A DNA stretch of 64,000 nucleotides from an uncultured virus (IMG/VR IMGVR_UViG_3300043443_000309) (Duplodnaviria; Heunggongvirae; Uroviricota; Caudoviricetes), in the IMG/VR virus record IMGVR_UViG_3300043443_000309. The stretch is one strand, 5' to 3'. Under the pieces are notes generated by a model that had not been told where the DNA came from, ran no database searches, and saw only the letters and a list, made by a program, of their open reading frames with translations. Every line of letters begins with the position of its first letter. Position 1 is the stretch's first letter. A program made the position numbers and the translations under genes. Positions 1 to 64,000 of the stretch are shown piece after piece.

Positions 1-15
1 ACGGACGAGGAATAA

Positions 16-228
16 ATGTCTCAACCTGAAATGAAAATCGAACAGGATGGAACAAAAATGTGGTATCTCAACGGCGAACTTCATCGCGAAGATGGTCCTG
101 CTGTTGAGTATCCCGACGGAACAAAGCGTTGGTATCTCAACGGAAAGTCAGTTTCTTGGAAACAAGTTTTCAAGAAAGCAAAAACAAAAGAACGAGAACT
201 AAGTATCATTATCCACGCATTGGGGTAA
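16..228 (+). CDS. HREDGPA-repeat protein (1 repeat)
   Basis: WYLNGELHREDGPAVEY motif; GAGG RBS; paralogue of 1246 and 1658. Confidence 0.8.
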   Translation: MSQPEMKIEQDGTKMWYLNGELHREDGPAVEYPDGTKRWYLNGKSVSWKQVFKKAKTKERELSIIIHALG

Positions 229-235
229 TAATCAA

Positions 236-394
236 ATGAGCAATAAAACCAAAAACCCAAAAAATCGTTCTTTCATCGCACTTTCTATGATTTTGCGAAC
301 CGGAAACCACGCAGGAAAGCATCACAACCGGGACCATGACATTATCAAGGGAAAGAGCAGAAAGCAAAAACACAAGAACAAACCTTTGGAGTGA
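236..394 (+). CDS. small basic protein (52 aa), ArfA-like C-terminus
   Basis: hand translation MSNKTKNPKNRSFIALSMILRTGNHAGKHHNRDHDIIKGKSRKQKHKNKPLE; fills the gap between neighbours. Confidence 0.6.
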   Translation: MSNKTKNPKNRSFIALSMILRTGNHAGKHHNRDHDIIKGKSRKQKHKNKPLE

Positions 395-397
395 TAG

Positions 398-580
398 ATG
401 GATCTAGAACTTTTCAGTTTTATGGAAGGCGATCTTGTCAAAATCTACTGTGACAATCGCTGTTACATCGTGACCCAAAACTACTTTTCTTGTACTGAAA
501 AATTGTTGATTTCTCTCCGTTCGATTGAAAATGGCGTGATTTCCTACACTTTCGCTGGAAATCTAGAAAAACTAGGATAA
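398..580 (+). CDS. small GDLV (KOW/SH3-like) family protein
   Basis: FMEGDLVKI...EKLG; GGAG RBS. Confidence 0.7.
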   Translation: MDLELFSFMEGDLVKIYCDNRCYIVTQNYFSCTEKLLISLRSIENGVISYTFAGNLEKLG

Positions 581-587
581 TGAAAAA

Positions 588-803
588 ATGTCTTTCAATG
601 TAGGCGATCTGCTGATCCATGTAAATCGTAGAGAAATTGCTATTGTTTGTGGCATAAATGAAGATAAAAGATTGTCTGTTCTTACGCTTGTGGATTGTGA
701 TGCTGCATCAAAGATGCTTTATCTTTGGAAGGATAGGTTCTTCGGTTGCTGGGACTTGCTTACCGATGAAAATAGTAAAGAATTCCTCTATGAATTTCCG
801 TAG
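588..803 (+). CDS. small GDL (KOW/SH3-like) family protein
   Basis: MSFNVGDLLIH. Confidence 0.7.
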   Translation: MSFNVGDLLIHVNRREIAIVCGINEDKRLSVLTLVDCDAASKMLYLWKDRFFGCWDLLTDENSKEFLYEFP

Positions 804-954
804 AGGCGATCTCGTTATCGAAAGAGTGTCAGGATCCCTCGCAATTGTAATGGAAGAAACTATCAATTGCTCGGAGAATTATGGAGTTCGTATCCGTCGA
901 ATTCAAGATGGGAAAATTCGTTATGCTATTGCTTGTAACTTGCAGGTTCTATGA
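790..954 (+). CDS. small GDLV family protein
   Basis: MNFRRGDLVIE; internal ATG of ORF 658..954. Confidence 0.65.
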   Translation: MNFRRGDLVIERVSGSLAIVMEETINCSENYGVRIRRIQDGKIRYAIACNLQVL

Positions 955-962
955 AATAAACT

Positions 963-1157
963 ATGTTATCGGAACCTGTCTTACATAACAAATTCTCCAA
1001 AGGTGACTTAGTAGAAGCAAAGTTCAGCGATACTAGAAAATACTACGGTATAGTTGTCAAAGAAGATCAAAATCACACGAACTATTATCGCGTTTGGGTT
1101 TTCGGCCACCATCGTCACTTATTCGTCGGCGCGGACCAACTAATAAAAATTGCTTAG
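963..1157 (+). CDS. small KGDLV family protein
   Basis: FSKGDLVEAK...YGIVV...KIA. Confidence 0.7.
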   Translation: MLSEPVLHNKFSKGDLVEAKFSDTRKYYGIVVKEDQNHTNYYRVWVFGHHRHLFVGADQLIKIA

Positions 1158-1191
1158 GTTCTAACTGAAAGTCAAAAAAACGTCAAGGCCG

Positions 1192-1220
1192 TTGACGACG
1201 GCCCCCGTCTGCGCTATAAT
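1192..1220 (+). promoter_or_regulatory. early sigma70-type promoter
   Basis: TTGACG-N17-TATAAT. Confidence 0.85.
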
Positions 1221-1245
1221 GTCCTCTCAACGAACGAGGAACAAA

Positions 1246-1608
1246 ATGTCTAAACAACCGAAAATGCAGGTTCTTCCTGACGGCTCAAAAGAGTGGCTTT
1301 TGAACGGCAAACGTCATCGAACCGATGGTCCCGCTGTTGAGCGGCCTAACGGGACAAAAGAGTGGTGGTTGAACGGCAACCTTCATCGAATTGACGGCCC
1401 TGCTATCGACCGAGCTAACGGCACGAAAGAGTGGTGGTTGAACGGCAACCTTCATCGAATTGACGGCCCTGCTATTGAATGGGCTGACGGCTCGAAAATG
1501 TGGTTTTTGAATGGAAATGAAGTTTCTTGGAGAGAAGTTTTCAAGAAGGCAAGCAACCTTGAAATCGAGTTGCGAATTCTGTCCTTCCTTGACAACCTCT
1601 TGACTTGA
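1246..1608 (+). CDS. HREDGPA-repeat protein (3 x 23-aa repeats)
   Basis: repeated WxLNGxxHRxDGPA; GAGGA RBS before ATG 1246. Confidence 0.85.
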   Translation: MSKQPKMQVLPDGSKEWLLNGKRHRTDGPAVERPNGTKEWWLNGNLHRIDGPAIDRANGTKEWWLNGNLHRIDGPAIEWADGSKMWFLNGNEVSWREVFKKASNLEIELRILSFLDNLLT

Positions 1609-1633
1609 CGACGGCTCCTACTTCGGCTATAAT
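1605..1633 (+). promoter_or_regulatory. early sigma70-type promoter
   Basis: TTGACG-N17-TATAAT; -35 overlaps upstream stop codon. Confidence 0.85.
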
Positions 1634-1657
1634 GCTTTCTCAACGGACGAGGAATAA

Positions 1658-2017
1658 ATGTCGCAGCCCGAAATGAAAATCGATGCCAATGGAACAAAGC
1701 GTTGGTATCTCGGCAACAAACTCCATCGCGAAGATGGTCCTGCTCTTGAGCGTGTCGATGGAGAAAAGTGTTGGTTTCTCAATGATAAAAGGCATCGCGA
1801 AGATGGGCCTGCTATTGAGTGTCCCGATGGAGAAAAGCGTTGGTATCTCAACGATAAACTTCACCGTGAAGATGGTCCTGCTATTGAGTATTCAAATGGG
1901 GCAAAGGAATGGTTTCTCAACGGAAATCGAGTTTCTTGGAAAGAAGTTTTCAAGAAGGCAAAGACACAAGAAATCGAGTTGCGAATTCTGTCCTTCGTTG
2001 ACAACCTCTTGACTTGA
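1658..2017 (+). CDS. HREDGPA-repeat protein (3 repeats)
   Basis: HREDGPA x3; C-terminus nearly identical to the 1246 protein. Confidence 0.85.
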   Translation: MSQPEMKIDANGTKRWYLGNKLHREDGPALERVDGEKCWFLNDKRHREDGPAIECPDGEKRWYLNDKLHREDGPAIEYSNGAKEWFLNGNRVSWKEVFKKAKTQEIELRILSFVDNLLT

Positions 2018-2042
2018 CGACGGCTCCTGCCTCGGCTATGAT
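2014..2042 (+). promoter_or_regulatory. early sigma70-type promoter
   Basis: TTGACG-N17-TATGAT. Confidence 0.8.
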
Positions 2043-2068
2043 GTTCTCTCGACGGACGAATAAAGAAA

Positions 2069-2284
2069 ATGAACGCAGGAAACATGTACAAACTTTCAGA
2101 CAGCAACATTTATGTTTCTCGCGACTATCGAGGAAAAATCGTCATTATCAAAGACGAGCCAAGGATGGACAAAGCACCATCCGGCATTCACAGGACCACT
2201 TTTCTTTGCATGGTAGTAGAAAACTCAGAAATTCTCCCATTCTTTGACTATCAACTATCAGACGCTAGGTTGCTGGCGGAATAA
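2069..2284 (+). CDS. hypothetical protein
   Basis: ORF directly downstream of promoter, abuts next gene. Confidence 0.6.
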   Translation: MNAGNMYKLSDSNIYVSRDYRGKIVIIKDEPRMDKAPSGIHRTTFLCMVVENSEILPFFDYQLSDARLLAE

Positions 2285-2530
2285 ATGAAAGCAGGCGATC
2301 TGATCAAATTCAATTATTTCTCTCGCGATGCTTGGGGTATCGTGTTAGAAAGGTGGTTACAACCCGGTGGATACTACTACGGGATAAAGTGCAAAATCGT
2401 TAGCATTTCAGAAAAAACAGTAGAAAATAGGTATTACGATGGGCTTTTTCCTGTGGTTGGAGTAGGAGAAACCATCACCGGCAGCGAAGAATGGTTCAGA
2501 AACAACATGAAAAAAGGAGAAATCCTATGA
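2285..2530 (+). CDS. small GDL family protein
   Basis: MKAGDLIKF...WGIVL. Confidence 0.7.
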   Translation: MKAGDLIKFNYFSRDAWGIVLERWLQPGGYYYGIKCKIVSISEKTVENRYYDGLFPVVGVGETITGSEEWFRNNMKKGEIL

Positions 2531-2766
2531 CTTTCGATCAATTCATCGATCTATACGAAAAAGAAGCAGAGAACCCTGATAACTCTCATTTTAGGCGTGG
2601 ACAGTTGCTTTTCAACATGCTTCGGGAAATTCGTCCCGACCTCTCCGAAAAGATCCGTTCAACCTCATTAGACCCTTTCTACCTCGACGCTTCGATGCCC
2701 CTCTGTTGGCTCTTCGTTCAGAAGAACTGGGATAATGCAGGTTCGCTCTCAATTTCTACGCCTTGA
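2527..2766 (+). CDS. hypothetical phage protein
   Basis: ATGA overlap, AGGAG RBS; RRGQLLFNML...DPFY. Confidence 0.7.
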   Translation: MTFDQFIDLYEKEAENPDNSHFRRGQLLFNMLREIRPDLSEKIRSTSLDPFYLDASMPLCWLFVQKNWDNAGSLSISTP

Positions 2767-2788
2767 CAACCGCTTGACAAGAAATTCG

Positions 2789-2817
2789 TTGACCACCCGC
2801 CCCGTCTGCGATAAGAT
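2789..2817 (+). promoter_or_regulatory. early sigma70-type promoter
   Basis: TTGACC-N17-TAAGAT; extra TTGACA at 2763 and 2774. Confidence 0.75.
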
Positions 2818-2872
2818 GTGAATGTTGGCGGGTGGTCCGCCACCGAACGAAAACCCAAGAGTTGAGGAAAAA

Positions 2873-3670
2873 ATGGCTTACAAGCGTACCATCTACTGCA
2901 GTGCATGTGGAACGGCTGGCCATAATCGGGCTTCCTGCCCGACTAATAAGGCGCGCATCGAAGAGTTGCGGGCGGCATACGGTTCTGACCATTGGCAGGT
3001 TTCTAACTACGATGCCAAGCGTAAGCGTTCTACCACGCGAACCTGCTCGTACTGCCGTGGAACCGATCATAATCGTGCTGCTTGCTCGGTTATGAAGAAC
3101 CACAAGGAAAGTGTGCGTCCTCACGTCGTCGCTTATCGTCAAGCTTTCATCGACAATCTTTGCAAGATTGGTCGTGTTCCCGGCACTATCGCGATGCATC
3201 GGCAACATAGCGATTTGTCCAACATGTACCTGATTGAAAGGATTGACTACGATCAAGCTAGTCCTTGGACGGGCAAGACTTCCAATCCCTTGGTTGTTCG
3301 CGGCCTTTCGCTCGTCGGTCCCGGCAAGGAAAACGTCGAAGATAGGTATGTTCGCTGGTACCTCAACGAAACCGGCAGTCTTCCTGCGTTCATCCACTCT
3401 TTCTTCGATTATGACGGCCACCCGCGGGTTGATACCGTCGTTGCTGCCGGTTGTACCGAGGCTTTCCGCAAGAGTATCCCAAAGAGCTGGATGGACGCCG
3501 AAAACATCGATTTTCTCTTTGAGAATAACCGGAATTCTATCGGTCGAACCGAAGGCTCTTTTAGCGGCTACCTCCGTGAAGCGGAGAATGGGCGTGTGGC
3601 CGAGACAATTGCTAGCATGAACAGCAGGACCGACCGCTTCATCGAAGAAACGGGCTTCTCCCTGAACTAA
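2873..3670 (+). CDS. double CCHC zinc-knuckle protein
   Basis: CSACGTAGHNRASC and CSYCRGTDHNRAAC (CX2CX4HX4C); GAGG RBS. Confidence 0.8.
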   Translation: MAYKRTIYCSACGTAGHNRASCPTNKARIEELRAAYGSDHWQVSNYDAKRKRSTTRTCSYCRGTDHNRAACSVMKNHKESVRPHVVAYRQAFIDNLCKIGRVPGTIAMHRQHSDLSNMYLIERIDYDQASPWTGKTSNPLVVRGLSLVGPGKENVEDRYVRWYLNETGSLPAFIHSFFDYDGHPRVDTVVAAGCTEAFRKSIPKSWMDAENIDFLFENNRNSIGRTEGSFSGYLREAENGRVAETIASMNSRTDRFIEETGFSLN

Positions 3671-3730
3671 GCCAACAACAGGCGTTCGTTGGGGCTTTCC
3701 GGCCTTGACGAACGCTTGACAACCGTTGAC

Positions 3731-3759
3731 TTGACCTAGCCTCCCGGTTCGGCTATAAT
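3731..3759 (+). promoter_or_regulatory. early sigma70-type promoter
   Basis: TTGACC-N17-TATAAT; extra TTGAC at 3705, 3716, 3726. Confidence 0.85.
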
Positions 3760-3804
3760 GACGGGGTTCGATGGAAGAACGGTCACCAACAACGGAGATA
3801 ACGA

Positions 3805-4665
3805 ATGAACGCCAAGAATTCTAAGATCAAGAAAGAAACCCCGACGACCCGCCGTTTTCAAGCTCTCTTCGATAGTGGGCTTCTCACCGACCGGGACCGC
3901 TCGTTCCTTGATAGTCTGCTTTCTTCCTACCTTCGCTCCGGCTCGCTGACGGCTGGTCGTCGCGCTGCCTTGGAGAAGGTTGAGGCGCGCATCCAAAACG
4001 TGGCTTTGAACGGTATCTCTGTCGATACCTCCGCTCAAACGCGGCTTGAAACCTTGATTTCGGGCGGTGGCCTTGATGCTTGGGCTACTTCCTTCGTAAA
4101 TTCGCTGCTCTCGCAAGTCAAGGTTGGCCGGGATCTTTCGCCCGCGCAAACCGCCCATCTTGAAAAGCTGGAGAATAAGCTCGCTGCTAGCCGTGCTTTC
4201 GCTACGTCGTTTACTGACGAGCAGCGAGCTTTGTTTTCGCGAGCGGTTGAATACTACCGTTCTACCTCGTACTTTACCAACGTGGTCCAAAGCTTCGATG
4301 CTGACGCTGCTTTCGTCCCCTCGCCGCATGTCTTCGAAAAGATGACGAACAACCCCTACTTCAAGAAGGTTGTCGAAGCGCAGGATGCGGCTCCCAAGTT
4401 CGCAGAAGGCGATTTGGTCGGTCTTTCCAAGGCTATCACCAACACCTACGCCGGTCGCGGTGTGCTGGCGCAAATTGCGAATAGCCTTGGTTCTACCTAC
4501 ATTCAAGTCGAGGGCACCCGTAAGGTTCTTCGCGGCATGGTCCTCGTCAATGACGGTTTGACCGTCGTTTCTAGCGTCCGTGGTGCCAAGCGGTACAAGG
4601 TTCTGCTTTTCGGAGCTTCTTCCCCGGTTTTGATCGAGGAGCGGTTTCTTGTGCGAGGAAAGTGA
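3805..4665 (+). CDS. hypothetical protein with duplicated helical motif and C-terminal GDLV domain
   Basis: F(L/V)xSLLS...L(T/S)...LEK twice; PKFAEGDLV; GGAG RBS. Confidence 0.8.
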   Translation: MNAKNSKIKKETPTTRRFQALFDSGLLTDRDRSFLDSLLSSYLRSGSLTAGRRAALEKVEARIQNVALNGISVDTSAQTRLETLISGGGLDAWATSFVNSLLSQVKVGRDLSPAQTAHLEKLENKLAASRAFATSFTDEQRALFSRAVEYYRSTSYFTNVVQSFDADAAFVPSPHVFEKMTNNPYFKKVVEAQDAAPKFAEGDLVGLSKAITNTYAGRGVLAQIANSLGSTYIQVEGTRKVLRGMVLVNDGLTVVSSVRGAKRYKVLLFGASSPVLIEERFLVRGK

Positions 4666-4701
4666 GTTTTCGGTCTTGACGAACGGTTGACAAGAAAACG
4701 A

Positions 4702-4730
4702 TTGACCGTGCGCCCCGACTGCGATAGAAT
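4702..4730 (+). promoter_or_regulatory. early sigma70-type promoter
   Basis: TTGACC-N17-TAGAAT; extra TTGAC at 4676 and 4687. Confidence 0.8.
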
Positions 4731-4788
4731 GTAAAGGTCGGCGGGTGATGGGCACCAACCGACGCCAAACAAAAGTGGAGTTAGAAAC

Positions 4789-5088
4789 ATGGAAACGAAT
4801 AACTGGTCGATTGTGAAGGATGATACTCGGTTTCTCGTCGTCGGCTTTGACGACTGCGACTTTGAGCTTGATACCTACGAGGAAGCGGCGTCTTTCCTTG
4901 ATTTCTTGAACGAGGACGAAACTCGCAAGGAAGATCCTGAGTTTTACTTCGATGAGTGGCACTACCTCACGTTTGAGGCTTCGCCCGTCGCTTTTGACGA
5001 GCAGGAAATGAACGAGGTTGAAAGCGAGGAAGATTTCGATGCCGAACTTGGCGAGGTTCTTTCGTACCTCGGCGTTGTGACGGCATAA
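4789..5088 (+). CDS. highly acidic small protein (candidate DNA mimic)
   Basis: 31 D/E vs 4 K/R in 99 aa; GGAG RBS. Confidence 0.75.
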   Translation: METNNWSIVKDDTRFLVVGFDDCDFELDTYEEAASFLDFLNEDETRKEDPEFYFDEWHYLTFEASPVAFDEQEMNEVESEEDFDAELGEVLSYLGVVTA

Positions 5089-5098
5089 GAGAGGAACA

Positions 5099-5176
5099 AT
5101 GCTGATTTTCGCCAAACTGTACTTTGCCCTTTGCCTTTTCGACGTAGCCCTTCGACTGTGGAGAATTCCGGGATGA
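5099..5176 (+). CDS. small hydrophobic peptide (25 aa)
   Basis: GAGGAACAATG; MLIFAKLYFALCLFDVALRLWRIPG; ATGA-coupled to next gene. Confidence 0.55.
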   Translation: MLIFAKLYFALCLFDVALRLWRIPG

Positions 5177-5520
5177 ACGGACACTTTCAGCCAATTGACT
5201 ATCGAACCTTGGAAACCCGCGTGACCGTGGCGTGTCCTCCGGTTATGCATCCTCCAACCGGCGATTTTCGCCTTGCTGGTTGCTTCGGTACTTGGCTGCT
5301 TATTCCTGCCGAGACAACTCGCGAGGAACTAAGCCGTTACTTCAACGTCGTTCTCCCCCAACCTCCCATTCCTAGCGTTCAACCTAAGACTTTGACTGTC
5401 GCTGGTTCGCGAGGAGCAACCTACACTGTTCGCCTCCGTGAAAACGGGCAAACATCCTGCACTTGTCCCGGCTTCGGCTTCCGTCGCACTTGCAAGCATC
5501 TAGCTGCCCTTTCGGCATAA
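5173..5520 (+). CDS. SWIM zinc-finger protein
   Basis: YTVRL...SCTCPGFGFRRTCKH (CxC...CxH). Confidence 0.8.
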   Translation: MNGHFQPIDYRTLETRVTVACPPVMHPPTGDFRLAGCFGTWLLIPAETTREELSRYFNVVLPQPPIPSVQPKTLTVAGSRGATYTVRLRENGQTSCTCPGFGFRRTCKHLAALSA

Positions 5521-5530
5521 AGAAGGAACA

Positions 5531-5602
5531 ATGAACACTTTTCTCTTCTTCGCGATTTACGGCTTTCTCTCGTTCATGGTCGTCATCAGCATCCCCGAGT
5601 AA
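5531..5602 (+). CDS. small hydrophobic peptide (23 aa)
   Basis: AAGGAACAATG; MNTFLFFAIYGFLSFMVVISIPE. Confidence 0.55.
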   Translation: MNTFLFFAIYGFLSFMVVISIPE

Positions 5603-5658
5603 GGAACAATCTCCACTATCGGCAAATCGAACAATTTCGAACAAGTGGAGCCAACCGC

Positions 5659-5687
5659 TTGACCACGCGGCCCGACTGCGATAAGAT
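5659..5687 (+). promoter_or_regulatory. early sigma70-type promoter
   Basis: TTGACC-N17-TAAGAT; spacer similar to the 2789 and 4702 promoters. Confidence 0.75.
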
Positions 5688-5725
5688 GATGGGGTCGCTG
5701 AGAGAAGCGGCTAACGGGGTAAACG

Positions 5726-5806
5726 ATGGACAACGCTCTCATGTACGGTTCAATCACGCTTTCTGCCCTTTCGGGCTTTCTTAGCCTCTATTGGGACTTG
5801 ATCTAA
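5726..5806 (+). CDS. small hydrophobic peptide (26 aa)
   Basis: MDNALMYGSITLSALSGFLSLYWDLI; first ORF after promoter. Confidence 0.45.
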   Translation: MDNALMYGSITLSALSGFLSLYWDLI

Positions 5807-5829
5807 CAACCACAGGTTCAGCCTCAACA

Positions 5830-5928
5830 ATGACTAAGTTCTACCTTCAAGGTGCTTTTCTCGGACTGCTCGCTCTTTTGGCGGTTCGTCCTTTCTTTCT
5901 CGCGATTGCCGCCATTGTCGGCATCTGA
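5830..5928 (+). CDS. small hydrophobic peptide (32 aa)
   Basis: AACAATG; MTKFYLQGAFLGLLALLAVRPFFLAIAAIVGI. Confidence 0.5.
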   Translation: MTKFYLQGAFLGLLALLAVRPFFLAIAAIVGI

Positions 5929-5956
5929 CCTAACAACCAAGAACTCAGGAGGAACA

Positions 5957-6043
5957 ATGGACCTTTTCGACTTCGCACTCTACGCTTCGCTCGGCTTCGT
6001 CGAGGCTTCTACCTTCTTCCTCGCTTATCTCCAAGTCTGCTGA
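5957..6043 (+). CDS. small hydrophobic peptide (28 aa)
   Basis: AGGAGGAACAATG; MDLFDFALYASLGFVEASTFFLAYLQVC. Confidence 0.6.
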   Translation: MDLFDFALYASLGFVEASTFFLAYLQVC

Positions 6044-6098
6044 TAAGCGAGCATCAACCAAGGCCGCGAGCCTTGACAACCGCTTGACAAGAAAACGG

Positions 6099-6127
6099 TT
6101 GACCGGCTCTCCCGGCTAGGCTATAAT
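6099..6127 (+). promoter_or_regulatory. early sigma70-type promoter
   Basis: TTGACC-N17-TATAAT; extra TTGACA at 6073 and 6084. Confidence 0.85.
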
Positions 6128-6194
6128 GAAAGGGTCAAGGGGCGATGGTCGCCCCGCGACAACACGACAACAAGACAACAACGTAGGTTCTAAC

Positions 6195-7352
6195 ATGGCT
6201 ATCGATTTCCGTACTGCTTCCACCGCTATCCCCTTCGTCGCGGCTGCTCGTCACCCTATCCTGTGGCGCGGTCGTCACGGCATCGGAAAGTCCGAGGCAA
6301 TCAAGGCTTTCGCCGCTTCCATCAACCTTCCGATTGTGGAGCGCCGCGCTGCACAGTTGCAGGAAGGCGACCTTTTGGGGCTTCCTTCGCCCACTATGGT
6401 CGAGGTGAACGGCGTTGAGGCTGCTCAATTGCGTCCCTTTGCGTGGCTTATCAAGGCTTGCACGCAGCCCGTGGTCCTCTTTCTTGACGAGGTTGACCGT
6501 GGCACTTCCGAGGTTCGTCAAGGCATCTTCCAACTTTGCGATTCTCGCACGGTCGGTGATTGGCGGCTTCATCCCGACACTATCATCGTTGCGGCGGTGA
6601 ACGGTGGCGAGAATGCCGCTGAGTACCAAGTTGGCGAGATGGATCCTGCCGAACTTGACCGTTACACGACTTTCGACGTTGCTCCGTCTGTTGACGATTG
6701 GCTCTCGTGGGCTGGTGGTGAAGACCGTGGTTCTATCACCGCTTCCGTGTTCGCGACCGTTCGCGCTGCCGTCGATGCTCGCGATAACACGGGTTCGCCC
6801 ATCGATTCGCTGATTGTTGACTTCATTCGTCAAAATCCGTCTCACCTCGAACATCGCGATACCTTTGAGCCTAACAAGGTTTACCCGTCGCGTCGGTCGT
6901 GGAAGCGTCTCTCCGATACGCTGGTTGCAGGCGGGCTTTTGAACGATGCCAAGGCTAACCGTGGTGTCATCGCTTGCCTCACGACTGCTTACGTCGGGCT
7001 GGAGGCTTCCGTCGCATTCACGGACTTCGCGGCCAACTATGAGCGTCAGGTGACTGCCGAGGACATTATCAATCACGGAAAGCTGGCCCGCGTGGCCGAC
7101 TTTGGCGTGGTTGAGCATACCGCGCTCGTCGGCAAGATGAAGGATTCGGGCATCTTCAAGGATACCATGAACCCGACGCAACTCAAGAACTTGGCTAACT
7201 ACCTCACTCTTCTGCCGTCCGAGGTTGCGATGGTACTGTTCGCTCACATCCCGGTCGCTGGTGATGCCGGTCCTTCCAACATCGGCGCTTTGTACAAGAC
7301 CAAGGCCGACAATGGCAAGACCGTCCGCGAGTTCATCGTGAGCTTGATGTGA
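6195..7352 (+). CDS. MoxR-like AAA+ ATPase
   Basis: Walker A GRHGIGKS, Walker B LFLDEVDR, MDPAELDR, PSRRSW. Confidence 0.85.
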   Translation: MAIDFRTASTAIPFVAAARHPILWRGRHGIGKSEAIKAFAASINLPIVERRAAQLQEGDLLGLPSPTMVEVNGVEAAQLRPFAWLIKACTQPVVLFLDEVDRGTSEVRQGIFQLCDSRTVGDWRLHPDTIIVAAVNGGENAAEYQVGEMDPAELDRYTTFDVAPSVDDWLSWAGGEDRGSITASVFATVRAAVDARDNTGSPIDSLIVDFIRQNPSHLEHRDTFEPNKVYPSRRSWKRLSDTLVAGGLLNDAKANRGVIACLTTAYVGLEASVAFTDFAANYERQVTAEDIINHGKLARVADFGVVEHTALVGKMKDSGIFKDTMNPTQLKNLANYLTLLPSEVAMVLFAHIPVAGDAGPSNIGALYKTKADNGKTVREFIVSLM

Positions 7353-7374
7353 TTGCATAGGTTCGCCGCCCACT

Positions 7375-7404
7375 AAGCCCAGCCTCACCGCTGGGCTTTC
7401 TTTT
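7375..7404 (+). terminator. intrinsic terminator
   Basis: AAGCCCAGC-CTCACC-GCTGGGCTT followed by TCTTTT. Confidence 0.8.
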
Positions 7405-7478
7405 ATCCGCATTCAACCTCGATAGTACCAAGCTGGCTTCGACAGCAAACAAGCAAGGAACTTCCTGCTTCATTCCGA

Positions 7479-7862
7479 TACCAACGGAGACCCATCTAGC
7501 AGCCGTTCTGAGAGAGCCTGACGGCGGGAGCCACCGACACCCACCCGAACGGCTCCGACGCCTTGTAGAGCCGTTCTAGCGCGTTCTGAGACTATCGCTG
7601 GTCCTTGCCGCCGTCCTGCCGTTCAACCCCACGACGACGGCCAGCTACCGTGGCTCCGAGCCAAAGAACAGGTCCAACCTTGCATAGAACCAAGCCGACT
7701 AACTATGCAAAATGCAAAGGAAGAAAGGGGCCTTTAGAGTACCAACGGAGGCCCATCTAGCAGCCGTTTTACGGAGCCGTTGAGGCTACCCTAGCCGATG
7801 GTCACCCGAACCGCTGGCGCGTCTTATAACGGCCCCTGAGAGCGTTCTAGGGCGTCTGCTGG
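7479..7862. repeat. two degenerate ~123-bp direct repeats (7479-7601, 7740-7862)
   Basis: shared TACCAACGGAG.CCCATCTAGCAGCCGTT, CACCCGAAC, GCGTTCT; offset 261 bp. Confidence 0.8.
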
Positions 7863-8038
7863 CGGTTGCTCGACGTAGCCCGAACGCTCCCGAGCCGCGA
7901 CCACCAGCCAAGGTAGAAGCATCGTTTTCAGCCTTGACAACTTGTTGACGACCGCTCAGCAGACGCAAATGACCAAAGAGCAGGAAGGAAGAGAACAATT
8001 GAAGATTGAGCGTCAACCGATTTTCTTTCTCCAACCGC

Positions 8039-8067
8039 TTGACTTCACCATCGGGATCTGTTATAAT
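8039..8067 (+). promoter_or_regulatory. early sigma70-type promoter
   Basis: TTGACT-N17-TATAAT with TG extension. Confidence 0.85.
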
Positions 8068-8127
8068 GAAGGGGCAAGGATGGTCCTTGCTTCTTGCAGC
8101 CAACCTCCAAACGACAGGAACAACCTA

Positions 8128-9435
8128 ATGACTGCAACTATGCCCGCTCCTACGCCCGCTTTCGACATGAACCTCCACATTCACAAGCTCATGCTGAAAG
8201 AGCCTTTCTTCGCCGCTATTTCGCGACGCATGAATAAGGTCGCTACTACCGCCATTCCTACCGCTGGTGTCCGTGTCAATCCCGATACGCTGGCGCTGGA
8301 AATGGCTTACAACCCTGCTTTCTTCGACCGGCTCGTTCGTGAGCATGTCGATTTCGTCGGTTCTATGAAGGCAAAGGACCGCAAGGCTTACATTTCCTCG
8401 CACCCCGGCGAGAATGGCGAGGTTGATCCTTACGTTTGGGTTCGCGGCGTTCTCCTGCATGAGCTTTATCACATTGTTTTCGGGCACATCACTGAGCGTT
8501 TGCCCGATGGTGGTATGACCAAGAAGTGGAACCACGCTACCGACCTTGCAATCAATACCAACCTTCAAGGCCAGCTTCCGTCGTACTGCCTCATGCCGGG
8601 CGTCGGTGAGTACGCTAACATGCCTCATAACATGAGTGCTGAGCACTACTACCGTAACATCGTTGATCCCGACGAAAAGCAGCAGAACCAAGGCAATGGT
8701 CAAGGCAATGGCCAGCAGGGACAAGGCGAAAAGCAGGATGGTGATGGACAATTCGATGACCATTCCGGTTGGGATGAGTTGCCGGACGACCTAAAGGATG
8801 CTGCAAAGGAGGCAATGCGTCAGATCACGGAGCAAGCCGTGAATGAGGCAAACAGCAATAGCCAAGGTTGGGGCAGTGTTTCTGCCGCAATGAAGGGCAA
8901 GATCCTCGATTCCATCCGTCGTAAGGTGAATTGGCGGGCGCATCTGCGTTATTTCGTCAAGACCTCTCAGAAGGCTGACCGTCGAACCTCCATTTTCCGC
9001 ATCAACAAGCGGTTTCAGTACATTCATCCGGGCAAGAAGGCTAATCGTACTGCCAAGATTGCAATCTCCATCGACCAGTCGGGTTCGGTTTCTGACGAGC
9101 TTCTTACTGCGTTTTTCTCGCAGCTTGATTCGCTGGCTCAGATTGCAGAATTCACGGTTGTTCCTTTCGATACTGGCGTTGACGACACCAAGGTTTACAC
9201 TTGGAAGAAGGGCCAACATCGCAAGGTTGAGCGTGTTCTGCATGGTGGAACCGACTTCAATGCTCCCACCAAGTGGGTGAATGAACGGAATTTCGATGGT
9301 CACATCATCCTTACTGACCTTGAAGCACCTTTGCCTATTCCGAGCAAGTGCCAGCGCATGTGGATGACTGATAAGTCCTGTTTCGGACGGCGTTCTTTCA
9401 ACACCAACGAGCGTATCATCGTTATCGAGGACTGA
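8128..9435 (+). CDS. metallopeptidase-like + vWA domain protein (DUF2201 type)
   Basis: LLHELYH (HExxH), NHATDLAIN, Q/G linker, MIDAS IDQSGS, GGTDF, ILTD. Confidence 0.85.
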   Translation: MTATMPAPTPAFDMNLHIHKLMLKEPFFAAISRRMNKVATTAIPTAGVRVNPDTLALEMAYNPAFFDRLVREHVDFVGSMKAKDRKAYISSHPGENGEVDPYVWVRGVLLHELYHIVFGHITERLPDGGMTKKWNHATDLAINTNLQGQLPSYCLMPGVGEYANMPHNMSAEHYYRNIVDPDEKQQNQGNGQGNGQQGQGEKQDGDGQFDDHSGWDELPDDLKDAAKEAMRQITEQAVNEANSNSQGWGSVSAAMKGKILDSIRRKVNWRAHLRYFVKTSQKADRRTSIFRINKRFQYIHPGKKANRTAKIAISIDQSGSVSDELLTAFFSQLDSLAQIAEFTVVPFDTGVDDTKVYTWKKGQHRKVERVLHGGTDFNAPTKWVNERNFDGHIILTDLEAPLPIPSKCQRMWMTDKSCFGRRSFNTNERIIVIED

Positions 9436-9438
9436 GAA

Positions 9439-9690
9439 ATGACGGTCGAAACAGGACAAGTCAAGGCAGTGATGCACAGGTACGAAAAGGGAGAAATGCT
9501 ATGGCTTACGAACAAGTCTGCTGCTTTCTCCCGAACGCTAGGTACAAGCACGTTTATCGTGGTGAAGCATGGCACCGAACAATCTCCTTGGCAAGTGCTT
9601 GTGAGGCTGGTTGGAGGCCCACTTGACGGAACCGAGAAGGTTATTCACGATTCGCTAGTTACTCCCTATTCACCAAATGAACGAGGATGA
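9439..9690 (+). CDS. KGDL-array protein 1 (divergent)
   Basis: RYEKGEML. Confidence 0.65.
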   Translation: MTVETGQVKAVMHRYEKGEMLWLTNKSAAFSRTLGTSTFIVVKHGTEQSPWQVLVRLVGGPLDGTEKVIHDSLVTPYSPNERG

Positions 9691-9694
9691 ACGA

Positions 9695-9898
9695 ATGAAA
9701 TTCCAGAAAGGTGATTTGTTGACAAGCCGTTCGTATCCAACCTCAATTTGGATTGTCGCGGACATAACTCGTCATTCAGTATTCGAAATCAACACGGGTT
9801 ATGTGCTTCGTTCCATTGTTTATGATGGTACGCCAAAGCAACGTGAGATGAGGCTTTCAATCTCCACAGTCGAAGGCACATACACAAAGATAGGATAG
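9695..9898 (+). CDS. KGDL-array protein 2
   Basis: MKFQKGDLL...KIG. Confidence 0.8.
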   Translation: MKFQKGDLLTSRSYPTSIWIVADITRHSVFEINTGYVLRSIVYDGTPKQREMRLSISTVEGTYTKIG

Positions 9899-9902
9899 AC
9901 CA

Positions 9903-10112
9903 ATGAAATTCAAGAAAGGTGATTTGTTTACTGGTTGTAACGAGCTAAATCCCGGCGTTATTCTGCTTGCTCTAGAGGATACTAGAGCAGAAGGTTATAA
10001 TCAGACTTTATGCCAGTTCTTGAACCATCCCGAAGAACCCGAAAAGGTAGGAACTACGACATTTTTCGCTGATTGGGCACTCGCAAATTATTATCGCAAG
10101 GTTGTAGCATGA
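9903..10112 (+). CDS. KGDL-array protein 3
   Basis: MKFKKGDLF. Confidence 0.8.
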   Translation: MKFKKGDLFTGCNELNPGVILLALEDTRAEGYNQTLCQFLNHPEEPEKVGTTTFFADWALANYYRKVVA

Positions 10113-10315
10113 CTTTCAGTAAAGGTGATTTGGTGCTTCTCCAAACCGGAGAAGCAGAGTATGGTGTCGTACTTATTTTGGACAAAGCGGAACAATCAGG
10201 CGAACAACTAAGCAGCTTGTACCGTTGGGTTTACAGGTTCATCATGCTAAAAGAACAGAAAGAAGATTGGCATTATCAAGCTTTCGTTGAACAGAACGGA
10301 GTAAAGCTAGGTTGA
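10109..10315 (+). CDS. KGDL-array protein 4
   Basis: MTFSKGDLV...KLG; ATGA overlap. Confidence 0.8.
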   Translation: MTFSKGDLVLLQTGEAEYGVVLILDKAEQSGEQLSSLYRWVYRFIMLKEQKEDWHYQAFVEQNGVKLG

Positions 10316-10319
10316 ACGG

Positions 10320-10490
10320 ATGAAATACGAGAAAGGCGATTTGGTTGACTTACCACTTGGATACGGTTATGCTGTATTTATGAGATACGATGAATACTTC
10401 AACAGAGCATTCTTTTATAACCTCAGTAAGAACGAACAAGATTGGGACTTTGCCGAGTTCTTCGATAGAAACGCCAACAAGGTAGGTTGA
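10320..10490 (+). CDS. KGDL-array protein 5 (56 aa, absent from ORF track)
   Basis: hand translation MKYEKGDLVDLPLG...NANKVG. Confidence 0.8.
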   Translation: MKYEKGDLVDLPLGYGYAVFMRYDEYFNRAFFYNLSKNEQDWDFAEFFDRNANKVG

Positions 10491-10494
10491 ACGG

Positions 10495-10668
10495 ATGAAA
10501 TACGAGAAAGGTGATTTGGTAGAATACAAAAAGGACATTTTTCTTATTACAGAAGTTCAGGAGATTTTGTATTGCATGACAAACCTAACTTGTCAGCATG
10601 TTTCGGGGGTTCATCAAACCCAATACACAATTCCATACATTGATAGAATGGCAAACAAGGTAGGATGA
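10495..10668 (+). CDS. KGDL-array protein 6 (57 aa, absent from ORF track)
   Basis: hand translation MKYEKGDLVEYKKD...MANKVG. Confidence 0.8.
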   Translation: MKYEKGDLVEYKKDIFLITEVQEILYCMTNLTCQHVSGVHQTQYTIPYIDRMANKVG

Positions 10669-10672
10669 ACGG

Positions 10673-10900
10673 ATGGAAATTAGCAAAGGCGATTTACTAT
10701 CTTTCAACCCCTATAATGCCCAAGACATAGTTTGGACAAACAACCTACAACGTAAAACCTTCATTGTCTTGGAAGTAAGCCCGCCATTACTATACGGCTA
10801 TTGTCAGCTTACTTGCTTGGAAGATTGGGTCGAGGGCAAAGACCACCTTTACAGCTACACAATCAACTATGTTCGCAAATACTTTGAAAGGATAGGGTAG
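10673..10900 (+). CDS. KGDL-array protein 7
   Basis: MEISKGDLL...ERIG. Confidence 0.8.
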   Translation: MEISKGDLLSFNPYNAQDIVWTNNLQRKTFIVLEVSPPLLYGYCQLTCLEDWVEGKDHLYSYTINYVRKYFERIG

Positions 10901-10904
10901 ACCA

Positions 10905-11114
10905 ATGACTTACAAGAAAGGCGATCTGTTTATCGCCAAAAGCAAAGTAAATACCAGCGTTATTGTGATTGCCGTTGAAGATACTAGAAAGGAGTGGTAC
11001 AACGAAACCTTGTGCCTTTATTTGAGTTTCCCCGCTGCTCCCGAAAAGGTAGGAACTACCGATGTTTTCAGCCATTTGGCGCTCTCCCGCTTTTATCACA
11101 GGGTTGAAGCATGA
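10905..11114 (+). CDS. KGDL-array protein 8
   Basis: MTYKKGDLF; full-length paralogue of protein 3. Confidence 0.8.
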   Translation: MTYKKGDLFIAKSKVNTSVIVIAVEDTRKEWYNETLCLYLSFPAAPEKVGTTDVFSHLALSRFYHRVEA

Positions 11115-11317
11115 CTTACGAGAAAGGCGATCTCCTGCAATACAAAGACCGCTTGCTGCTCGTTACGGAGCGTTCAACCTTGGATAACGCCGACAACTAC
11201 AACGAAACATCATGCCTCGTTCTAAAACGAGGCAGCAATGCCGATTATCTTGAAGGTGAAATCTTGCTTTTCAATACCACTTGGCTGAACATGCATTATC
11301 ATAGGTTACCCCAATGA
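11111..11317 (+). CDS. KGDL-array protein 9
   Basis: MTYEKGDLL. Confidence 0.8.
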   Translation: MTYEKGDLLQYKDRLLLVTERSTLDNADNYNETSCLVLKRGSNADYLEGEILLFNTTWLNMHYHRLPQ

Positions 11318-11508
11318 AATACGAGAAAGGTGATTTGATCCGTTACAATGTCCGAACGGGACCAGCACAGATTTGTGTTGTTTTGGACTTCATTCTCAAA
11401 GATGGTATTCGTGAGTATTGCACTTTGCTGGATTTGAATGACGGCGAAATAAAGGAGTATTATCTTCCCTTTGTCGAAGATCCACAATGCTGGATAAGGA
11501 TAAGTTGA
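11314..11508 (+). CDS. KGDL-array protein 10
   Basis: MKYEKGDLIRYNVR. Confidence 0.8.
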   Translation: MKYEKGDLIRYNVRTGPAQICVVLDFILKDGIREYCTLLDLNDGEIKEYYLPFVEDPQCWIRIS

Positions 11509-11512
11509 ACAA

Positions 11513-11743
11513 ATGAAATTCAATAAAGGCGATTTGATCCGATACAATGTCCGAGCAGGACAAACAACGCTTTATCATTTCGAAACAAAAGGAAGTTCTT
11601 TCTTCATTATCGTTGATACAGACCCTCCTTTGTTACCCGGCTACTACAAGGTTTCAAAGTTCGACAAATTGGCGATGGGCGAACCTCACCTTTTTCATTA
11701 TACACACAGTTATGCTCACGAACATTTTGAGAAGATAGGTTGA
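11513..11743 (+). CDS. KGDL-array protein 11
   Basis: MKFNKGDLIRYNVR...EKIG. Confidence 0.8.
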   Translation: MKFNKGDLIRYNVRAGQTTLYHFETKGSSFFIIVDTDPPLLPGYYKVSKFDKLAMGEPHLFHYTHSYAHEHFEKIG

Positions 11744-11747
11744 ACAA

Positions 11748-11966
11748 ATGAAATTCACCAAAGGCGATTTGGTCAAGATGAAACATCGAATTTGGAAGGA
11801 TGAACCTCAACCGGATTATGAATTAGTTTTGATCACAAACATTAGAGTAAACCCAGCCAATCTCAGGCACATTTATGATTTCTTGTGCTTGAACCGGCAT
11901 TATGGTGAACAAGCGGACTGGCATTACCACACCTTCATAGATAGCAACTTTGAGAAGATAGATTGA
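11748..11966 (+). CDS. KGDL-array protein 12
   Basis: MKFTKGDLV...EKID. Confidence 0.8.
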   Translation: MKFTKGDLVKMKHRIWKDEPQPDYELVLITNIRVNPANLRHIYDFLCLNRHYGEQADWHYHTFIDSNFEKID

Positions 11967-11970
11967 ACAA

Positions 11971-12204
11971 ATGAAATACAAGAAAGGCGATCTGCTCCAA
12001 GCCAAATTCGGCAAAGACACAACAAAGAAAGGACACCTTGCAACCTTGATCATAACGGAGTGCTACGAAAACGGCAACCCACCATCTTTTCACATTGGCA
12101 CATACACCGTGTTATACCTAAGCTCAGCAAACAGCAAGATTATAGGTCAAACCACAGTTCTTTCAGAGGCAACAATGGATAAGCATTATGACCTTATAGC
12201 GTGA
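11971..12204 (+). CDS. KGDL-array protein 13
   Basis: MKYKKGDLL. Confidence 0.8.
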   Translation: MKYKKGDLLQAKFGKDTTKKGHLATLIITECYENGNPPSFHIGTYTVLYLSSANSKIIGQTTVLSEATMDKHYDLIA

Positions 12205-12216
12205 GCAATTCAGAAA

Positions 12217-12259
12217 CCCCAAATAACCCACTTTCACCCACATTCTCCCACACTCCCCC
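12217..12259 (-). repeat. 10-bp-period GTGGG/TGGG direct repeats (MraZ-box-like)
   Basis: minus strand GGGGGAGT GTGGGAGAAT GTGGGTGAAA GTGGGTTATT TGGGG. Confidence 0.7.
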
Positions 12260-12755
12260 ATAATGCACATCCAACAATAACAATACAGCAGCACAGACAG
12301 AAACCCCCATTTCCTGCCATGAACGATAACCTCGTTCGCGGCGGGATTTTTTCGTTTTACCGACAGCCAATGGCCATTTGCTCTATTCAACGCCATCTTT
12401 TCGGCACACAATAAATGAAAAGCAATGTTCAGATAAGCCAGCAAGCATCAGCATTATCGGCGGATACAAGATACAATAAATAATGAACGATCAATGTACG
12501 TTATAACGAGAGCATTATAGAATAACGAATAGCCAGTAAATAGCCCGGTGCAAGCCTGCTAATAGCCAATTCGAAAAGGGTGGTTATAATCCCCTAATGA
12601 TGGTCGGTACTAAGTACACCACAAAAGCAGACAATTGCCCTACCGAGAAAAGCCTGTTCCTATCAGTGTTTTCGGGGTATTGTCGAGATCCAATGATCGT
12701 CTCTTGTGAGTTCGCATTCAACCTGTTTAGTTCATTTTGGGCTATACAAGAGCCA

Positions 12756-13002
12756 TGTGAGGGCCTTTCAAAGCGCACTATCTAGCTACCACCTAGAGCA
12801 AAGTGAACCAAACGACCGTCTAACTGTGAGGCTCATTGCAAGGGTCTTATCGTCAATTGCCCGCAAACACTGCTGCTAGCAGGGTTCTCTCTGTGAGCGA
12901 GGTACAAAGAGACCTTTCAGAGTATCACCAAATGCTCAGATGACCTGCCTTGTGAGGGACTTTGAACGTACACTATTCTATCTTCACCTAGAGCAAAGTG
13001 AA
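12756..13002. repeat. two ~52-bp direct repeats (12756-12807, 12951-13002)
   Basis: TGTGAGGG.CTTT.AA...CACTAT...CACCTAGAGCAAAGTGAA; offset 195 bp. Confidence 0.8.
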
Positions 13003-13445
13003 TAAAAGGCGGCTGGTCAGTACCCCCGATTGGCAGAGATTGCTGTTACTATCAGTGTTCTCTCTAAAAGCTCCTTTGTACGGTGCTCACAGATTAGCCT
13101 TCAAAAGCATTAGACTTTCTCTAGGTGGTAACAAGATTATGCAAAGATCTCTAATAGCCAATTCAAAAGGAGCTAATAGGGTAACCCGAAAATAACGAAT
13201 AGCCAAATAGCGATGTGCTTGCAAACTGCCTTATCAGGGTACCCCCTCCCCCTCCCCCCTCCTGTGAGCCAGGTTGTAAGTACCATAGGGGGGAACCGGT
13301 TTTTTGCGGGCCTAATACACTCGCGACACCCCAAGAAAAAATGAGAGATTTAAGAAGAGGCTCCCCGTTATTCCCGAAAAAACAAATGACTTATCTGAAG
13401 GCCCGTTGGCAAAAAAATCCCAAGGAAAAAATGTGAGATTTTTGG

Positions 13446-13454
13446 ACTATTTAT
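13446..13454 (+). promoter_or_regulatory. putative phage late promoter
   Basis: ACTATTTAT recurring just upstream of late genes. Confidence 0.65.
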
Positions 13455-13506
13455 TTGGAAGTGAGTCATGACACTTTATAAATGCATTTATGAAAAGGAG
13501 AATGAA

Positions 13507-13785
13507 ATGAGACTTACAGTGAATCAACTTCGTCGTATTATCAAGGAAGAAGTCACCAGAACCCTTGGTGAAGCTCGCGGAGCAATCAACGAAATGACAT
13601 TACCAGAAATGTATGAGCAATTTATCAGCGCGCTTGAGGCCGAGCTATCGGATCCAGATACACAAGAAACCGCCTTGGCCGGTCTTCGAAGAATATTGGG
13701 AGTTAAGGTTAGTGATGAACTACTTGCCCGTGAAAAAGCAGCTCGCGAAGAGAAGAAAGCCAAAGGCGAGAAATTTAATATTTGA
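13507..13785 (+). CDS. QLRRIIKEE-motif protein (putative internal head protein)
   Basis: MRLTVNQLRRIIKEEV; AAGGAG RBS. Confidence 0.8.
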   Translation: MRLTVNQLRRIIKEEVTRTLGEARGAINEMTLPEMYEQFISALEAELSDPDTQETALAGLRRILGVKVSDELLAREKAAREEKKAKGEKFNI

Positions 13786-13806
13786 TTCTTAACCTTGTCC
13801 AATCCG

Positions 13807-13840
13807 AATGCCCTGTTCTTTTGAGCAGGGCATTTTGTTT
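13807..13840 (+). terminator. intrinsic terminator
   Basis: AATGCCCTGTTC-TTTT-GAGCAGGGCATT-TTGTTT. Confidence 0.85.
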
Positions 13841-13849
13841 CTGTGTTGT

Positions 13850-13858
13850 ACTATTTAT
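13850..13858 (+). promoter_or_regulatory. putative phage late promoter
   Basis: ACTATTTAT between terminator and RBS. Confidence 0.7.
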
Positions 13859-13881
13859 TCATAGTTTGGGAGAAATAAAAA

Positions 13882-14253
13882 ATGAAACTATCCGTGTCGC
13901 AGTTAAGAAGAATCATTAAGGAAGAAGTATCAAGAATGCTTGTGATGGAAGCCGTGTATGAAGATCCGTATGAAGAAGAAGAATATGGATATTCTGATCC
14001 TAGCCTTGGGGATGAGCCACCAGAAGCAAAAGATATTCCAGATCCTCACAAACAGCTCAAAGATTTCATACAGCAATATAGTCCGAGAGATATCGATATT
14101 CCCTATAATCCAGAACCTGGTAGAGACTATGCGTTCGACCAGAATGGCAAATTAAAATTAAAACCCCGTTTATATAATGCAATCGACAATCAAGGAGGAG
14201 CAATGAAAAAACTAAAAGCCCTTTTCCCTAAAGGAGTTGTAAGTGGACTTTGA
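13882..14253 (+). CDS. QLRRIIKEE-motif protein
   Basis: MKLSVSQLRRIIKEEV. Confidence 0.8.
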   Translation: MKLSVSQLRRIIKEEVSRMLVMEAVYEDPYEEEEYGYSDPSLGDEPPEAKDIPDPHKQLKDFIQQYSPRDIDIPYNPEPGRDYAFDQNGKLKLKPRLYNAIDNQGGAMKKLKALFPKGVVSGL

Positions 14254-14328
14254 GATGCTGGCGGCTCCTCTATGAGTGAATCTCGTCGCGGAACCCTCCG
14301 CAACCGCTGATTGTTGAGATTTCGACCC

Positions 14329-14366
14329 AAACGCCCTGTTCTTTTGAGCAGGGCGTTTTTGTTTTC
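14329..14366 (+). terminator. intrinsic terminator (copy of 13807)
   Basis: AAACGCCCTGTTC-TTTT-GAGCAGGGCGTTT-TTGTTTT. Confidence 0.85.
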
Positions 14367-14372
14367 AGAATG

Positions 14373-14381
14373 ACTATTTAT
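14373..14381 (+). promoter_or_regulatory. putative phage late promoter
   Basis: ACTATTTAT. Confidence 0.7.
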
Positions 14382-14398
14382 CCTACTAGGAGAACGCA

Positions 14399-14830
14399 AT
14401 GAAAATCACAATAAACCAACTTCGTCAGATTATCAAGGAAGAGATCTCAAAATCTGCTTTGATGAAAGAATACTTTTTCTACGGTCCAGATGCCGGATTC
14501 CCCCCGCAGGAATCAGAAGAATCTGAAGAATCTGAAGAACCTGAAGACCAGTTCGGAGAAGCGGATTATGCTTGGGAATCGTTTATGCGTGCCTTGTATG
14601 ATGCTAGAAGGCAGGAACCCTCTGAAGGAATGCTAGGTCAACTTCTCTATAATCACTTCGATAATCTTGTATCAGCTTTTCCAAACAACTCAGTTCTGAA
14701 GAAGCTCCGGTCACATCTGTCGAATGTTCTCAATAAGAATCCTTCACCAGAAAAACAAATGAAAATAATCGATGGTCTGGAGGGTAGAGTAAGGAAAGCT
14801 GTTGGATTTGAGGGTAAAGGATACTACTGA
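14399..14830 (+). CDS. QLRQIIKEE-motif protein
   Basis: MKITINQLRQIIKEEI; AGGAG RBS. Confidence 0.8.
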   Translation: MKITINQLRQIIKEEISKSALMKEYFFYGPDAGFPPQESEESEESEEPEDQFGEADYAWESFMRALYDARRQEPSEGMLGQLLYNHFDNLVSAFPNNSVLKKLRSHLSNVLNKNPSPEKQMKIIDGLEGRVRKAVGFEGKGYY

Positions 14831-14856
14831 TCTGAGCGGGTGCTATTTACCTTATA

Positions 14857-15291
14857 ATGCTCAAGAAACTTATCTTCGGTTTTTCTATCGCAATCATTCT
14901 TCTTGCTTGCGTTGTTGTTGAGACAGCGGAAAAAAGTATTATCGAGGTTGTCCAGTATGAATGGTGGAGTCTAAAGCAAGCAAACCTTTTTATCTCGGAG
15001 GATGCTTGCTTTTATATTGATCCAAATAACTTGTTGCTTTACATTCATTATGTTGATTCAGGAGATTACTGGACTTACAACCTTGAGTACGATGTAAGCA
15101 AAGATGTCTTTTCTGTTGCAGATACTTCATTCTCTTTTTGGTTTCTTGGAGAAGAAGAAGCCCCAGAAGTTATTGTGAAGATGGGCGGATTGCAAAAGAA
15201 AAGCGAGATGTCTTTGTGCTATCCTTACGATTCGGTTGCCGTTAGAATCAGTAAGAAGCTATCACAAATAGTGAAGTTTGTTTCTTGGTGA
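14857..15291 (+). CDS. putative lipoprotein
   Basis: signal peptide ending in lipobox LLAC. Confidence 0.65.
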   Translation: MLKKLIFGFSIAIILLACVVVETAEKSIIEVVQYEWWSLKQANLFISEDACFYIDPNNLLLYIHYVDSGDYWTYNLEYDVSKDVFSVADTSFSFWFLGEEEAPEVIVKMGGLQKKSEMSLCYPYDSVAVRISKKLSQIVKFVSW

Positions 15292-15315
15292 CACTATTTA
15301 TTGACGGAGCATCCA

Positions 15316-15657
15316 ATGAAAATCTCACATTCTGCATTGCGCCGTATAATCAAAGAAGAAGTTTCGAAAAAGCTTGACGAAATCCTCGGAGACCTTACGG
15401 TACCATACGACGACGAAACTCTTACAAAAGCTGGTCTTCTCGGTCCAACCGGAAAGCCTCGTCCTCGCAAGGAAAGACCAATCTTTCTTGAGCCTCACGA
15501 AATTAGCGATGAAGCAAAAAGAATTGCTTATGAACTTGAGAATAGCCAAGACTACAGAGTTCTTGTTGGACAAGAACCACAAAAGAATGTTCCCGGTATT
15601 GTCCAGAGGGTTCTTGACATGCTCAAGTCCAAAGGTATAGGAATTACAGAAGAATGA
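15316..15657 (+). CDS. LRRIIKEE-motif protein
   Basis: MKISHSALRRIIKEEV; ACTATTTAT at 15293. Confidence 0.8.
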   Translation: MKISHSALRRIIKEEVSKKLDEILGDLTVPYDDETLTKAGLLGPTGKPRPRKERPIFLEPHEISDEAKRIAYELENSQDYRVLVGQEPQKNVPGIVQRVLDMLKSKGIGITEE

Positions 15658-16448
15658 AACTATTTGAAGCAAAATGGAGGCAGTTCATCAACGAAGAAGT
15701 AAAAGCTACAAAGACTGCTTATTTCTTTGACTTTGATGAAACATTGGCCTTCGATAAAAATCCAACTTATTTCTATTTCTTCGATAACGAACAAACTAAG
15801 GAAGACCCAATCGCTTCTCAACTTCGTTCATCGAAAGGACAATCCAGTGAAGTCATTGACGCAGAAGGAAATGCAATTCTGGATCCAACAACAAATGAGC
15901 CTGCCCGTGGATGGGTTTATAAGATCATAACTGATCAACATGCTTTGGACGCCATGACAAAGCAATACGACAACGATGCAAATCGTCATCGTTTCTTCTT
16001 TGATTATTCTCGGTCAAAGATTGTCAACGAACCAACAATCAATGTTCGTGTCATGGACATCTTCTTGAATAAGCTGCAAAATCCAAACAATGTTGTTTGC
16101 ATCTTGACTGCCCGTGGTTCTGATGTTCAGGACGATTTGATGAATTTGTTCGATGATCTTCTCCGCTCCAAGAAAAGAAGCACCGAGGCACTTTCTCGAC
16201 TTCACATCTTTACGCTTGGCTCTGGTGAGTATGGCACCCGTTCGAAGGGTGAGTTCATGGCTCAATTCGTCAAGGGAGATTCGGAAATTCAAAATGTCAT
16301 CTTCTATGAAGATTCAGAAACAAATCTCGCTGGTGCTAGGGTAGCATTCGAATCACCAGAATTTCGTGATGTCCTAGAAAGTCGTGATGGTACCGCTGTT
16401 ATCTACAAAGTTGTACATGGAAGTCCAGAAGTTTACCTAAGTATTTGA
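15654..16448 (+). CDS. HAD-superfamily phosphatase
   Basis: FFDFDETL (DxDxT), ILTAR, K, FYEDSETN. Confidence 0.75.
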   Translation: MKLFEAKWRQFINEEVKATKTAYFFDFDETLAFDKNPTYFYFFDNEQTKEDPIASQLRSSKGQSSEVIDAEGNAILDPTTNEPARGWVYKIITDQHALDAMTKQYDNDANRHRFFFDYSRSKIVNEPTINVRVMDIFLNKLQNPNNVVCILTARGSDVQDDLMNLFDDLLRSKKRSTEALSRLHIFTLGSGEYGTRSKGEFMAQFVKGDSEIQNVIFYEDSETNLAGARVAFESPEFRDVLESRDGTAVIYKVVHGSPEVYLSI

Positions 16449-16489
16449 GTTTTCGGTCATAAAAAACTATTTATTATTTGAGGTGCTTT

Positions 16490-16906
16490 ATGTCCGAATC
16501 ATTTATCTATTCTGCTGGCTTACATAATGTTGGGTCTTACCAAGTTTCTGGTATGCCTTTTGCAATTACTGGTTCGACCAACGGAAACACGGCTAAAATT
16601 TCGTTTCCTTTCGTTACTAAATGGGTTCAGGTCATAAATTATGACGGCACTCACGAACTGTTTGTGGGATTTTCTAGAAATGGCGTGAATGATGGAGCGC
16701 ACTTCACGCAAGATAAGAAAACAACATCCCCGGTCTATGAATGGAAAATAACAGAACTTCATCTTCGTGGTGCTACTCTTTCAGACAACGTTAGTTTTCA
16801 AGTTGTTGCTGGTCTAACCAGTATCCCAGCAGCAAGAATAAACAATTCTGCCGTTTCTCCGTCCGGTTCTAACTGGTCTGGCTCTTATACTCCCGGTGTC
16901 GGATGA
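16490..16906 (+). CDS. putative virion structural protein
   Basis: GLHNVGSYQVSG...FPFVTKW, beta-rich; ACTATTTAT at 16466. Confidence 0.7.
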   Translation: MSESFIYSAGLHNVGSYQVSGMPFAITGSTNGNTAKISFPFVTKWVQVINYDGTHELFVGFSRNGVNDGAHFTQDKKTTSPVYEWKITELHLRGATLSDNVSFQVVAGLTSIPAARINNSAVSPSGSNWSGSYTPGVG

Positions 16907-18111
16907 GAATTATCATCGAAAAATGGTCGGGAAAATACAAGAAGTCTATCGATTGCAATAACCCAAAAGGCTTCTCGCAGAAAGCCCATTGTGCTGGACG
17001 TAAGGCCCGTCAGGCTGGTCGTGATACAAAGTCGGAACCTGTTGACGAAGAAGTGATGGATGTCAGTTCTGATAGTGATCAATTCTATTTCCCCGAAGGT
17101 TATGATTTCAAAGAAATTCCACCCGTCGAAGTTTACGACGAAGAACTTGATCGTTGTGCGCGTATTGCAAAACGCAAATACAAAGTTTGGCCTTCAGCTT
17201 ATGCCTCTGGTGCAGCCGTCAAATGTCGCAAAGGCAAGATCTGGAAAGGCTTGAAGGAAGAGGAAGATGTCGAAGAAGGCAAGAAGAAATACAAGCCTCG
17301 CTTCGACAGAGAAGAGAAGGAAGGTCTTCACGGATGGTTTGCCCGCAACCGTGGCAAGGGATGGGTCAACTGCCGCACTGGTGGCCCCTGTGGGCGCGAG
17401 AGCGCAGATGAGGGAGGCAAGTACCCTGCCTGCCGTCCGACGCTCGCACAGTGCAAATCCGCCGGAAAGGGACCGCTTCGCAAAAAGAGAGGTCCAAAAG
17501 CTATTCGTTGGACCAAGACCAATGAAGGAACAAACAACATGGACTTACACAAGATTATTCTAGAAGAAATGAGAGCCGTCAAATTGGAGCTTATGTCCGA
17601 GGGAATGCGTTATCACGTTGAAACTAGAACATCGCTCTATGATCCAATCTATCGTCCCGGCTCTTCTGCTTTCTCAAAGTTGCTATCAGAAGCTCGCGAA
17701 TTGAAGAAGCTTGGTCATGTTTTCTCTGAGGCCGAATGTGAGCTTCTTGAGAGTAATTGTGGTTCATTTGGTATGTATGAGGGCAAGAGAGTTCCGCTCG
17801 ATGTTCCAATGATCGAGGAAGAACTAAGTGAAGCAGAATACAAAGGTAAAGAAGTCCAACTTGGTAAACCACAACGCGGTGGTTCAAAGAAGTTTTATGT
17901 TTATGTCAAAGACGGCGACAGAGTAAAGAAGATCTCATTTGGTGATCCAAATCTATCAGTCAAGGTTGGTGATCCAAAGCGCAGAGCATCATTCGTCGCA
18001 CGCCATAACTGCAAGGAGAAAAATGATCGTCTTACTGCTGGTTATTGGTCTTGCCGTATTGGCCGATACCCTCACCTAACTGGTGCCAAGCAACGCTATA
18101 CTTGGTGGTGA
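16903..18111 (+). CDS. multi-module basic Cys-rich protein (putative processed head protein)
   Basis: IDCNNPKGFSQKAHC; WPSAYASGAAVKCRK; GPCGR...YPACRP; KFYVYV...SFGDP...ARHNC...GYWSC. Confidence 0.8.
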   Translation: MRIIIEKWSGKYKKSIDCNNPKGFSQKAHCAGRKARQAGRDTKSEPVDEEVMDVSSDSDQFYFPEGYDFKEIPPVEVYDEELDRCARIAKRKYKVWPSAYASGAAVKCRKGKIWKGLKEEEDVEEGKKKYKPRFDREEKEGLHGWFARNRGKGWVNCRTGGPCGRESADEGGKYPACRPTLAQCKSAGKGPLRKKRGPKAIRWTKTNEGTNNMDLHKIILEEMRAVKLELMSEGMRYHVETRTSLYDPIYRPGSSAFSKLLSEARELKKLGHVFSEAECELLESNCGSFGMYEGKRVPLDVPMIEEELSEAEYKGKEVQLGKPQRGGSKKFYVYVKDGDRVKKISFGDPNLSVKVGDPKRRASFVARHNCKEKNDRLTAGYWSCRIGRYPHLTGAKQRYTWW

Positions 18112-18112
18112 T

Positions 18113-18388
18113 GTGTTTCCATTCCAAGAGCAAAAGCTGGCCGGATCAAAAGTAATCAGAACTTTCAGCGAAGACGTTGAGAGTTCTGAACTTATTTGGC
18201 ATCGTGATAAAGAAGAGCGTATTGTCACAATTCTTGAGGGCGATGAGTGGGGCTTGCAATTAGATAATCAAATGCCACTGAAACTGCAAGTCGGCAAACA
18301 ATACATTATTCCTCAAGAAGAGTGGCATAGGGTCATCAAAGGTCGCGGCAATCTAGTTATAGAGATACTGAAAAAGCCTAGAGTATAA
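18113..18388 (+). CDS. cupin-like protein
   Basis: LIWHRDKE...WHRVIKG; start uncertain (GTG). Confidence 0.7.
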   Translation: MFPFQEQKLAGSKVIRTFSEDVESSELIWHRDKEERIVTILEGDEWGLQLDNQMPLKLQVGKQYIIPQEEWHRVIKGRGNLVIEILKKPRV

Positions 18389-18400
18389 AGGAAACCTATC

Positions 18401-21142
18401 ATGAGAATTACAATTGGTCGCAATAATCTGAAAGAAGCAAAGCAGATGCTTACCGAATTTACTAAGGCTGACTTAGGTTCTTTGATGGAGATTGAAGATC
18501 AATTCACTGTTTCTTATGAAGTAGAGCTTGAAACAAAGTCAAGCATGTTCTCAACGGGTGAAAGTGGTAGTGCCGAAGAAGAATACGAACGAGCCAAAGA
18601 AGCGGCAAGAGATGGTTTTACAACAGCCATTAGCGAAGATAGAGTTGAAGACGCATGGGGTACTTGGGATGACATGGTAAACCGTGGCTCCCATTCTGGT
18701 ACTCATTCAGAAGAACTAAACATTATTGAATACATCGAAGATAGTGTTCGCCCACACTCCGGGCCTCTTTTGGACATGTCTTCTGATACTTTCTTGGCAG
18801 AGATGGGTGTGTTCTTTGCGGGTGCCGAAATACTATCACAAGAGATTGGTGTATTCAAGCGTCAGATGGATAAAGAAGTGAAAATCCACGGAGCTTCTTT
18901 GATGATAAAGCTGGCGAAGGCATACCCAGATCTTAGTGAGAGATTGCGGTCTGCTATAAACATGAGTGCAACTGTTATACTCACTTTAGATAAAATAAAG
19001 ACTATGGACTTTGAAGCTTATCAGTTTGCTGATTATTTGATAGCTTCTAAAATTTCAACTGAACTTGTGCCTCTCAAAGTTCAGGACCAAATCCTAACCC
19101 TTGCAATGCAAAGGTTCATCTCTTATTACTACATCTCAGGCTTGTTCGACTTCGAAGAATCGCAAACATACGATTTTGGTACAATGGCTAGTTCTGTGGA
19201 TTTTGCTGAGCCTTCGTTCGCAACAATCTGTGATGAGCTTCGTGTTACAAGTGTGTACGAGCAGTTGTACAATAGAGGGCTTTCTTTCCTCCGTATAATA
19301 ACCGATGGGAAGAGTGATGTATCTTCAACTATTATGGAATTAGAGCGTTTTCCTGCATTCGTCAGAATGACACCTGTTGTCACCAAGATAGTCAAGTCCG
19401 TTGTTGATACAGTAGTAAGTGAACTTGAAGGTACAATAGATTCGTATGTTGAGTACATGATGGATGTATGGGAAAGAGATAACCCTATTGATAATTTCTA
19501 TGATCAATACGGGTTTGGTGTCCCCGATGATGAAGATTCCCTAGCATCAACTTACGAAGATACAGTAAGCAAGTACTTGCCCAACTTTTATCGTAGATTT
19601 GGCAGAGAGCTGAAGTTTGAACCCGATGGTTCGCTCGACAGTGAAACTGGTCTTGAATTCTCTCTAAATACTTACCTTGATGGTCTGAGCGAGGCAATAG
19701 AATTCTTGGATTTGTTCTTTGAAGATTACGATTCACAGAATTTCTTGTTTATGTCCAAGAGAACAGGTATGCACATCAACATTGGTCACAAGTCTGTCGG
19801 TAATGGTGAAGAAAACGATTTCAATCTTATCAAGGGCTTTTTGTTCTTGAGTGAAGATGTCGATCAAGCTTCCAAGGCCGCAGGCGCAGGCAAGAGAGCG
19901 AGAGCAATGAAAGGTCTGCCTGCATCAAGAGTAATGTCTAGATGGACCGGTGCAATCGCCCCGACCAAGGTAGAAAATGAACTACCACAAGAAGCAAAGG
20001 CCAGAATGGTCGCTGATAAGATAAGAGGCTCGATAGCCGCGATGGAGAAGTATTCCGCTTCAGCGAGAGCAGCTACTACTTTGGGGGCACTTCATACAAA
20101 GAAAGGCGGATTTGATCTAAGTTCGCTTTCAAAGGACTTTCTATCATCTTTTGGATCCAACGACCTATCTGAACTAGAAAAGATGTTTGGAGGCATCCTC
20201 ATGGAAAGGGCACAAGACCTCGGACCAAAGAGCGTTGGTTTCAACATAAACTATGCCCGTGGGAAGCATGGAGATGACGATGTGAAGTATGTTGAGTTTC
20301 GTTTTCCCGGTCACGAAATCGACCTTGAAGCTGCAAAAGATCTAACAATGTATTATGCTTATCTTATTAGACACATGGTAGACAAATCATATATGAAGAC
20401 CGAATACGCCAAGAAGCTTGTTTCGTTGCTTACTAGAACAGCCGAAGCACGGTTACCTACACTTGGTATACTAGAAACAATTATGAAAGCTGGAAATCCA
20501 TTTGTTCTCGATTTTCCAGCAGGTGAAGCTTTCAGCCAAGCCAAGATCGAGCATGAGAAGATTTATAATGCAAAATCACGAGGACCAATCTATTTCTTAG
20601 ATTCAGAGCGCGAGGTCTCGGATGGTGCTCGTATTATTGCTTCGTTTAGCTTTACTAACGCTGCAAGGTTTGCACCATTTTCCTTTGCTCTTGCTGCTAA
20701 GAATAAAACACCTTTGACTTCACAAGACGATTTAAATGACCTACAGTACTCAGTACCAGAGTATTTCTCCAAAACAAGATTGGGATTTCCAGCCTTAATA
20801 ACAAAGGTAGAAGGAGAAGGTCTTAGTGCCAAGATAGAAATGGAAGTACTAGTATTCTCATTCGAAGAACAGTCCTCGACTGTCACCGAATTCGGTGTAT
20901 ACGCAAATCCAGAATACTCACCATTGAGTGTGAAAAAGATTACTGTGACAGCCACTGGTGCTGACATCATGTCAATGTATTCTTCTAGAACCACAATTGA
21001 AGAGATGTATCCCACAACACTTGAAGGAATACAGGCTTTTGGTAATCAAAACTACAAGAAACTTGGCAAATTAATGAGAGAAGTCTTTAGTTATGTAGAT
21101 TCTGCCGGTGGTTCTATCCCCGTCAAACCAACAAAGGTATGA
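18401..21142 (+). CDS. putative amidoligase (COOH-NH2 ligase type 2) domain protein
   Basis: YEVELE, PDGSL, GLEF, TGMHINIG, YVEFRFPG. Confidence 0.7.
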   Translation: MRITIGRNNLKEAKQMLTEFTKADLGSLMEIEDQFTVSYEVELETKSSMFSTGESGSAEEEYERAKEAARDGFTTAISEDRVEDAWGTWDDMVNRGSHSGTHSEELNIIEYIEDSVRPHSGPLLDMSSDTFLAEMGVFFAGAEILSQEIGVFKRQMDKEVKIHGASLMIKLAKAYPDLSERLRSAINMSATVILTLDKIKTMDFEAYQFADYLIASKISTELVPLKVQDQILTLAMQRFISYYYISGLFDFEESQTYDFGTMASSVDFAEPSFATICDELRVTSVYEQLYNRGLSFLRIITDGKSDVSSTIMELERFPAFVRMTPVVTKIVKSVVDTVVSELEGTIDSYVEYMMDVWERDNPIDNFYDQYGFGVPDDEDSLASTYEDTVSKYLPNFYRRFGRELKFEPDGSLDSETGLEFSLNTYLDGLSEAIEFLDLFFEDYDSQNFLFMSKRTGMHINIGHKSVGNGEENDFNLIKGFLFLSEDVDQASKAAGAGKRARAMKGLPASRVMSRWTGAIAPTKVENELPQEAKARMVADKIRGSIAAMEKYSASARAATTLGALHTKKGGFDLSSLSKDFLSSFGSNDLSELEKMFGGILMERAQDLGPKSVGFNINYARGKHGDDDVKYVEFRFPGHEIDLEAAKDLTMYYAYLIRHMVDKSYMKTEYAKKLVSLLTRTAEARLPTLGILETIMKAGNPFVLDFPAGEAFSQAKIEHEKIYNAKSRGPIYFLDSEREVSDGARIIASFSFTNAARFAPFSFALAAKNKTPLTSQDDLNDLQYSVPEYFSKTRLGFPALITKVEGEGLSAKIEMEVLVFSFEEQSSTVTEFGVYANPEYSPLSVKKITVTATGADIMSMYSSRTTIEEMYPTTLEGIQAFGNQNYKKLGKLMREVFSYVDSAGGSIPVKPTKV

Positions 21143-21146
21143 TAAA

Positions 21147-21509
21147 ATGATAAATGCTAAGAATTACAAAGAAATTTTGCTTTCTTTCCCCGGTGAAAGA
21201 CAACAAAAGATAAACGAATCCGCCGAAGTAATGAAAGAAGAGATCTATAAGTCTGGAGAAGTGCCAAGTGCTTATACTTCTACGTCCTATCGGCATCAAC
21301 CATACGAGGCATTTGTCGTTGCAACTCAAGGGCAGATCGATAATTTCCTCAAACGTGTCAGAGCCGATCTAGATAGTGATAATCTAGGTCCACAAGATGT
21401 AGATTTTATCTTGTCAGATGTACTTAGTAGAGTACAACAGCAGCTTGATTATGCCAAGTCTTCGATAGAAGCAATGGCTTTGAAGAAACAGGATGAAAGC
21501 ACTCCATAA
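21147..21509 (+). CDS. hypothetical protein
   Basis: ORF in operon context. Confidence 0.65.
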   Translation: MINAKNYKEILLSFPGERQQKINESAEVMKEEIYKSGEVPSAYTSTSYRHQPYEAFVVATQGQIDNFLKRVRADLDSDNLGPQDVDFILSDVLSRVQQQLDYAKSSIEAMALKKQDESTP

Positions 21510-21720
21510 AACATTCGGAAAAATCAAGGATTTCCACATCGGAGATCTTGTGTGGTGGACTGACCTGAAAAAGATAAAGCGTAGAACTGTCGGCATCATC
21601 CACGACTTCAAAAAAGACCTAAAGGGCGGTCGAGAATTGCTATTCGCCAAGGTCTATTGCGTGGAAACTCAAGAATACAAAGAAATTCTTGTTGCAATCT
21701 TACATAAAGTCGAAGAATAA
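21493..21720 (+). CDS. small GDLV family protein
   Basis: FHIGDLVWW...VGII. Confidence 0.7.
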   Translation: MKALHKTFGKIKDFHIGDLVWWTDLKKIKRRTVGIIHDFKKDLKGGRELLFAKVYCVETQEYKEILVAILHKVEE

Positions 21721-21752
21721 AACTAGTTATACCGGTATTACGGAGATTTTAC

Positions 21753-22427
21753 ATGGGATTCAAGATTTATAATTACTCTCCCAACAAGTTTAGGGGAATG
21801 ATTAGGCTTTTGAAGATGTTTTTGCCTTTTGCCAAGGAAGAACTTGGTTTTGATAAGGATCCCATCATAAAATTGCTCGATAGAGAGCTAGATAAAGCGG
21901 AAATACTCGGAAAAACTGCTTTTTATGACCCAGAAAAGATGATTGTCTCTGTTTATACCTACGGAAGACACCCAAAAGACATCATGAGATCAATCGCTCA
22001 TGAGTTAGTTCATCATTTGCAGGCTTGCAGAGGCGACTTGACAGGTCTTGAATCCACGGAAGAGGGATACGCGCAAAAAGATGGACATTTGAACGAGATG
22101 GAACGTGAAGCTTATGAGAAAGGCAACATGTGCTTCAGGAAATGGGAAGATCTATACAAAGAAGATCCAGAAATGATGAAGCAGTATCTAACAAAAGTGG
22201 ACATTGAACCACAACTAACACAGGAGAACCCTATGAAATCCCTAAACGAATGGAAGAACGAGGAAGTATTCTCGATGCTCATGGAAAGATTTATTCCAGA
22301 GAGCAAGAAGCTTTCTCCAAAGCAAAAGAAGATCGCTAGGCTTGCACCACCACCAGAAGCTATAACTGGTGCAGACTTCAAGGCACTTCGCGACGATGAA
22401 GAACTCGAAATCGTAGACGAAGAGTGA
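21753..22427 (+). CDS. zinc metallopeptidase-like protein
   Basis: IAHELVHHLQ...EREAY; ACTAGTTAT at 21722. Confidence 0.75.
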   Translation: MGFKIYNYSPNKFRGMIRLLKMFLPFAKEELGFDKDPIIKLLDRELDKAEILGKTAFYDPEKMIVSVYTYGRHPKDIMRSIAHELVHHLQACRGDLTGLESTEEGYAQKDGHLNEMEREAYEKGNMCFRKWEDLYKEDPEMMKQYLTKVDIEPQLTQENPMKSLNEWKNEEVFSMLMERFIPESKKLSPKQKKIARLAPPPEAITGADFKALRDDEELEIVDEE

Positions 22428-22436
22428 TAAAGAATA

Positions 22437-24029
22437 ATGGCTATCTCAGTACCACCGTTTGTCAGTATTACATTTCTATCTGAATCGAATGCTCTTACTA
22501 CCTCTGAAGCAAACGTATTTATTTCTTCTTCTTACACTGGCAGTGGCTTTGCTTATAATGTTTTAAGTTCTTCTATAACTTATAATACCGGTTCTGGTCA
22601 CTTTACAGCTTCTGAAGGTGGTAACTATCAGATTATTCTGAATTCTATTTGGGGACGGGCTGAATCTTTTGCATCACCGGGCACTACCGACTATGATCGC
22701 ACCATAAAGTTTTATAAAAATGATTCTTTATTTTATAGTGCAACAGCAAGGTATGATTATGGAGATTACGCATCTGGTTCTGAGAGGACATTTCATGCCG
22801 TTGTGAGCATGTCGGCTAACGATGGTATCAAAATTACTTCAACTTCTACAGCAGCTAAAAACTCATTCCTTAGTGGATCAAACTTAATTATTAGGAAGAT
22901 TGATTCGGATTTTGCATACACTCTTAAAAAGACAGTTAGTACGGCCCTCACAGGCACTGTAGTAAATTACTTCTCAGGCTCTGAGAATACTGATTTCACA
23001 ACCGCTTCATCGGGTATGACCGTAACACCAGATTTAAATACTGGATCTTTTACGGTTCAAAGTACCGGTTCGTATTACACTTTCTTTACAAACATCCTAG
23101 ATGATACCTCTTCTGGTGATAACTGGATGACGGAAAGTTTAAATGTTGGTTCTTTTCCCGGTGGTGGTTTTTCAATAGCAGAACGAACTCTTTGGCTTGA
23201 CACAGCGACAGCTACCGATCAGCGAACATTGATCAACCTGTCAACAGTAGATGGTACAGAAGTACCAGCACCAATCCAAATTCAAGCTACAACCGATACT
23301 AATGGTGCAACTGGATTTATCACTAGAGCCGGTACAGCTATAACAATGATGAAAATTCCAAGAAATGCAATAATGCCCATTTCTTTTAATTCCGCAACAT
23401 CAAGTTACATTTCTACTAGCTCAAATAGCAATCTTCTTTCTTCTTCTTTCATTCAAAGTTCAGTAGAAGATTTGTCCGTTCTAGAAATGACTTTCAATTC
23501 TGGTTCTGGGATTATCACTATCCCGAGTGGCGGATACTACCATTTATCATACAACATTAAAATCTACAATTCAAATGCTTCGATTGATGCCGGGGTGCAG
23601 TTTCAAGTTAGGCGAGGATGTACAAACTGTACTGATGGTACGGTTATTTATCAAGGTCGCACAAGTGTTGGAGCAGTTACGGACCCAATTAACTATACTT
23701 TGACAACTATCATTAGTGCATCGGACAACGATACCCTAACACTATGCGCTAGAGATTATACGACATCTGGGGGCGAAAAGGTTTACATTGATGTACCAAG
23801 CTGGTTTTACCTCTACAGAATTGACACTTACATCCCTCCAGCAGATCTATACCCCTTCAACGAAACAGCAGGCTCTTCTTCTTATACCAGCAATTATACT
23901 ATAAATACTTACTTGAGGTCAAACCAATACGAAAGAGCCACTGAACAAGTGCCGTTTTATCTGGGGACACCGGGAGTACTCAGTGTACGAGGAAGAACAA
24001 CTACCGGTTCGGTAACCTCAACCGATTGA
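22437..24029 (+). CDS. virion fibre/decoration protein with C1q-like repeats
   Basis: three G(H/S/I)(F/I)Txxx(G)GxY modules; S/T rich. Confidence 0.6.
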   Translation: MAISVPPFVSITFLSESNALTTSEANVFISSSYTGSGFAYNVLSSSITYNTGSGHFTASEGGNYQIILNSIWGRAESFASPGTTDYDRTIKFYKNDSLFYSATARYDYGDYASGSERTFHAVVSMSANDGIKITSTSTAAKNSFLSGSNLIIRKIDSDFAYTLKKTVSTALTGTVVNYFSGSENTDFTTASSGMTVTPDLNTGSFTVQSTGSYYTFFTNILDDTSSGDNWMTESLNVGSFPGGGFSIAERTLWLDTATATDQRTLINLSTVDGTEVPAPIQIQATTDTNGATGFITRAGTAITMMKIPRNAIMPISFNSATSSYISTSSNSNLLSSSFIQSSVEDLSVLEMTFNSGSGIITIPSGGYYHLSYNIKIYNSNASIDAGVQFQVRRGCTNCTDGTVIYQGRTSVGAVTDPINYTLTTIISASDNDTLTLCARDYTTSGGEKVYIDVPSWFYLYRIDTYIPPADLYPFNETAGSSSYTSNYTINTYLRSNQYERATEQVPFYLGTPGVLSVRGRTTTGSVTSTD

Positions 24030-24056
24030 TTACTATTTATCTAAAGGAGTTTTATC

Positions 24057-24263
24057 ATGGGAAGAAAGAAAAGAAGGTTTTTTTTGGCTGCTCTAGCAGA
24101 AAAGTCCAATGTTGCAGTTTCTGTTGTTGAGCCTGCACCAGAAGTACAAGTAGCCGCTGAACCGGTTGAAGAAGTCGTTGCTGAAGTCGAAGTTTCAGCA
24201 CCAGTTGAAGAACCAGTTGTTGTAGCAAAACCAAAAGTCGTAAAAACTACGAAAGCTAAATGA
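24057..24263 (+). CDS. low-complexity small protein
   Basis: AAGGAG RBS; ACTATTTAT at 24032; V/E/P/A rich. Confidence 0.7.
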   Translation: MGRKKRRFFLAALAEKSNVAVSVVEPAPEVQVAAEPVEEVVAEVEVSAPVEEPVVVAKPKVVKTTKAK

Positions 24264-24271
24264 GGAGCCAA

Positions 24272-26314
24272 ATGACTTCTGAGCTATTACTAGAAGGCGG
24301 TGTCGCCGGTCACATGAGCCATTTGTATGATAACTATGGTCTAAAGTTTTCACAGATCAAAGATGTTTTCATCAAAGCTGCTAACGGTGAGTTGGAAGGC
24401 ACAGAGAAAACTGACGGTCAAAACTTATTCATTTCTTATGACGTAAATACCAATAAAGCCAAAGGTGCGCGTAACAAAGGAAATGTCAAAGATGGTGGTC
24501 TCGATGCTGCTGGTCTAGCTCAGAAGTTTGGGGGGCGTGGAGCTTTGGAGTTTACTTTCTCCGAGGCTCTTTCTGCTTTTGAAGAAGCAGTCAGCTTGTT
24601 CTCTAAAGAAGAGCAAATTGAAATCTTTGGTCCTGATACGAACATTTATTACAATTGCGAAATTCAAGATCCAAGAACTGCTAACGTTATCAATTACGAC
24701 ATCAAAACTTTGTCAATTCATCGTCTTGGAGGAGCAGAATTTGATCGTACAACCGGTGACAGAACAGATCGCGATGTCTCAGATAACGCAGCTAAATTAG
24801 AGAAAGCACTTGAGAAGGTGCAGGCTAGCAAGAAGTCAGAGTATGGCGTCGCATTTGACGCTATAAGGCGTTTGAAAGCTTTGGACGATAAGAGCGTCCT
24901 TGATAACGCCCTAACGCGCCTAGAGGCTGTTATCGACCAAGCAGGAGTTTCAGATAACGAGACTATAGGCGATTACATTGTCTCTCGTTTGGATGTTACA
25001 ATCTCAAAGAGAATGCCTAATGTTTCTGGCGAGAAGAAAGCTCTTTTAATCAAGAGAATGCTCGGTGTCAAAGGAGTGTCAATCAAGCAGATTATTGATG
25101 GTCTCGACAAGGATGCCGCGCAAGAAGCTAAAAGCTTTATTGGGCAAGCCCCCGTTATTCTTTCTGCTCTTATCCGACCAATTGAAGAAGTAGTACATGA
25201 CTTCTCTGTTGAAATGCTAAAGACTTTGGAATCAGCATTTGTTCTCGACAATAAGAAGGAAGTCGAAAGACTTCGTAGAGAAGTCGCTATTGCAATTGCT
25301 GCTATTGAAGGATCTGATAGCGATGAGGCTATGGAGATCCTAAAGAAACAAATGGAAAAGCTGAAGTCTGTTGAAAACATCAGCACAGCAGCAGAAGGCT
25401 TTGTATTTTCATACGATGGTCATAGCTATAAGTTCACTGGTAACTTTGCTCCAATGAACCAACTATTGGGTCTATTCAAGTATGGTAGAGGAAATGTCCC
25501 ACCATTGCAGAAACTCGATGAAGTAATCGAGATAGTGTCAGAAGAAGAATTGTCAACACAAACAGTTGGTATTTTTGCTGGGTCATTCAAACCTCCACAT
25601 AAAGGTCACATGGCTGTTGTAGAGTATCTAGCTGAGAAGCTTGATAAAGTATTAGTGTTTATTTCTGATCCGAAGAGTGCTGCTTCAATTAGAATGAAGC
25701 TTAGTGCTTCACAGGCTGCTGAGATTTTCAATACTTACATTGCAGCCGCTGGGCTATCAGATAAAGCACTTGCTATCGCTTCTGATCTTCCAAGTCCTTT
25801 GACAGCAGCTTTTACATACGCTGAAAAAGAAACTTTCAACCCGAAGGCTAAAATCTATTTTGCTGTTTCTTCTAAGGATTCGAATAGATTTCAAAACCTA
25901 AATTCATCTGCTTTCATTGAGAGAAATCCTTCCATCTCTTCAGTGGATGCTATTATTATACCAGCTATCACTGGTCCTCAAGGTGAAATTTCTGCAAAGC
26001 AGTTGAGAGCTATTATTTCTGATAGTACTCTTTCTAAAGAAGAAAAACAAGATCAACTAGCAGTTTATCTACCGTCTTATCTATCAGATAGTGATAGACA
26101 AATGATTTATAACATTATCTTGCCAAGTGACATTGCTGAGAATTTAGAAGAAACTCTAGAAAGTGTATTAGCTGAGATTATGAGTGAAACTTCAGAGGTC
26201 GAAGATGAAGAAACACTTGAAGAAATGTCTATGGGTGCTGGATCGGTAGGTGGTTATTCTGGAGTGATCTCTACTAAATCAAAACCTATAAAATCACTAC
26301 CAAAAAAGAAATAA
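24272..26314 (+). CDS. ligase-like (KxDG) domain fused to HxGH nucleotidyltransferase
   Basis: GHMSH, EKTDG, EGFV...YKFTG; FAGSFKPPHKGH...ISAKQLR. Confidence 0.75.
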   Translation: MTSELLLEGGVAGHMSHLYDNYGLKFSQIKDVFIKAANGELEGTEKTDGQNLFISYDVNTNKAKGARNKGNVKDGGLDAAGLAQKFGGRGALEFTFSEALSAFEEAVSLFSKEEQIEIFGPDTNIYYNCEIQDPRTANVINYDIKTLSIHRLGGAEFDRTTGDRTDRDVSDNAAKLEKALEKVQASKKSEYGVAFDAIRRLKALDDKSVLDNALTRLEAVIDQAGVSDNETIGDYIVSRLDVTISKRMPNVSGEKKALLIKRMLGVKGVSIKQIIDGLDKDAAQEAKSFIGQAPVILSALIRPIEEVVHDFSVEMLKTLESAFVLDNKKEVERLRREVAIAIAAIEGSDSDEAMEILKKQMEKLKSVENISTAAEGFVFSYDGHSYKFTGNFAPMNQLLGLFKYGRGNVPPLQKLDEVIEIVSEEELSTQTVGIFAGSFKPPHKGHMAVVEYLAEKLDKVLVFISDPKSAASIRMKLSASQAAEIFNTYIAAAGLSDKALAIASDLPSPLTAAFTYAEKETFNPKAKIYFAVSSKDSNRFQNLNSSAFIERNPSISSVDAIIIPAITGPQGEISAKQLRAIISDSTLSKEEKQDQLAVYLPSYLSDSDRQMIYNIILPSDIAENLEETLESVLAEIMSETSEVEDEETLEEMSMGAGSVGGYSGVISTKSKPIKSLPKKK

Positions 26315-26354
26315 CATAAAACTATTTATTTAGTTATTAATAAGGGATCACTAC

Positions 26355-27170
26355 ATGCTTAGCAGAGAAGAACTAATTGAAGAGCAATTGCTTAGAAAAG
26401 CAATCAGAGGATTTCTTAAGAAGAAAATCACTGAAGGCTTACATTCTAATAATAAGGAAATTCGTATCCTTGGTCAAGTGCTAAAGACAAAATCTTTACA
26501 AACTGAAGCCAAGACAGGTTCGTCTTCACCCGACGCTCCACTCGACATTACCGCTATGAACTTCCTTCGCGACCTACTCAGGAACATTGTACCTGTAATT
26601 CAAGCTGCTTACAAAGCCTTGACAACTGATGTAAAGCAAAGAGAATCATACAAAGCTCACATTCTTGCTGCCGTTGAAGACATTCTTGATTCCGAATCCG
26701 CTAATCCCGGTGAAAGGGAAGTATCAGCTTCTGAACCAGAAGGAGAATTGGAAGAAGAACTCAACATTGACATTGGTGATGACGATCCACCACCAGAAGG
26801 ATTTATTGAGATTGAACCCGAAGAAGAACCCGAAGAAGAACCTGAACTATCACCAGAAGAAGAATTCTCTCAAAATCTTGGTTTGTCTGATAAAGGCTTA
26901 GATACAACAGGCCGTCAGCAAGCAATGGAAACAATGAACTCTGTCTCTAAGCAGATTGCCGACATGTTTAGAAAGATCGATCCAGATAGCCGAGTAGCTA
27001 CCGATAAGGTACCAGAGCTATCACAAGCTTATCCAGAACTTGTCAAGGATAATGGTGTATCAGAGCGTTCAGTATTCAAGGTCTACCTTATCAAGAACTT
27101 GATCCTTTACTTCGACCGTTTTGAATCTGAATTGAATGCCAACCCACAAGTTCCACAAGTGAAGATCTGA
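26355..27170 (+). CDS. acidic hypothetical (putative head/scaffold-associated) protein
   Basis: ACTATTTAT at 26321; E/P-rich middle. Confidence 0.75.
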   Translation: MLSREELIEEQLLRKAIRGFLKKKITEGLHSNNKEIRILGQVLKTKSLQTEAKTGSSSPDAPLDITAMNFLRDLLRNIVPVIQAAYKALTTDVKQRESYKAHILAAVEDILDSESANPGEREVSASEPEGELEEELNIDIGDDDPPPEGFIEIEPEEEPEEEPELSPEEEFSQNLGLSDKGLDTTGRQQAMETMNSVSKQIADMFRKIDPDSRVATDKVPELSQAYPELVKDNGVSERSVFKVYLIKNLILYFDRFESELNANPQVPQVKI

Positions 27171-27523
27171 TGCGTTGGAAGAGAGAAAGAGTTTATAAAG
27201 GAAAATACAAGAACTACTCTATCTCTTCCAAGCTTCGCAAAGAAGGCAAGTCTAACGACGAGTTTGAGACAATGCTTTCTAATCTTGCACTTGAAGACAT
27301 TGTAGCCTTGAAGCTAGAGATCTCTGCTAGACCGATAAGCAATCGCGTCTATGGTGTTCCTATTTGGACTGCTCTGCCTGACATGATAAAGGAGGCGGTA
27401 TTCAAGTTTGCGTACTCAGCTTCTAGAACTCAAGGCGAAGCAATGAATTTTCTCGGCCTCCCAGAGATAAGATTTTATGAATTCAAAAATCGATTTGGGA
27501 TTGAAAGATTTTTTGAGAAATAA
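27170..27523 (+). CDS. hypothetical protein, possible C-terminal HTH
   Basis: TQGEAMNFLGL resembles a Fis-type HTH. Confidence 0.7.
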   Translation: MRWKRERVYKGKYKNYSISSKLRKEGKSNDEFETMLSNLALEDIVALKLEISARPISNRVYGVPIWTALPDMIKEAVFKFAYSASRTQGEAMNFLGLPEIRFYEFKNRFGIERFFEK

Positions 27524-27583
27524 CTGTTCTGGTCTTGACGGTATTGACAGTGTGTATAAGCTGTAAGTAACAGGAGGTTACTT

Positions 27584-28003
27584 ATGTACGCAACATTGAC
27601 AAGACCAGATAAGACTGGTTATTTTTATGACTTAGGGCCGCTCGATAGCCTATTCGAAGGTCTATTTACAGACGATGCTTTTGGTAGGAAGAAAGATAGC
27701 ATGGATAGAATTTACTCCACTGAAAAGAAGAATGAAGACGGTTCGGTTTCTGTTACTGTAAGTACGCCGGGAGCGGATCGTGAAAATCTTGATGTATCAT
27801 TTGAGAAAGGAATTGTAACCATAGCGTTCAATAAACCAGAAGGTTCATACGCTGTGATTGATTCCTTCGTTCGTCGTTGGCGTGTGCCACCTGAACTGGA
27901 TTCAGATAACATCACAGCAACCTATGCTAATGGATTGCTTTCGTTGATTATTCCGCCAAGAAGTAGATCCGATAACACGGTTCGGAAAATCACTGTGAAC
28001 TAA
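27584..28003 (+). CDS. small heat-shock protein (Hsp20)
   Basis: PG..RENLDVS, SFVRRWRVP, ITATYANGLLSLIIP; AGGAGG RBS. Confidence 0.9.
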   Translation: MYATLTRPDKTGYFYDLGPLDSLFEGLFTDDAFGRKKDSMDRIYSTEKKNEDGSVSVTVSTPGADRENLDVSFEKGIVTIAFNKPEGSYAVIDSFVRRWRVPPELDSDNITATYANGLLSLIIPPRSRSDNTVRKITVN

Positions 28004-28007
28004 TTTT

Positions 28008-28037
28008 GAGGAGGCTTCGGCCTCCTCTTTTTCTTTC
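28008..28037 (+). terminator. intrinsic terminator
   Basis: GAGGAGGC-TTCG-GCCTCCTC-TTTTT. Confidence 0.9.
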
Positions 28038-28057
28038 AAGGGCTAGTTATTATTGTA

Positions 28058-28249
28058 ATGACCAATGCAATCTCAAAATTTCGTAGTATACTAAAACATT
28101 ACTTTGGCTTTGTTTTAGGAATTATTTTTGGCTCTACTATTGCAACGGTCGTAACCTATGTTATACTATCATTAGGCTTGATTGAGAAGTTGGCTGTCGA
28201 AGAGCCAAGCAGACTCGCTATTTGCCTAATGGATGAAATAAATGAATGA
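28058..28249 (+). CDS. small membrane protein
   Basis: hydrophobic stretch; GCTAGTTAT at 28042. Confidence 0.6.
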   Translation: MTNAISKFRSILKHYFGFVLGIIFGSTIATVVTYVILSLGLIEKLAVEEPSRLAICLMDEINE

Positions 28250-28670
28250 AGCTACAATAATGGTATCTGGCGGTTTTGATCCGCTACACATTGGACATCT
28301 TAGGATGATCAAGGAAGCCGCAAAGGTCGGCAGAGTTATCGTTGTTGCCAATTCAGACGCTTGGTTGCTTCGCAAAAAAGGTTACATCTTTATGCCTTGG
28401 GAAGAGCGTAAAGAAATAATCGAGGGCTATTCGGAAGTCGATAGGGTCGAAGCTGTCGATGATTCGGATGGCTCTGTTTGCGAAGCATTGCGCCGTATAA
28501 GGCCAACATACTTTGCTAACGGCGGCGATAGAACAAACAAGAACACACCAGAAATGGCAGTGTGTGATGAACTCGGAATTACGATGCTTTGGGAAGTAGG
28601 TGGCGGCAAGATCCAAAGTAGTTCTGAAATGGTTGCAAATGCTAACGCCGCTAAAAAGGAAACAAGATGA
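28242..28670 (+). CDS. cytidylyltransferase-like (HIGH) protein, RfaE-II/TagD type
   Basis: SGGFDPLHIGH, NSDAWL, ANGGDR, SSS. Confidence 0.85.
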   Translation: MNEATIMVSGGFDPLHIGHLRMIKEAAKVGRVIVVANSDAWLLRKKGYIFMPWEERKEIIEGYSEVDRVEAVDDSDGSVCEALRRIRPTYFANGGDRTNKNTPEMAVCDELGITMLWEVGGGKIQSSSEMVANANAAKKETR

Positions 28671-28951
28671 GTTACGGTATGCCAACAAGAACCACGATGG
28701 TTCGTGGTGGAATTCCCTGCCACCCAGCAGAAAGAGGACACTATAATTACTGGTATCCTATCAAAAACATCACCTGTGTCATTACAAGGGATGCAATAGT
28801 CGATTCGTTACCATGGTTCGATCCTTCGAATAGAAACCTCACAGCGATAAAAGTAAAAACTACTTATGTTGACGGTTGTGATGAACGGATAAACCGAAAT
28901 AATGAAACAACTGTTGTTTGGGTTGATAAAGCCCAAATCCTTAAGTGGTAA
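28667..28951 (+). CDS. hypothetical protein
   Basis: ATGA-coupled ORF. Confidence 0.65.
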   Translation: MSYGMPTRTTMVRGGIPCHPAERGHYNYWYPIKNITCVITRDAIVDSLPWFDPSNRNLTAIKVKTTYVDGCDERINRNNETTVVWVDKAQILKW

Positions 28952-28963
28952 AGGTAAAATAAA

Positions 28964-30346
28964 ATGGCTAAGAAGACCTACGTTCTAGACACAAGTGCTT
29001 GTCTAACAGATTCGGAGAGTATCCAAAAGTATGGTAATAATGACATCGTTCTACCAATCAAGGTATTGGAAGAAATTGATAAGCACAAGAAGAGACAAGA
29101 TAGTGTCGGAATCAATGCAAGATCAATTATTCGCTCTTTAGATTCCATGCGTGAGAAAGGCGATCTCGATAAAGGCGTTCGCCTCGGAAAAGGCAAAGGA
29201 CTTCTACAAGTCGTTAGTCTTCATAAGGATGATGTATTCTGGACAGAAACATTTCCCTCCGAACTGGACAAGGAAGTCCCAGATCATCTGATTATTGCTA
29301 CTGCACTCCAGCTAGCAAAAGAAGATCCAAAGAAGAAAGTTGTTCTTGTTTCTAATGACATCAACATGCGAGTTATTGGTAACTCCGTAGGTCTAACCAC
29401 CGAAGATTATACCAACGACAAGATCATTGAAAATCAAAGTGATCTTTATTCTGGATTGGCCGAAATTCTAGTGGACGATCAGTTTATTGATTTGTTCTAC
29501 TCTGGTGAGAAAATGTATTTGGAAGATGAACAACAAGACGTTCTTTTTCCTAACCAATACTTGATGCTCATTTCTTCTTCAAATGATAAGAAGACAGCCA
29601 TTGCTCGTTTTGTGGGTAAGGATTATCCACTGAAGAAGGTCGTTGAACCAAAAAATCCAATCTCTGGTATCAAGGCTAAGAATAAAGAACAACTTTTTGC
29701 TCTTGATCTCCTCATGGATCCAAGCATCAAGGTAGTCTCGCTCGTCGGTAAAGCAGGCTCTGGAAAGACCCTGATAGCCATTGCAGCGGGTTTACAACAA
29801 GTTATTACGTCGATGTCCGTCACAGAGCTAGCGCACGCCAGAAAGCCCGTTACGCTCAATAATGGCATCTACAAGAAGCTCGTTGTTTCTCGTCCAGTTA
29901 TGCCGATGGGTAAGGACATTGGGTTCTTACCCGGTACAATGCAAGAGAAAATGGCTCCTTGGTTAGCACCAGTTCAAGACAACCTAAAGTTTCTTACTGG
30001 CGACGACCAAACAACTCTTGACCAATACATTGCAAATGGTCTTATTGAGATGGAAGCTTTGACATACATTCGTGGTCGCTCAATTTCTAATGCATTTATC
30101 ATTATTGATGAAGCACAGAACTTGACAAGCCATGAAATCAAGACTATACTTACTAGAGTAGGTGAGAACACTAAGATTGTTCTAACTGGCGACGTTGAGC
30201 AGATCGATAACATTTACATAAATGAAACTTCGTCTGGTCTAACTCACGCAGTTGAAAAATTGAAAGAGTTCTCAATTGCTGGCCACGTTACACTTCGCAA
30301 GGGCGAACGTTCTGACGTAGCTACAATGGCTGCTAAAGTACTATAA
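28964..30346 (+). CDS. phoH: PIN-PhoH protein
   Basis: N-terminal VLDTS PIN domain; GKAGSGKT, GFLPG, IRGRS, DEAQN, GDVEQID. Confidence 0.9.
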   Translation: MAKKTYVLDTSACLTDSESIQKYGNNDIVLPIKVLEEIDKHKKRQDSVGINARSIIRSLDSMREKGDLDKGVRLGKGKGLLQVVSLHKDDVFWTETFPSELDKEVPDHLIIATALQLAKEDPKKKVVLVSNDINMRVIGNSVGLTTEDYTNDKIIENQSDLYSGLAEILVDDQFIDLFYSGEKMYLEDEQQDVLFPNQYLMLISSSNDKKTAIARFVGKDYPLKKVVEPKNPISGIKAKNKEQLFALDLLMDPSIKVVSLVGKAGSGKTLIAIAAGLQQVITSMSVTELAHARKPVTLNNGIYKKLVVSRPVMPMGKDIGFLPGTMQEKMAPWLAPVQDNLKFLTGDDQTTLDQYIANGLIEMEALTYIRGRSISNAFIIIDEAQNLTSHEIKTILTRVGENTKIVLTGDVEQIDNIYINETSSGLTHAVEKLKEFSIAGHVTLRKGERSDVATMAAKVL

Positions 30347-30355
30347 GGAAATAAA

Positions 30356-30649
30356 ATGTCAAACGAAGAAGAAAATCCAATTTTGAAGTCTGCTGTTGCA
30401 CCCGAGACACCACTACAAAAGATGATTGTAGAGTATGTCGGCAACAAGCTAAATCCAGAAAACCGTGAAGTAACAGTTGAAATGATTGTTGAAGTCATGG
30501 CAGAAGAGTTTCCACATTTTGTGTTAGCTCTTGCAGAAGAAAACTGGATCCGTGGCTATCGTCAAGCTTTGGACGATGTTGAGCGTGAAGTTCAAACAGC
30601 AGAGCAAGCAACCGAAGGTTCAACCCAAGCTCCTTCGGAGGAAGCGTGA
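30356..30649 (+). CDS. hypothetical protein
   Basis: AAGGA RBS; AEENWIRGY. Confidence 0.7.
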   Translation: MSNEEENPILKSAVAPETPLQKMIVEYVGNKLNPENREVTVEMIVEVMAEEFPHFVLALAEENWIRGYRQALDDVEREVQTAEQATEGSTQAPSEEA

Positions 30650-31416
30650 GACCGCACATTTCATTCTCTGAGTTCAAGCTTTGGTCTGAATGTGCGTTTC
30701 ACCACAAACTAAAATACATTGATAATTTAGAGGGGTTCACTGGATCCCTCTATACTATTTTTGGTACTGCTATCCATAGCGTGTGTGAGAATAGCGTAGA
30801 CCAAACTGAAGGCTTTGAACCAGAACAACATTTCTTGCAAGTCTTTGAGGACGGCAAGAAAAAGCTTTTGTCGGAAGGCATTTCAATCAATGAGCAAGAA
30901 TACGAAGCAATGATCCCACAAGCAAAAGGGATTATTTCGTCGTACCTCCCAGCACTACAAAAGAAGTTTCCGGGATTTGAAGTAGTAGTAACTGAAGAAG
31001 ATTTATTCGAAGACATCGAAGGCTCCGAAGTCAAATTCAAGGGCTTTATCGATTTTATTATCAAAACTCCTGACGGCAAGTACCACATTATCGATTGGAA
31101 AACCTGTTCGTGGGGTTGGGATGCACAGAAGAAGTCGGATAAGATTATCTCTTATCAGTTGACTTTCTATAAGCATTTCTGGGCTAAGAAACATAATGTA
31201 GATCCAAAGAACATTGAGACTTACTTTGGATTACTGAAGAGAACAGCGAAGAAAGACAATGTTGAAATTTTCCGAGTTACAAGCGGAGAAAAAAAGATCA
31301 ATAACGCCTTGACAGCGTTACGAAATGCGATTATAAACATAGAAAGACAAAAGTTTTATAAGAACAAGACTTCATGTAAGTTCTGTCCCTTCTATAAAAC
31401 TGAACATTGTAAATGA
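30646..31416 (+). CDS. PD-(D/E)XK (RecB/Cas4-like) nuclease
   Basis: HISFS..C, FGTAIH, GFID...IIDWKT, QL.FY, CKFCPF...C. Confidence 0.85.
   Translation: MRPHISFSEFKLWSECAFHHKLKYIDNLEGFTGSLYTIFGTAIHSVCENSVDQTEGFEPEQHFLQVFEDGKKKLLSEGISINEQEYEAMIPQAKGIISSYLPALQKKFPGFEVVVTEEDLFEDIEGSEVKFKGFIDFIIKTPDGKYHIIDWKTCSWGWDAQKKSDKIISYQLTFYKHFWAKKHNVDPKNIETYFGLLKRTAKKDNVEIFRVTSGEKKINNALTALRNAIINIERQKFYKNKTSCKFCPFYKTEHCK
31309..31337 (+). promoter_or_regulatory. sigma70-type promoter for the glycosylation cluster
   Basis: TTGACA-N17-TATAAA. Confidence 0.55.
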
Positions 31417-31423
31417 GGAATAA

Positions 31424-32692
31424 ATGACTGAAAGAAAGAAGAAGGTCTTCGTTATCGCAGACCATCCTTATGCTCCGTCTGGAGTAGGTACTCAAACAAA
31501 GTACGTTATCGAGACTTTACTACAGACTGGTAAGTATCAAGTTGTCTGTTTCGGCGGTGCGGTAAAGCACGCCGATTATAACCCACAAAGAACCAAAGAG
31601 TGGGGAGAAGATCTCATCATCTTTCCAGTAGATGGTTATGGTACACAAGAAGCGGTTCGCTCACTTATCTGGACGCAAAAGCCAGATGTATTATGGTTTA
31701 TGACTGATCCTCGTTTCTACGTTTGGCTTTGGGACATGGAAAATGAAATCCGTTCTGTAGTACCTATGGTTTACTACCACGTTTGGGATAACTTCCCGTT
31801 ACCAAAATTCAACAGGAACTTCTATCTTTCTAACGACATGATTGTAACGATCTCTAAGGTAACTGATGAGATTGTAAGAAACGTAACCCCCGAAATCGAA
31901 ACAAGATACCTCCCTCATGCTGTCGATACTGAAATCTTCAAGCCTTTGGATGAAAGTGCTGTCGATGCAGTTCGTGAAAGACACTTTGGTAAGGACCATA
32001 AAGGTAAGACGATTTTCTTCTGGAACAATCGAAATGCCCGTCGCAAGATGTCAGGTTCTTTGATCTGGTGGTTCAAGCAATTTGCGGACAAGGTTGGTCG
32101 AGATAGCGTAAAGCTTTTGCTTCATACAGATCCTAAAGATCCAAACGGACAAGACCTTGATGCTATTATCCATGAGCTTGGTCTGACCGATGGAACTGTC
32201 ATGCTTTCCAGAGATAAGATCCCACCACAAGATCTAGCAGTAATGTACAATGCAGTAGACTGCACAATCAACATTTCTGATGCCGAGGGCTTTGGCCTAG
32301 CGACCCTAGAATCACTTTCTTGTGGAACTCCTATCCTCGTAAACATGACAGGTGGCTTACAAGAACAGGTCAAGGACGAAGAAGGAAACTACTTCGGATA
32401 CGGTATCGAACCAGCTTCTAGAGCCGTTATTGGCTCGCAGGAAGTTCCATACATCTATGAAGACAGAGTATCTGAAGAAGAATTTGTACACGCTCTGATA
32501 ATGGTTCACACAATGGGCAGAGAAAACAGAAAGAAACTCGGACTTGAAGGCCGTCAGCATGTTCTGAAGAATTACAACTTTGAAACATTCAAAAAAGACT
32601 GGCTTGAAGTATTCGAACATGTTATAGAAAAGCATGGTTCTTGGGATACTAGGAAGAACTACCAAACTTGGGAATTGAGAGAAATAGCATGA
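31424..32692 (+). CDS. GT-B/GT4 glycosyltransferase
   Basis: AEGFGLATLESLSCGTP (EX7E). Confidence 0.9.
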   Translation: MTERKKKVFVIADHPYAPSGVGTQTKYVIETLLQTGKYQVVCFGGAVKHADYNPQRTKEWGEDLIIFPVDGYGTQEAVRSLIWTQKPDVLWFMTDPRFYVWLWDMENEIRSVVPMVYYHVWDNFPLPKFNRNFYLSNDMIVTISKVTDEIVRNVTPEIETRYLPHAVDTEIFKPLDESAVDAVRERHFGKDHKGKTIFFWNNRNARRKMSGSLIWWFKQFADKVGRDSVKLLLHTDPKDPNGQDLDAIIHELGLTDGTVMLSRDKIPPQDLAVMYNAVDCTINISDAEGFGLATLESLSCGTPILVNMTGGLQEQVKDEEGNYFGYGIEPASRAVIGSQEVPYIYEDRVSEEEFVHALIMVHTMGRENRKKLGLEGRQHVLKNYNFETFKKDWLEVFEHVIEKHGSWDTRKNYQTWELREIA

Positions 32693-33912
32693 GAAAGAAA
32701 GTATTAGTCCGTGGACCTGCTTTATCACAAAGCGGATACGGTGAACACGCACGAATGATCCTCCGCGCCCTTCGTCAAAGAGAGGAATTGTTCGATGTAT
32801 ACATCCTACCAACAGGATGGGGGCATACCGGCTGGATTTCAGATAACACCGACTTCCGTGCTTGGATGGACAGCCGAATGGCTGCAACGCAAAAAGCAAT
32901 GCACGAGAAACAACAATTCGAAGTCTCAATTCAGATCTCAATTCCAAACGAATTCGAAAGACTAGCACCAGTGAACATTGGTGTAACTGCTGGAGTTGAA
33001 ACAACTAAGGTATCTCCACAATGGCTTCAAAAATGTAACGAAATGAACAAGATTATTGTTCCTTCCACATTTGCTAAGTGGGGATTTGAAAATACAACCT
33101 ACCAAGGCCAAGACCAACACGGCAATCCAGCAACTCTAAAGCTTCAAATCCCAATCGAAGTAATCCCCTATCCCGTTCGCGACGATGTAGAAGTTCTACC
33201 AGAGTTCCCAGCGTTGGGCCTTGGCGAAGACGACTTTGCTTATCTCATGGTCGGTCAGTGGGGACCAAGAAAGAACATGGACAATGCTATTCGTTGGTGG
33301 CTAGAAGAAAATTGGGAGCAAGATGTTACTCTTATTGTCAAGACAAGTCATAGACGTAATAACATCATGGATCGCGAATTCACAGAGAACCGTCTGAAGT
33401 CATTGCTGAATTCTGTTAGCCTAGACAAAGCAAAACGCAAATGCTCTCTGAGGCTTCTACACGGCGACATGAGCGAGGCAGAAATCAAGACACTCTATCA
33501 CCACCCTGCTATCAAGTGCATGGTCACAGCCACCCACGGAGAGGGTTTTGGACTACCTCTGTTTGAGTTCGCACAAACCGGAAAGCTTATCGTAGCTCCC
33601 GGCTGGTCTGCACACTTAGACTTCTTGACTTATCCAAACGAGAAGGGTGAATCAACCAACGGGTTCCTAGATGTCAACTATACAGTGGGCCAAGTTCAAC
33701 AGGAAGCTGTCTGGAATGGAGTTGTTCAAGCGGATTCAGCTTGGTGCTTCCCAGAAGAGGCTTCTTATAAGCAAAGAATTCGTCAAGCAAGAACAAAGCA
33801 CAAGAAGTGGGAGCCAAAAGCGAAGCTGGTTGCTGAAGAAATCGAGAAACAGTTTACTGTACAAAAGGTGTTTTCTTTGTTAGAAGATGCTATAATAAAT
33901 GCGACCTTCTAG
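32689..33912 (+). CDS. GT-B/GT4 glycosyltransferase
   Basis: SGYG, RKN, GEGFGLPLFE. Confidence 0.88.
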   Translation: MRKKVLVRGPALSQSGYGEHARMILRALRQREELFDVYILPTGWGHTGWISDNTDFRAWMDSRMAATQKAMHEKQQFEVSIQISIPNEFERLAPVNIGVTAGVETTKVSPQWLQKCNEMNKIIVPSTFAKWGFENTTYQGQDQHGNPATLKLQIPIEVIPYPVRDDVEVLPEFPALGLGEDDFAYLMVGQWGPRKNMDNAIRWWLEENWEQDVTLIVKTSHRRNNIMDREFTENRLKSLLNSVSLDKAKRKCSLRLLHGDMSEAEIKTLYHHPAIKCMVTATHGEGFGLPLFEFAQTGKLIVAPGWSAHLDFLTYPNEKGESTNGFLDVNYTVGQVQQEAVWNGVVQADSAWCFPEEASYKQRIRQARTKHKKWEPKAKLVAEEIEKQFTVQKVFSLLEDAIINATF

Positions 33913-33927
33913 GACTAGGACTGCTAC

Positions 33928-34866
33928 ATGAAAATACTTCTGATTGGGACACCACGCCAACCGACATTGAACATTGGTTCCAATGGTCTAGGAAGACATA
34001 CCTATGAGTTAATCGACCAGCTTGTAAAACAAAAAGATGTTTCGGTTACTACTATGCTACATCCCCATTCTAAGCTAGAATGGGGTAACGTCCCTGTACT
34101 CCATTTTCATAACGAACAAGCACAACTTGGTGAGATAAGAAGTCACATACTTGAACAGAAATACAATGTAGTGCTAGATTTTACTCATTGGCATCTACTC
34201 AATAGAGAGTATAAAGATGAAAATTTACCTATTATTAACTACATTTTGGATGAGGAGTGTCCATACGAACCTCCGAATACTATAGTAGGAAACCAGTGGC
34301 AGAAAAATAGGTACAAGTCTAGTAGAATTATTCAAACTGGAATAGACATCAACAAGTATACTTTCATAAAAGATAAACAAAATTATTTGAGCTTCTGTGG
34401 TAAGATAGAATACAGGAAAGGTTACGACATAGCCTATTTGATAGGAAAGAAAAGTAATAACACAGTAAGATTTGCTGGCCCAGACAATGATGGTCGAGCT
34501 TTAGACCTAGATAATTGGATTGGAGAGATAAGAGAGCACAAAGAATTTTGTGATTTTGTGGGAAATTCTAAATGCTTGCTTTATCCTAGTCGTAGCGATG
34601 CTGGGGGAATAGCTATTTGGGAAGCCATGGCGCTAGGAACTCCAACGATAACAACCAATCGCTGTGGCGCACAATTCCATGTAAAGGATAGAGTAACTGG
34701 TTATGTTGTTGCGACGATAGCCGAAGCGGTAGAAGCTGTAAATAATCTAGAACTATTAAAGACGGATCTAATAAGAGAAACATGTGCGGAAGAGTGGGAT
34801 TTGAACAAAAACTTTAGGAATTTCTATACTCAAATTCAAAACTTTGTTGATGGTGAAAGGTGGTAA
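33928..34866 (+). CDS. GT4 glycosyltransferase
   Basis: GKIEYRKG, DAGGIAIWEAMALGTP. Confidence 0.85.
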   Translation: MKILLIGTPRQPTLNIGSNGLGRHTYELIDQLVKQKDVSVTTMLHPHSKLEWGNVPVLHFHNEQAQLGEIRSHILEQKYNVVLDFTHWHLLNREYKDENLPIINYILDEECPYEPPNTIVGNQWQKNRYKSSRIIQTGIDINKYTFIKDKQNYLSFCGKIEYRKGYDIAYLIGKKSNNTVRFAGPDNDGRALDLDNWIGEIREHKEFCDFVGNSKCLLYPSRSDAGGIAIWEAMALGTPTITTNRCGAQFHVKDRVTGYVVATIAEAVEAVNNLELLKTDLIRETCAEEWDLNKNFRNFYTQIQNFVDGERW

Positions 34867-34867
34867 A

Positions 34868-35668
34868 ATGAATAATAACATTAAATGCGATGAGTTAGTG
34901 TTAGGTAAAAATGTCGTTATTGAACCGTCCGCGATAATTCGAGGATTAAACGGTAACGCAAAGAGAATCGTAATAGGCGACAATACCTACATAGGCAATG
35001 ATGTTCAAATCATCTGTGATGATTTAGAAGTCGGGGACTATACCAAGATCCATCATCATACAAACATACATGGATACAAACCATGTAAAATTGGACATAA
35101 CGTTTGGATAGGACAATACTGTATTATTGATACTATCGGTGGTACAACAATTGGAAATAACTGCGGCATCGGCGCACATTCACAATTATGGAGTCACATA
35201 AAATACGGAGATACGCTAGAGGGTTGCAGGTTCTTGTCACAAGATGAATTAAAAATTGGAAATGATGTCTGGTTTGTCGGGCACTGCATAGTTTCTCCAA
35301 TAAAAGCTGAAGATAAGTCTATGGCGCTAGCAGGCTCGGTTGTGACTAGGAACATGGAGTTTAATTCTATCTATGCTGGCACCCCGGCTAAGAACATCAG
35401 TGACAAGATCGGACACCAGTTTGATGAAATTCCTGTTCATGAAAAAGAAATTATTATGCATAAACATCTCCAAGAGTTTACTAGCTCAGAGCAAGTTGCT
35501 TTAGAGAACATAAAAATAGTTTCATCTCCTGAGCATGTTAGATTTGATGATCAAACTTCGTATTTTGACGTTTCAACTAGAAGATACACCAAGAAAGGAA
35601 CGTCTGAAGAGGTTAAGTTTATGAAGTTCTTGCTGCCCGAAAAAGGAAAATTTATTCCTTTTGAATAG
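34868..35668 (+). CDS. hexapeptide-repeat (LbH) acyltransferase
   Basis: IGDNTYIG, IGHNVWIG, IGNDVW, GSVVT, AGTPAK. Confidence 0.85.
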   Translation: MNNNIKCDELVLGKNVVIEPSAIIRGLNGNAKRIVIGDNTYIGNDVQIICDDLEVGDYTKIHHHTNIHGYKPCKIGHNVWIGQYCIIDTIGGTTIGNNCGIGAHSQLWSHIKYGDTLEGCRFLSQDELKIGNDVWFVGHCIVSPIKAEDKSMALAGSVVTRNMEFNSIYAGTPAKNISDKIGHQFDEIPVHEKEIIMHKHLQEFTSSEQVALENIKIVSSPEHVRFDDQTSYFDVSTRRYTKKGTSEEVKFMKFLLPEKGKFIPFE

Positions 35669-35669
35669 C

Positions 35670-35698
35670 TTGCATTTCCTTTTGATGTTTGTTATAGT
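35670..35698 (+). promoter_or_regulatory. sigma70-type promoter
   Basis: TTGCAT-N17-TATAGT with TG extension. Confidence 0.5.
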
Positions 35699-35721
35699 GT
35701 AGAGAACAGGTAAGAATAGTA

Positions 35722-36345
35722 ATGTTACATAATCCGTACAAAATTATAAAGATGTTTGAAGAAGAGGTGGCTAATTACGCTGGCTCTAAGTATGCGGTGT
35801 CTACTGATAGTTGTACCGACGCCCTGCTGTTGACATGCAAATACCTTTCTGTTAAAGAAGTCACAATCCCAGCTAGAACGTATCTGTCAGTACCACAGTC
35901 AATCTTACATGCTGGAGGCACAGTTAACTTCGAAGAACTTAGGTGGAAAGGTATCTATCAGTTAAAGCCGTACCCTATCTACGATGCAGCCAAGAGGTTC
36001 ACTTCTGGGATGTACATACCGAATAGCTTTATGTGCTTATCCTTTCACATTAAGAAGCACCTAAAGATAGGAAAAGGTGGTATGATCCTAACTGATGATT
36101 ATGAAGCGGTTAAATGGTTTAGACGAGCTAGATACGAAGGACGAGGAGAGGTAATGTATCATGAAGATGAAATAGACATAAATGGATACAATGCCTACAT
36201 GACACCAGAACAGGCTGCTAGGGGCCTGATGCTGATGCAGAACTACCCACTCCACAATGAAGACCTACCAGAAGAGCCACAGTATCGAGATCTTAGAGAG
36301 TTCTCATTGTTCTCAAATTGCAAAACAGTGAGTTTGGAACAATGA
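35722..36345 (+). CDS. short DegT/DnrJ/EryC1/StrS-family aminotransferase
   Basis: FEEEVA, SCTDAL, DAA, SFHIKK, GGMILTD; only 207 aa. Confidence 0.8.
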   Translation: MLHNPYKIIKMFEEEVANYAGSKYAVSTDSCTDALLLTCKYLSVKEVTIPARTYLSVPQSILHAGGTVNFEELRWKGIYQLKPYPIYDAAKRFTSGMYIPNSFMCLSFHIKKHLKIGKGGMILTDDYEAVKWFRRARYEGRGEVMYHEDEIDINGYNAYMTPEQAARGLMLMQNYPLHNEDLPEEPQYRDLREFSLFSNCKTVSLEQ

Positions 36346-37301
36346 AGTTGGTTGTAATAACTGGATGCCTTGGTCTTATTGGACACCATGTTACTAGAAA
36401 CTGCCTTGAGAAAGGTTGGAAGGTATTCGGGATCGATAAAATGACGTATGCAGCAAATAAATGGGCTTTGGACGAATTCCTACAGAATCCGAACTTTACC
36501 TTTTTGCAAGAAGACATCTGTAGCCTATCCAAACTCCCAGACTGTGACTATGTTATTAATCTGGCAGCAGAAACACATGTTGAGAATAGCATCACTAATA
36601 GCGATAACTTTATTTCCTCCAATGTCTTGGGAACACAGAGGATCTTAGAATTAATCAGGAATAAGCATAACAACGTATTTAAGCGACCAACTCTAATTCA
36701 TTTTAGTACTGATGAAGTCTATGGCGACATAAAACATGGTTCACATACAGAGAGCGACGTTCTGAAGCCTAGCAATCCTTATTCGGCATCGAAAGCATCA
36801 GCAGACATGTTAATCATGGCATGGTCTAGAACCTATAACATTGATTATGTGATTATAAGACCAACCAACAATTATGGCATCGGACAATACCCAGAGAAAT
36901 TCATACCACTCTGTGTGAAACTGCTTTCAGTAGGTAGGAAAATCAATCTCCATGATCATGGAAATCCGGTTAGAAGTTGGCTCCACGCAGATGACACGGC
37001 TGATGCTGTTATCACGATAATTGAGAGTGGGAAGACCAATGAGATTTACAACATTTCTGGAAATCTAGAACAAAGAAACATTGTTACTGCAACTAAGATA
37101 GTTGAGACCTTCAGAAATAAAGCTTTAGAAAAAGAAGAAGAAAGCAATTACTTCAATCTAGAATTTTGTCGAATTGGACAAGATGTTAGATACTCTTTGG
37201 ATGATTCCAAACTTAGAAGTTTGGGATGGGCACCCAAGAAGCAGTTCGACTTAGAATTGCCAAAAATAGTTGATTATTACAAGACCAATTTTAGATGGTA
37301 A
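36342..37301 (+). CDS. rfbB: NDP-glucose 4,6-dehydratase (RmlB/RfbB-like)
   Basis: TGCLGLIG, DKMTYA, AAETHV, STDEVYG, YSASK, NNYG.GQYPEK. Confidence 0.88.
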   Translation: MKLVVITGCLGLIGHHVTRNCLEKGWKVFGIDKMTYAANKWALDEFLQNPNFTFLQEDICSLSKLPDCDYVINLAAETHVENSITNSDNFISSNVLGTQRILELIRNKHNNVFKRPTLIHFSTDEVYGDIKHGSHTESDVLKPSNPYSASKASADMLIMAWSRTYNIDYVIIRPTNNYGIGQYPEKFIPLCVKLLSVGRKINLHDHGNPVRSWLHADDTADAVITIIESGKTNEIYNISGNLEQRNIVTATKIVETFRNKALEKEEESNYFNLEFCRIGQDVRYSLDDSKLRSLGWAPKKQFDLELPKIVDYYKTNFRW

Positions 37302-37313
37302 AAGGAGCAACAA

Positions 37314-37514
37314 ATGACAACTGAATTTCACTTTAGCGACCAAGCAATTGGCGCACTTATGATGGCACTACAAAAGTCCTTGTTAGAGCAGAGCGACATC
37401 GTTCCGGTTCTGAGAGACTTCCGTTTCAGACTATCAGAGCAAGGTCTAGTGGTTATGAATCCACCTGTCGTAAAGTTTGATGAAAGTTCGTTTGGCGAAG
37501 ATCTGGAAGACTGA
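37314..37514 (+). CDS. hypothetical protein
   Basis: AAGGAG RBS. Confidence 0.7.
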   Translation: MTTEFHFSDQAIGALMMALQKSLLEQSDIVPVLRDFRFRLSEQGLVVMNPPVVKFDESSFGEDLED

Positions 37515-37516
37515 TC

Positions 37517-37774
37517 ATGCCAAGGTATGATTATCTTTGCCAAAAATGCGATAAGTCGCTGACTCTGGTGCATGGCATTTCGGAGTCAGTTGACAATTGC
37601 GATTGCGGACAGAACGGTAAGCTAGAACGTCAGCTATCGGATTTATTTTGCAAAAGTTCCAAAACTTCCTTGTCAAAGCCGGGTCAACTTGTTATAGAGT
37701 ACATAGAGCAAGCCAAGAAAGAAGTTTCTCAAGAGAAGAAAACCTTGGTAAAGGAATACGACGTTGACAATTGA
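37517..37774 (+). CDS. FmdB-like zinc-ribbon protein
   Basis: MPRYDYLCQKC...CDCG. Confidence 0.75.
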   Translation: MPRYDYLCQKCDKSLTLVHGISESVDNCDCGQNGKLERQLSDLFCKSSKTSLSKPGQLVIEYIEQAKKEVSQEKKTLVKEYDVDN

Positions 37775-38168
37775 ACTGAATGGTTGGACAGCAGCATTCT
37801 TGCTATCCTTGGCCGTTATAGTATTACTGCTTTCGTATGTTAGGTTCTTACTGAGAAATCTAAACTTCGTGTCATCAAATCTAACAGAACTGAACAACGA
37901 AGCTGTTAGTTTCGCAGCACATCTAAAAAGCATTTATGAACTTGAAAGCTTTTATGGTGATGAAACCCTCGGCGGCTTGCTTGAGCATGGTATGTATTTT
38001 ACAACCAAAATCGAACAGTTTTCTGACATCATGGATTTGACAAACGAGCCTGTTCAAGAACTCGATGAAGAGGAAGAAGAACAAAATGACGAACAAACCG
38101 AGAATGAGCCGAACTTCAAAACCAACCAAGAAGTACTTTACGCAGGAACACGAAGACGCGATTCTTGA
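37764..38168 (+). CDS. membrane-anchored protein
   Basis: N-terminal TM helix; acidic tail. Confidence 0.7.
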   Translation: MTIELNGWTAAFLLSLAVIVLLLSYVRFLLRNLNFVSSNLTELNNEAVSFAAHLKSIYELESFYGDETLGGLLEHGMYFTTKIEQFSDIMDLTNEPVQELDEEEEEQNDEQTENEPNFKTNQEVLYAGTRRRDS

Positions 38169-38787
38169 GTACGTCGCTACCAACGACAAGAAGATAAGAA
38201 CTGATCTGTATGTAAAACTTATCGGACCAGCATTCGATGAAATGGTAGACAAGATAGTCTTTACATACAAGTTTACTACATTACCAAACATAGATTATTT
38301 GCGTGATGAGTGTAAGATTTGGCTTATAACGATTCTGGACAAGTACGACGTAAACCAAGGCTCAAAAGCATTCTCGTACTTCTCAGTTATAACCAAGAAT
38401 TGGTTTATTCATAAAGTCAAGCGCAAGTCTAAGAAGAACCAGACCGAACTTGACATTCAAGAAATGCCAAAAGATCTTGAATTGCGCTATCTATCAGAAG
38501 ATAACCATTACGAGGCCAACAGAGAACACGACGAGCTTATTGACAATCTTCGTGCCAACATGATTGATTGGATGGAAGATAGCGACAAGCCAAACGATGA
38601 GAAAGTAATAAAAGCCATACAAGTGCTTTTTGAATCAGCCCACGAAATCGAAATTTTCAATAAGAAAGCTATTTACTTATACTTGAGAGAGATAACAGGT
38701 CTAAACACCAAACAAGTTGTTTCTTCTCTCAAGAGACTGAAGCTTAACTACCAAGAGTTTCGACAAGAATGGGATAAGGATCTATGA
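38086..38787 (+). CDS. phage sigma factor (T4 gp55-like, late transcription)
   Basis: KYFT, KYD...SKAFSYFSVITKN (sigma region 2-like); start uncertain. Confidence 0.75.
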   Translation: MTNKPRMSRTSKPTKKYFTQEHEDAILEYVATNDKKIRTDLYVKLIGPAFDEMVDKIVFTYKFTTLPNIDYLRDECKIWLITILDKYDVNQGSKAFSYFSVITKNWFIHKVKRKSKKNQTELDIQEMPKDLELRYLSEDNHYEANREHDELIDNLRANMIDWMEDSDKPNDEKVIKAIQVLFESAHEIEIFNKKAIYLYLREITGLNTKQVVSSLKRLKLNYQEFRQEWDKDL

Positions 38788-39077
38788 GCAACGAAGTTGA
38801 CAAACACATAGCCAGTGCCATAAAGAACATTGAAGACGATAGAGAAGTTACTAGAGAGCTTCTTGATGATGTTATGCGTCTTCTTGCCAAAGACGAAGAA
38901 AACCATAAGTTTGCCGGTTCCGTTGCAGCCAAGTATGTAGAAACGCTGCAACGTTCGAATGAGCAACTAGTAAAGATTGCCATGATACTTCAGAAGCGTG
39001 AAACCGCTGCTGCCGACATCACGGAGTTAGATAAAGATAAGATTTTCGATCTACTTCAGAATGACGGAGGAAACTGA
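38784..39077 (+). CDS. hypothetical helical protein
   Basis: ATGA-coupled to the sigma gene. Confidence 0.7.
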   Translation: MSNEVDKHIASAIKNIEDDREVTRELLDDVMRLLAKDEENHKFAGSVAAKYVETLQRSNEQLVKIAMILQKRETAAADITELDKDKIFDLLQNDGGN

Positions 39078-39079
39078 GC

Positions 39080-40732
39080 GTGGTCCACAAGATTTCCAAT
39101 GATACGATGGTTGTTGCTAACCAAAAGGAAGCCAACAACATAGCCGACATCGCAGCACAAACAATCGATCCAATCTCATCTATCAAACAGGGAACTAGAA
39201 ATGCGTTACTAGGTTCAGAACCTACTAAGACAGGCCCACGCTTAGGACAAGTGCTTGCAATCCAAACCACGATTATAAGACCGGCAGAACTAAACTACTT
39301 TTCTAATCAAGAGATTGTGACAGAAGGTGGCGAACAAGAATGGATGTGTGCTATCTGCCGTATTCCCGACATGCACTCAGCAGTCCCAGATCCAGATTCA
39401 GCTTTAGTTAGTAATACTACAAAACCAACCATAAAGGATTGGAGTAGGCTTAGGGCAAACATTGGAAAGTTTTATGCTCCTAAAGCTTCTATTCTTGCGA
39501 AAGGGGTAACAAGCGTCGAAATTGGTGATTGGCTAGAAGTTGAATTTCAAGATAATACAATTTTAACAAATGGAATCATAAAAAGCGTCTATCATAAGAC
39601 TAATGCTGCTGGCTATGGCGCTCCCGGAACAGGAGGATCTGTTCCAAGCAATGGAGGACCAACTGGAGTAGGATCGCCTGGCTTCTTATGTGATCCTAAC
39701 GAACCCTCATGCTCTCAAGTAAAGACCAGCAAAGAAGGTGTTACTGTATGCATCTATGATAACAATAATAGAACCTTTCCTTCTGCATCTAGACTAAAAG
39801 ATGCAATGGATAAACCATTTTCTGGTAATCTTAGTGGACCTTTACTCTTTATAAATGAAGCGTATGAACTCGGTTTAAGCTCTCCAACTGGAGATTGGGC
39901 CATCGAGCCAAATGTTGTAACTTGGATCCTGATTGCAAAAGGAGCCATGAAAGAAAATGGCGGCTCTAATGCTATTTGGACAAACATGTTCAATACATAC
40001 AAGAATAACCCAAACGCAAATCTAGCTGCAATCCATAGCAGAAAGAACGTTCGCGGGATAAGAAACAACAACCCCCAGAATGTTAGTGCTAACTTTGGAC
40101 TTCCTACTGTAGAAGACAAAAATGGAAATAGATACTCATTCCCAATAGAACCGAAACCCGGTGGTGACTATAAAGCTCAATTCTTTAAAGCTCCAACAAT
40201 GCCTGTTGGTTTTGCTGGCGGAATGTTTTGGATGGAATCATCATTTCTCGGAACAAAATCTCGTGGTACGTTGACCTCAAAATGTTTCAACAAGCCGGGA
40301 GGCCCATTTTGCGGTTGGAGCAGTAATAAAGTAATGACATTCAGACAGTTGTATTATACACTAGGGACGCCAAATCAGGACGACCCAGAAAGTTATCTTG
40401 GAGGGGTTTTGGCTGCTCTGAAAGCCTATGGATGTGAATGCAAACCAGATGAGTTTGTGGCACAAGCTGTTATTAGGTGCCAAGACATCCAAATTAAAGG
40501 TGTCTCTGCTCCTATTGGTTGTCCTAAACTTGTGGCCAGATGTCAGACCGCTTTAAACACCAGCACCCCACCCCAAGATCCTGATAATTTCTGCCCACCT
40601 AGATTTGAGGATGAATTAGCCGGAAAAGCAAACCCCGTGTCACCAACTCCGGCCCCCGCCAATCCTACGCCAGCCACTCCCGCCCCCGCAGCGCCCTCGG
40701 CGCCTCTCCCTATTGGACAGCCAAGATTCTAA
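39080..40732 (+). CDS. baseplate hub-associated protein with putative lysozyme-like domain
   Basis: OB-like GDWLEVEF; RGIRNNNPQN motif; Pro-rich tail. Confidence 0.6.
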   Translation: MVHKISNDTMVVANQKEANNIADIAAQTIDPISSIKQGTRNALLGSEPTKTGPRLGQVLAIQTTIIRPAELNYFSNQEIVTEGGEQEWMCAICRIPDMHSAVPDPDSALVSNTTKPTIKDWSRLRANIGKFYAPKASILAKGVTSVEIGDWLEVEFQDNTILTNGIIKSVYHKTNAAGYGAPGTGGSVPSNGGPTGVGSPGFLCDPNEPSCSQVKTSKEGVTVCIYDNNNRTFPSASRLKDAMDKPFSGNLSGPLLFINEAYELGLSSPTGDWAIEPNVVTWILIAKGAMKENGGSNAIWTNMFNTYKNNPNANLAAIHSRKNVRGIRNNNPQNVSANFGLPTVEDKNGNRYSFPIEPKPGGDYKAQFFKAPTMPVGFAGGMFWMESSFLGTKSRGTLTSKCFNKPGGPFCGWSSNKVMTFRQLYYTLGTPNQDDPESYLGGVLAALKAYGCECKPDEFVAQAVIRCQDIQIKGVSAPIGCPKLVARCQTALNTSTPPQDPDNFCPPRFEDELAGKANPVSPTPAPANPTPATPAPAAPSAPLPIGQPRF

Positions 40733-40749
40733 CATAAGGAATTCCTACC

Positions 40750-41790
40750 TTGCGATTATTCGAAAATAAAGATCTAAAATCTGGTCGTTCTGACGAAAGC
40801 CCCCTTGATAACTTACCAAAGTCTGATAAGGGTGCCCTGCGTATTCTAACAGCGACAAGAAAACTATCACAACCAGACTATAGACCAGAACAAAAAGACA
40901 TCTTTCTCGGTAATCCGTTACAAAGGGATAGGATCTTCAAAGGTGGCTTGAATGGCGATTCCATGCCAGAGAACGTACCAGAGCATAATCGTGCGGATTA
41001 TGAGGTAGTACACTCAAACAATAATAATGCATTCGTTATTATTGGTCGAGATAGACCAAGCAGTAAATCGAGTGGTTACGGAAACTTAGGTGCAACCGGC
41101 GCGGGTGCTATCTATCTAAAAACAGGTATCGCTACGCCTCCGAAAATGCGTGGGAAAGAAGTAAAGGTTTACGCAGAAAACAATTTCAAAACAGATGCAG
41201 CAGGTATCTATGTCTCACAGCTTACCGACATTGATAACAATTACGAACTAGCTAGAGGTTCTTTGAGCTTAAGAAACAAATCTGGTATTGGCCTCAAAGC
41301 AGATGGTGTTAGAATTATTGCTAGAGAAAACATCAAGCTTGTTACTGGTCCATTTACAAAAGAACAAGATTCATTGGGCGGTAAGAGGATCAGTTACAAT
41401 GGTATTGACATTATAGCTGGAAATAACGACGAAAATTTGCAGCCAATGGTACTTGGAAGAAACTTGGAAAACTGTCTCAAAGACATGCTTTCCCTTATGA
41501 CAGGTTTATCTGCAATGATGGACCAATTTATAATAGCTCAAGATAACTTTGAGAATGCCCTTACGAAGCACAATCATCCTCTCTCCACGACATCGACCGG
41601 AGAGCCGCTTTCTATCCTGTCAGATCCTATTGTAAAAAGTTCAAAGGCAATAAAAGCGGCAAGAATGACACAAAATGTAAATACAAAATTAATTTCATGG
41701 CGTGAAGAGATTGCTGACTTTAGGGCTAGGTATCTAGATAGTAAAGCAGGTTCAGATTCTATTCTGAGTGCCCACAACAAGGTAAATTAA
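40750..41790 (+). CDS. baseplate central spike (gp5/gpV-like)
   Basis: KADGVRIIARENIKL, QPMVLG, HNH near C-terminus. Confidence 0.6.
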   Translation: MRLFENKDLKSGRSDESPLDNLPKSDKGALRILTATRKLSQPDYRPEQKDIFLGNPLQRDRIFKGGLNGDSMPENVPEHNRADYEVVHSNNNNAFVIIGRDRPSSKSSGYGNLGATGAGAIYLKTGIATPPKMRGKEVKVYAENNFKTDAAGIYVSQLTDIDNNYELARGSLSLRNKSGIGLKADGVRIIARENIKLVTGPFTKEQDSLGGKRISYNGIDIIAGNNDENLQPMVLGRNLENCLKDMLSLMTGLSAMMDQFIIAQDNFENALTKHNHPLSTTSTGEPLSILSDPIVKSSKAIKAARMTQNVNTKLISWREEIADFRARYLDSKAGSDSILSAHNKVN

Positions 41791-41791
41791 G

Positions 41792-44188
41792 ATGTTATTA
41801 CCAAAACCAGTTCCTCCTGTAAGACGCACTTACACAGGTCCAACAGTACCAGATAACCTATCGATAAACGATAACTATGATCCAGTAGTAGCTGTACAAC
41901 AAACTGCTTTTGGTGCTCTTGGGACAATTGGAACTCCTGATAGCGATTGTTATGGTCTTTGGCCCGATCCGTTTACAGAATGTCAAGATTTACTTAGTAT
42001 ACTGGAAAAGGATAATAGAATTTCTGCATACTATGAATTACTGTACCAGAACGTAAGTGGTCCAAACATTTCGCTTCCTTTTGTAGAAGGTACTGTGAGA
42101 GCTATTCTGGCACAAGCAGCAGACATGCCAACTCTAGGGGATCGATTTATCACTTCTATTATTGGGCATCTAACATCTGATTCTTGGTGGGAAACACCGG
42201 AGGGTGAGAAGATAGGTATAGCAGACCCAAGATACTCGGACTTTTCCTTAGATAGAACCGGATGGTTCTTTAATGGAAATCCTCAAACCGCGACAGAAAG
42301 ACTGCTCTATGATGCCTATCGTGAGGCTATGGAGCTATTCAGCTCGGGTATTGGCCCTTTAATACCTTTCGACATCACCGGTAATAACTATAGTAAAGAG
42401 TGTACAGGAAGACCATTCACAGTTACAGCCGGAAGTGTGTCTGCGCTTATAGGATGGGTACAAGCAGTGGCTGAATGGGGACCAGACGCTGTGCGCCGTG
42501 GGGATTATACAGGAGAATACTACCAAGGCCAGCCTTCCCAAGTAGAACAAGAGGCAACATTCTTCAACATGTGTCTTTCTGCGAAAGAATGTATCAAACA
42601 GTATCGTCTGAGCTATCCTGTCGAATACGAATCGGATGTAAACAATCTTACACCTGAACAGCTTGAAATACTAACCACGACATACACCGCTGACGCTGAT
42701 TTGTCTATACTTACTCCTATACTTAATTCGGCGTTGGTTAAGATACAAGAAGCTTTAACTGTTGCGCTTGATCCACGTTACTACACAGGAATAGATGGTA
42801 TAACAAGCCCTGTTGACTACGGCATAATGCATAATGAGGCATTATACAGAGTTGCTATTAGTTTGCTAGCATTCAAGAATACTATAAATTTGATTCTAGA
42901 ATCTTTTGTTGGATCGAATCTATCAAATGAAGTACAAGATTATAATGATTACATCGATGACTTACTCACCCAGCAAGAAGAAGAGTACGAAAGAAGGCTA
43001 GAAGAGGATGCAGAACGCCGAGCCGCAAGAGAAATCGCTGAAGCAGAACGACTAAAAGTGTGTATCTTACCACCAGCCACACTCAAAAATGAATGTACGA
43101 GTGTCCGGCAAACAGATGCTAAGTCTTTTATTTCTGACTGGACTGTAAGAAATGACAAAGAAACTTTCTACGACCCAGATAAGAAAGTTTACTATGTCGT
43201 ATACGATGTAGTCTCTTTAGACCTTGGCGAGTTACAAAGAAATAGTGATTCTTACATGCTAGCTTCCTATGACATACTAGATGAAAAGTATAAATTAGAT
43301 GCGATACAGCGAACATTGGATGATACGACATCACAGGATTCAATCAGAAAATTCATGAAACTCGAAGATCTCTATCTAGAACCGAGAGCTTATAAACCTT
43401 CTAAGATCCTATTCAGTCTTGATGAAGTTGAAATGAACAAGTTTATGCAAGGCACGATAGTTTCATCTGTTAAGCCAAGAGTAGGAGAGTTCCAACCACC
43501 AACCGATAAATTTATAAAGACTTATACATTTAGTATTGAAGAGTTCTTTCAGTCTCTAGAAGCATTTGAAGGAATCTTAAAGAAATACGTTTTTGATTAT
43601 GCTTTGTGGAAAGTTACATTCGGTAATGAAACTTTGGCCGTGCAAAATTTAGCAATTAGTGCTAGTTCGATTTTTAATAAACTAAAGATCGGTATCTTGA
43701 AGCAAGATTCAAAGAACTTTCAAAACTTTAGACCAATCTTCTATAAGTTATTATCGAAGAATGGTGTGGCCATAAAACAAGACCCAAGAAGTGCAAACAT
43801 AGGTGATTATTTAATAGATGATCGTATAATACTCACTTTTACATTTAATCCCGGTGCCGGTGTTGAACCTCCGAAAACAGTCGCAGGTTCTGGAATTGTT
43901 GATAATACTCCAATAAGCACCGCTAGTAGTCCTCCTACCAAGAACGCAGGATCTGGATTAGCGCCCGGTATGGTTGGTGGTACTGGTATAAAACTCTTTA
44001 GAGCGCAAATAAAGAGTGCTTCAAGACCACCTGTTGACTTAGTATGGAAATCAGACGATCCATTCGGTGGTGAACTCGATGGAATAAACGGTTTAGAAGT
44101 ATTCAAACAAGAGACCGCAATGAACTACTTGATGAATTTGGATACATTACTGAACTACCTACTACCAAACAAAAACGACCGCGTATAG
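41792..44188 (+). CDS. large structural protein
   Basis: 798-aa ORF within the baseplate operon. Confidence 0.75.
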   Translation: MLLPKPVPPVRRTYTGPTVPDNLSINDNYDPVVAVQQTAFGALGTIGTPDSDCYGLWPDPFTECQDLLSILEKDNRISAYYELLYQNVSGPNISLPFVEGTVRAILAQAADMPTLGDRFITSIIGHLTSDSWWETPEGEKIGIADPRYSDFSLDRTGWFFNGNPQTATERLLYDAYREAMELFSSGIGPLIPFDITGNNYSKECTGRPFTVTAGSVSALIGWVQAVAEWGPDAVRRGDYTGEYYQGQPSQVEQEATFFNMCLSAKECIKQYRLSYPVEYESDVNNLTPEQLEILTTTYTADADLSILTPILNSALVKIQEALTVALDPRYYTGIDGITSPVDYGIMHNEALYRVAISLLAFKNTINLILESFVGSNLSNEVQDYNDYIDDLLTQQEEEYERRLEEDAERRAAREIAEAERLKVCILPPATLKNECTSVRQTDAKSFISDWTVRNDKETFYDPDKKVYYVVYDVVSLDLGELQRNSDSYMLASYDILDEKYKLDAIQRTLDDTTSQDSIRKFMKLEDLYLEPRAYKPSKILFSLDEVEMNKFMQGTIVSSVKPRVGEFQPPTDKFIKTYTFSIEEFFQSLEAFEGILKKYVFDYALWKVTFGNETLAVQNLAISASSIFNKLKIGILKQDSKNFQNFRPIFYKLLSKNGVAIKQDPRSANIGDYLIDDRIILTFTFNPGAGVEPPKTVAGSGIVDNTPISTASSPPTKNAGSGLAPGMVGGTGIKLFRAQIKSASRPPVDLVWKSDDPFGGELDGINGLEVFKQETAMNYLMNLDTLLNYLLPNKNDRV

Positions 44189-44212
44189 CTACTTATAAAG
44201 TAAGGAAATAAA

Positions 44213-47200
44213 ATGGCTACTTCAAGACGAGGAACAAATTTCAAAGAGTTTGCGGCGACGCTCAGGTATCCACCAATACAAGTCGAAAATCAGAGTTCTG
44301 ATCCTTTGGCAACTCCACGCGCGCAATTCCTAAAAGACTTCGCCATAAATGTTCTAAATGATGTTCTGAAAGATCTAAAAGAACAAGGTCTTGAAGAGTA
44401 CGCAAATGAATACAACAAACATCCTTTTTCTAATTATAAAGAGAAAATAAGACAGGACGAATCTCTAAGAAATCCAATCAATAAAGCACTCAAAGCGTCC
44501 TTGGTTAATGACGCCATGCTTCAATCTGGAGATCCATTCGCGGAAACAATCTACGACATTATAGACAGCTTTACCGATAATGTGACCTTAGATAAGGACG
44601 GCGTGTTTGCTAAAGGTGACAACGGTGCTAGAGCAAGAGAAGAATTATTGTCAGCGATGGGAGTCAACTCCGTTAAATTACTTGGCTTTATTGCTCTTTC
44701 CTCTTTGGCCAGATCAATACCTATTGAACAAGTCACTCAATTTAACGTCCAAGAATACCTGAAATTTTTAGACCCCGTGTTCTTGCTAGAAAAGCTTATT
44801 TCTGGTATTAAGGATCAATCAATTAGTAATTCCATAAATGACTTTAAACTAGTTGGACGCTTCATAAACGGTGTATTAACATCTTCACAGTTTGAGTCAA
44901 AGGTCCAAAAAGCTTTCTTGGATTACATTGCTGAGCAAGACGACCTGCCTAGTTCTTTGCGAACTATAGCTAGCTTCGATGAAATAGTCTTTATAACCAA
45001 CCCCGATAACATAAACGAAAACTCTGACGAAGAAACGTTTAGGGCTGTTTCAACAATAACTTTCGATCTCTTACAGAACGGTAAACTCGGTATCGACATA
45101 AAGCTTGTCTCAAAAGACTTACAAGGTAATGTTCTCGGCGAGCTTTCTCTAAATAATCTTTCTGAACAAATGACCGGTCTTGTTACAGGCGCGCAAGATG
45201 ATCTTCAATCTATCTTTGATCTTCTTGAAAGCTGCGAACTCCCAGACGCAGACATGTTCAACAAGTACAGGAAGTTAGGGGTAGCAATAAATCAATTCTT
45301 CAAAGGGTTTAAACCCATAAGGCTCGGCAAGACAAAAAGAGGTAAGATAAAGATACCAGATAGGCACGAAATAATTGAAGCTGCTTTAGTCAGTGCTTTA
45401 GTATCTAGCTTTTATGTCGCTACAGCGACATTATTCAAGTTAGTGCTCCAGTATCTTCAGAAGCTAGTACCAGATTTATCCTGCGCGCAAATTTCTGGTA
45501 TGTTAGTGCCAGAAGAAGTACTGGGTCCAAGAACACAAAACCTTGCTGTAGATCCTTTCCAAGCAGCTAAACTCATAGCAGATAGCCTAAAAGATAGTGC
45601 AGCAAATACAAAAAGTAGTATCGACATTCAAAGCGTTTCTGCTCTTCTAACAGAGATCGCAAATTCTATAGGTTTATTCAACGGCGTTGACATAGTTGCG
45701 TTAAATGAATTCGTGTCTCTGTCTATTAGCATCTTGACGCAGAGAGAATTCTGTGAGCTTATCACCGGGACTCCAACCGGTGAAGTAATCACATTAATGC
45801 AAAACATTATTGACATTAAATTTCCAAACGCAGGGATCAGTAAAGTCCCAGAAGACATTATAAGGTTCTTTACAAGCATTTCTACAATTATCGATCCCGG
45901 TTGTGAGGCTATCCTTGATACTATCGATTTACCTGTTAATACAGTATTTTGTGCGACACCCGAATACTATAAGCTTTACAATGAACTTAGAACAGCCCTT
46001 CTTAGAGAGCGAGGCTTGTCGGATGGTGACATAGAAATACAAATTAACAAAGTCTGTGAATTGAACAACCGACAGATTCAACAGTTTCTGGATCTGTTAA
46101 ATAATGACGATCCACTAACCAGTATGATCCCGCTTATTCAAACAGGAGATCCTAACTGCGGGCCAGAAACATCTCTAGGCCCAATCATGGATGTCGTCAA
46201 GCCGGAACTAGTAAGAAGTTACAAAGCTATTTTTGATCCACTAAAAGACACACTCGATAATAACTTAGTTGGAACAAGCGGGTTTCTATCTACAGTTTTA
46301 TCTGCTAAAAACGGTCTTCCGTTCCCTATCTATTTAAAGATTGCCAAGTTAACCTCAGAAAGTTACGATCAGGCACAAATAATGTCTTATCAATCACAGT
46401 TAGCCATGGCCGCAAGAGTAGACTCTCTACTTCCTACTGACACTTTAAAAATTGAACTAGAACAATTAGCGCAAATAGAATACGATCCTAGTCTTTTGAT
46501 GGTAGAACCTAAAAAGATTGGATCTTGGCTACGATTAAACCAAGAAGAATTCTGCAACATCGGAGCAACTGGAAAGATGTTGTCAACTCCACTAAGTCTG
46601 GAGCCTGCCCCATTCAGGAACATTGTTTCTTCTTTGGTTCTTAGTGATGAAGAGTTAGAAAGAATTCGTTATCTTTCCAATCTAAAAGAAGAAGATTTAA
46701 CAGTATTGCAGTTTGAAGACATTATCACTTATGACGACTTGTACGGAAAATACGGTCTCGGTAATCCAAGTTCTTTGATCAGAACTGTTGGGTATTCTGG
46801 AATGACTGATCCAAGACAGAATACTATAGGTAGCTTAAGCTTCGACGGAGTTCGACAGCTAAATCTACGGTCTGGTGCCCTGAAGGAAAAGATAATCTTA
46901 AATCCAAACTGGGTGTATTCAAGAGTTTTCTCCTTAGTTCATCCAATTTCATTGATGCAAACACTCGCAGCAAAAGTATTCGGTGGTTTAGATCCGTATG
47001 TGACAGGAATTCCAAAAGAAATAGAAGTTAAGAATGGTAATAACCCACTTGCGATTCCCGGATTTAGAAAAGGAATTTACTACAATAAACCAGCTTATCG
47101 TATAAAAGCCTACAATTTCTTTATCTTTCCTTTTGACAACGACTCAAAGGGTGTCGGCACGATTACTACAAAGATAATAGACTATCTCCCAGCAAGTTTG

Positions 47201-50200
47201 GAAGGCTTGAATGATCGCGGTATAACCAGCAACAATCTTCTCGGTTCTAATGGTTCCTATCAATTTAAAGAACAGACAGAATTAGAAAACGATCCAACAA
47301 ATGCTTATACTAAAACTAGAAAGTCATACGAACTATTACAGATCAATAAAGCCCATAATGATTACCATGTTATGACAACAGATGAAGACATTGCAACCTT
47401 GAATGCCGTGGGACCACAAAGAGCAGTTGCTAATGGAATCAGCCGTCGAGCTAAAGTATTCGCAAGTACCGTATTGGATGCGTTGCGAGACAACGTTGGA
47501 ATCTCACTTGAAGAAATCCCCAACCTTGCCGAGTATGCCGAATACTTACAGAAAGACTTGTATAACTATGTGTACAATTCGTTCTTAGACAATGTGTTAA
47601 AGATCCCGGCCTATAATGGTAAAAATCTGAGCTTTGGTGTTACAGATCAAAGAGTTAATACATTAAATTCATTACATGTAAATACAGTTACTGGTGAGCA
47701 GAGTCCCGTAGCTCCCGAAGATTTTGGAGGCTCAGAACTCGATCCGGCTATCTATTTCTACAATAAGCTCAGCGATGACTGGAAAAATCTTTACAACATC
47801 TATGTCAGGGAAAGAAATACGGATGTCAACCCACCAAGAACTCCAGTACCAGATTTTGAAGGATTTGCAGAACGTGCGGCAGAACTGTACCTAAAGTTTC
47901 AAGAAGAAACTAGAGAATCAAATGACTATAGCAATCAATTCCCGTTTGACCTGATTATTTCTAAATCGTCAATGGTAACAATAGATAGCTTGGTTGAGAT
48001 GATGATCAAAGTATTCTGCTTTGAACACTATTATAAGGCTTTCCCCGTACTAAATCCTGTAGAAATAAATGATAGCGTTTTTGACAATGTATACTTTGAC
48101 TTCTTGGCGAAAAGATTCAAGTCATACGCCCAACGCGCCGCTCCACACGCGAACAAGAGAAGACAGAAAAGCAATAAGTTCTATTACATGATAATGGAAA
48201 TGTATGTAAGCTTATTACTCAAAAAGAAAGATGCTAAGGTTCTCAAAGAGCTAACAGAGACGTTGGACCAGAATTTACAACAGATTGCTAGAAAGTCTAA
48301 CATCTGGAGACTTGGGGTTCCAAGCGTTGGTGTAAGTGAAAAAGAAGCAACATACCTTAATGCTGTTGCAAGCATCGTTAGGTTTGAAGTCCCCGGCTTC
48401 CCACTTGGTACTATCTCATCCGGTATTGCTGCTTCACAAGGCACTATCGGACCTGTAAATAGAATTTACGAAGATGCCAAGAAGAAACGTTCTGAGCAAG
48501 TACGGTTGAGGAACGATTTCTGGAATCGTATTATGGAAGACTGCGAGCCTATCTTTGAAGAAATCCTAAGAGAAAGATTTAAGACAGAAATGGCAGAAAT
48601 TTCTAAACAGCTTTCTATCCTAAACATTGATTTGATCAAAGAAAATAGCATTTTGAACATGCCTATCAATGGCGGTCCCATAATGCAAAACGACGAGAAG
48701 ATCCCATCGCCGGACGGCACCGCGTACATGAGGAATGTTTATACACACCATCCTTTAGCGATGTACTCTGCTGGTAATTCTTTAATTTCTGAGTATGGCT
48801 ATAGAAGCTATTATGGAACCGAAGAGAATAATAATGACAGGAACATGAATGGCTTTCTGTTCACATCTCTATACAACAAGCAACCACATGGTAATGACAC
48901 CGTTATTTTGAAGAACAATCCGAAAGAACCTGTCTACAAGTATTCTGTGATTACAGACGGAGAAGATTTTGAAAGTAACATAAGGGGGGCATTCCAAGAC
49001 TTTGATCCAAGGAATCTTTATGTAGCTTCCAAGAAAGAAAAGATGGATTTCGCAAAGTACAGCCCAGATTTCTTAACTCCAAGCCTCTTGAACTTCATAG
49101 AACTACAAAAACGTAACATAACAGTGAACAAATTCCTTATCTCACCCGAGCATACAAAGGCAGATAGCGAAAACAGTGACATAAAATCTCTAATAGCTTT
49201 TCAAGATGATGCATTGGAGCTAAAGGCGATACAAGAAAACATGGATTCAACTTATGGAACAATGAGGATTTCTAACATCTTTCTTGCTGGTGATCCGTCT
49301 GGATTTGTTAATGAGGGTGAAGACCTAGACCTACCAGAGACTAACTATGGTCGTCTAAAACGGTACAAGATAATTTCGACAGAAGGATCCGAATTCAGGA
49401 AGGTTGGAATTGATTCGTTTGTTATTGGCGGCGAATCTGCTTCCAATCTACCTTTAATGTTTGGTCAAGAACCTCTTCCATTCGTTAACGAACAATACAT
49501 CAATCTAGAACCGTTAGAAGCGGGAGAAAACCCAAATCTCATCAACATAGATCGATCCTTGTACATCGACCCAAATACTGGCATCGATTTACTTGAAAAT
49601 ACTAGAACTACTCTAGAAAAAGTACTGTATAACTCAACTGCCTACGACGTTAGAACATTCAGCAGTACAACTGGACAAAACTTTGAAGCTTTGACACCGG
49701 GAGTATTCCAAGGACCGTCGAGCTTGACCGCGCTTATTTACTGGCTTGGCAGCAGCGGTTTCTTAGGAGGCGGTGTAATAGGACAGGTACAGATCATAGA
49801 TTCTATTGGAGCCGATTATTTAGACCTACCAATAAAGCTATTTTTCAAACCCGGAACCTTTAAGTACGGTGTTAGAATGATGCTTTTACAGCCAGACTCT
49901 AATTTAACGGTCTCTGAAGGGTTGCATGAGTACCTAGAAAACACAATGTTGCCCGAACCGACACCTGCCGATGCAGCTACCAATTTACGAGAGCGTATAA
50001 GAACACAAAAAGTCTTGCTCAAAGAAAATGGCTATGGTATTCCATTGTTCAAAGCAGAAAGGCAGGTAGAGTGGACTTTCAGAGACTTGAAGAACATCTA
50101 CGAGGCTTATACTGCTAATTTGACAGAAGAAATCCCTTCGACACTAACCTTTGAGCAGGCATCCTCAAAATGGATTGATCATACACCCTTAACCAGATTC

Positions 50201-50734
50201 CTAACGATTCAGCTTTTCAACGAGATCACTTGCGGCGATAAATACAAGAAGGTATTTGATTACAGTATTCCTCTAAGATACTTTATGTCTTTGAGCGCAA
50301 TCTATACCACTAAAGGTTTCGTTGAGTCGGTTGGATCAGCTATTGACTGGAATGGAGTAAAAACAGTTAATCCAAGAGCATTCACAAGAAGAGAACAGGA
50401 TGTGTTGTTGCCGTTCTATCAGGCTATTAGAAAAGTATTCTACTATTCTTATAATTCATTTGATCCATTCTATCTCGGAGAGGGTGACGACGAGGAAGAT
50501 CTAATTACTACCGAAGCTGCCAAAGGCTTAACACACAGACCAAGTATTATAACTGATAGGGGAGAATCAATTGAAAGACTGTCAGAGATACAATCTGACA
50601 TCTTGAAGGCTAACCAAGTAGACCCACTATTCCGTGAAAACCTTGGAGATCTAAGAAACATAATTGGTTATGGATACCAAGACAGGGTTGTACCAGATCC
50701 AACTAATGGAGAAGGAGATGTTAGTAATTCATAA
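44213..50734 (+). CDS. very large virion protein (2173 aa)
   Basis: long ORF; GCTACTTAT at 44188; precedes the gp25-like gene. Confidence 0.8.
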   Translation: MATSRRGTNFKEFAATLRYPPIQVENQSSDPLATPRAQFLKDFAINVLNDVLKDLKEQGLEEYANEYNKHPFSNYKEKIRQDESLRNPINKALKASLVNDAMLQSGDPFAETIYDIIDSFTDNVTLDKDGVFAKGDNGARAREELLSAMGVNSVKLLGFIALSSLARSIPIEQVTQFNVQEYLKFLDPVFLLEKLISGIKDQSISNSINDFKLVGRFINGVLTSSQFESKVQKAFLDYIAEQDDLPSSLRTIASFDEIVFITNPDNINENSDEETFRAVSTITFDLLQNGKLGIDIKLVSKDLQGNVLGELSLNNLSEQMTGLVTGAQDDLQSIFDLLESCELPDADMFNKYRKLGVAINQFFKGFKPIRLGKTKRGKIKIPDRHEIIEAALVSALVSSFYVATATLFKLVLQYLQKLVPDLSCAQISGMLVPEEVLGPRTQNLAVDPFQAAKLIADSLKDSAANTKSSIDIQSVSALLTEIANSIGLFNGVDIVALNEFVSLSISILTQREFCELITGTPTGEVITLMQNIIDIKFPNAGISKVPEDIIRFFTSISTIIDPGCEAILDTIDLPVNTVFCATPEYYKLYNELRTALLRERGLSDGDIEIQINKVCELNNRQIQQFLDLLNNDDPLTSMIPLIQTGDPNCGPETSLGPIMDVVKPELVRSYKAIFDPLKDTLDNNLVGTSGFLSTVLSAKNGLPFPIYLKIAKLTSESYDQAQIMSYQSQLAMAARVDSLLPTDTLKIELEQLAQIEYDPSLLMVEPKKIGSWLRLNQEEFCNIGATGKMLSTPLSLEPAPFRNIVSSLVLSDEELERIRYLSNLKEEDLTVLQFEDIITYDDLYGKYGLGNPSSLIRTVGYSGMTDPRQNTIGSLSFDGVRQLNLRSGALKEKIILNPNWVYSRVFSLVHPISLMQTLAAKVFGGLDPYVTGIPKEIEVKNGNNPLAIPGFRKGIYYNKPAYRIKAYNFFIFPFDNDSKGVGTITTKIIDYLPASLEGLNDRGITSNNLLGSNGSYQFKEQTELENDPTNAYTKTRKSYELLQINKAHNDYHVMTTDEDIATLNAVGPQRAVANGISRRAKVFASTVLDALRDNVGISLEEIPNLAEYAEYLQKDLYNYVYNSFLDNVLKIPAYNGKNLSFGVTDQRVNTLNSLHVNTVTGEQSPVAPEDFGGSELDPAIYFYNKLSDDWKNLYNIYVRERNTDVNPPRTPVPDFEGFAERAAELYLKFQEETRESNDYSNQFPFDLIISKSSMVTIDSLVEMMIKVFCFEHYYKAFPVLNPVEINDSVFDNVYFDFLAKRFKSYAQRAAPHANKRRQKSNKFYYMIMEMYVSLLLKKKDAKVLKELTETLDQNLQQIARKSNIWRLGVPSVGVSEKEATYLNAVASIVRFEVPGFPLGTISSGIAASQGTIGPVNRIYEDAKKKRSEQVRLRNDFWNRIMEDCEPIFEEILRERFKTEMAEISKQLSILNIDLIKENSILNMPINGGPIMQNDEKIPSPDGTAYMRNVYTHHPLAMYSAGNSLISEYGYRSYYGTEENNNDRNMNGFLFTSLYNKQPHGNDTVILKNNPKEPVYKYSVITDGEDFESNIRGAFQDFDPRNLYVASKKEKMDFAKYSPDFLTPSLLNFIELQKRNITVNKFLISPEHTKADSENSDIKSLIAFQDDALELKAIQENMDSTYGTMRISNIFLAGDPSGFVNEGEDLDLPETNYGRLKRYKIISTEGSEFRKVGIDSFVIGGESASNLPLMFGQEPLPFVNEQYINLEPLEAGENPNLINIDRSLYIDPNTGIDLLENTRTTLEKVLYNSTAYDVRTFSSTTGQNFEALTPGVFQGPSSLTALIYWLGSSGFLGGGVIGQVQIIDSIGADYLDLPIKLFFKPGTFKYGVRMMLLQPDSNLTVSEGLHEYLENTMLPEPTPADAATNLRERIRTQKVLLKENGYGIPLFKAERQVEWTFRDLKNIYEAYTANLTEEIPSTLTFEQASSKWIDHTPLTRFLTIQLFNEITCGDKYKKVFDYSIPLRYFMSLSAIYTTKGFVESVGSAIDWNGVKTVNPRAFTRREQDVLLPFYQAIRKVFYYSYNSFDPFYLGEGDDEEDLITTEAAKGLTHRPSIITDRGESIERLSEIQSDILKANQVDPLFRENLGDLRNIIGYGYQDRVVPDPTNGEGDVSNS

Positions 50735-50771
50735 GTAAAACATACTTATGGTATACAACAGGAGTAAAGAA

Positions 50772-51146
50772 ATGGCGATAGGTTATTCGGCTAAACTACC
50801 ACTACAATACAGTTTTACTGATGGCCTTTATGGTCTGAACAAAAACATTGCCTCTGTTGTCAGACAAAACATCAAAATGGTAGTTTTTACATCTCCCGGT
50901 GAACGCTGTATGGACATAAAGTTTGGTGTCGGTATAAGGACGTATCTGTTCGAACCAACCACCGAGACTACCAGAAGTAATCTAAGAGATCGGATAATCC
51001 AACAACTAAACACATACCTTCCATTTGTCCAGATAGTAAGTCTTAGTGTTGTAACAGATGACCTAGAACCGAATAAACTCTATGTTAACATGGAATACAG
51101 ATTTCCGAATAGTGAGCTTCAGGTACTGAATCTTGAAGTTAGATAA
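50772..51146 (+). CDS. baseplate wedge subunit, gp25-like
   Basis: QNIK...TSPGERCM..FGVG...LFE...YLPFV. Confidence 0.88.
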   Translation: MAIGYSAKLPLQYSFTDGLYGLNKNIASVVRQNIKMVVFTSPGERCMDIKFGVGIRTYLFEPTTETTRSNLRDRIIQQLNTYLPFVQIVSLSVVTDDLEPNKLYVNMEYRFPNSELQVLNLEVR

Positions 51147-51188
51147 ACCTCTTACTATAACTACTTACATGTATGGCGGTGGTAACTA

Positions 51189-53003
51189 ATGACTAACGAC
51201 AATTCTAAAAAACCACTCATAAGGTATAGCTCTAGAGATTTCGAAAGCATAAAAACCGATCTTATTGAGTTCGCGAAAAGGTATTACCCAGATTCATACA
51301 GAGACTTTAACGAAGCAAGCTTTGGTTCGCTCATGCTTGATAGCGTTGCTTATGTCGGAGACATAATCTCGTTCTATCTGGATTATCAAGCAAATGAATC
51401 CTTCTTAAGCACCGCTGTAGAATACAACAATGTTAGAAAACTAGCAGAGCAAAATGGGTATAAATTCCGAGGACCATCAACATCTAGTGGACTAGCGCAG
51501 TTCTTCGTACTAGTACCGGCTTTAGCTGCTTCCCCTGTTAGCGGCCCCGATCCGGCTTACATACCAGTTTTAAAGAAAAACTCTACTTTTGCTTCGTCAA
51601 ATAATGCAGTATTTACATTATTGGATGATGTACGATTCGATACAACAGATACCGAGATAGTACCAGCTAGAGTTAATACCACTACAGGACAGCCAACCTA
51701 TTATGCCTTAAAAAAGAGTGGTGTCGTTATCTCTGGCAGAATGACTACAGAAACGGTTGACATTGGTGCTGCTGAGAAATTTAAGAGAGCGCCATTACTT
51801 GGAAGAAACATCAATGAAATAATGACTGTCTTTGACTCACAAGGACATGAGTATTATGAAGTTGATTACTTGACACAGAATGTTGTATACAAAGAGATTG
51901 AAAATAAAGGATCCGATAGGGAACAAGTTCCTTCTATTCTTAGACCTTTTAGCGTTCCTCGTAGATTTACTTTTGAAACAACACAAGAAGGAACTTCGTA
52001 TTTACAGTTCGGCTCGGGCGCTGAAAGCGAACTAACATCGCCAGCCTACGCTGAACCAAATACAATTCTATTACAGAGGTATGGTAGAAGTTACGAGACA
52101 GAACAAGACTTTGATCCAAATAAACTTCTAAATTCTGATAAACTTGGAATTGCACCCTCAAGCACTACTCTAGAAGTCACCTATCGTTTTAATGACAGTA
52201 CAACCGTAAACGTACCGGCAACCAGATTAAACAGAATACTAACTCCAATTTTTGAGTTTACTTCCGAATTTACTTTGAATTCTGATGCCGTTACTGCTGT
52301 TAAAACCAGCCTAGAAGTTAGCAACGAAGAACCGATTGTTGGACAATCCTCTCTTCAAAGCTCTGATGAAATCAGAAAACGTTCTATGTCGTACTTTGCA
52401 TCTCAAAATCGTGCTGTTACACAACAGGATGTTGAAGCTGTTTGCTATGCAATGCCAGCAAAGTTCGGTTCTATTGTCCGCGCAGGAGCCTATAAAGATT
52501 CAAATTCATTCAAACGAAACATAAATTTGTATGTATTGACTGAAGATTTTGCTGGTAAATTGATTGCACCATCTGGTTTGATGAAAGACAACTTGAAAAA
52601 TTGGTTAAATAGATACAAGATGATTCACGATACCGTTGACATTCTAGATGGACTTATCGTGAATTATGCTGTTGAATTTACCATTCTTGTTGATAGACAC
52701 ATGGATAGAGAGGTGGTTTTGGCAGAGGCTAAGAGAACTTTAGCCAATCATCTAAGTCGCCCCGGTTTCTTCGGACAGAATGTTTCTATCTCCGAAATGT
52801 ATTCTGTTCTGAACAAACAGGTAAGAGGTGTTATTGATGCCAAAGGTATACGTTTGATCCCACGATTAGGCGGAAATTACTCTTCAAACGGATTCGATTT
52901 TGTTACGGCTTTGTCGGTTGATGGAACGTACATGGTCGTACCAAAAAACGTTTGTATGGAACTAAAGTATTCTGATGTCGATGTTATAGGAGCTACTGCA
53001 TAA
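51189..53003 (+). CDS. baseplate wedge subunit, gp6-like
   Basis: DFESIKTDL, YVGDIISFYLD.QANESFL.TA, QNRAVT..D. Confidence 0.88.
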   Translation: MTNDNSKKPLIRYSSRDFESIKTDLIEFAKRYYPDSYRDFNEASFGSLMLDSVAYVGDIISFYLDYQANESFLSTAVEYNNVRKLAEQNGYKFRGPSTSSGLAQFFVLVPALAASPVSGPDPAYIPVLKKNSTFASSNNAVFTLLDDVRFDTTDTEIVPARVNTTTGQPTYYALKKSGVVISGRMTTETVDIGAAEKFKRAPLLGRNINEIMTVFDSQGHEYYEVDYLTQNVVYKEIENKGSDREQVPSILRPFSVPRRFTFETTQEGTSYLQFGSGAESELTSPAYAEPNTILLQRYGRSYETEQDFDPNKLLNSDKLGIAPSSTTLEVTYRFNDSTTVNVPATRLNRILTPIFEFTSEFTLNSDAVTAVKTSLEVSNEEPIVGQSSLQSSDEIRKRSMSYFASQNRAVTQQDVEAVCYAMPAKFGSIVRAGAYKDSNSFKRNINLYVLTEDFAGKLIAPSGLMKDNLKNWLNRYKMIHDTVDILDGLIVNYAVEFTILVDRHMDREVVLAEAKRTLANHLSRPGFFGQNVSISEMYSVLNKQVRGVIDAKGIRLIPRLGGNYSSNGFDFVTALSVDGTYMVVPKNVCMELKYSDVDVIGATA

Positions 53004-54463
53004 TGTCTATAAAACGGTATAATGCTACAAAAGATAATACAATCACCAATGCTCTAAAAGGCGATTTGCTTACAAGAGCCACTGGTTCTAATACTGGTTT
53101 GGCAGATGTATTAGAAACTTTTGTTATTTATGGACAAGCTTCGACTTCTTCTATCGAAAAGAGCAGAATACTTGTACAGTTTGATACAGATCAGATGACA
53201 GCAGATCGAGCAGCAGGTTCGTTGCCTTCTGCTGGTAACGTAAGCTACTACCTCAGAATGTTCAACGCTGCCCATGGCTACTCAGTACCGAGGAATTACA
53301 GCCTTGAAATTCGTGCTATAAGCGGATCATGGGACGAAGGGCGTGGCATGGATCTAGATGAATACTCGGATTCTGACGTATCCAACTGGATTAGTGCTAG
53401 CTCAACTACTGCTTGGGTTTCCCAAGGTGGCGATTACCATGCAACCCCAGCCTATTCACAGGCTTATGGAGCCGATGGAACAGAAGATCTAGAAGTAGAT
53501 GTTACAACCGTAGTAGAACAATGGTTAGCTGGAACAAAATCAAACCATGGTCTTTTGATAAAGGTATCTGGTTCGGATGAGAGCGCACCAACAACCTCAC
53601 TTTACACAAAGAAATTCTTTGCAAGGTCTTCACAGTTCTTCTATAAGAGACCAGTAATCGAAGCTAGATTCAACAGTGCAAAAAAGGATAAAAGAGGTAA
53701 TTTCTTCTATAGTAGCTCGCTTTCTACCGCTGCTGAAAATCTAAATACAATCTACTTCTACAACTACCATCGGGGCATCCTACGGAACATTCCGGCAGTT
53801 GGAACTGGAAACATTTACGTTTCTTTGTTCTCTGGCTCTACAGGCCCAACTGGCTCTGCACTAACACTTGTGGCTGACGGAACGAACGTCACCGCTGGCT
53901 CTCCAACGGTCGTTACAGGCGGTTGGGTATCCACGGGCGTCTACTCGGCTAGCTTTGCTATCACCGCTGCCACAACGCCATTAGAGACCATTTTCGACGT
54001 ATGGCACAATGGCAATCTCACCACCCAATACTTCACAGGCTCCATCGAGCCACAGATTCTTACTGGAGAATCTTCAGTAAATGCTGAACAGTTTACTACT
54101 CAAATAACAAATCTCAAGCCTACTTATACAAGGGGGCAAACAGAAAGATTTAGAGTTTACGCGAGACCTAGAAACTGGAGTCCTACAGTCTACACAGTCG
54201 CCACAGCAACACCTGTCGCCTCAATGATAGAGAGTGGTTCCTACAGAATCTACCGCGTTATAGACGATCTAGATGTAATTTCATACGGAACAGGCAGTAC
54301 GCAACACACGGCACTTTCCTACGACACAGAAGGAAACTATTTTGATTTAGACACAAATCTTTTCGAAGCCGGTTATAGTTATGCTATAAAGTTCTCTTAT
54401 TACAACGGGTCTATCGGATCTTATGTTGAACAACCTGAGACTTTCAAGTTTAGAGTAGAGTAA
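53003..54463 (+). CDS. structural protein with DNRLRE-like domain
   Basis: SRILVQFD, SWDEG, DVTTVVEQW..G..NHGLLIK. Confidence 0.65.
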   Translation: MSIKRYNATKDNTITNALKGDLLTRATGSNTGLADVLETFVIYGQASTSSIEKSRILVQFDTDQMTADRAAGSLPSAGNVSYYLRMFNAAHGYSVPRNYSLEIRAISGSWDEGRGMDLDEYSDSDVSNWISASSTTAWVSQGGDYHATPAYSQAYGADGTEDLEVDVTTVVEQWLAGTKSNHGLLIKVSGSDESAPTTSLYTKKFFARSSQFFYKRPVIEARFNSAKKDKRGNFFYSSSLSTAAENLNTIYFYNYHRGILRNIPAVGTGNIYVSLFSGSTGPTGSALTLVADGTNVTAGSPTVVTGGWVSTGVYSASFAITAATTPLETIFDVWHNGNLTTQYFTGSIEPQILTGESSVNAEQFTTQITNLKPTYTRGQTERFRVYARPRNWSPTVYTVATATPVASMIESGSYRIYRVIDDLDVISYGTGSTQHTALSYDTEGNYFDLDTNLFEAGYSYAIKFSYYNGSIGSYVEQPETFKFRVE

Positions 54464-54465
54464 TA

Positions 54466-57400
54466 ATGAGCATCAAAGATTTATTTGGACTAGAAAAGAA
54501 GTACACAGTTCCGGTTTCTGATAAAATAAGCAGTGATGTTTATTTGTACGCAGAATCCTATGATAACATTATAGCCAAATACAATGCTGTAGAAAGGTTC
54601 GTACCTTTAGTAGACTTTTCTGATCCAAAGAACTTTGTCAAATACGGTTCTGCCGAGAACTACTACTCTTCCTCTATTACGAACATCATCAATGAATTCC
54701 CATACGATGGTTCAAAGAAAGAACTAAACGAATACCTCTCCCGCTGCACTTATCTTGATCTATACATGCTCGGGAAGAGGCACCCAAGGTATAACGGGTT
54801 TGCTATTCTATCAAGCAATAACTACACGTTCTCAGGGGCACAGGTTGGCGGCTACGGCAATCCAACTAGCAAAGAGTACATCTATTTTTATGGTGGCCCA
54901 CATACCGCTTCTCAAGGTATGATCGGTGCCCCATTAGCTGATACTTTTGGTGATGCGAATAAATTTCAAACTGATGTCTATGCTACTGCTTCCGTCGCAG
55001 CAGATGGTAGAACAGGTACGAGAACAAGCAATCTACTAGTAAATCCTTCTTATGGAACTACTGTCGAATTCTGGCTGAATAAGTCTGGCTTTGCAACTGC
55101 ATCAAATGCGAAAGAAGTAGTTTTGGATTTGTGGAATTCAAACGCTTCTTCAAGTTCTGGCTACGGTAGATTGTTGTTGGGTATCACAGGCTCAGCCGAT
55201 GGACTTTCGACCTTTTACTACGAACTATCCTCTGGATCAGTATCAGCCAATGGAACTATAAGCATCAGTGGTTTTACAACTGCTAGTCTTGCAGACGGTA
55301 CTTGGAGACACTACGCCTTTAGCTTCCAAAACACAGGTAGTGATCTTGAAGTAAAAGCTTACATCAATGGAAACAGAGAATACCTCGCAACGTTGTCTGG
55401 TAAATCTATGCAAACCATTGATGGTGCAATGGTTGCTACAATTGGAGCCTTGAAGACAAGCCCATCTGGTAACACCTTCCATGGTTTGGACATGGTAGGG
55501 TACGGTAAATTGTCGGCTTCATTGGATGAGTTTAGGTTTTGGAAGTCTGTCAAAAATGAAAAAGAAATAAACTTCCAATACAAGTATACTGTCGGTGGTG
55601 GAACAAACACAGACATTTCCAATACGGAGCTTGGTGTCTACTATAAGTTCAATGAAGGCATCACTGGTGATAGCGGCACCGACGCTATTGTTCTAGACTA
55701 TTCTGGTCGTGTGACAAATGGTATCTGGTACGGATACCCCGGCTCTTCTGCGAGGAACACCGGTTCTGCGATGGTTATTGCAGGAGCTACCGAGACAGAA
55801 TACGCGGATCCCGTAGTCAGATCTAATCATCCAAGCGTTGTATCGCTTTATTCTGAGCTTATCGCTTCGGGTAGCGAATACGATTTGTCAAACAATGCTT
55901 CCTTGTATTACTCGATGCCCTCTTGGATTTTGGAAGAGGACAGGCCAGAAGATGGCTCGCAAGGTGGAGAACTATTCAATCTAACCCAAATAATGTCTTA
56001 TCAACTAGACGAATTGTATTTGGGAGCGCAAAACCTAAACAAACTCAAGCATAAGGAATACTTAAGCTCTAGCTACGATAGACCTTTGCCATTTGCTGAG
56101 TATCAACTAGCAAACCAAGGCTTTGTTACACCAAACATCTTTGAAAATGCAAAACTGTACGAAAAGATTTTTGATGTTGATTACACAAATGCTTTCGAGC
56201 AAAACCTAGAAGAAGTAAAGAACAACATCTATCAAAATGTTTATAACAATTTGGTGTTTATCTACAAGTCAAAAGGCACAGATAAGTCCTTCAGAAACCT
56301 TATAAGAAATTATGGTATTGGTGAAGATGTAGTAAATGTGTCCGTTTATCCAAACAATACAAGATACAAGTACGATAATAGATACGATTTTACAGCTATT
56401 GGTAAGAAATTTGCTAATTTCCACGACCCCGACAACTTCAATGCCTCAGTGTACCATGTGACAGGAACTAATTCGTTTATCTCTGGTAGCACTATCAACC
56501 AAGACTTGAAGGAGTTTGGGTTCACAACAGAAGTAGAGGTAATCTTCCCCAAGAAGCCAACAACAAGTGAAGCAGGATTTTTCAATACTTCGTTTGTCAC
56601 TTCATCTATTGCTGGCTTCCACTTGGCTAACACAGCTAGCACAAGTGACTTTACCTTCCAAAATCCTGATACTACTTTGCGTCTATACAGCATCAGAGTT
56701 TCAGAAGAATCACCAAATGTCTATTTCTTACTCACCGGTTCGATAAACGGCACAACCAACGTTAGCTTGACAAGTAGTGTATTCTACTCGGTTTATGATA
56801 ACAAAAAATGGAATTTTGCAGTCATACTGTCACCAGACAAGGCACTTCACTATGAGGGAATTACCGGAAGTGTAAGCTCTTCGTATACTTTGGCCTTCTA
56901 TGGTGTAAACAAAGAACTAGACATTGTACTTGATTCATTCTACATTACCTCTTCGCTTGGTAATACTACCGGAAGTTTGCTAGCTTCTTCTCCAAAGAGA
57001 TACTATCTCGGTGCTAGAGGAAATAACATTTCTGGCAGTGTTATTGACCGTACTGACTTGAGAATTGGTGGACTAAGACACTGGATTTTGCCCTTAGACA
57101 CTAGCTCTATCGACAATCACGCCCAAAATCCTTTGAACTATGGCGTGGAAAACGTAGCAAGAAATGCATTCCTAAACCAAAATGTTGTAAGTGGTACCTA
57201 CGTCCCCGAAATCGCTACCTTGGCGCTACACTGGGACTTCTCAAACGTCACAGGCTCAGATGCAGGAGGGGAGTACGAAGTATTCGACATTAGCTCTGGC
57301 TCCTTCAACAGCACTTTGTTCGGGAAGATCTCAGCAGTTACTGATAGAATTTACAACGCAAAGGGCTATAATTTCCCTACGTCAAGCTCAGAAGTCATAA

Positions 57401-60400
57401 CTAAAGAATTCATTAGCTTTGCAGAAACTGGAATTCCTGATGAAATCAATAGCTACGATCTAATCAAAACACCTGATACAGATGATGAAGTGTTTACAAA
57501 GGAAATACTTCCTATAAATTACTATTTCTCCTTTGAGAAAAGTCCATTCCGCAATGTCTCTAAAGACATGGTTCAAATGTTCTCTTCTCTTAAGGACTTC
57601 AACAATTTGTACCATCAACCGGTGCAGAGATACAGAGAAGAGCACAAAGAACTAAGACAGCTTAGAGAGCTATACTTTAGCAAAGTGTCGAATAGAATAG
57701 ACATCGACAAATTCTTCAACTACTATCGTTGGATTGACCATTCACTTTCTGAGATGTTGAGACAACTTGTACCTATCACTGCCGATGCCGGGGATAGAGT
57801 TACGAATGTCATTGAAAGTCATGTTCTTGAGAGAAATCATTACAAGTACAATTACCCTATTCTTGAGTACAAGACAAGAAACTACGAAGGTCATGTATTC
57901 GGAATTTCAGAGATGTTGTACCCATGGAATCGTGGTAATCATCCGATTTCTAATGTAGAAAATGAGAATTGCTATTGGTGGAACCGCCGTGCAGAACGTA
58001 ACGGAGCAGTTATCACATCTGGCAACTCAACAGTTGACGAACAAAGAGAAATAATTCGTAGAACTGTCACAACCCACACTTCTGGATCCGGCGCACTTCT
58101 AGCCAAACCAGACGGTACTGCTTATTATGGTTCTGACTATGCAGTACGCAGATTTACAAAACTGTACAATTTCGACATGTCTTTGGATTCGAAGTTCTAC
58201 CAAGTCGTTGAACAAGTCCTGTTTGTTGGTCTAAACGCTCCCAAAGGCTTCGTAACAAAGGTCTGGAAGTCTATTGTCGCCAAGCTAGCTAGTGAAACGC
58301 TAGTATTAGACAACTTCGAAGAACAAGAAGACTGTAAGGACATCAGCACAATAAGTCTACTTGAGCCAGCTAAGATCCCGCTTGAACTAACTAAAGTTCG
58401 TATGAAGTTCCGTGCCACATTCGGCTCAACACAAATTGGCGCATACGCAGTACTTCCATTTACATTCATGAGTGCTTCTGCTGGTGTTCCAAATACTGGT
58501 TACCAAGCACAATTGACCTCTGGCTTTGGAACTTCAAAGAGGTTTGACATTATTGGACATCACTCAGATGTCTACGACATGGACTTCGAAATTCCAGTAC
58601 AAGGTCCGTTTACCGAGAAATACGTTGGTGGTCATTCGCACCGCCATGTTGACGTAAACAGATACGATGCTGCTAAAACCGGCACAAACAACGTAGACGA
58701 TGCCAACAACAGGCCAGAAGCTTATGATTTGAACTTGTCTTCGAATACGATAACAATAACTAATCGTAGCATTACTAAGCCAAGAACAACAGTAGCCAGA
58801 GATGGAATGGCTAAGAGACCTCTAAACGTAGCAAACATCGCTCATTCCACAGGTAGCTTAAGCACAGTTCTTGGAAACTTCAACTCCGCACTGGAAGTTG
58901 TATCAACTACCGGTCGTTCTGAGAACGATTTGTCTTTCAATGATACACCATTTAGTGGTTCTGCAACCGGCTCTCTAGCTGTTAGCGGCACATCAGAGTA
59001 CACAAAGCTAGCTCGTACAACAAACAAAAACGTTATTGTTCAACGCTTCTCAGCCCCCGGTGATCCAGCAACCATGGGCGACAACCTTGGTGGTCCCGGA
59101 CTTGATGCTGCCCACTCTGAATACAGTGCTTATAACGCCCTACCGTTCCGAAACCTATCAGTCAGGATACCACTAAGGACATTCCTAAGTACTCGTTCTG
59201 AAATTGCTGGCTTGACAAGTGGTTCTACACCAGTAGCGGCAGATTACAGCGGTACAGGCTCTTTCCACGGCGTCTATAGGAATAAGCTTGGAAAGCTCGG
59301 ACAGACAGACGCTGCATACTTCAGTTCTTCAACTTCCGATAACTACTTTGTTCAGTATCAAATTCCTAGAAATGATTTACATTATTCATGGATTACTGGT
59401 GCTGCTGTAACCTACAACTCGTTTACAGTTACAACTGCTGGTGATGTCCCATCAGGTTTCGTTGCACCAGACGGTGAATACTCTTCATCTGCTGGAGTAA
59501 ACCCTGCAATTACTTTCGTTACTGCATCCTCTATTGTAAGCTACGCCACTTCTTCAAATGGAGCAAACGTCTTTGGATTTGTTGACGGCGTAACATCTGG
59601 CTATTCAGTTGTCGCAAATTCACAACTAAGAACAGGTTTCAATGGCATGACTACTAACATAGTGGATCCATTCGACCTAGATACAATGACACTTGGATTA
59701 AGCCCCACAGCTAGCGTTAGCGGGTACATTAACCCTTCTTTGGTTTCATCTTCGATAAACACCAATAATGCTTATGCATTGAACTCTATCATCGCAACTC
59801 GCGGTGGTAAATTTGCTAAGTCTAGCTGGTCGCAAGTTCGTCATACAGATAAGAAGTACATCAGGAAATTGAAGTCTACCAATACGATCTCACATACAGT
59901 AGACGATGTGGATCTGGTTACAACAGTTATCGGCACCGGTATCGGCTCTAACATTATCAAGAAGCTTCCAAGAACTTATACGTTCGTAGAGCCAAGCGTT
60001 GAACTGGACAATAGACCGTTCTCTATGCTGTTTGGGGTACCGAATTCAACTGCAAACATAATTGCTAATCTATCGGTCAATAACGAAGTAACACACTTTA
60101 CAAACGAACAACTCAACTCACTCCTCAACATCAGGAACATCAATAGAGATAAAGTAAATCAGATAAAAGCTTTTATCACAAACAATACCAAACTATCCTT
60201 GAATAGTATTCTACTTGCAGATACAGTTTATCCAAAAGCTGTCTATCAAACCCTGAACATAGTGAGAGAAAGAACCAATTTCGATAACAACTTCTGGCGC
60301 GATGCTAGATCAGATAGAAATGCCAAAGGTTATGCTGCCAAGAAGGCCATGGTAACCAACGGAGCTTTGACTGCTATTAGCCAGAGTGCTTGGGCTTTGG

Positions 60401-63400
60401 ATGCTTCCACAAACTTTGAGACAGTAGCAAGCCTAACCTTCGGTGTTACTAACTCCCAAGGCGCAGACTACAAGGAAGGTATCCTACAAAACAATTATGT
60501 CATGGTCCATACCGGTACGACTGCTTCCAAGGCGGCTCTTAGACTTGCTCCTCTCTACTCAAGAAAGCATTTCTTAGGCTCTGCTTACTCGTTCACACCA
60601 TCTATTTCTGTTACAAATGCAACAACTGGTGCGCTCGGCTCGCTCGGTACATTCCCTGTCGCTTATCCGCTAGGCAATGCTACCATCTTTGGCGGCAATA
60701 CTAAATGGCAGACAGGTGAAAAAGCAGGTTACTACAATTCAGATGGTGTCTTCGTGTCACAGTCTGGTAGTCCTTTCTATGACACTTATGCTTCTTTCGC
60801 AGAAGAATTAAGACCACATAACCAAGCTTACTCTATCTTGCCTGAGTTTAGAATTTCGAACTTCATGGAATACTATGTCAAGAGCAGACAAGGTAACTTC
60901 TTAGCGGATAATACTGGCTCGTTTGACATCTTTGGCATGTGTGCGCTAACAGCAAGTGCTACAGTAGCATCAAGCAGTTCGGATACTGATTTCTATCAAG
61001 TATACGCCACCTCGGATCTGTTTGAAAATCTAGAAGAAACCCTAAACGAACTAGATGGCACACTACGCCCAGAAGCAATAAAGCTAAAGTTCAAAGCTAT
61101 CAAGAAGTTCGTGCCATACAACGGGTTCTACCCATCTGAAAGAACAGTTGACCTTGCATTCCAGTTCTCAAGATCCTATGGTGCGTTCATTGAAACAAGA
61201 GGTAGTGATACTGGTAGTTTGACAGCCGGTGCAGATAACATCAAGCTACGTCCAATGTACGCTCCTTTGTTCGCTCCCGGTATCTTGTACAATTCTATAA
61301 AGTCTGGTATTGCCGTTGATTACCCAATCTATACCGCATCCTTCACTACAATACAAATGCAGAATGCTTCGTTGAGTGGTGGCCCAATCGCTTCGGAAAG
61401 TGTAATCAGTACTGGAAGCTTAACAGAATACTATGTACTCGGCACTGGCTCAAAGGGCACATCCGGCTTCGACTACAGAGTTCCATTTGAGGCTATCTAT
61501 GATCCAAAGTCTTATTTGAAGGGAGTAAGGTTCTTGGACATGGAACCGCATCCAAGTGCTTCACTAAACATCAGTGCTAGCTGGGATGGTAATGGCGATG
61601 ACCTTTACGAATTGATGTCAAATAACTTCTTAGCAGAAGTGGTTGATTTCTATCTCGATAAAGGTGAAATGAGCAGTCTGGTTTCCGATCCACAATCAAG
61701 CTTCAGTGGGTTCAAGCCCAATACGTTCTATAACATGCGCGTCCGACTTCGCAGAAGCACAAACATACCAAGACGCTTTACCGATGGGTACCCTACTCCA
61801 CATAACTCTTATGCCCAAACTGACTTGAAAGAAAGCTTAACAATGTACTCTAGACCTTCTGCTTTCGGTCCTCCAATGGGCGCAAGAAAGTGGATTGATT
61901 CTAGCTCATACACTTCGTCGGCTAGACCAGACAGCTTATTTGCATACGATCTAGGATTTACACCACCATACTATGATGGTGAATCTTGGGCAGATGTTGT
62001 ATTCCAAGCTACTAGTGAAACTCATACACTCGATGACATTTTTGGTAGCAGCCAAGTAGTTTGCTGGAGAGTTGATTCGGGTTCTGATTGGGTTAGAGGA
62101 AGTCTGTACGATAACTATCCGTATGGTGAATACGCTAATAACTTTGCAATGCAACTCACCTCTTCGATCAATTTGTTCGCAAAAGTACCAGTAAAGTCAG
62201 TAGAGTTTGACGCCAACGGAAATCCAACAGCTATCAAGGAAGATAAGTCCTCCAACGATCACATCTGGGTTATTCAGCCTAAGTTTGAAACACCTGTTCT
62301 AAACTTTACCGATAGTATTAGTTCTTCGTCTTTGAGCTTGCCGACAGTTGCATCCGAATCCGTTGCTGTAGGCATGTGGCATCAATTCGGTGTTGTACCA
62401 GATTCGCCTGATAAGGGTATCTTCTTAGAGGTTTCACCAATCGAAGATGCATGGATAAACAACCGTTTGAAGGCTTCGATGCCCACAGCTATCAAGAATG
62501 TCTACGGTGCAACTTCTAGCATGGCTTCGTTGCTAGACATCGTGAACTTCCGCAAGAGATCAACTAGGGTTGGAGACATAGGCAAGTCTAAGACAGTTTA
62601 TGAAGCCGTAGTAGCAGTGCCATTTGTCGAGAGCCAAGGCAAGAGGAAGTTCTTCGAACTAAATCGTGACGTAGCAGTACAGGCCAGAAGAATGGCAGTC
62701 AATCCAAGCTATGTCCCAGAAGCATCCCTTGTTCCCGGACAATCACTTATTGACTTGTACAAAAAGATGAATAAGTATGTTTTCCCACCAACATTTGATT
62801 ACTACAACTACGAAGAAAATGATCTAAACTACGCTCCAATTTCGATGTATGTATTTGAATTCTCGCACACTTTCGATCAAAACGATCTTGTAAGAATGTG
62901 GCAGAACCTACCACCAGAAATCGGTACAACAACAGAGTTTGCAGAAGCTTCGATTACTCACGCCCTTAGCGCCTATGAAATTCTCGATGCTTTCAGAGCT
63001 ACTGGTGGTAATACAAATGCAAACCTAAAGTGGCTAGTGTTCAAGGTGAAGCAACGCGCCAAAACAAACTTCGAAGACAAGCAACTTGGCAAACGTTCAA
63101 ATGCTGATCCAAGATTTACCTCTTATAGAACACAAGTTGGCAATAGATCTAACGCAATTCAGGAAAAGTATTCATACAACTGGCCTTATGATAACTTCTC
63201 ACTAGTTGAATTTGGCAAGATGGACTTTGAAGTTATCGCAAAACCAATAGTTGCTCCCGGTGGCGCTATCGGACAGCAAGTGGGGATTAGCGGTACTGGA
63301 ATAAATACCAACATTTCTACCACCACAACTGGTGTTCCTACCGCACCAGCAGTCAACCCGAACCTAAGCCCAACTTCCGCACAAGTATCTTCTATCGTAC

Positions 63401-63480
63401 AGACACCACCCTCTGCACAAACGGTAGGTCAATCTACACAGCCAAGCATTCAGTTAGTTCCAAAGACTAGGACCAGATAA
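54466..63480 (+). CDS. giant baseplate/tail protein with LamG-like domains (3004 aa)
   Basis: TVEFW, WRHYAF, LDEFRFW, YYKFNEG; IYKSKGT (gp7-like wedge motif). Confidence 0.8.
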   Translation: MSIKDLFGLEKKYTVPVSDKISSDVYLYAESYDNIIAKYNAVERFVPLVDFSDPKNFVKYGSAENYYSSSITNIINEFPYDGSKKELNEYLSRCTYLDLYMLGKRHPRYNGFAILSSNNYTFSGAQVGGYGNPTSKEYIYFYGGPHTASQGMIGAPLADTFGDANKFQTDVYATASVAADGRTGTRTSNLLVNPSYGTTVEFWLNKSGFATASNAKEVVLDLWNSNASSSSGYGRLLLGITGSADGLSTFYYELSSGSVSANGTISISGFTTASLADGTWRHYAFSFQNTGSDLEVKAYINGNREYLATLSGKSMQTIDGAMVATIGALKTSPSGNTFHGLDMVGYGKLSASLDEFRFWKSVKNEKEINFQYKYTVGGGTNTDISNTELGVYYKFNEGITGDSGTDAIVLDYSGRVTNGIWYGYPGSSARNTGSAMVIAGATETEYADPVVRSNHPSVVSLYSELIASGSEYDLSNNASLYYSMPSWILEEDRPEDGSQGGELFNLTQIMSYQLDELYLGAQNLNKLKHKEYLSSSYDRPLPFAEYQLANQGFVTPNIFENAKLYEKIFDVDYTNAFEQNLEEVKNNIYQNVYNNLVFIYKSKGTDKSFRNLIRNYGIGEDVVNVSVYPNNTRYKYDNRYDFTAIGKKFANFHDPDNFNASVYHVTGTNSFISGSTINQDLKEFGFTTEVEVIFPKKPTTSEAGFFNTSFVTSSIAGFHLANTASTSDFTFQNPDTTLRLYSIRVSEESPNVYFLLTGSINGTTNVSLTSSVFYSVYDNKKWNFAVILSPDKALHYEGITGSVSSSYTLAFYGVNKELDIVLDSFYITSSLGNTTGSLLASSPKRYYLGARGNNISGSVIDRTDLRIGGLRHWILPLDTSSIDNHAQNPLNYGVENVARNAFLNQNVVSGTYVPEIATLALHWDFSNVTGSDAGGEYEVFDISSGSFNSTLFGKISAVTDRIYNAKGYNFPTSSSEVITKEFISFAETGIPDEINSYDLIKTPDTDDEVFTKEILPINYYFSFEKSPFRNVSKDMVQMFSSLKDFNNLYHQPVQRYREEHKELRQLRELYFSKVSNRIDIDKFFNYYRWIDHSLSEMLRQLVPITADAGDRVTNVIESHVLERNHYKYNYPILEYKTRNYEGHVFGISEMLYPWNRGNHPISNVENENCYWWNRRAERNGAVITSGNSTVDEQREIIRRTVTTHTSGSGALLAKPDGTAYYGSDYAVRRFTKLYNFDMSLDSKFYQVVEQVLFVGLNAPKGFVTKVWKSIVAKLASETLVLDNFEEQEDCKDISTISLLEPAKIPLELTKVRMKFRATFGSTQIGAYAVLPFTFMSASAGVPNTGYQAQLTSGFGTSKRFDIIGHHSDVYDMDFEIPVQGPFTEKYVGGHSHRHVDVNRYDAAKTGTNNVDDANNRPEAYDLNLSSNTITITNRSITKPRTTVARDGMAKRPLNVANIAHSTGSLSTVLGNFNSALEVVSTTGRSENDLSFNDTPFSGSATGSLAVSGTSEYTKLARTTNKNVIVQRFSAPGDPATMGDNLGGPGLDAAHSEYSAYNALPFRNLSVRIPLRTFLSTRSEIAGLTSGSTPVAADYSGTGSFHGVYRNKLGKLGQTDAAYFSSSTSDNYFVQYQIPRNDLHYSWITGAAVTYNSFTVTTAGDVPSGFVAPDGEYSSSAGVNPAITFVTASSIVSYATSSNGANVFGFVDGVTSGYSVVANSQLRTGFNGMTTNIVDPFDLDTMTLGLSPTASVSGYINPSLVSSSINTNNAYALNSIIATRGGKFAKSSWSQVRHTDKKYIRKLKSTNTISHTVDDVDLVTTVIGTGIGSNIIKKLPRTYTFVEPSVELDNRPFSMLFGVPNSTANIIANLSVNNEVTHFTNEQLNSLLNIRNINRDKVNQIKAFITNNTKLSLNSILLADTVYPKAVYQTLNIVRERTNFDNNFWRDARSDRNAKGYAAKKAMVTNGALTAISQSAWALDASTNFETVASLTFGVTNSQGADYKEGILQNNYVMVHTGTTASKAALRLAPLYSRKHFLGSAYSFTPSISVTNATTGALGSLGTFPVAYPLGNATIFGGNTKWQTGEKAGYYNSDGVFVSQSGSPFYDTYASFAEELRPHNQAYSILPEFRISNFMEYYVKSRQGNFLADNTGSFDIFGMCALTASATVASSSSDTDFYQVYATSDLFENLEETLNELDGTLRPEAIKLKFKAIKKFVPYNGFYPSERTVDLAFQFSRSYGAFIETRGSDTGSLTAGADNIKLRPMYAPLFAPGILYNSIKSGIAVDYPIYTASFTTIQMQNASLSGGPIASESVISTGSLTEYYVLGTGSKGTSGFDYRVPFEAIYDPKSYLKGVRFLDMEPHPSASLNISASWDGNGDDLYELMSNNFLAEVVDFYLDKGEMSSLVSDPQSSFSGFKPNTFYNMRVRLRRSTNIPRRFTDGYPTPHNSYAQTDLKESLTMYSRPSAFGPPMGARKWIDSSSYTSSARPDSLFAYDLGFTPPYYDGESWADVVFQATSETHTLDDIFGSSQVVCWRVDSGSDWVRGSLYDNYPYGEYANNFAMQLTSSINLFAKVPVKSVEFDANGNPTAIKEDKSSNDHIWVIQPKFETPVLNFTDSISSSSLSLPTVASESVAVGMWHQFGVVPDSPDKGIFLEVSPIEDAWINNRLKASMPTAIKNVYGATSSMASLLDIVNFRKRSTRVGDIGKSKTVYEAVVAVPFVESQGKRKFFELNRDVAVQARRMAVNPSYVPEASLVPGQSLIDLYKKMNKYVFPPTFDYYNYEENDLNYAPISMYVFEFSHTFDQNDLVRMWQNLPPEIGTTTEFAEASITHALSAYEILDAFRATGGNTNANLKWLVFKVKQRAKTNFEDKQLGKRSNADPRFTSYRTQVGNRSNAIQEKYSYNWPYDNFSLVEFGKMDFEVIAKPIVAPGGAIGQQVGISGTGINTNISTTTTGVPTAPAVNPNLSPTSAQVSSIVQTPPSAQTVGQSTQPSIQLVPKTRTR

Positions 63481-63512
63481 TAAGTCTGGTCCCTACTTAG
63501 TATAGGTGTAAA

Positions 63513-64000
63513 ATGGCTCAGTTTTTTGACGACAAGGAAGAGGTAATAGACATTGAATTGACCGAATGGGGTAAATACCTTTACTCTATCGGGAAGTTCA
63601 AGCCAACTTATTATGCCTTTTCTGATGATGAGGTATTGTACGATAGCGCGTATGCTGGGGTATCTTCAGAAGAACAAAAAGAAATTGTTGATAGGATAAC
63701 GGATAGCACTCCGTACCTAAAACCTCATGTACGTTTTAAGGAAGCAAAGACCTATTACCAAGAATACGACTCAGCCTCTGAACCAGATGCGACCGTATTT
63801 CAAAATCCGCTTGATTCTGCTGCGCGAGTTGATACTTTACTAGAAAGCAAGATTGAACTGATAAAACAGAAAGCTGGTAGGTACTCACAATCAACAAAAG
63901 AATTAGAAAGACTTATACTCTCTAAAGTGGGGACTGTTAGGACTACCACACAGGACTACCCAGCCTTCGACGTGACCTTTCTACAAAGTAGGATTTCTTC
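63513..64000 (+). CDS. baseplate-associated protein (partial)
   Basis: MAQFFDDKEEVIDIELTEWGK...YAFSDDEVLYD; CCTACTTAG at 63492; runs off the window. Confidence 0.7.
   Translation, partial: MAQFFDDKEEVIDIELTEWGKYLYSIGKFKPTYYAFSDDEVLYDSAYAGVSSEEQKEIVDRITDSTPYLKPHVRFKEAKTYYQEYDSASEPDATVFQNPLDSAARVDTLLESKIELIKQKAGRYSQSTKELERLILSKVGTVRTTTQDYPAFDVTFLQSRIS

Follow-up and report, generated by a model that had tools for sequence, protein, structure and literature searches.

The tetranucleotide ATAT is almost absent from a 64,000-nucleotide stretch (referred to here as the window) of an uncultured freshwater T4-like myovirus, and its loss is probably due to selection exerted by a restriction-type nuclease of the host with ATAT as its recognition site. 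The window carries gp25-like and gp6-like baseplate genes, and its relative G002 encodes a T4-type portal, large terminase and prohead protease. G002 is 147 kb long at 81% estimated completeness, and by extrapolation the full genome of the window phage is perhaps ~180 kb, of which the window represents 64 kb. No tRNA genes were found in the window. Among cultured phages, Microcystis phage Mel-JY01 (31% identity) and Flavobacterium phage immuto (29% identity) match best. A 42-kb piece of Mel-JY01 avoids a different set of words from that of the window (GATC, 0 observed/83 expected; CTAG, 0/36), and no word is avoided in the immuto piece (ATAT, 419/437). Megablast and tblastn searches with 30000-38000 and with the ORF at 39080-40732 gave no cultured-phage match, and no IMG/VR relatives of this ORF were found. 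A 38-mer taken from the end of the window has no exact match in IMG/VR.

A sequence-only reading of the window had reported about a dozen ATAT, and the exact count is 12 at the same coordinates: 13693, 13778, 13983, 13989, 14033, 14076, 14090, 14096, 14172, 15014, 20389 and 20391. Only two of the 12, at a single locus, are outside 13.2-15.3 kb. Base composition predicts 429 ATAT, in agreement with the several hundred anticipated in that reading, and a first-order Markov model predicts 254. With a maximal-order Markov model, 269 are expected, which gives an observed/expected ratio (O/E) of 0.04 (z = -21.2), the lowest value of all 256 tetramers in the window. When synonymous codons were permuted within 40 plus-strand ORFs (51,552 nt, 300 shuffles), 259.7 ± 12.0 ATAT were expected (minimum 231) compared to the 12 observed (z about -21). 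The counts in the three codon phases were 1, 6 and 5, compared to 45.7, 117.8 and 96.1 expected from the shuffles, and since all three phases are depleted, codon usage and amino acid content do not account for the loss of ATAT. The DNA outside the ORF calls (3,042 nt) has no ATAT, compared to 15.2 expected. Hence, neither an O/E near 1 nor a depletion explained by codon usage alone, the two outcomes named beforehand as contrary to avoidance, was found.

The steering of codon pairs described earlier is also seen in the choice of Asp and Ile codons. Before ATN, Asp is encoded 3 times by GAT and 72 times by GAC, while GAT makes up 69% of the Asp codons elsewhere; before TNN, Ile is encoded once by ATA compared to 192 times by ATT or ATC, while ATA makes up 28% of the Ile codons elsewhere. 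TATA, AATT, TTAA and GATC had all been described as common. This holds for TATA (195), AATT (359) and GATC (255), which are near expectation, but not for TTAA, which is strongly depleted (116 observed vs 271 expected, z = -12.8). The target appears to be the whole 4-mer, as all 16 NATATN contexts are used by the relatives and no single context explains the 12 sites of the window. Loss of several 6-bp sites (AATATT, GATATC and CATATG) was considered and ruled out, since ATAT with non-palindromic flanks is also lost. As ATAT reads the same on both strands, DNA-level and RNA-level targeting cannot be told apart by strand tests. Alternatively, ATAT may have been lost as a by-product, with no sequence-specific enzyme involved: mutation bias, DNA structure, the usage of codons or dinucleotides and avoidance of words that resemble promoters are possible sources. 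In keeping with such an origin, ATAT is mildly under-represented in general, with a mean O/E of 0.85 and a variance of 0.05 over 200 genomes (PMC3077040, Table 1); however, the O/E of the window lies ~3.6 SD under the mean in that table. In addition, both nulls, Markov and codon-shuffle, already allow for composition and codon usage, and under the Markov model TATA (195 observed/230 expected), ATAA (446/264) and TTAT are normal or over-represented in the window.

The comparison with relatives also argues against a by-product. Relatives with a 71-74% identical baseplate protein have ATAT at expectation, but AATT or TTAA is purged from them. Calculating O/E in relatives, as the sequence-only reading had proposed, thus showed that the loss of ATAT is specific to a lineage and is not a trait of the whole group. 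AATT is purged from G001 (57 observed/721 expected) and from G002 (46/756), and ATAT is near expectation in both (704/871 in G002). In G003, TTAA (183/371), TCGA (56/158) and CATG (38/139) are depleted and ATAT is not avoided, and in G005 no word is strongly avoided. A contig from another metagenome, L063, has ATAT at 0/12, TTAA at 1/15 and AATT at 2/11; this contig, whose baseplate protein is 88% identical to that of the window, groups with the window at 100/99 support and is an independent second case of ATAT avoidance. In L112, a member of the window's own subclade, ATAT is only partly depleted (6/14).

In a 48.8-kb orthologous codon alignment of G002 and the window, only 2 of the 258 ATAT of G002 are retained in the window, and 121 of the 258 fall where the amino acids are identical to those of the window. 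In the reverse direction, 2 of 280 AATT of the window are retained in G002, and the control word ATAA persists at 105 of 280 places. ATAT and AATT have been purged reciprocally between the two genomes. Of the 189 aligned places at which at least two of four relatives share ATAT, none has ATAT in the window, while control words at relative-shared places are kept in the window at 34-49% (ATAA, 102/211; GATC, 54/110; TATA, 39/116). The words that replace the ATAT of G002 are ACAT (59), ATAC (24), GTAT (20), TTAT (18), ATTT (11) and others; as these are diverse, selection seems a better account of the loss than a single mutational process. Between the window and the relatives with ATAT at its expected frequency, shared proteins reach 93-94% identity. 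Together with the many kinds of substitution that remove ATAT, this makes an origin as a by-product extremely improbable.

The surviving ATAT are clustered. A cassette segment at 13211..15309 (+ strand), 87.5-93% identical in nucleotide sequence to 26.8-30.9 kb of G002, contains 10 of the 12; the binomial probability of at least 10 of 12 sites falling within this 3.3% of the window is 9e-14. The window backbone is 70-77% identical to the relative, against ~87-93% for this 2.1-kb region, and because the identity of the cassette to G002 exceeds that of the backbone, the ten sites lie in recently imported DNA. In the segment, ATAT (10 observed/14.6 expected) and TTAA (8/9.7) are not depleted and AATT is (4/15.1), and two of the three CCWGG of the window are found here. 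The AATT depletion of the segment resembles that of the AATT-avoiding relatives. A small ORF at 13468..13785 (+ strand), which contains the sites at 13693 and 13778, is 94% identical in amino acids to a G002 ORF. The small ORF that follows it, 13882..14253 (+ strand), has 7 ATAT compared to 6.5 expected and so shows no avoidance; no homologue was found in five relative contigs or in IMG/VR, and its N-terminus marks paralogy with the neighbouring ORFs. In the contig of run X4, 13456-13881 is replaced by 23 other letters. Contig depth over 13.67-14.3 kb is low for X3, X6 and X16, which we do not read as absence of the segment. The single ATAT at 15014..15017, in the ORF at 14857-15291, lies in a block that is 90% identical to G002, and its 24-nt context is identical there.

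The remaining two sites overlap as ATATAT at 20389..20394, in the ORF at 18401-21142, and read TCA-TAT-ATG. The G002 counterpart reads TCC-TAC-ATG, so that one TAC-to-TAT change would make both. In G002, 33 of the 46 residual AATT are in the syntenic cassette region, and in G001, 33 of 57 are in two G001-specific inserts. Leftover avoided words, in the window as in its relatives, thus lie in recently exchanged or lineage-specific DNA. Among 40 listed of 1,298 differences from the contigs of other metagenomes, none creates ATAT; only ~0.8 would be expected, which leaves this comparison without power, and random variants are expected to give about 2-10 ATAT-creating transitions per run (under neutrality, about 10 per 20 kb for runs such as X6 and X16).

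We also considered whether the phage itself encodes an ATAT-specific nuclease, for example one that degrades host DNA, and dispenses with modification by having no sites in its genome. T4 endonucleases II and IV destroy host DNA, and the phage DNA is spared by its modified cytosine. Like these enzymes, a phage nuclease would act on the genome of its own phage as a sequence-specific pressure; unlike the T4 system, in which base modification protects, the window phage removes the sites, and the scans of the window revealed no such nuclease. The sequence-only reading had pointed to the Cas4/RecB-like PD-(D/E)XK nuclease at 30646..31416 (+ strand) as a candidate. This protein is 93% identical in G001 and G002, neither of which avoids ATAT, and 85% identical in G003, which also shows no ATAT avoidance. 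Because it is conserved in relatives with normal ATAT, it does not determine the avoidance, and the proposal is not supported. The window scans revealed no nuclease family besides this one and no nuclease gene that tracks the avoided word. PADLOC on the 69 window ORFs and the Pfam scans of the window detected neither a DNA methyltransferase family nor a restriction-type nuclease family, and no nuclease or methyltransferase family was detected in 84 of the 123 G002 ORFs or in 33 relative-specific ORFs. The window-specific genes are small ORFs (~50-125 aa) and sugar-pathway genes. On the other hand, about two-thirds of the genome lies beyond the window, restriction nucleases are hard to spot by sequence, and many ORFs of the window and G002 are without a family. 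A phage-encoded nuclease is nevertheless very unlikely, as it would be an implausible source for the ~21 hexamers, the CCWGG and the up to three 4-mers avoided in one contig (L063).

The words that are avoided along with ATAT in the clade (TTAA, AATT, ~21 hexamers and CCWGG) are likewise short palindromes. The window lacks 22 of the 64 six-base palindromes, compared to 40 of the 4,025 non-palindromic hexamers. None of the five contigs of the clade contains any of about 21 classical six-base restriction palindromes. CCWGG occurs 3 times in the window compared to 57 expected. These word counts point to a general restriction pressure on the clade. TTAA depletion differs among window blocks of different origin: it is strongest in the backbone block at 24030..33912 (4 observed/44 expected) and similar in the block at 1-9435 (0/14). 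In the divergent tail-fibre-like genes at 41791..50734 (+ strand), TTAA is nearly normal (47/60) and ATAT is absent (0/46); in the window-specific sugar genes at 33913-37301, the values are 17/22 for TTAA and 0/18 for ATAT.

Avoidance of restriction sites in phage genomes is textbook knowledge, and the classical work is that of Sharp in 1986, Gelfand and Koonin in 1997, and Rocha and colleagues in 2001. The window resembles such cases in that a short palindrome is purged beyond the Markov and codon nulls, in non-coding DNA as well as in every codon phase, and in that the word varies by lineage; it differs from them in its unusual breadth within one lineage, with two 4-mers, CCWGG and ~21 hexamers. 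PAMs are as a rule non-palindromic and the reported PAM depletions are modest, unlike the avoided words here, which are all palindromic, with a ~25-fold depletion. Common to both is the loss of a short motif through host immunity, PMC4246573 describing PAM depletion in phages of CRISPR-bearing hosts. The closest parallel is with the restriction-modification sites AATT and TTAA, which, like ATAT, are 4-bp palindromes without C or G and which the sister lineages avoid in an equally all-or-nothing manner. TTAA is the target of the enzyme MseI. Methylation of AATT and TTAA has been found in uncultured aquatic bacteria, and MluCI is specific for AATT (PMC8919816); ATAT does not occur in the main text of that paper. 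ATAT differs from the known avoided sites in that, according to PMC3724700, it had no recorded restriction enzyme in 2013, when ATAT and TATA were the two tetranucleotide palindromes without one, so that the window predicts an enzyme. Full-text searches of the published literature found neither an ATAT-specific enzyme nor a methylated ATAT motif.

The lack of a recorded classical enzyme is in keeping with a host defence other than classical restriction-modification that senses ATAT, for example a modification-dependent, DpnI-like nuclease acting on ATAT methylated in a previous host, a phosphorothioate-type backbone modification or a DNA-binding silencer. Moreover, the sequence data show selection against double-stranded ATAT and not how it is sensed. 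AT-binding silencers generally prefer TpA-rich runs, but neither TATA nor ATAA is avoided in the window. As the other words avoided in the clade are all classical Type II palindromes, an agent of that type is favoured for ATAT too, and we consider a non-classical defence unlikely.

A host restriction enzyme is thus the explanation that we prefer. It fits since the avoided word varies between close relatives and the co-avoided words are palindromic, and since ATAT is lost where relatives share it and the survivors are in recently imported DNA. The sequence-only reading had suggested an uncharacterised ATAT-specific host defence enzyme, which probably holds, as it accords with all of the comparative evidence. 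The infected bacteria would carry a double-strand DNA nuclease that recognizes exactly the 4-bp palindrome ATAT, in its simplest form a Type II restriction-modification system; because ATAT has no C or G, any base methylation that protects it could only be N6-methyladenine. For incoming unmethylated phage DNA, every ATAT would be a chance of being cut, and any mutation that removes a site would make a successful infection more likely. Over long periods, ~260 sites would have been replaced, synonymously at about half of them and by changes at all four positions of the word, and DNA recently recombined from relatives under a different restriction regime would still have its ATAT. Since 12 ATAT remain, the protection would be incomplete. 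As for the host, a search of genome contigs gave no match to the baseplate protein; the only hits to the sugar epimerase, one at 60% on a 2.9-kb MAG contig and two at 26%, are uninformative.

Here avoidance is used in reverse, in that a phage genome points to a specificity, ATAT, that is not ascribed to any enzyme in the literature found. If this is true, AT-rich DNA could be cut frequently with a new tool, an enzyme specific for ATAT. The clade is a clean natural experiment, in which the purging of ATAT, AATT or TTAA is reciprocal between sister lineages and imported cassettes keep the pattern of the donor. Since avoidance patterns vary by lineage, cassette and block, they can serve to date recombination events and trace their source, and to match uncultured phages to hosts through the methylated motifs of the hosts. 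On balance, we lean towards the broader view that the freshwater hosts of this clade carry a set of restriction enzymes for A/T-only 4-bp palindromes, which would include the first ATAT-specific endonuclease; host strains would differ in the word targeted (AATT, TTAA or ATAT), possibly through one enzyme family, and the phage genomes would record which enzyme each lineage faced. The existence of an ATAT cutter would also mean that some of the restriction repertoire of uncultured freshwater bacteria has escaped methylome and enzyme surveys.

ATAT occurs 12 times in the 64-kb window and has the lowest observed/expected ratio of all 256 tetramers. The expected number is 429 from base composition, 254 from a first-order Markov model and 269 from a maximal-order Markov model (ratio 0.04, z = -21.2 for the last), and the base following ATA is A 446 times, C 332 times, G 213 times and T 12 times. 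These counts agree with the sequence-only reading, which had located about a dozen sites at the same coordinates and expected several hundred from base composition. Its remark that TTAA is common does not hold, as TTAA is itself depleted (116 vs 271 expected, z = -12.8). For 200 genomes, Table 1 of PMC3077040 gives a mean ATAT ratio of 0.85 with a variance of 0.05. Codon usage does not explain the ATAT ratio, which is far from 1: when synonymous codons were shuffled 300 times within each of 40 plus-strand ORFs (51,552 nt), 259.7 ± 12.0 ATAT were expected (minimum 231) against 12 observed, and all three codon phases were depleted (1, 6 and 5 observed vs 45.7, 117.8 and 96.1 expected). The ORFs were called by crude longest-ORF selection, which is relevant only to the codon-based tests; outside them (3,042 nt) there is no ATAT, with 15.2 expected. 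The steering of codon pairs noticed by eye is borne out, since before ATN aspartate is encoded by GAT 3 times and by GAC 72 times (GAT is 69% elsewhere), and the T- and C-ending codons number 1 and 88 for Asn, 2 and 38 for Tyr, and 0 and 19 for His. Likewise, Tyr following NNA is TAT 5 times and TAC 125 times, and Ile before TNN is ATA once and ATT or ATC 192 times, ATA being 28% of Ile elsewhere.

The loss of sites can be seen directly in an alignment of orthologous codons (48,786 nt, 69% nucleotide identity) between the window and G002, a close relative contig from IMG/VR. Two of the 258 ATAT of G002 are kept in the window, with the encoded amino acids identical at 121, and two of the 280 AATT of the window are kept in G002, compared with 105 of 280 ATAA and 42 of 170 TATA as control words. 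At 189 places where ATAT is aligned in at least two of four relatives, the window has none, while it keeps 102/211 ATAA, 54/110 GATC and 39/116 TATA at such shared places. The replacements were varied (ACAT 59, ATAC 24, GTAT 20, TTAT 18, ATTT 11, ATCT 10, ATGT 10, CTAT 9 and others). The 97-aa protein encoded at 38784-39077, where the tail/baseplate block begins, shows 100% identity to its counterparts in G001, G002 and G004, with DNA only 85-89% identical, which indicates extreme purifying selection on its sequence; the DNA differences include GAT-ATT in G002 vs GAC-ATC in the window and ATT-AAG vs ATA-AAG. Taken together, these results show that the ATAT depletion is real and very strong.

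Nearly all large ORFs of the window lie on the plus strand. Judging from gene content, the window is part of an uncultured T4-like myovirus, because it encodes gp25-like (50748-51146) and gp6-like (51189-53003) baseplate wedge proteins and because genes for a T4-type portal, large terminase, prohead protease and tail sheath, together with RecA and a DnaB-like helicase, are present in G002 (147 kb, with an estimated completeness of 81%). The window also encodes Hsp20 (27584-28003), a PIN-PhoH protein (28964-30346), a Cas4/RecB-like PD-(D/E)XK nuclease (30646-31416) and a glycosyltransferase and sugar-nucleotide gene cluster (31.4-37.3 kb), followed by two very large proteins (2,173 and 3,004 aa). 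Within the cluster, a DegT/DnrJ-type aminotransferase ORF (35722-36345) runs into the following gene and is possibly truncated or frameshifted, having 207 aa for a Pfam model of 360 positions and a G003 homologue of 387 aa. The conserved tail/baseplate block also contains a 550-aa ORF (39080-40732) without a family, whose similarity to relatives is confined to the first ~170-210 residues (30-50% identity); most likely, it represents a host-recognition or fibre module that has been swapped. At the left end, 1-170 and 1343-2018 hold a repeated coding module of ~130-300 nt with 69-86% identity to at least a dozen places in G002 (including 0.2-0.6, 8.1-9.0 and 13.0-13.7 kb), which suggests a multi-copy small-gene family. 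The stretch 2001-10000 has a G+C content of 50-57% vs ~40% elsewhere, no ATAT and no TTAA, and holds an AAA+ (MoxR/CobS-like) ATPase (6126-7352) and a DUF2201 metallopeptidase/VWA protein (7942-9435); by comparison with G002, it is not a recent import, because it is common to both at 77% nucleotide identity.

No nucleotide match for 30000-38000 was found among cultured phages, and the nearest cultured baseplate proteins are those of Microcystis phage Mel-JY01 (31% identity) and Flavobacterium phage immuto (29%). For the Far-T4 phages, hosts are described as unknown in PMC4360716, the main text of which does not contain the word "restriction", and Bacteroidetes hosts were predicted in silico in PMC7198788. 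Contigs 90-99% alike came from four runs of four studies (X3, subsurface; X4 and X6, aquatic; X16, freshwater metagenome), and therefore the phage is present in several independent data sets.

A baseplate protein query yielded 35 IMG/VR loci and 68 metagenome loci, and five close contigs were taken whole; G004, at 99.999% identity to a portion of G002, was not counted as independent. Ranked by maximal-order Markov models (observed/expected), the most depleted tetramers are ATAT (12/269) and TTAA (116/271) in the window, AATT in G001 (128 kb, 57/721) and G002 (46/756, with ATAT at 704/871), and TTAA (183/371), TCGA (56/158) and CATG (38/139) in G003 (60 kb); nothing is strong in G005 (48 kb, lowest CATG 72/121). 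No ATAT depletion was found at the more distant loci (31-50% identity), a few of which avoid other palindromes such as TGCA and GGCC. In the baseplate-protein tree, the window clusters with two short metagenome contigs, L063 and L112 (100/99 support), the three being 76-79% identical in DNA. L063 (2.3 kb) has ATAT 0/12, TTAA 1/15 and AATT 2/11, so ATAT avoidance is present in a second, independent contig; L112 (2.2 kb) has AATT 0/10, TTAA 1/10 and ATAT 6/14. The set of avoided A/T-only palindromes thus varies even within this small subclade. Explanations by mutation bias, by DNA structure or by mimicry of promoters fail, since close relatives differ in the avoided word, there is no avoidance of TATA, ATAA or TTAT, and ATAT was removed by diverse substitutions.

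The avoidance extends to longer words. Among the 64 six-base palindromes, all with an order-1 expectation of at least 4, 22 are absent from the window, compared with 40 of 4,025 non-palindromic hexamers (median ratios 0.26 and 0.95). About 21 are absent or nearly so in the window and all five relative contigs (ACGCGT, AGCGCT, AGGCCT, CACGTG, CAGCTG, CCCGGG, CGATCG, CGGCCG, CGTACG, CTCGAG, CTGCAG, GACGTC, GAGCTC, GCATGC, GCCGGC, GGGCCC, GTCGAC, GTGCAC, TACGTA, TGCGCA and TCCGGA), all of which we take to be sites of classical Type II enzymes; AAGCTT, TCTAGA and TTATAA occur at expectation or more. CCWGG occurs 3 times vs 57 expected. Some losses are lineage-specific: CCATGG is missing from both G001 and G002 but occurs at 9/9 in the window, whereas CCTAGG is missing from the window (0/8) but occurs at 15/19 in G002. 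Since many six-base palindromes and CCWGG are lost, and since distant relatives mostly keep the same hexamers (for example, 110/82 in locus L006), the clade is under broad restriction pressure, in which ATAT is one item of the list. A piece of the cultured cyanophage Mel-JY01 (L134, 143491-185344) contains no GATC (0/83) or CTAG (0/36) and is missing many six-base palindromes, a set that differs from that lost by the window's clade. TTAA depletion is uneven along the window (chi-square 45.5, 8 df, P = 3e-7), with 0/14 in 1-9435, 4/44 in 24030-33912, 17/22 in the window-specific sugar genes (33913-37301; ATAT 0/18) and 47/60 in divergent fibre-like genes (41791-50734; ATAT 0/46). The last two blocks either came from a donor avoiding ATAT but not TTAA, or selection against ATAT is stronger or older than that against TTAA.

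Ten of the 12 ATAT are concentrated in 3.3% of the window, at 13211-15309 (binomial P = 9e-14). This segment is 87.5-93% identical to G002 (70-77% for the backbone) and has the word pattern of the AATT-avoiding relatives: ATAT (10/14.6) and TTAA (8/9.7) are not depleted, AATT (4/15.1) is, and two of the window's three CCWGG lie here. Beyond a near-identical N-terminus, M-(R/K)-(L/I)-(T/S)-(V/I)-(N/S)-Q-L-R-(R/Q)-I-I-K-E-E, the small ORFs from 13507, 13882 and 14399 diverge; a fourth start, at ~15316 and read as DNA only, opens similarly. No family match was found for these ORFs, and no homologue of the seven-ATAT ORF (13882-14253) in relatives or IMG/VR; 13507-15660 has the appearance of a hypervariable early region with a family of paralogous cassettes. 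Each of the four starts is preceded by ACTATTTAT, a candidate phage promoter found 7 times in the window, all on the plus strand (13446, 13850, 14373, 15293, 16466, 24032 and 26321), vs 0.62 expected, a number reached in none of 100 shuffles; six of the seven 60-nt stretches have an in-frame-looking ATG ~15-26 nt 3′ of it. An identical 22-nt GC-rich hairpin with a T run follows the first two ORFs (13810-13831 and 14333-14354), and because these hairpins look like terminators, the cassette ORFs appear to be transcribed separately from one another. The X4 contig joins 13455 to 13882 via 23 other letters, and the X6 and X16 contigs depart from the window at 13320 and 13454, showing that the cassette zone is polymorphic in nature. 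The relatives' residual sites are alike: 33 of the 46 AATT of G002 lie in the syntenic cassette zone (24.3-30.0 kb), and 33 of the 57 of G001 in two inserts specific to that contig (18 at 125.8-126.5 kb, 15 at 105.6-113.2 kb). The remaining sites, 20389/20391, overlap in a single ATATAT (TCA-TAT-ATG; TCC-TAC-ATG in G002), and one C-to-T change would create both. Because the cassette zone is high in identity and polymorphic, the relatives behave alike and one C-to-T change would create both sites of ATATAT, the surviving ATAT are best read as DNA imported or mutated too recently for purging.

The simplest agent would be a host restriction-type nuclease reading double-stranded ATAT; each site would be a risk on entry, so that sites would be lost one by one, and a protecting base methylation would fall on adenine, since the word is free of C and G. 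Targeting at the RNA level is less favoured. ATAT is palindromic, which makes strand tests uninformative, but all three avoided 4-mers in the clade are palindromes, which make up 16 of 256 tetramers (chance ~(1/16)^3), which suggests a dimeric enzyme acting on DNA. A phage-encoded ATAT nuclease is a weak explanation: restriction nucleases are often missed by family models, but the sole recognisable nuclease of the window, the one at 30646-31416 suggested by the sequence-only reading, has 93% identity to its G001 and G002 counterparts and 85% to that of G003, contigs without ATAT avoidance, and the window-specific genes comprise sugar genes and small ORFs. Neither methyltransferase nor restriction nuclease families were found in 69 window ORFs with PADLOC, with 25+18+34 Pfam queries of window ORFs, in 84 of the 123 G002 ORFs of at least 90 aa, or in 33 ORFs peculiar to G001, G003 or G005. 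An ATAT-specific host enzyme fits the comparative evidence and is the likelier of the two suggestions of the sequence-only reading.

Marine metagenome methylomes include AATT and TTAA methylation in uncultured bacteria, with ATAT unmentioned in the main text (PMC8919816). In 2013, ATAT and TATA were the two tetranucleotide palindromes that lacked a recorded enzyme (PMC3724700). In the full-text literature searched, no ATAT-specific enzyme or methylated ATAT motif was found, the sole ATAT matches being sub-variants of the Helicobacter RTAY-N5-RTAY motif. On this basis, no enzyme for ATAT is known to us. Taken together, the ATAT depletion is best read as avoidance of a restriction site, which is an established phenomenon, here directed at a word without a known enzyme, in a clade that switches among ATAT, AATT and TTAA and has an unusually broad loss of palindromes.
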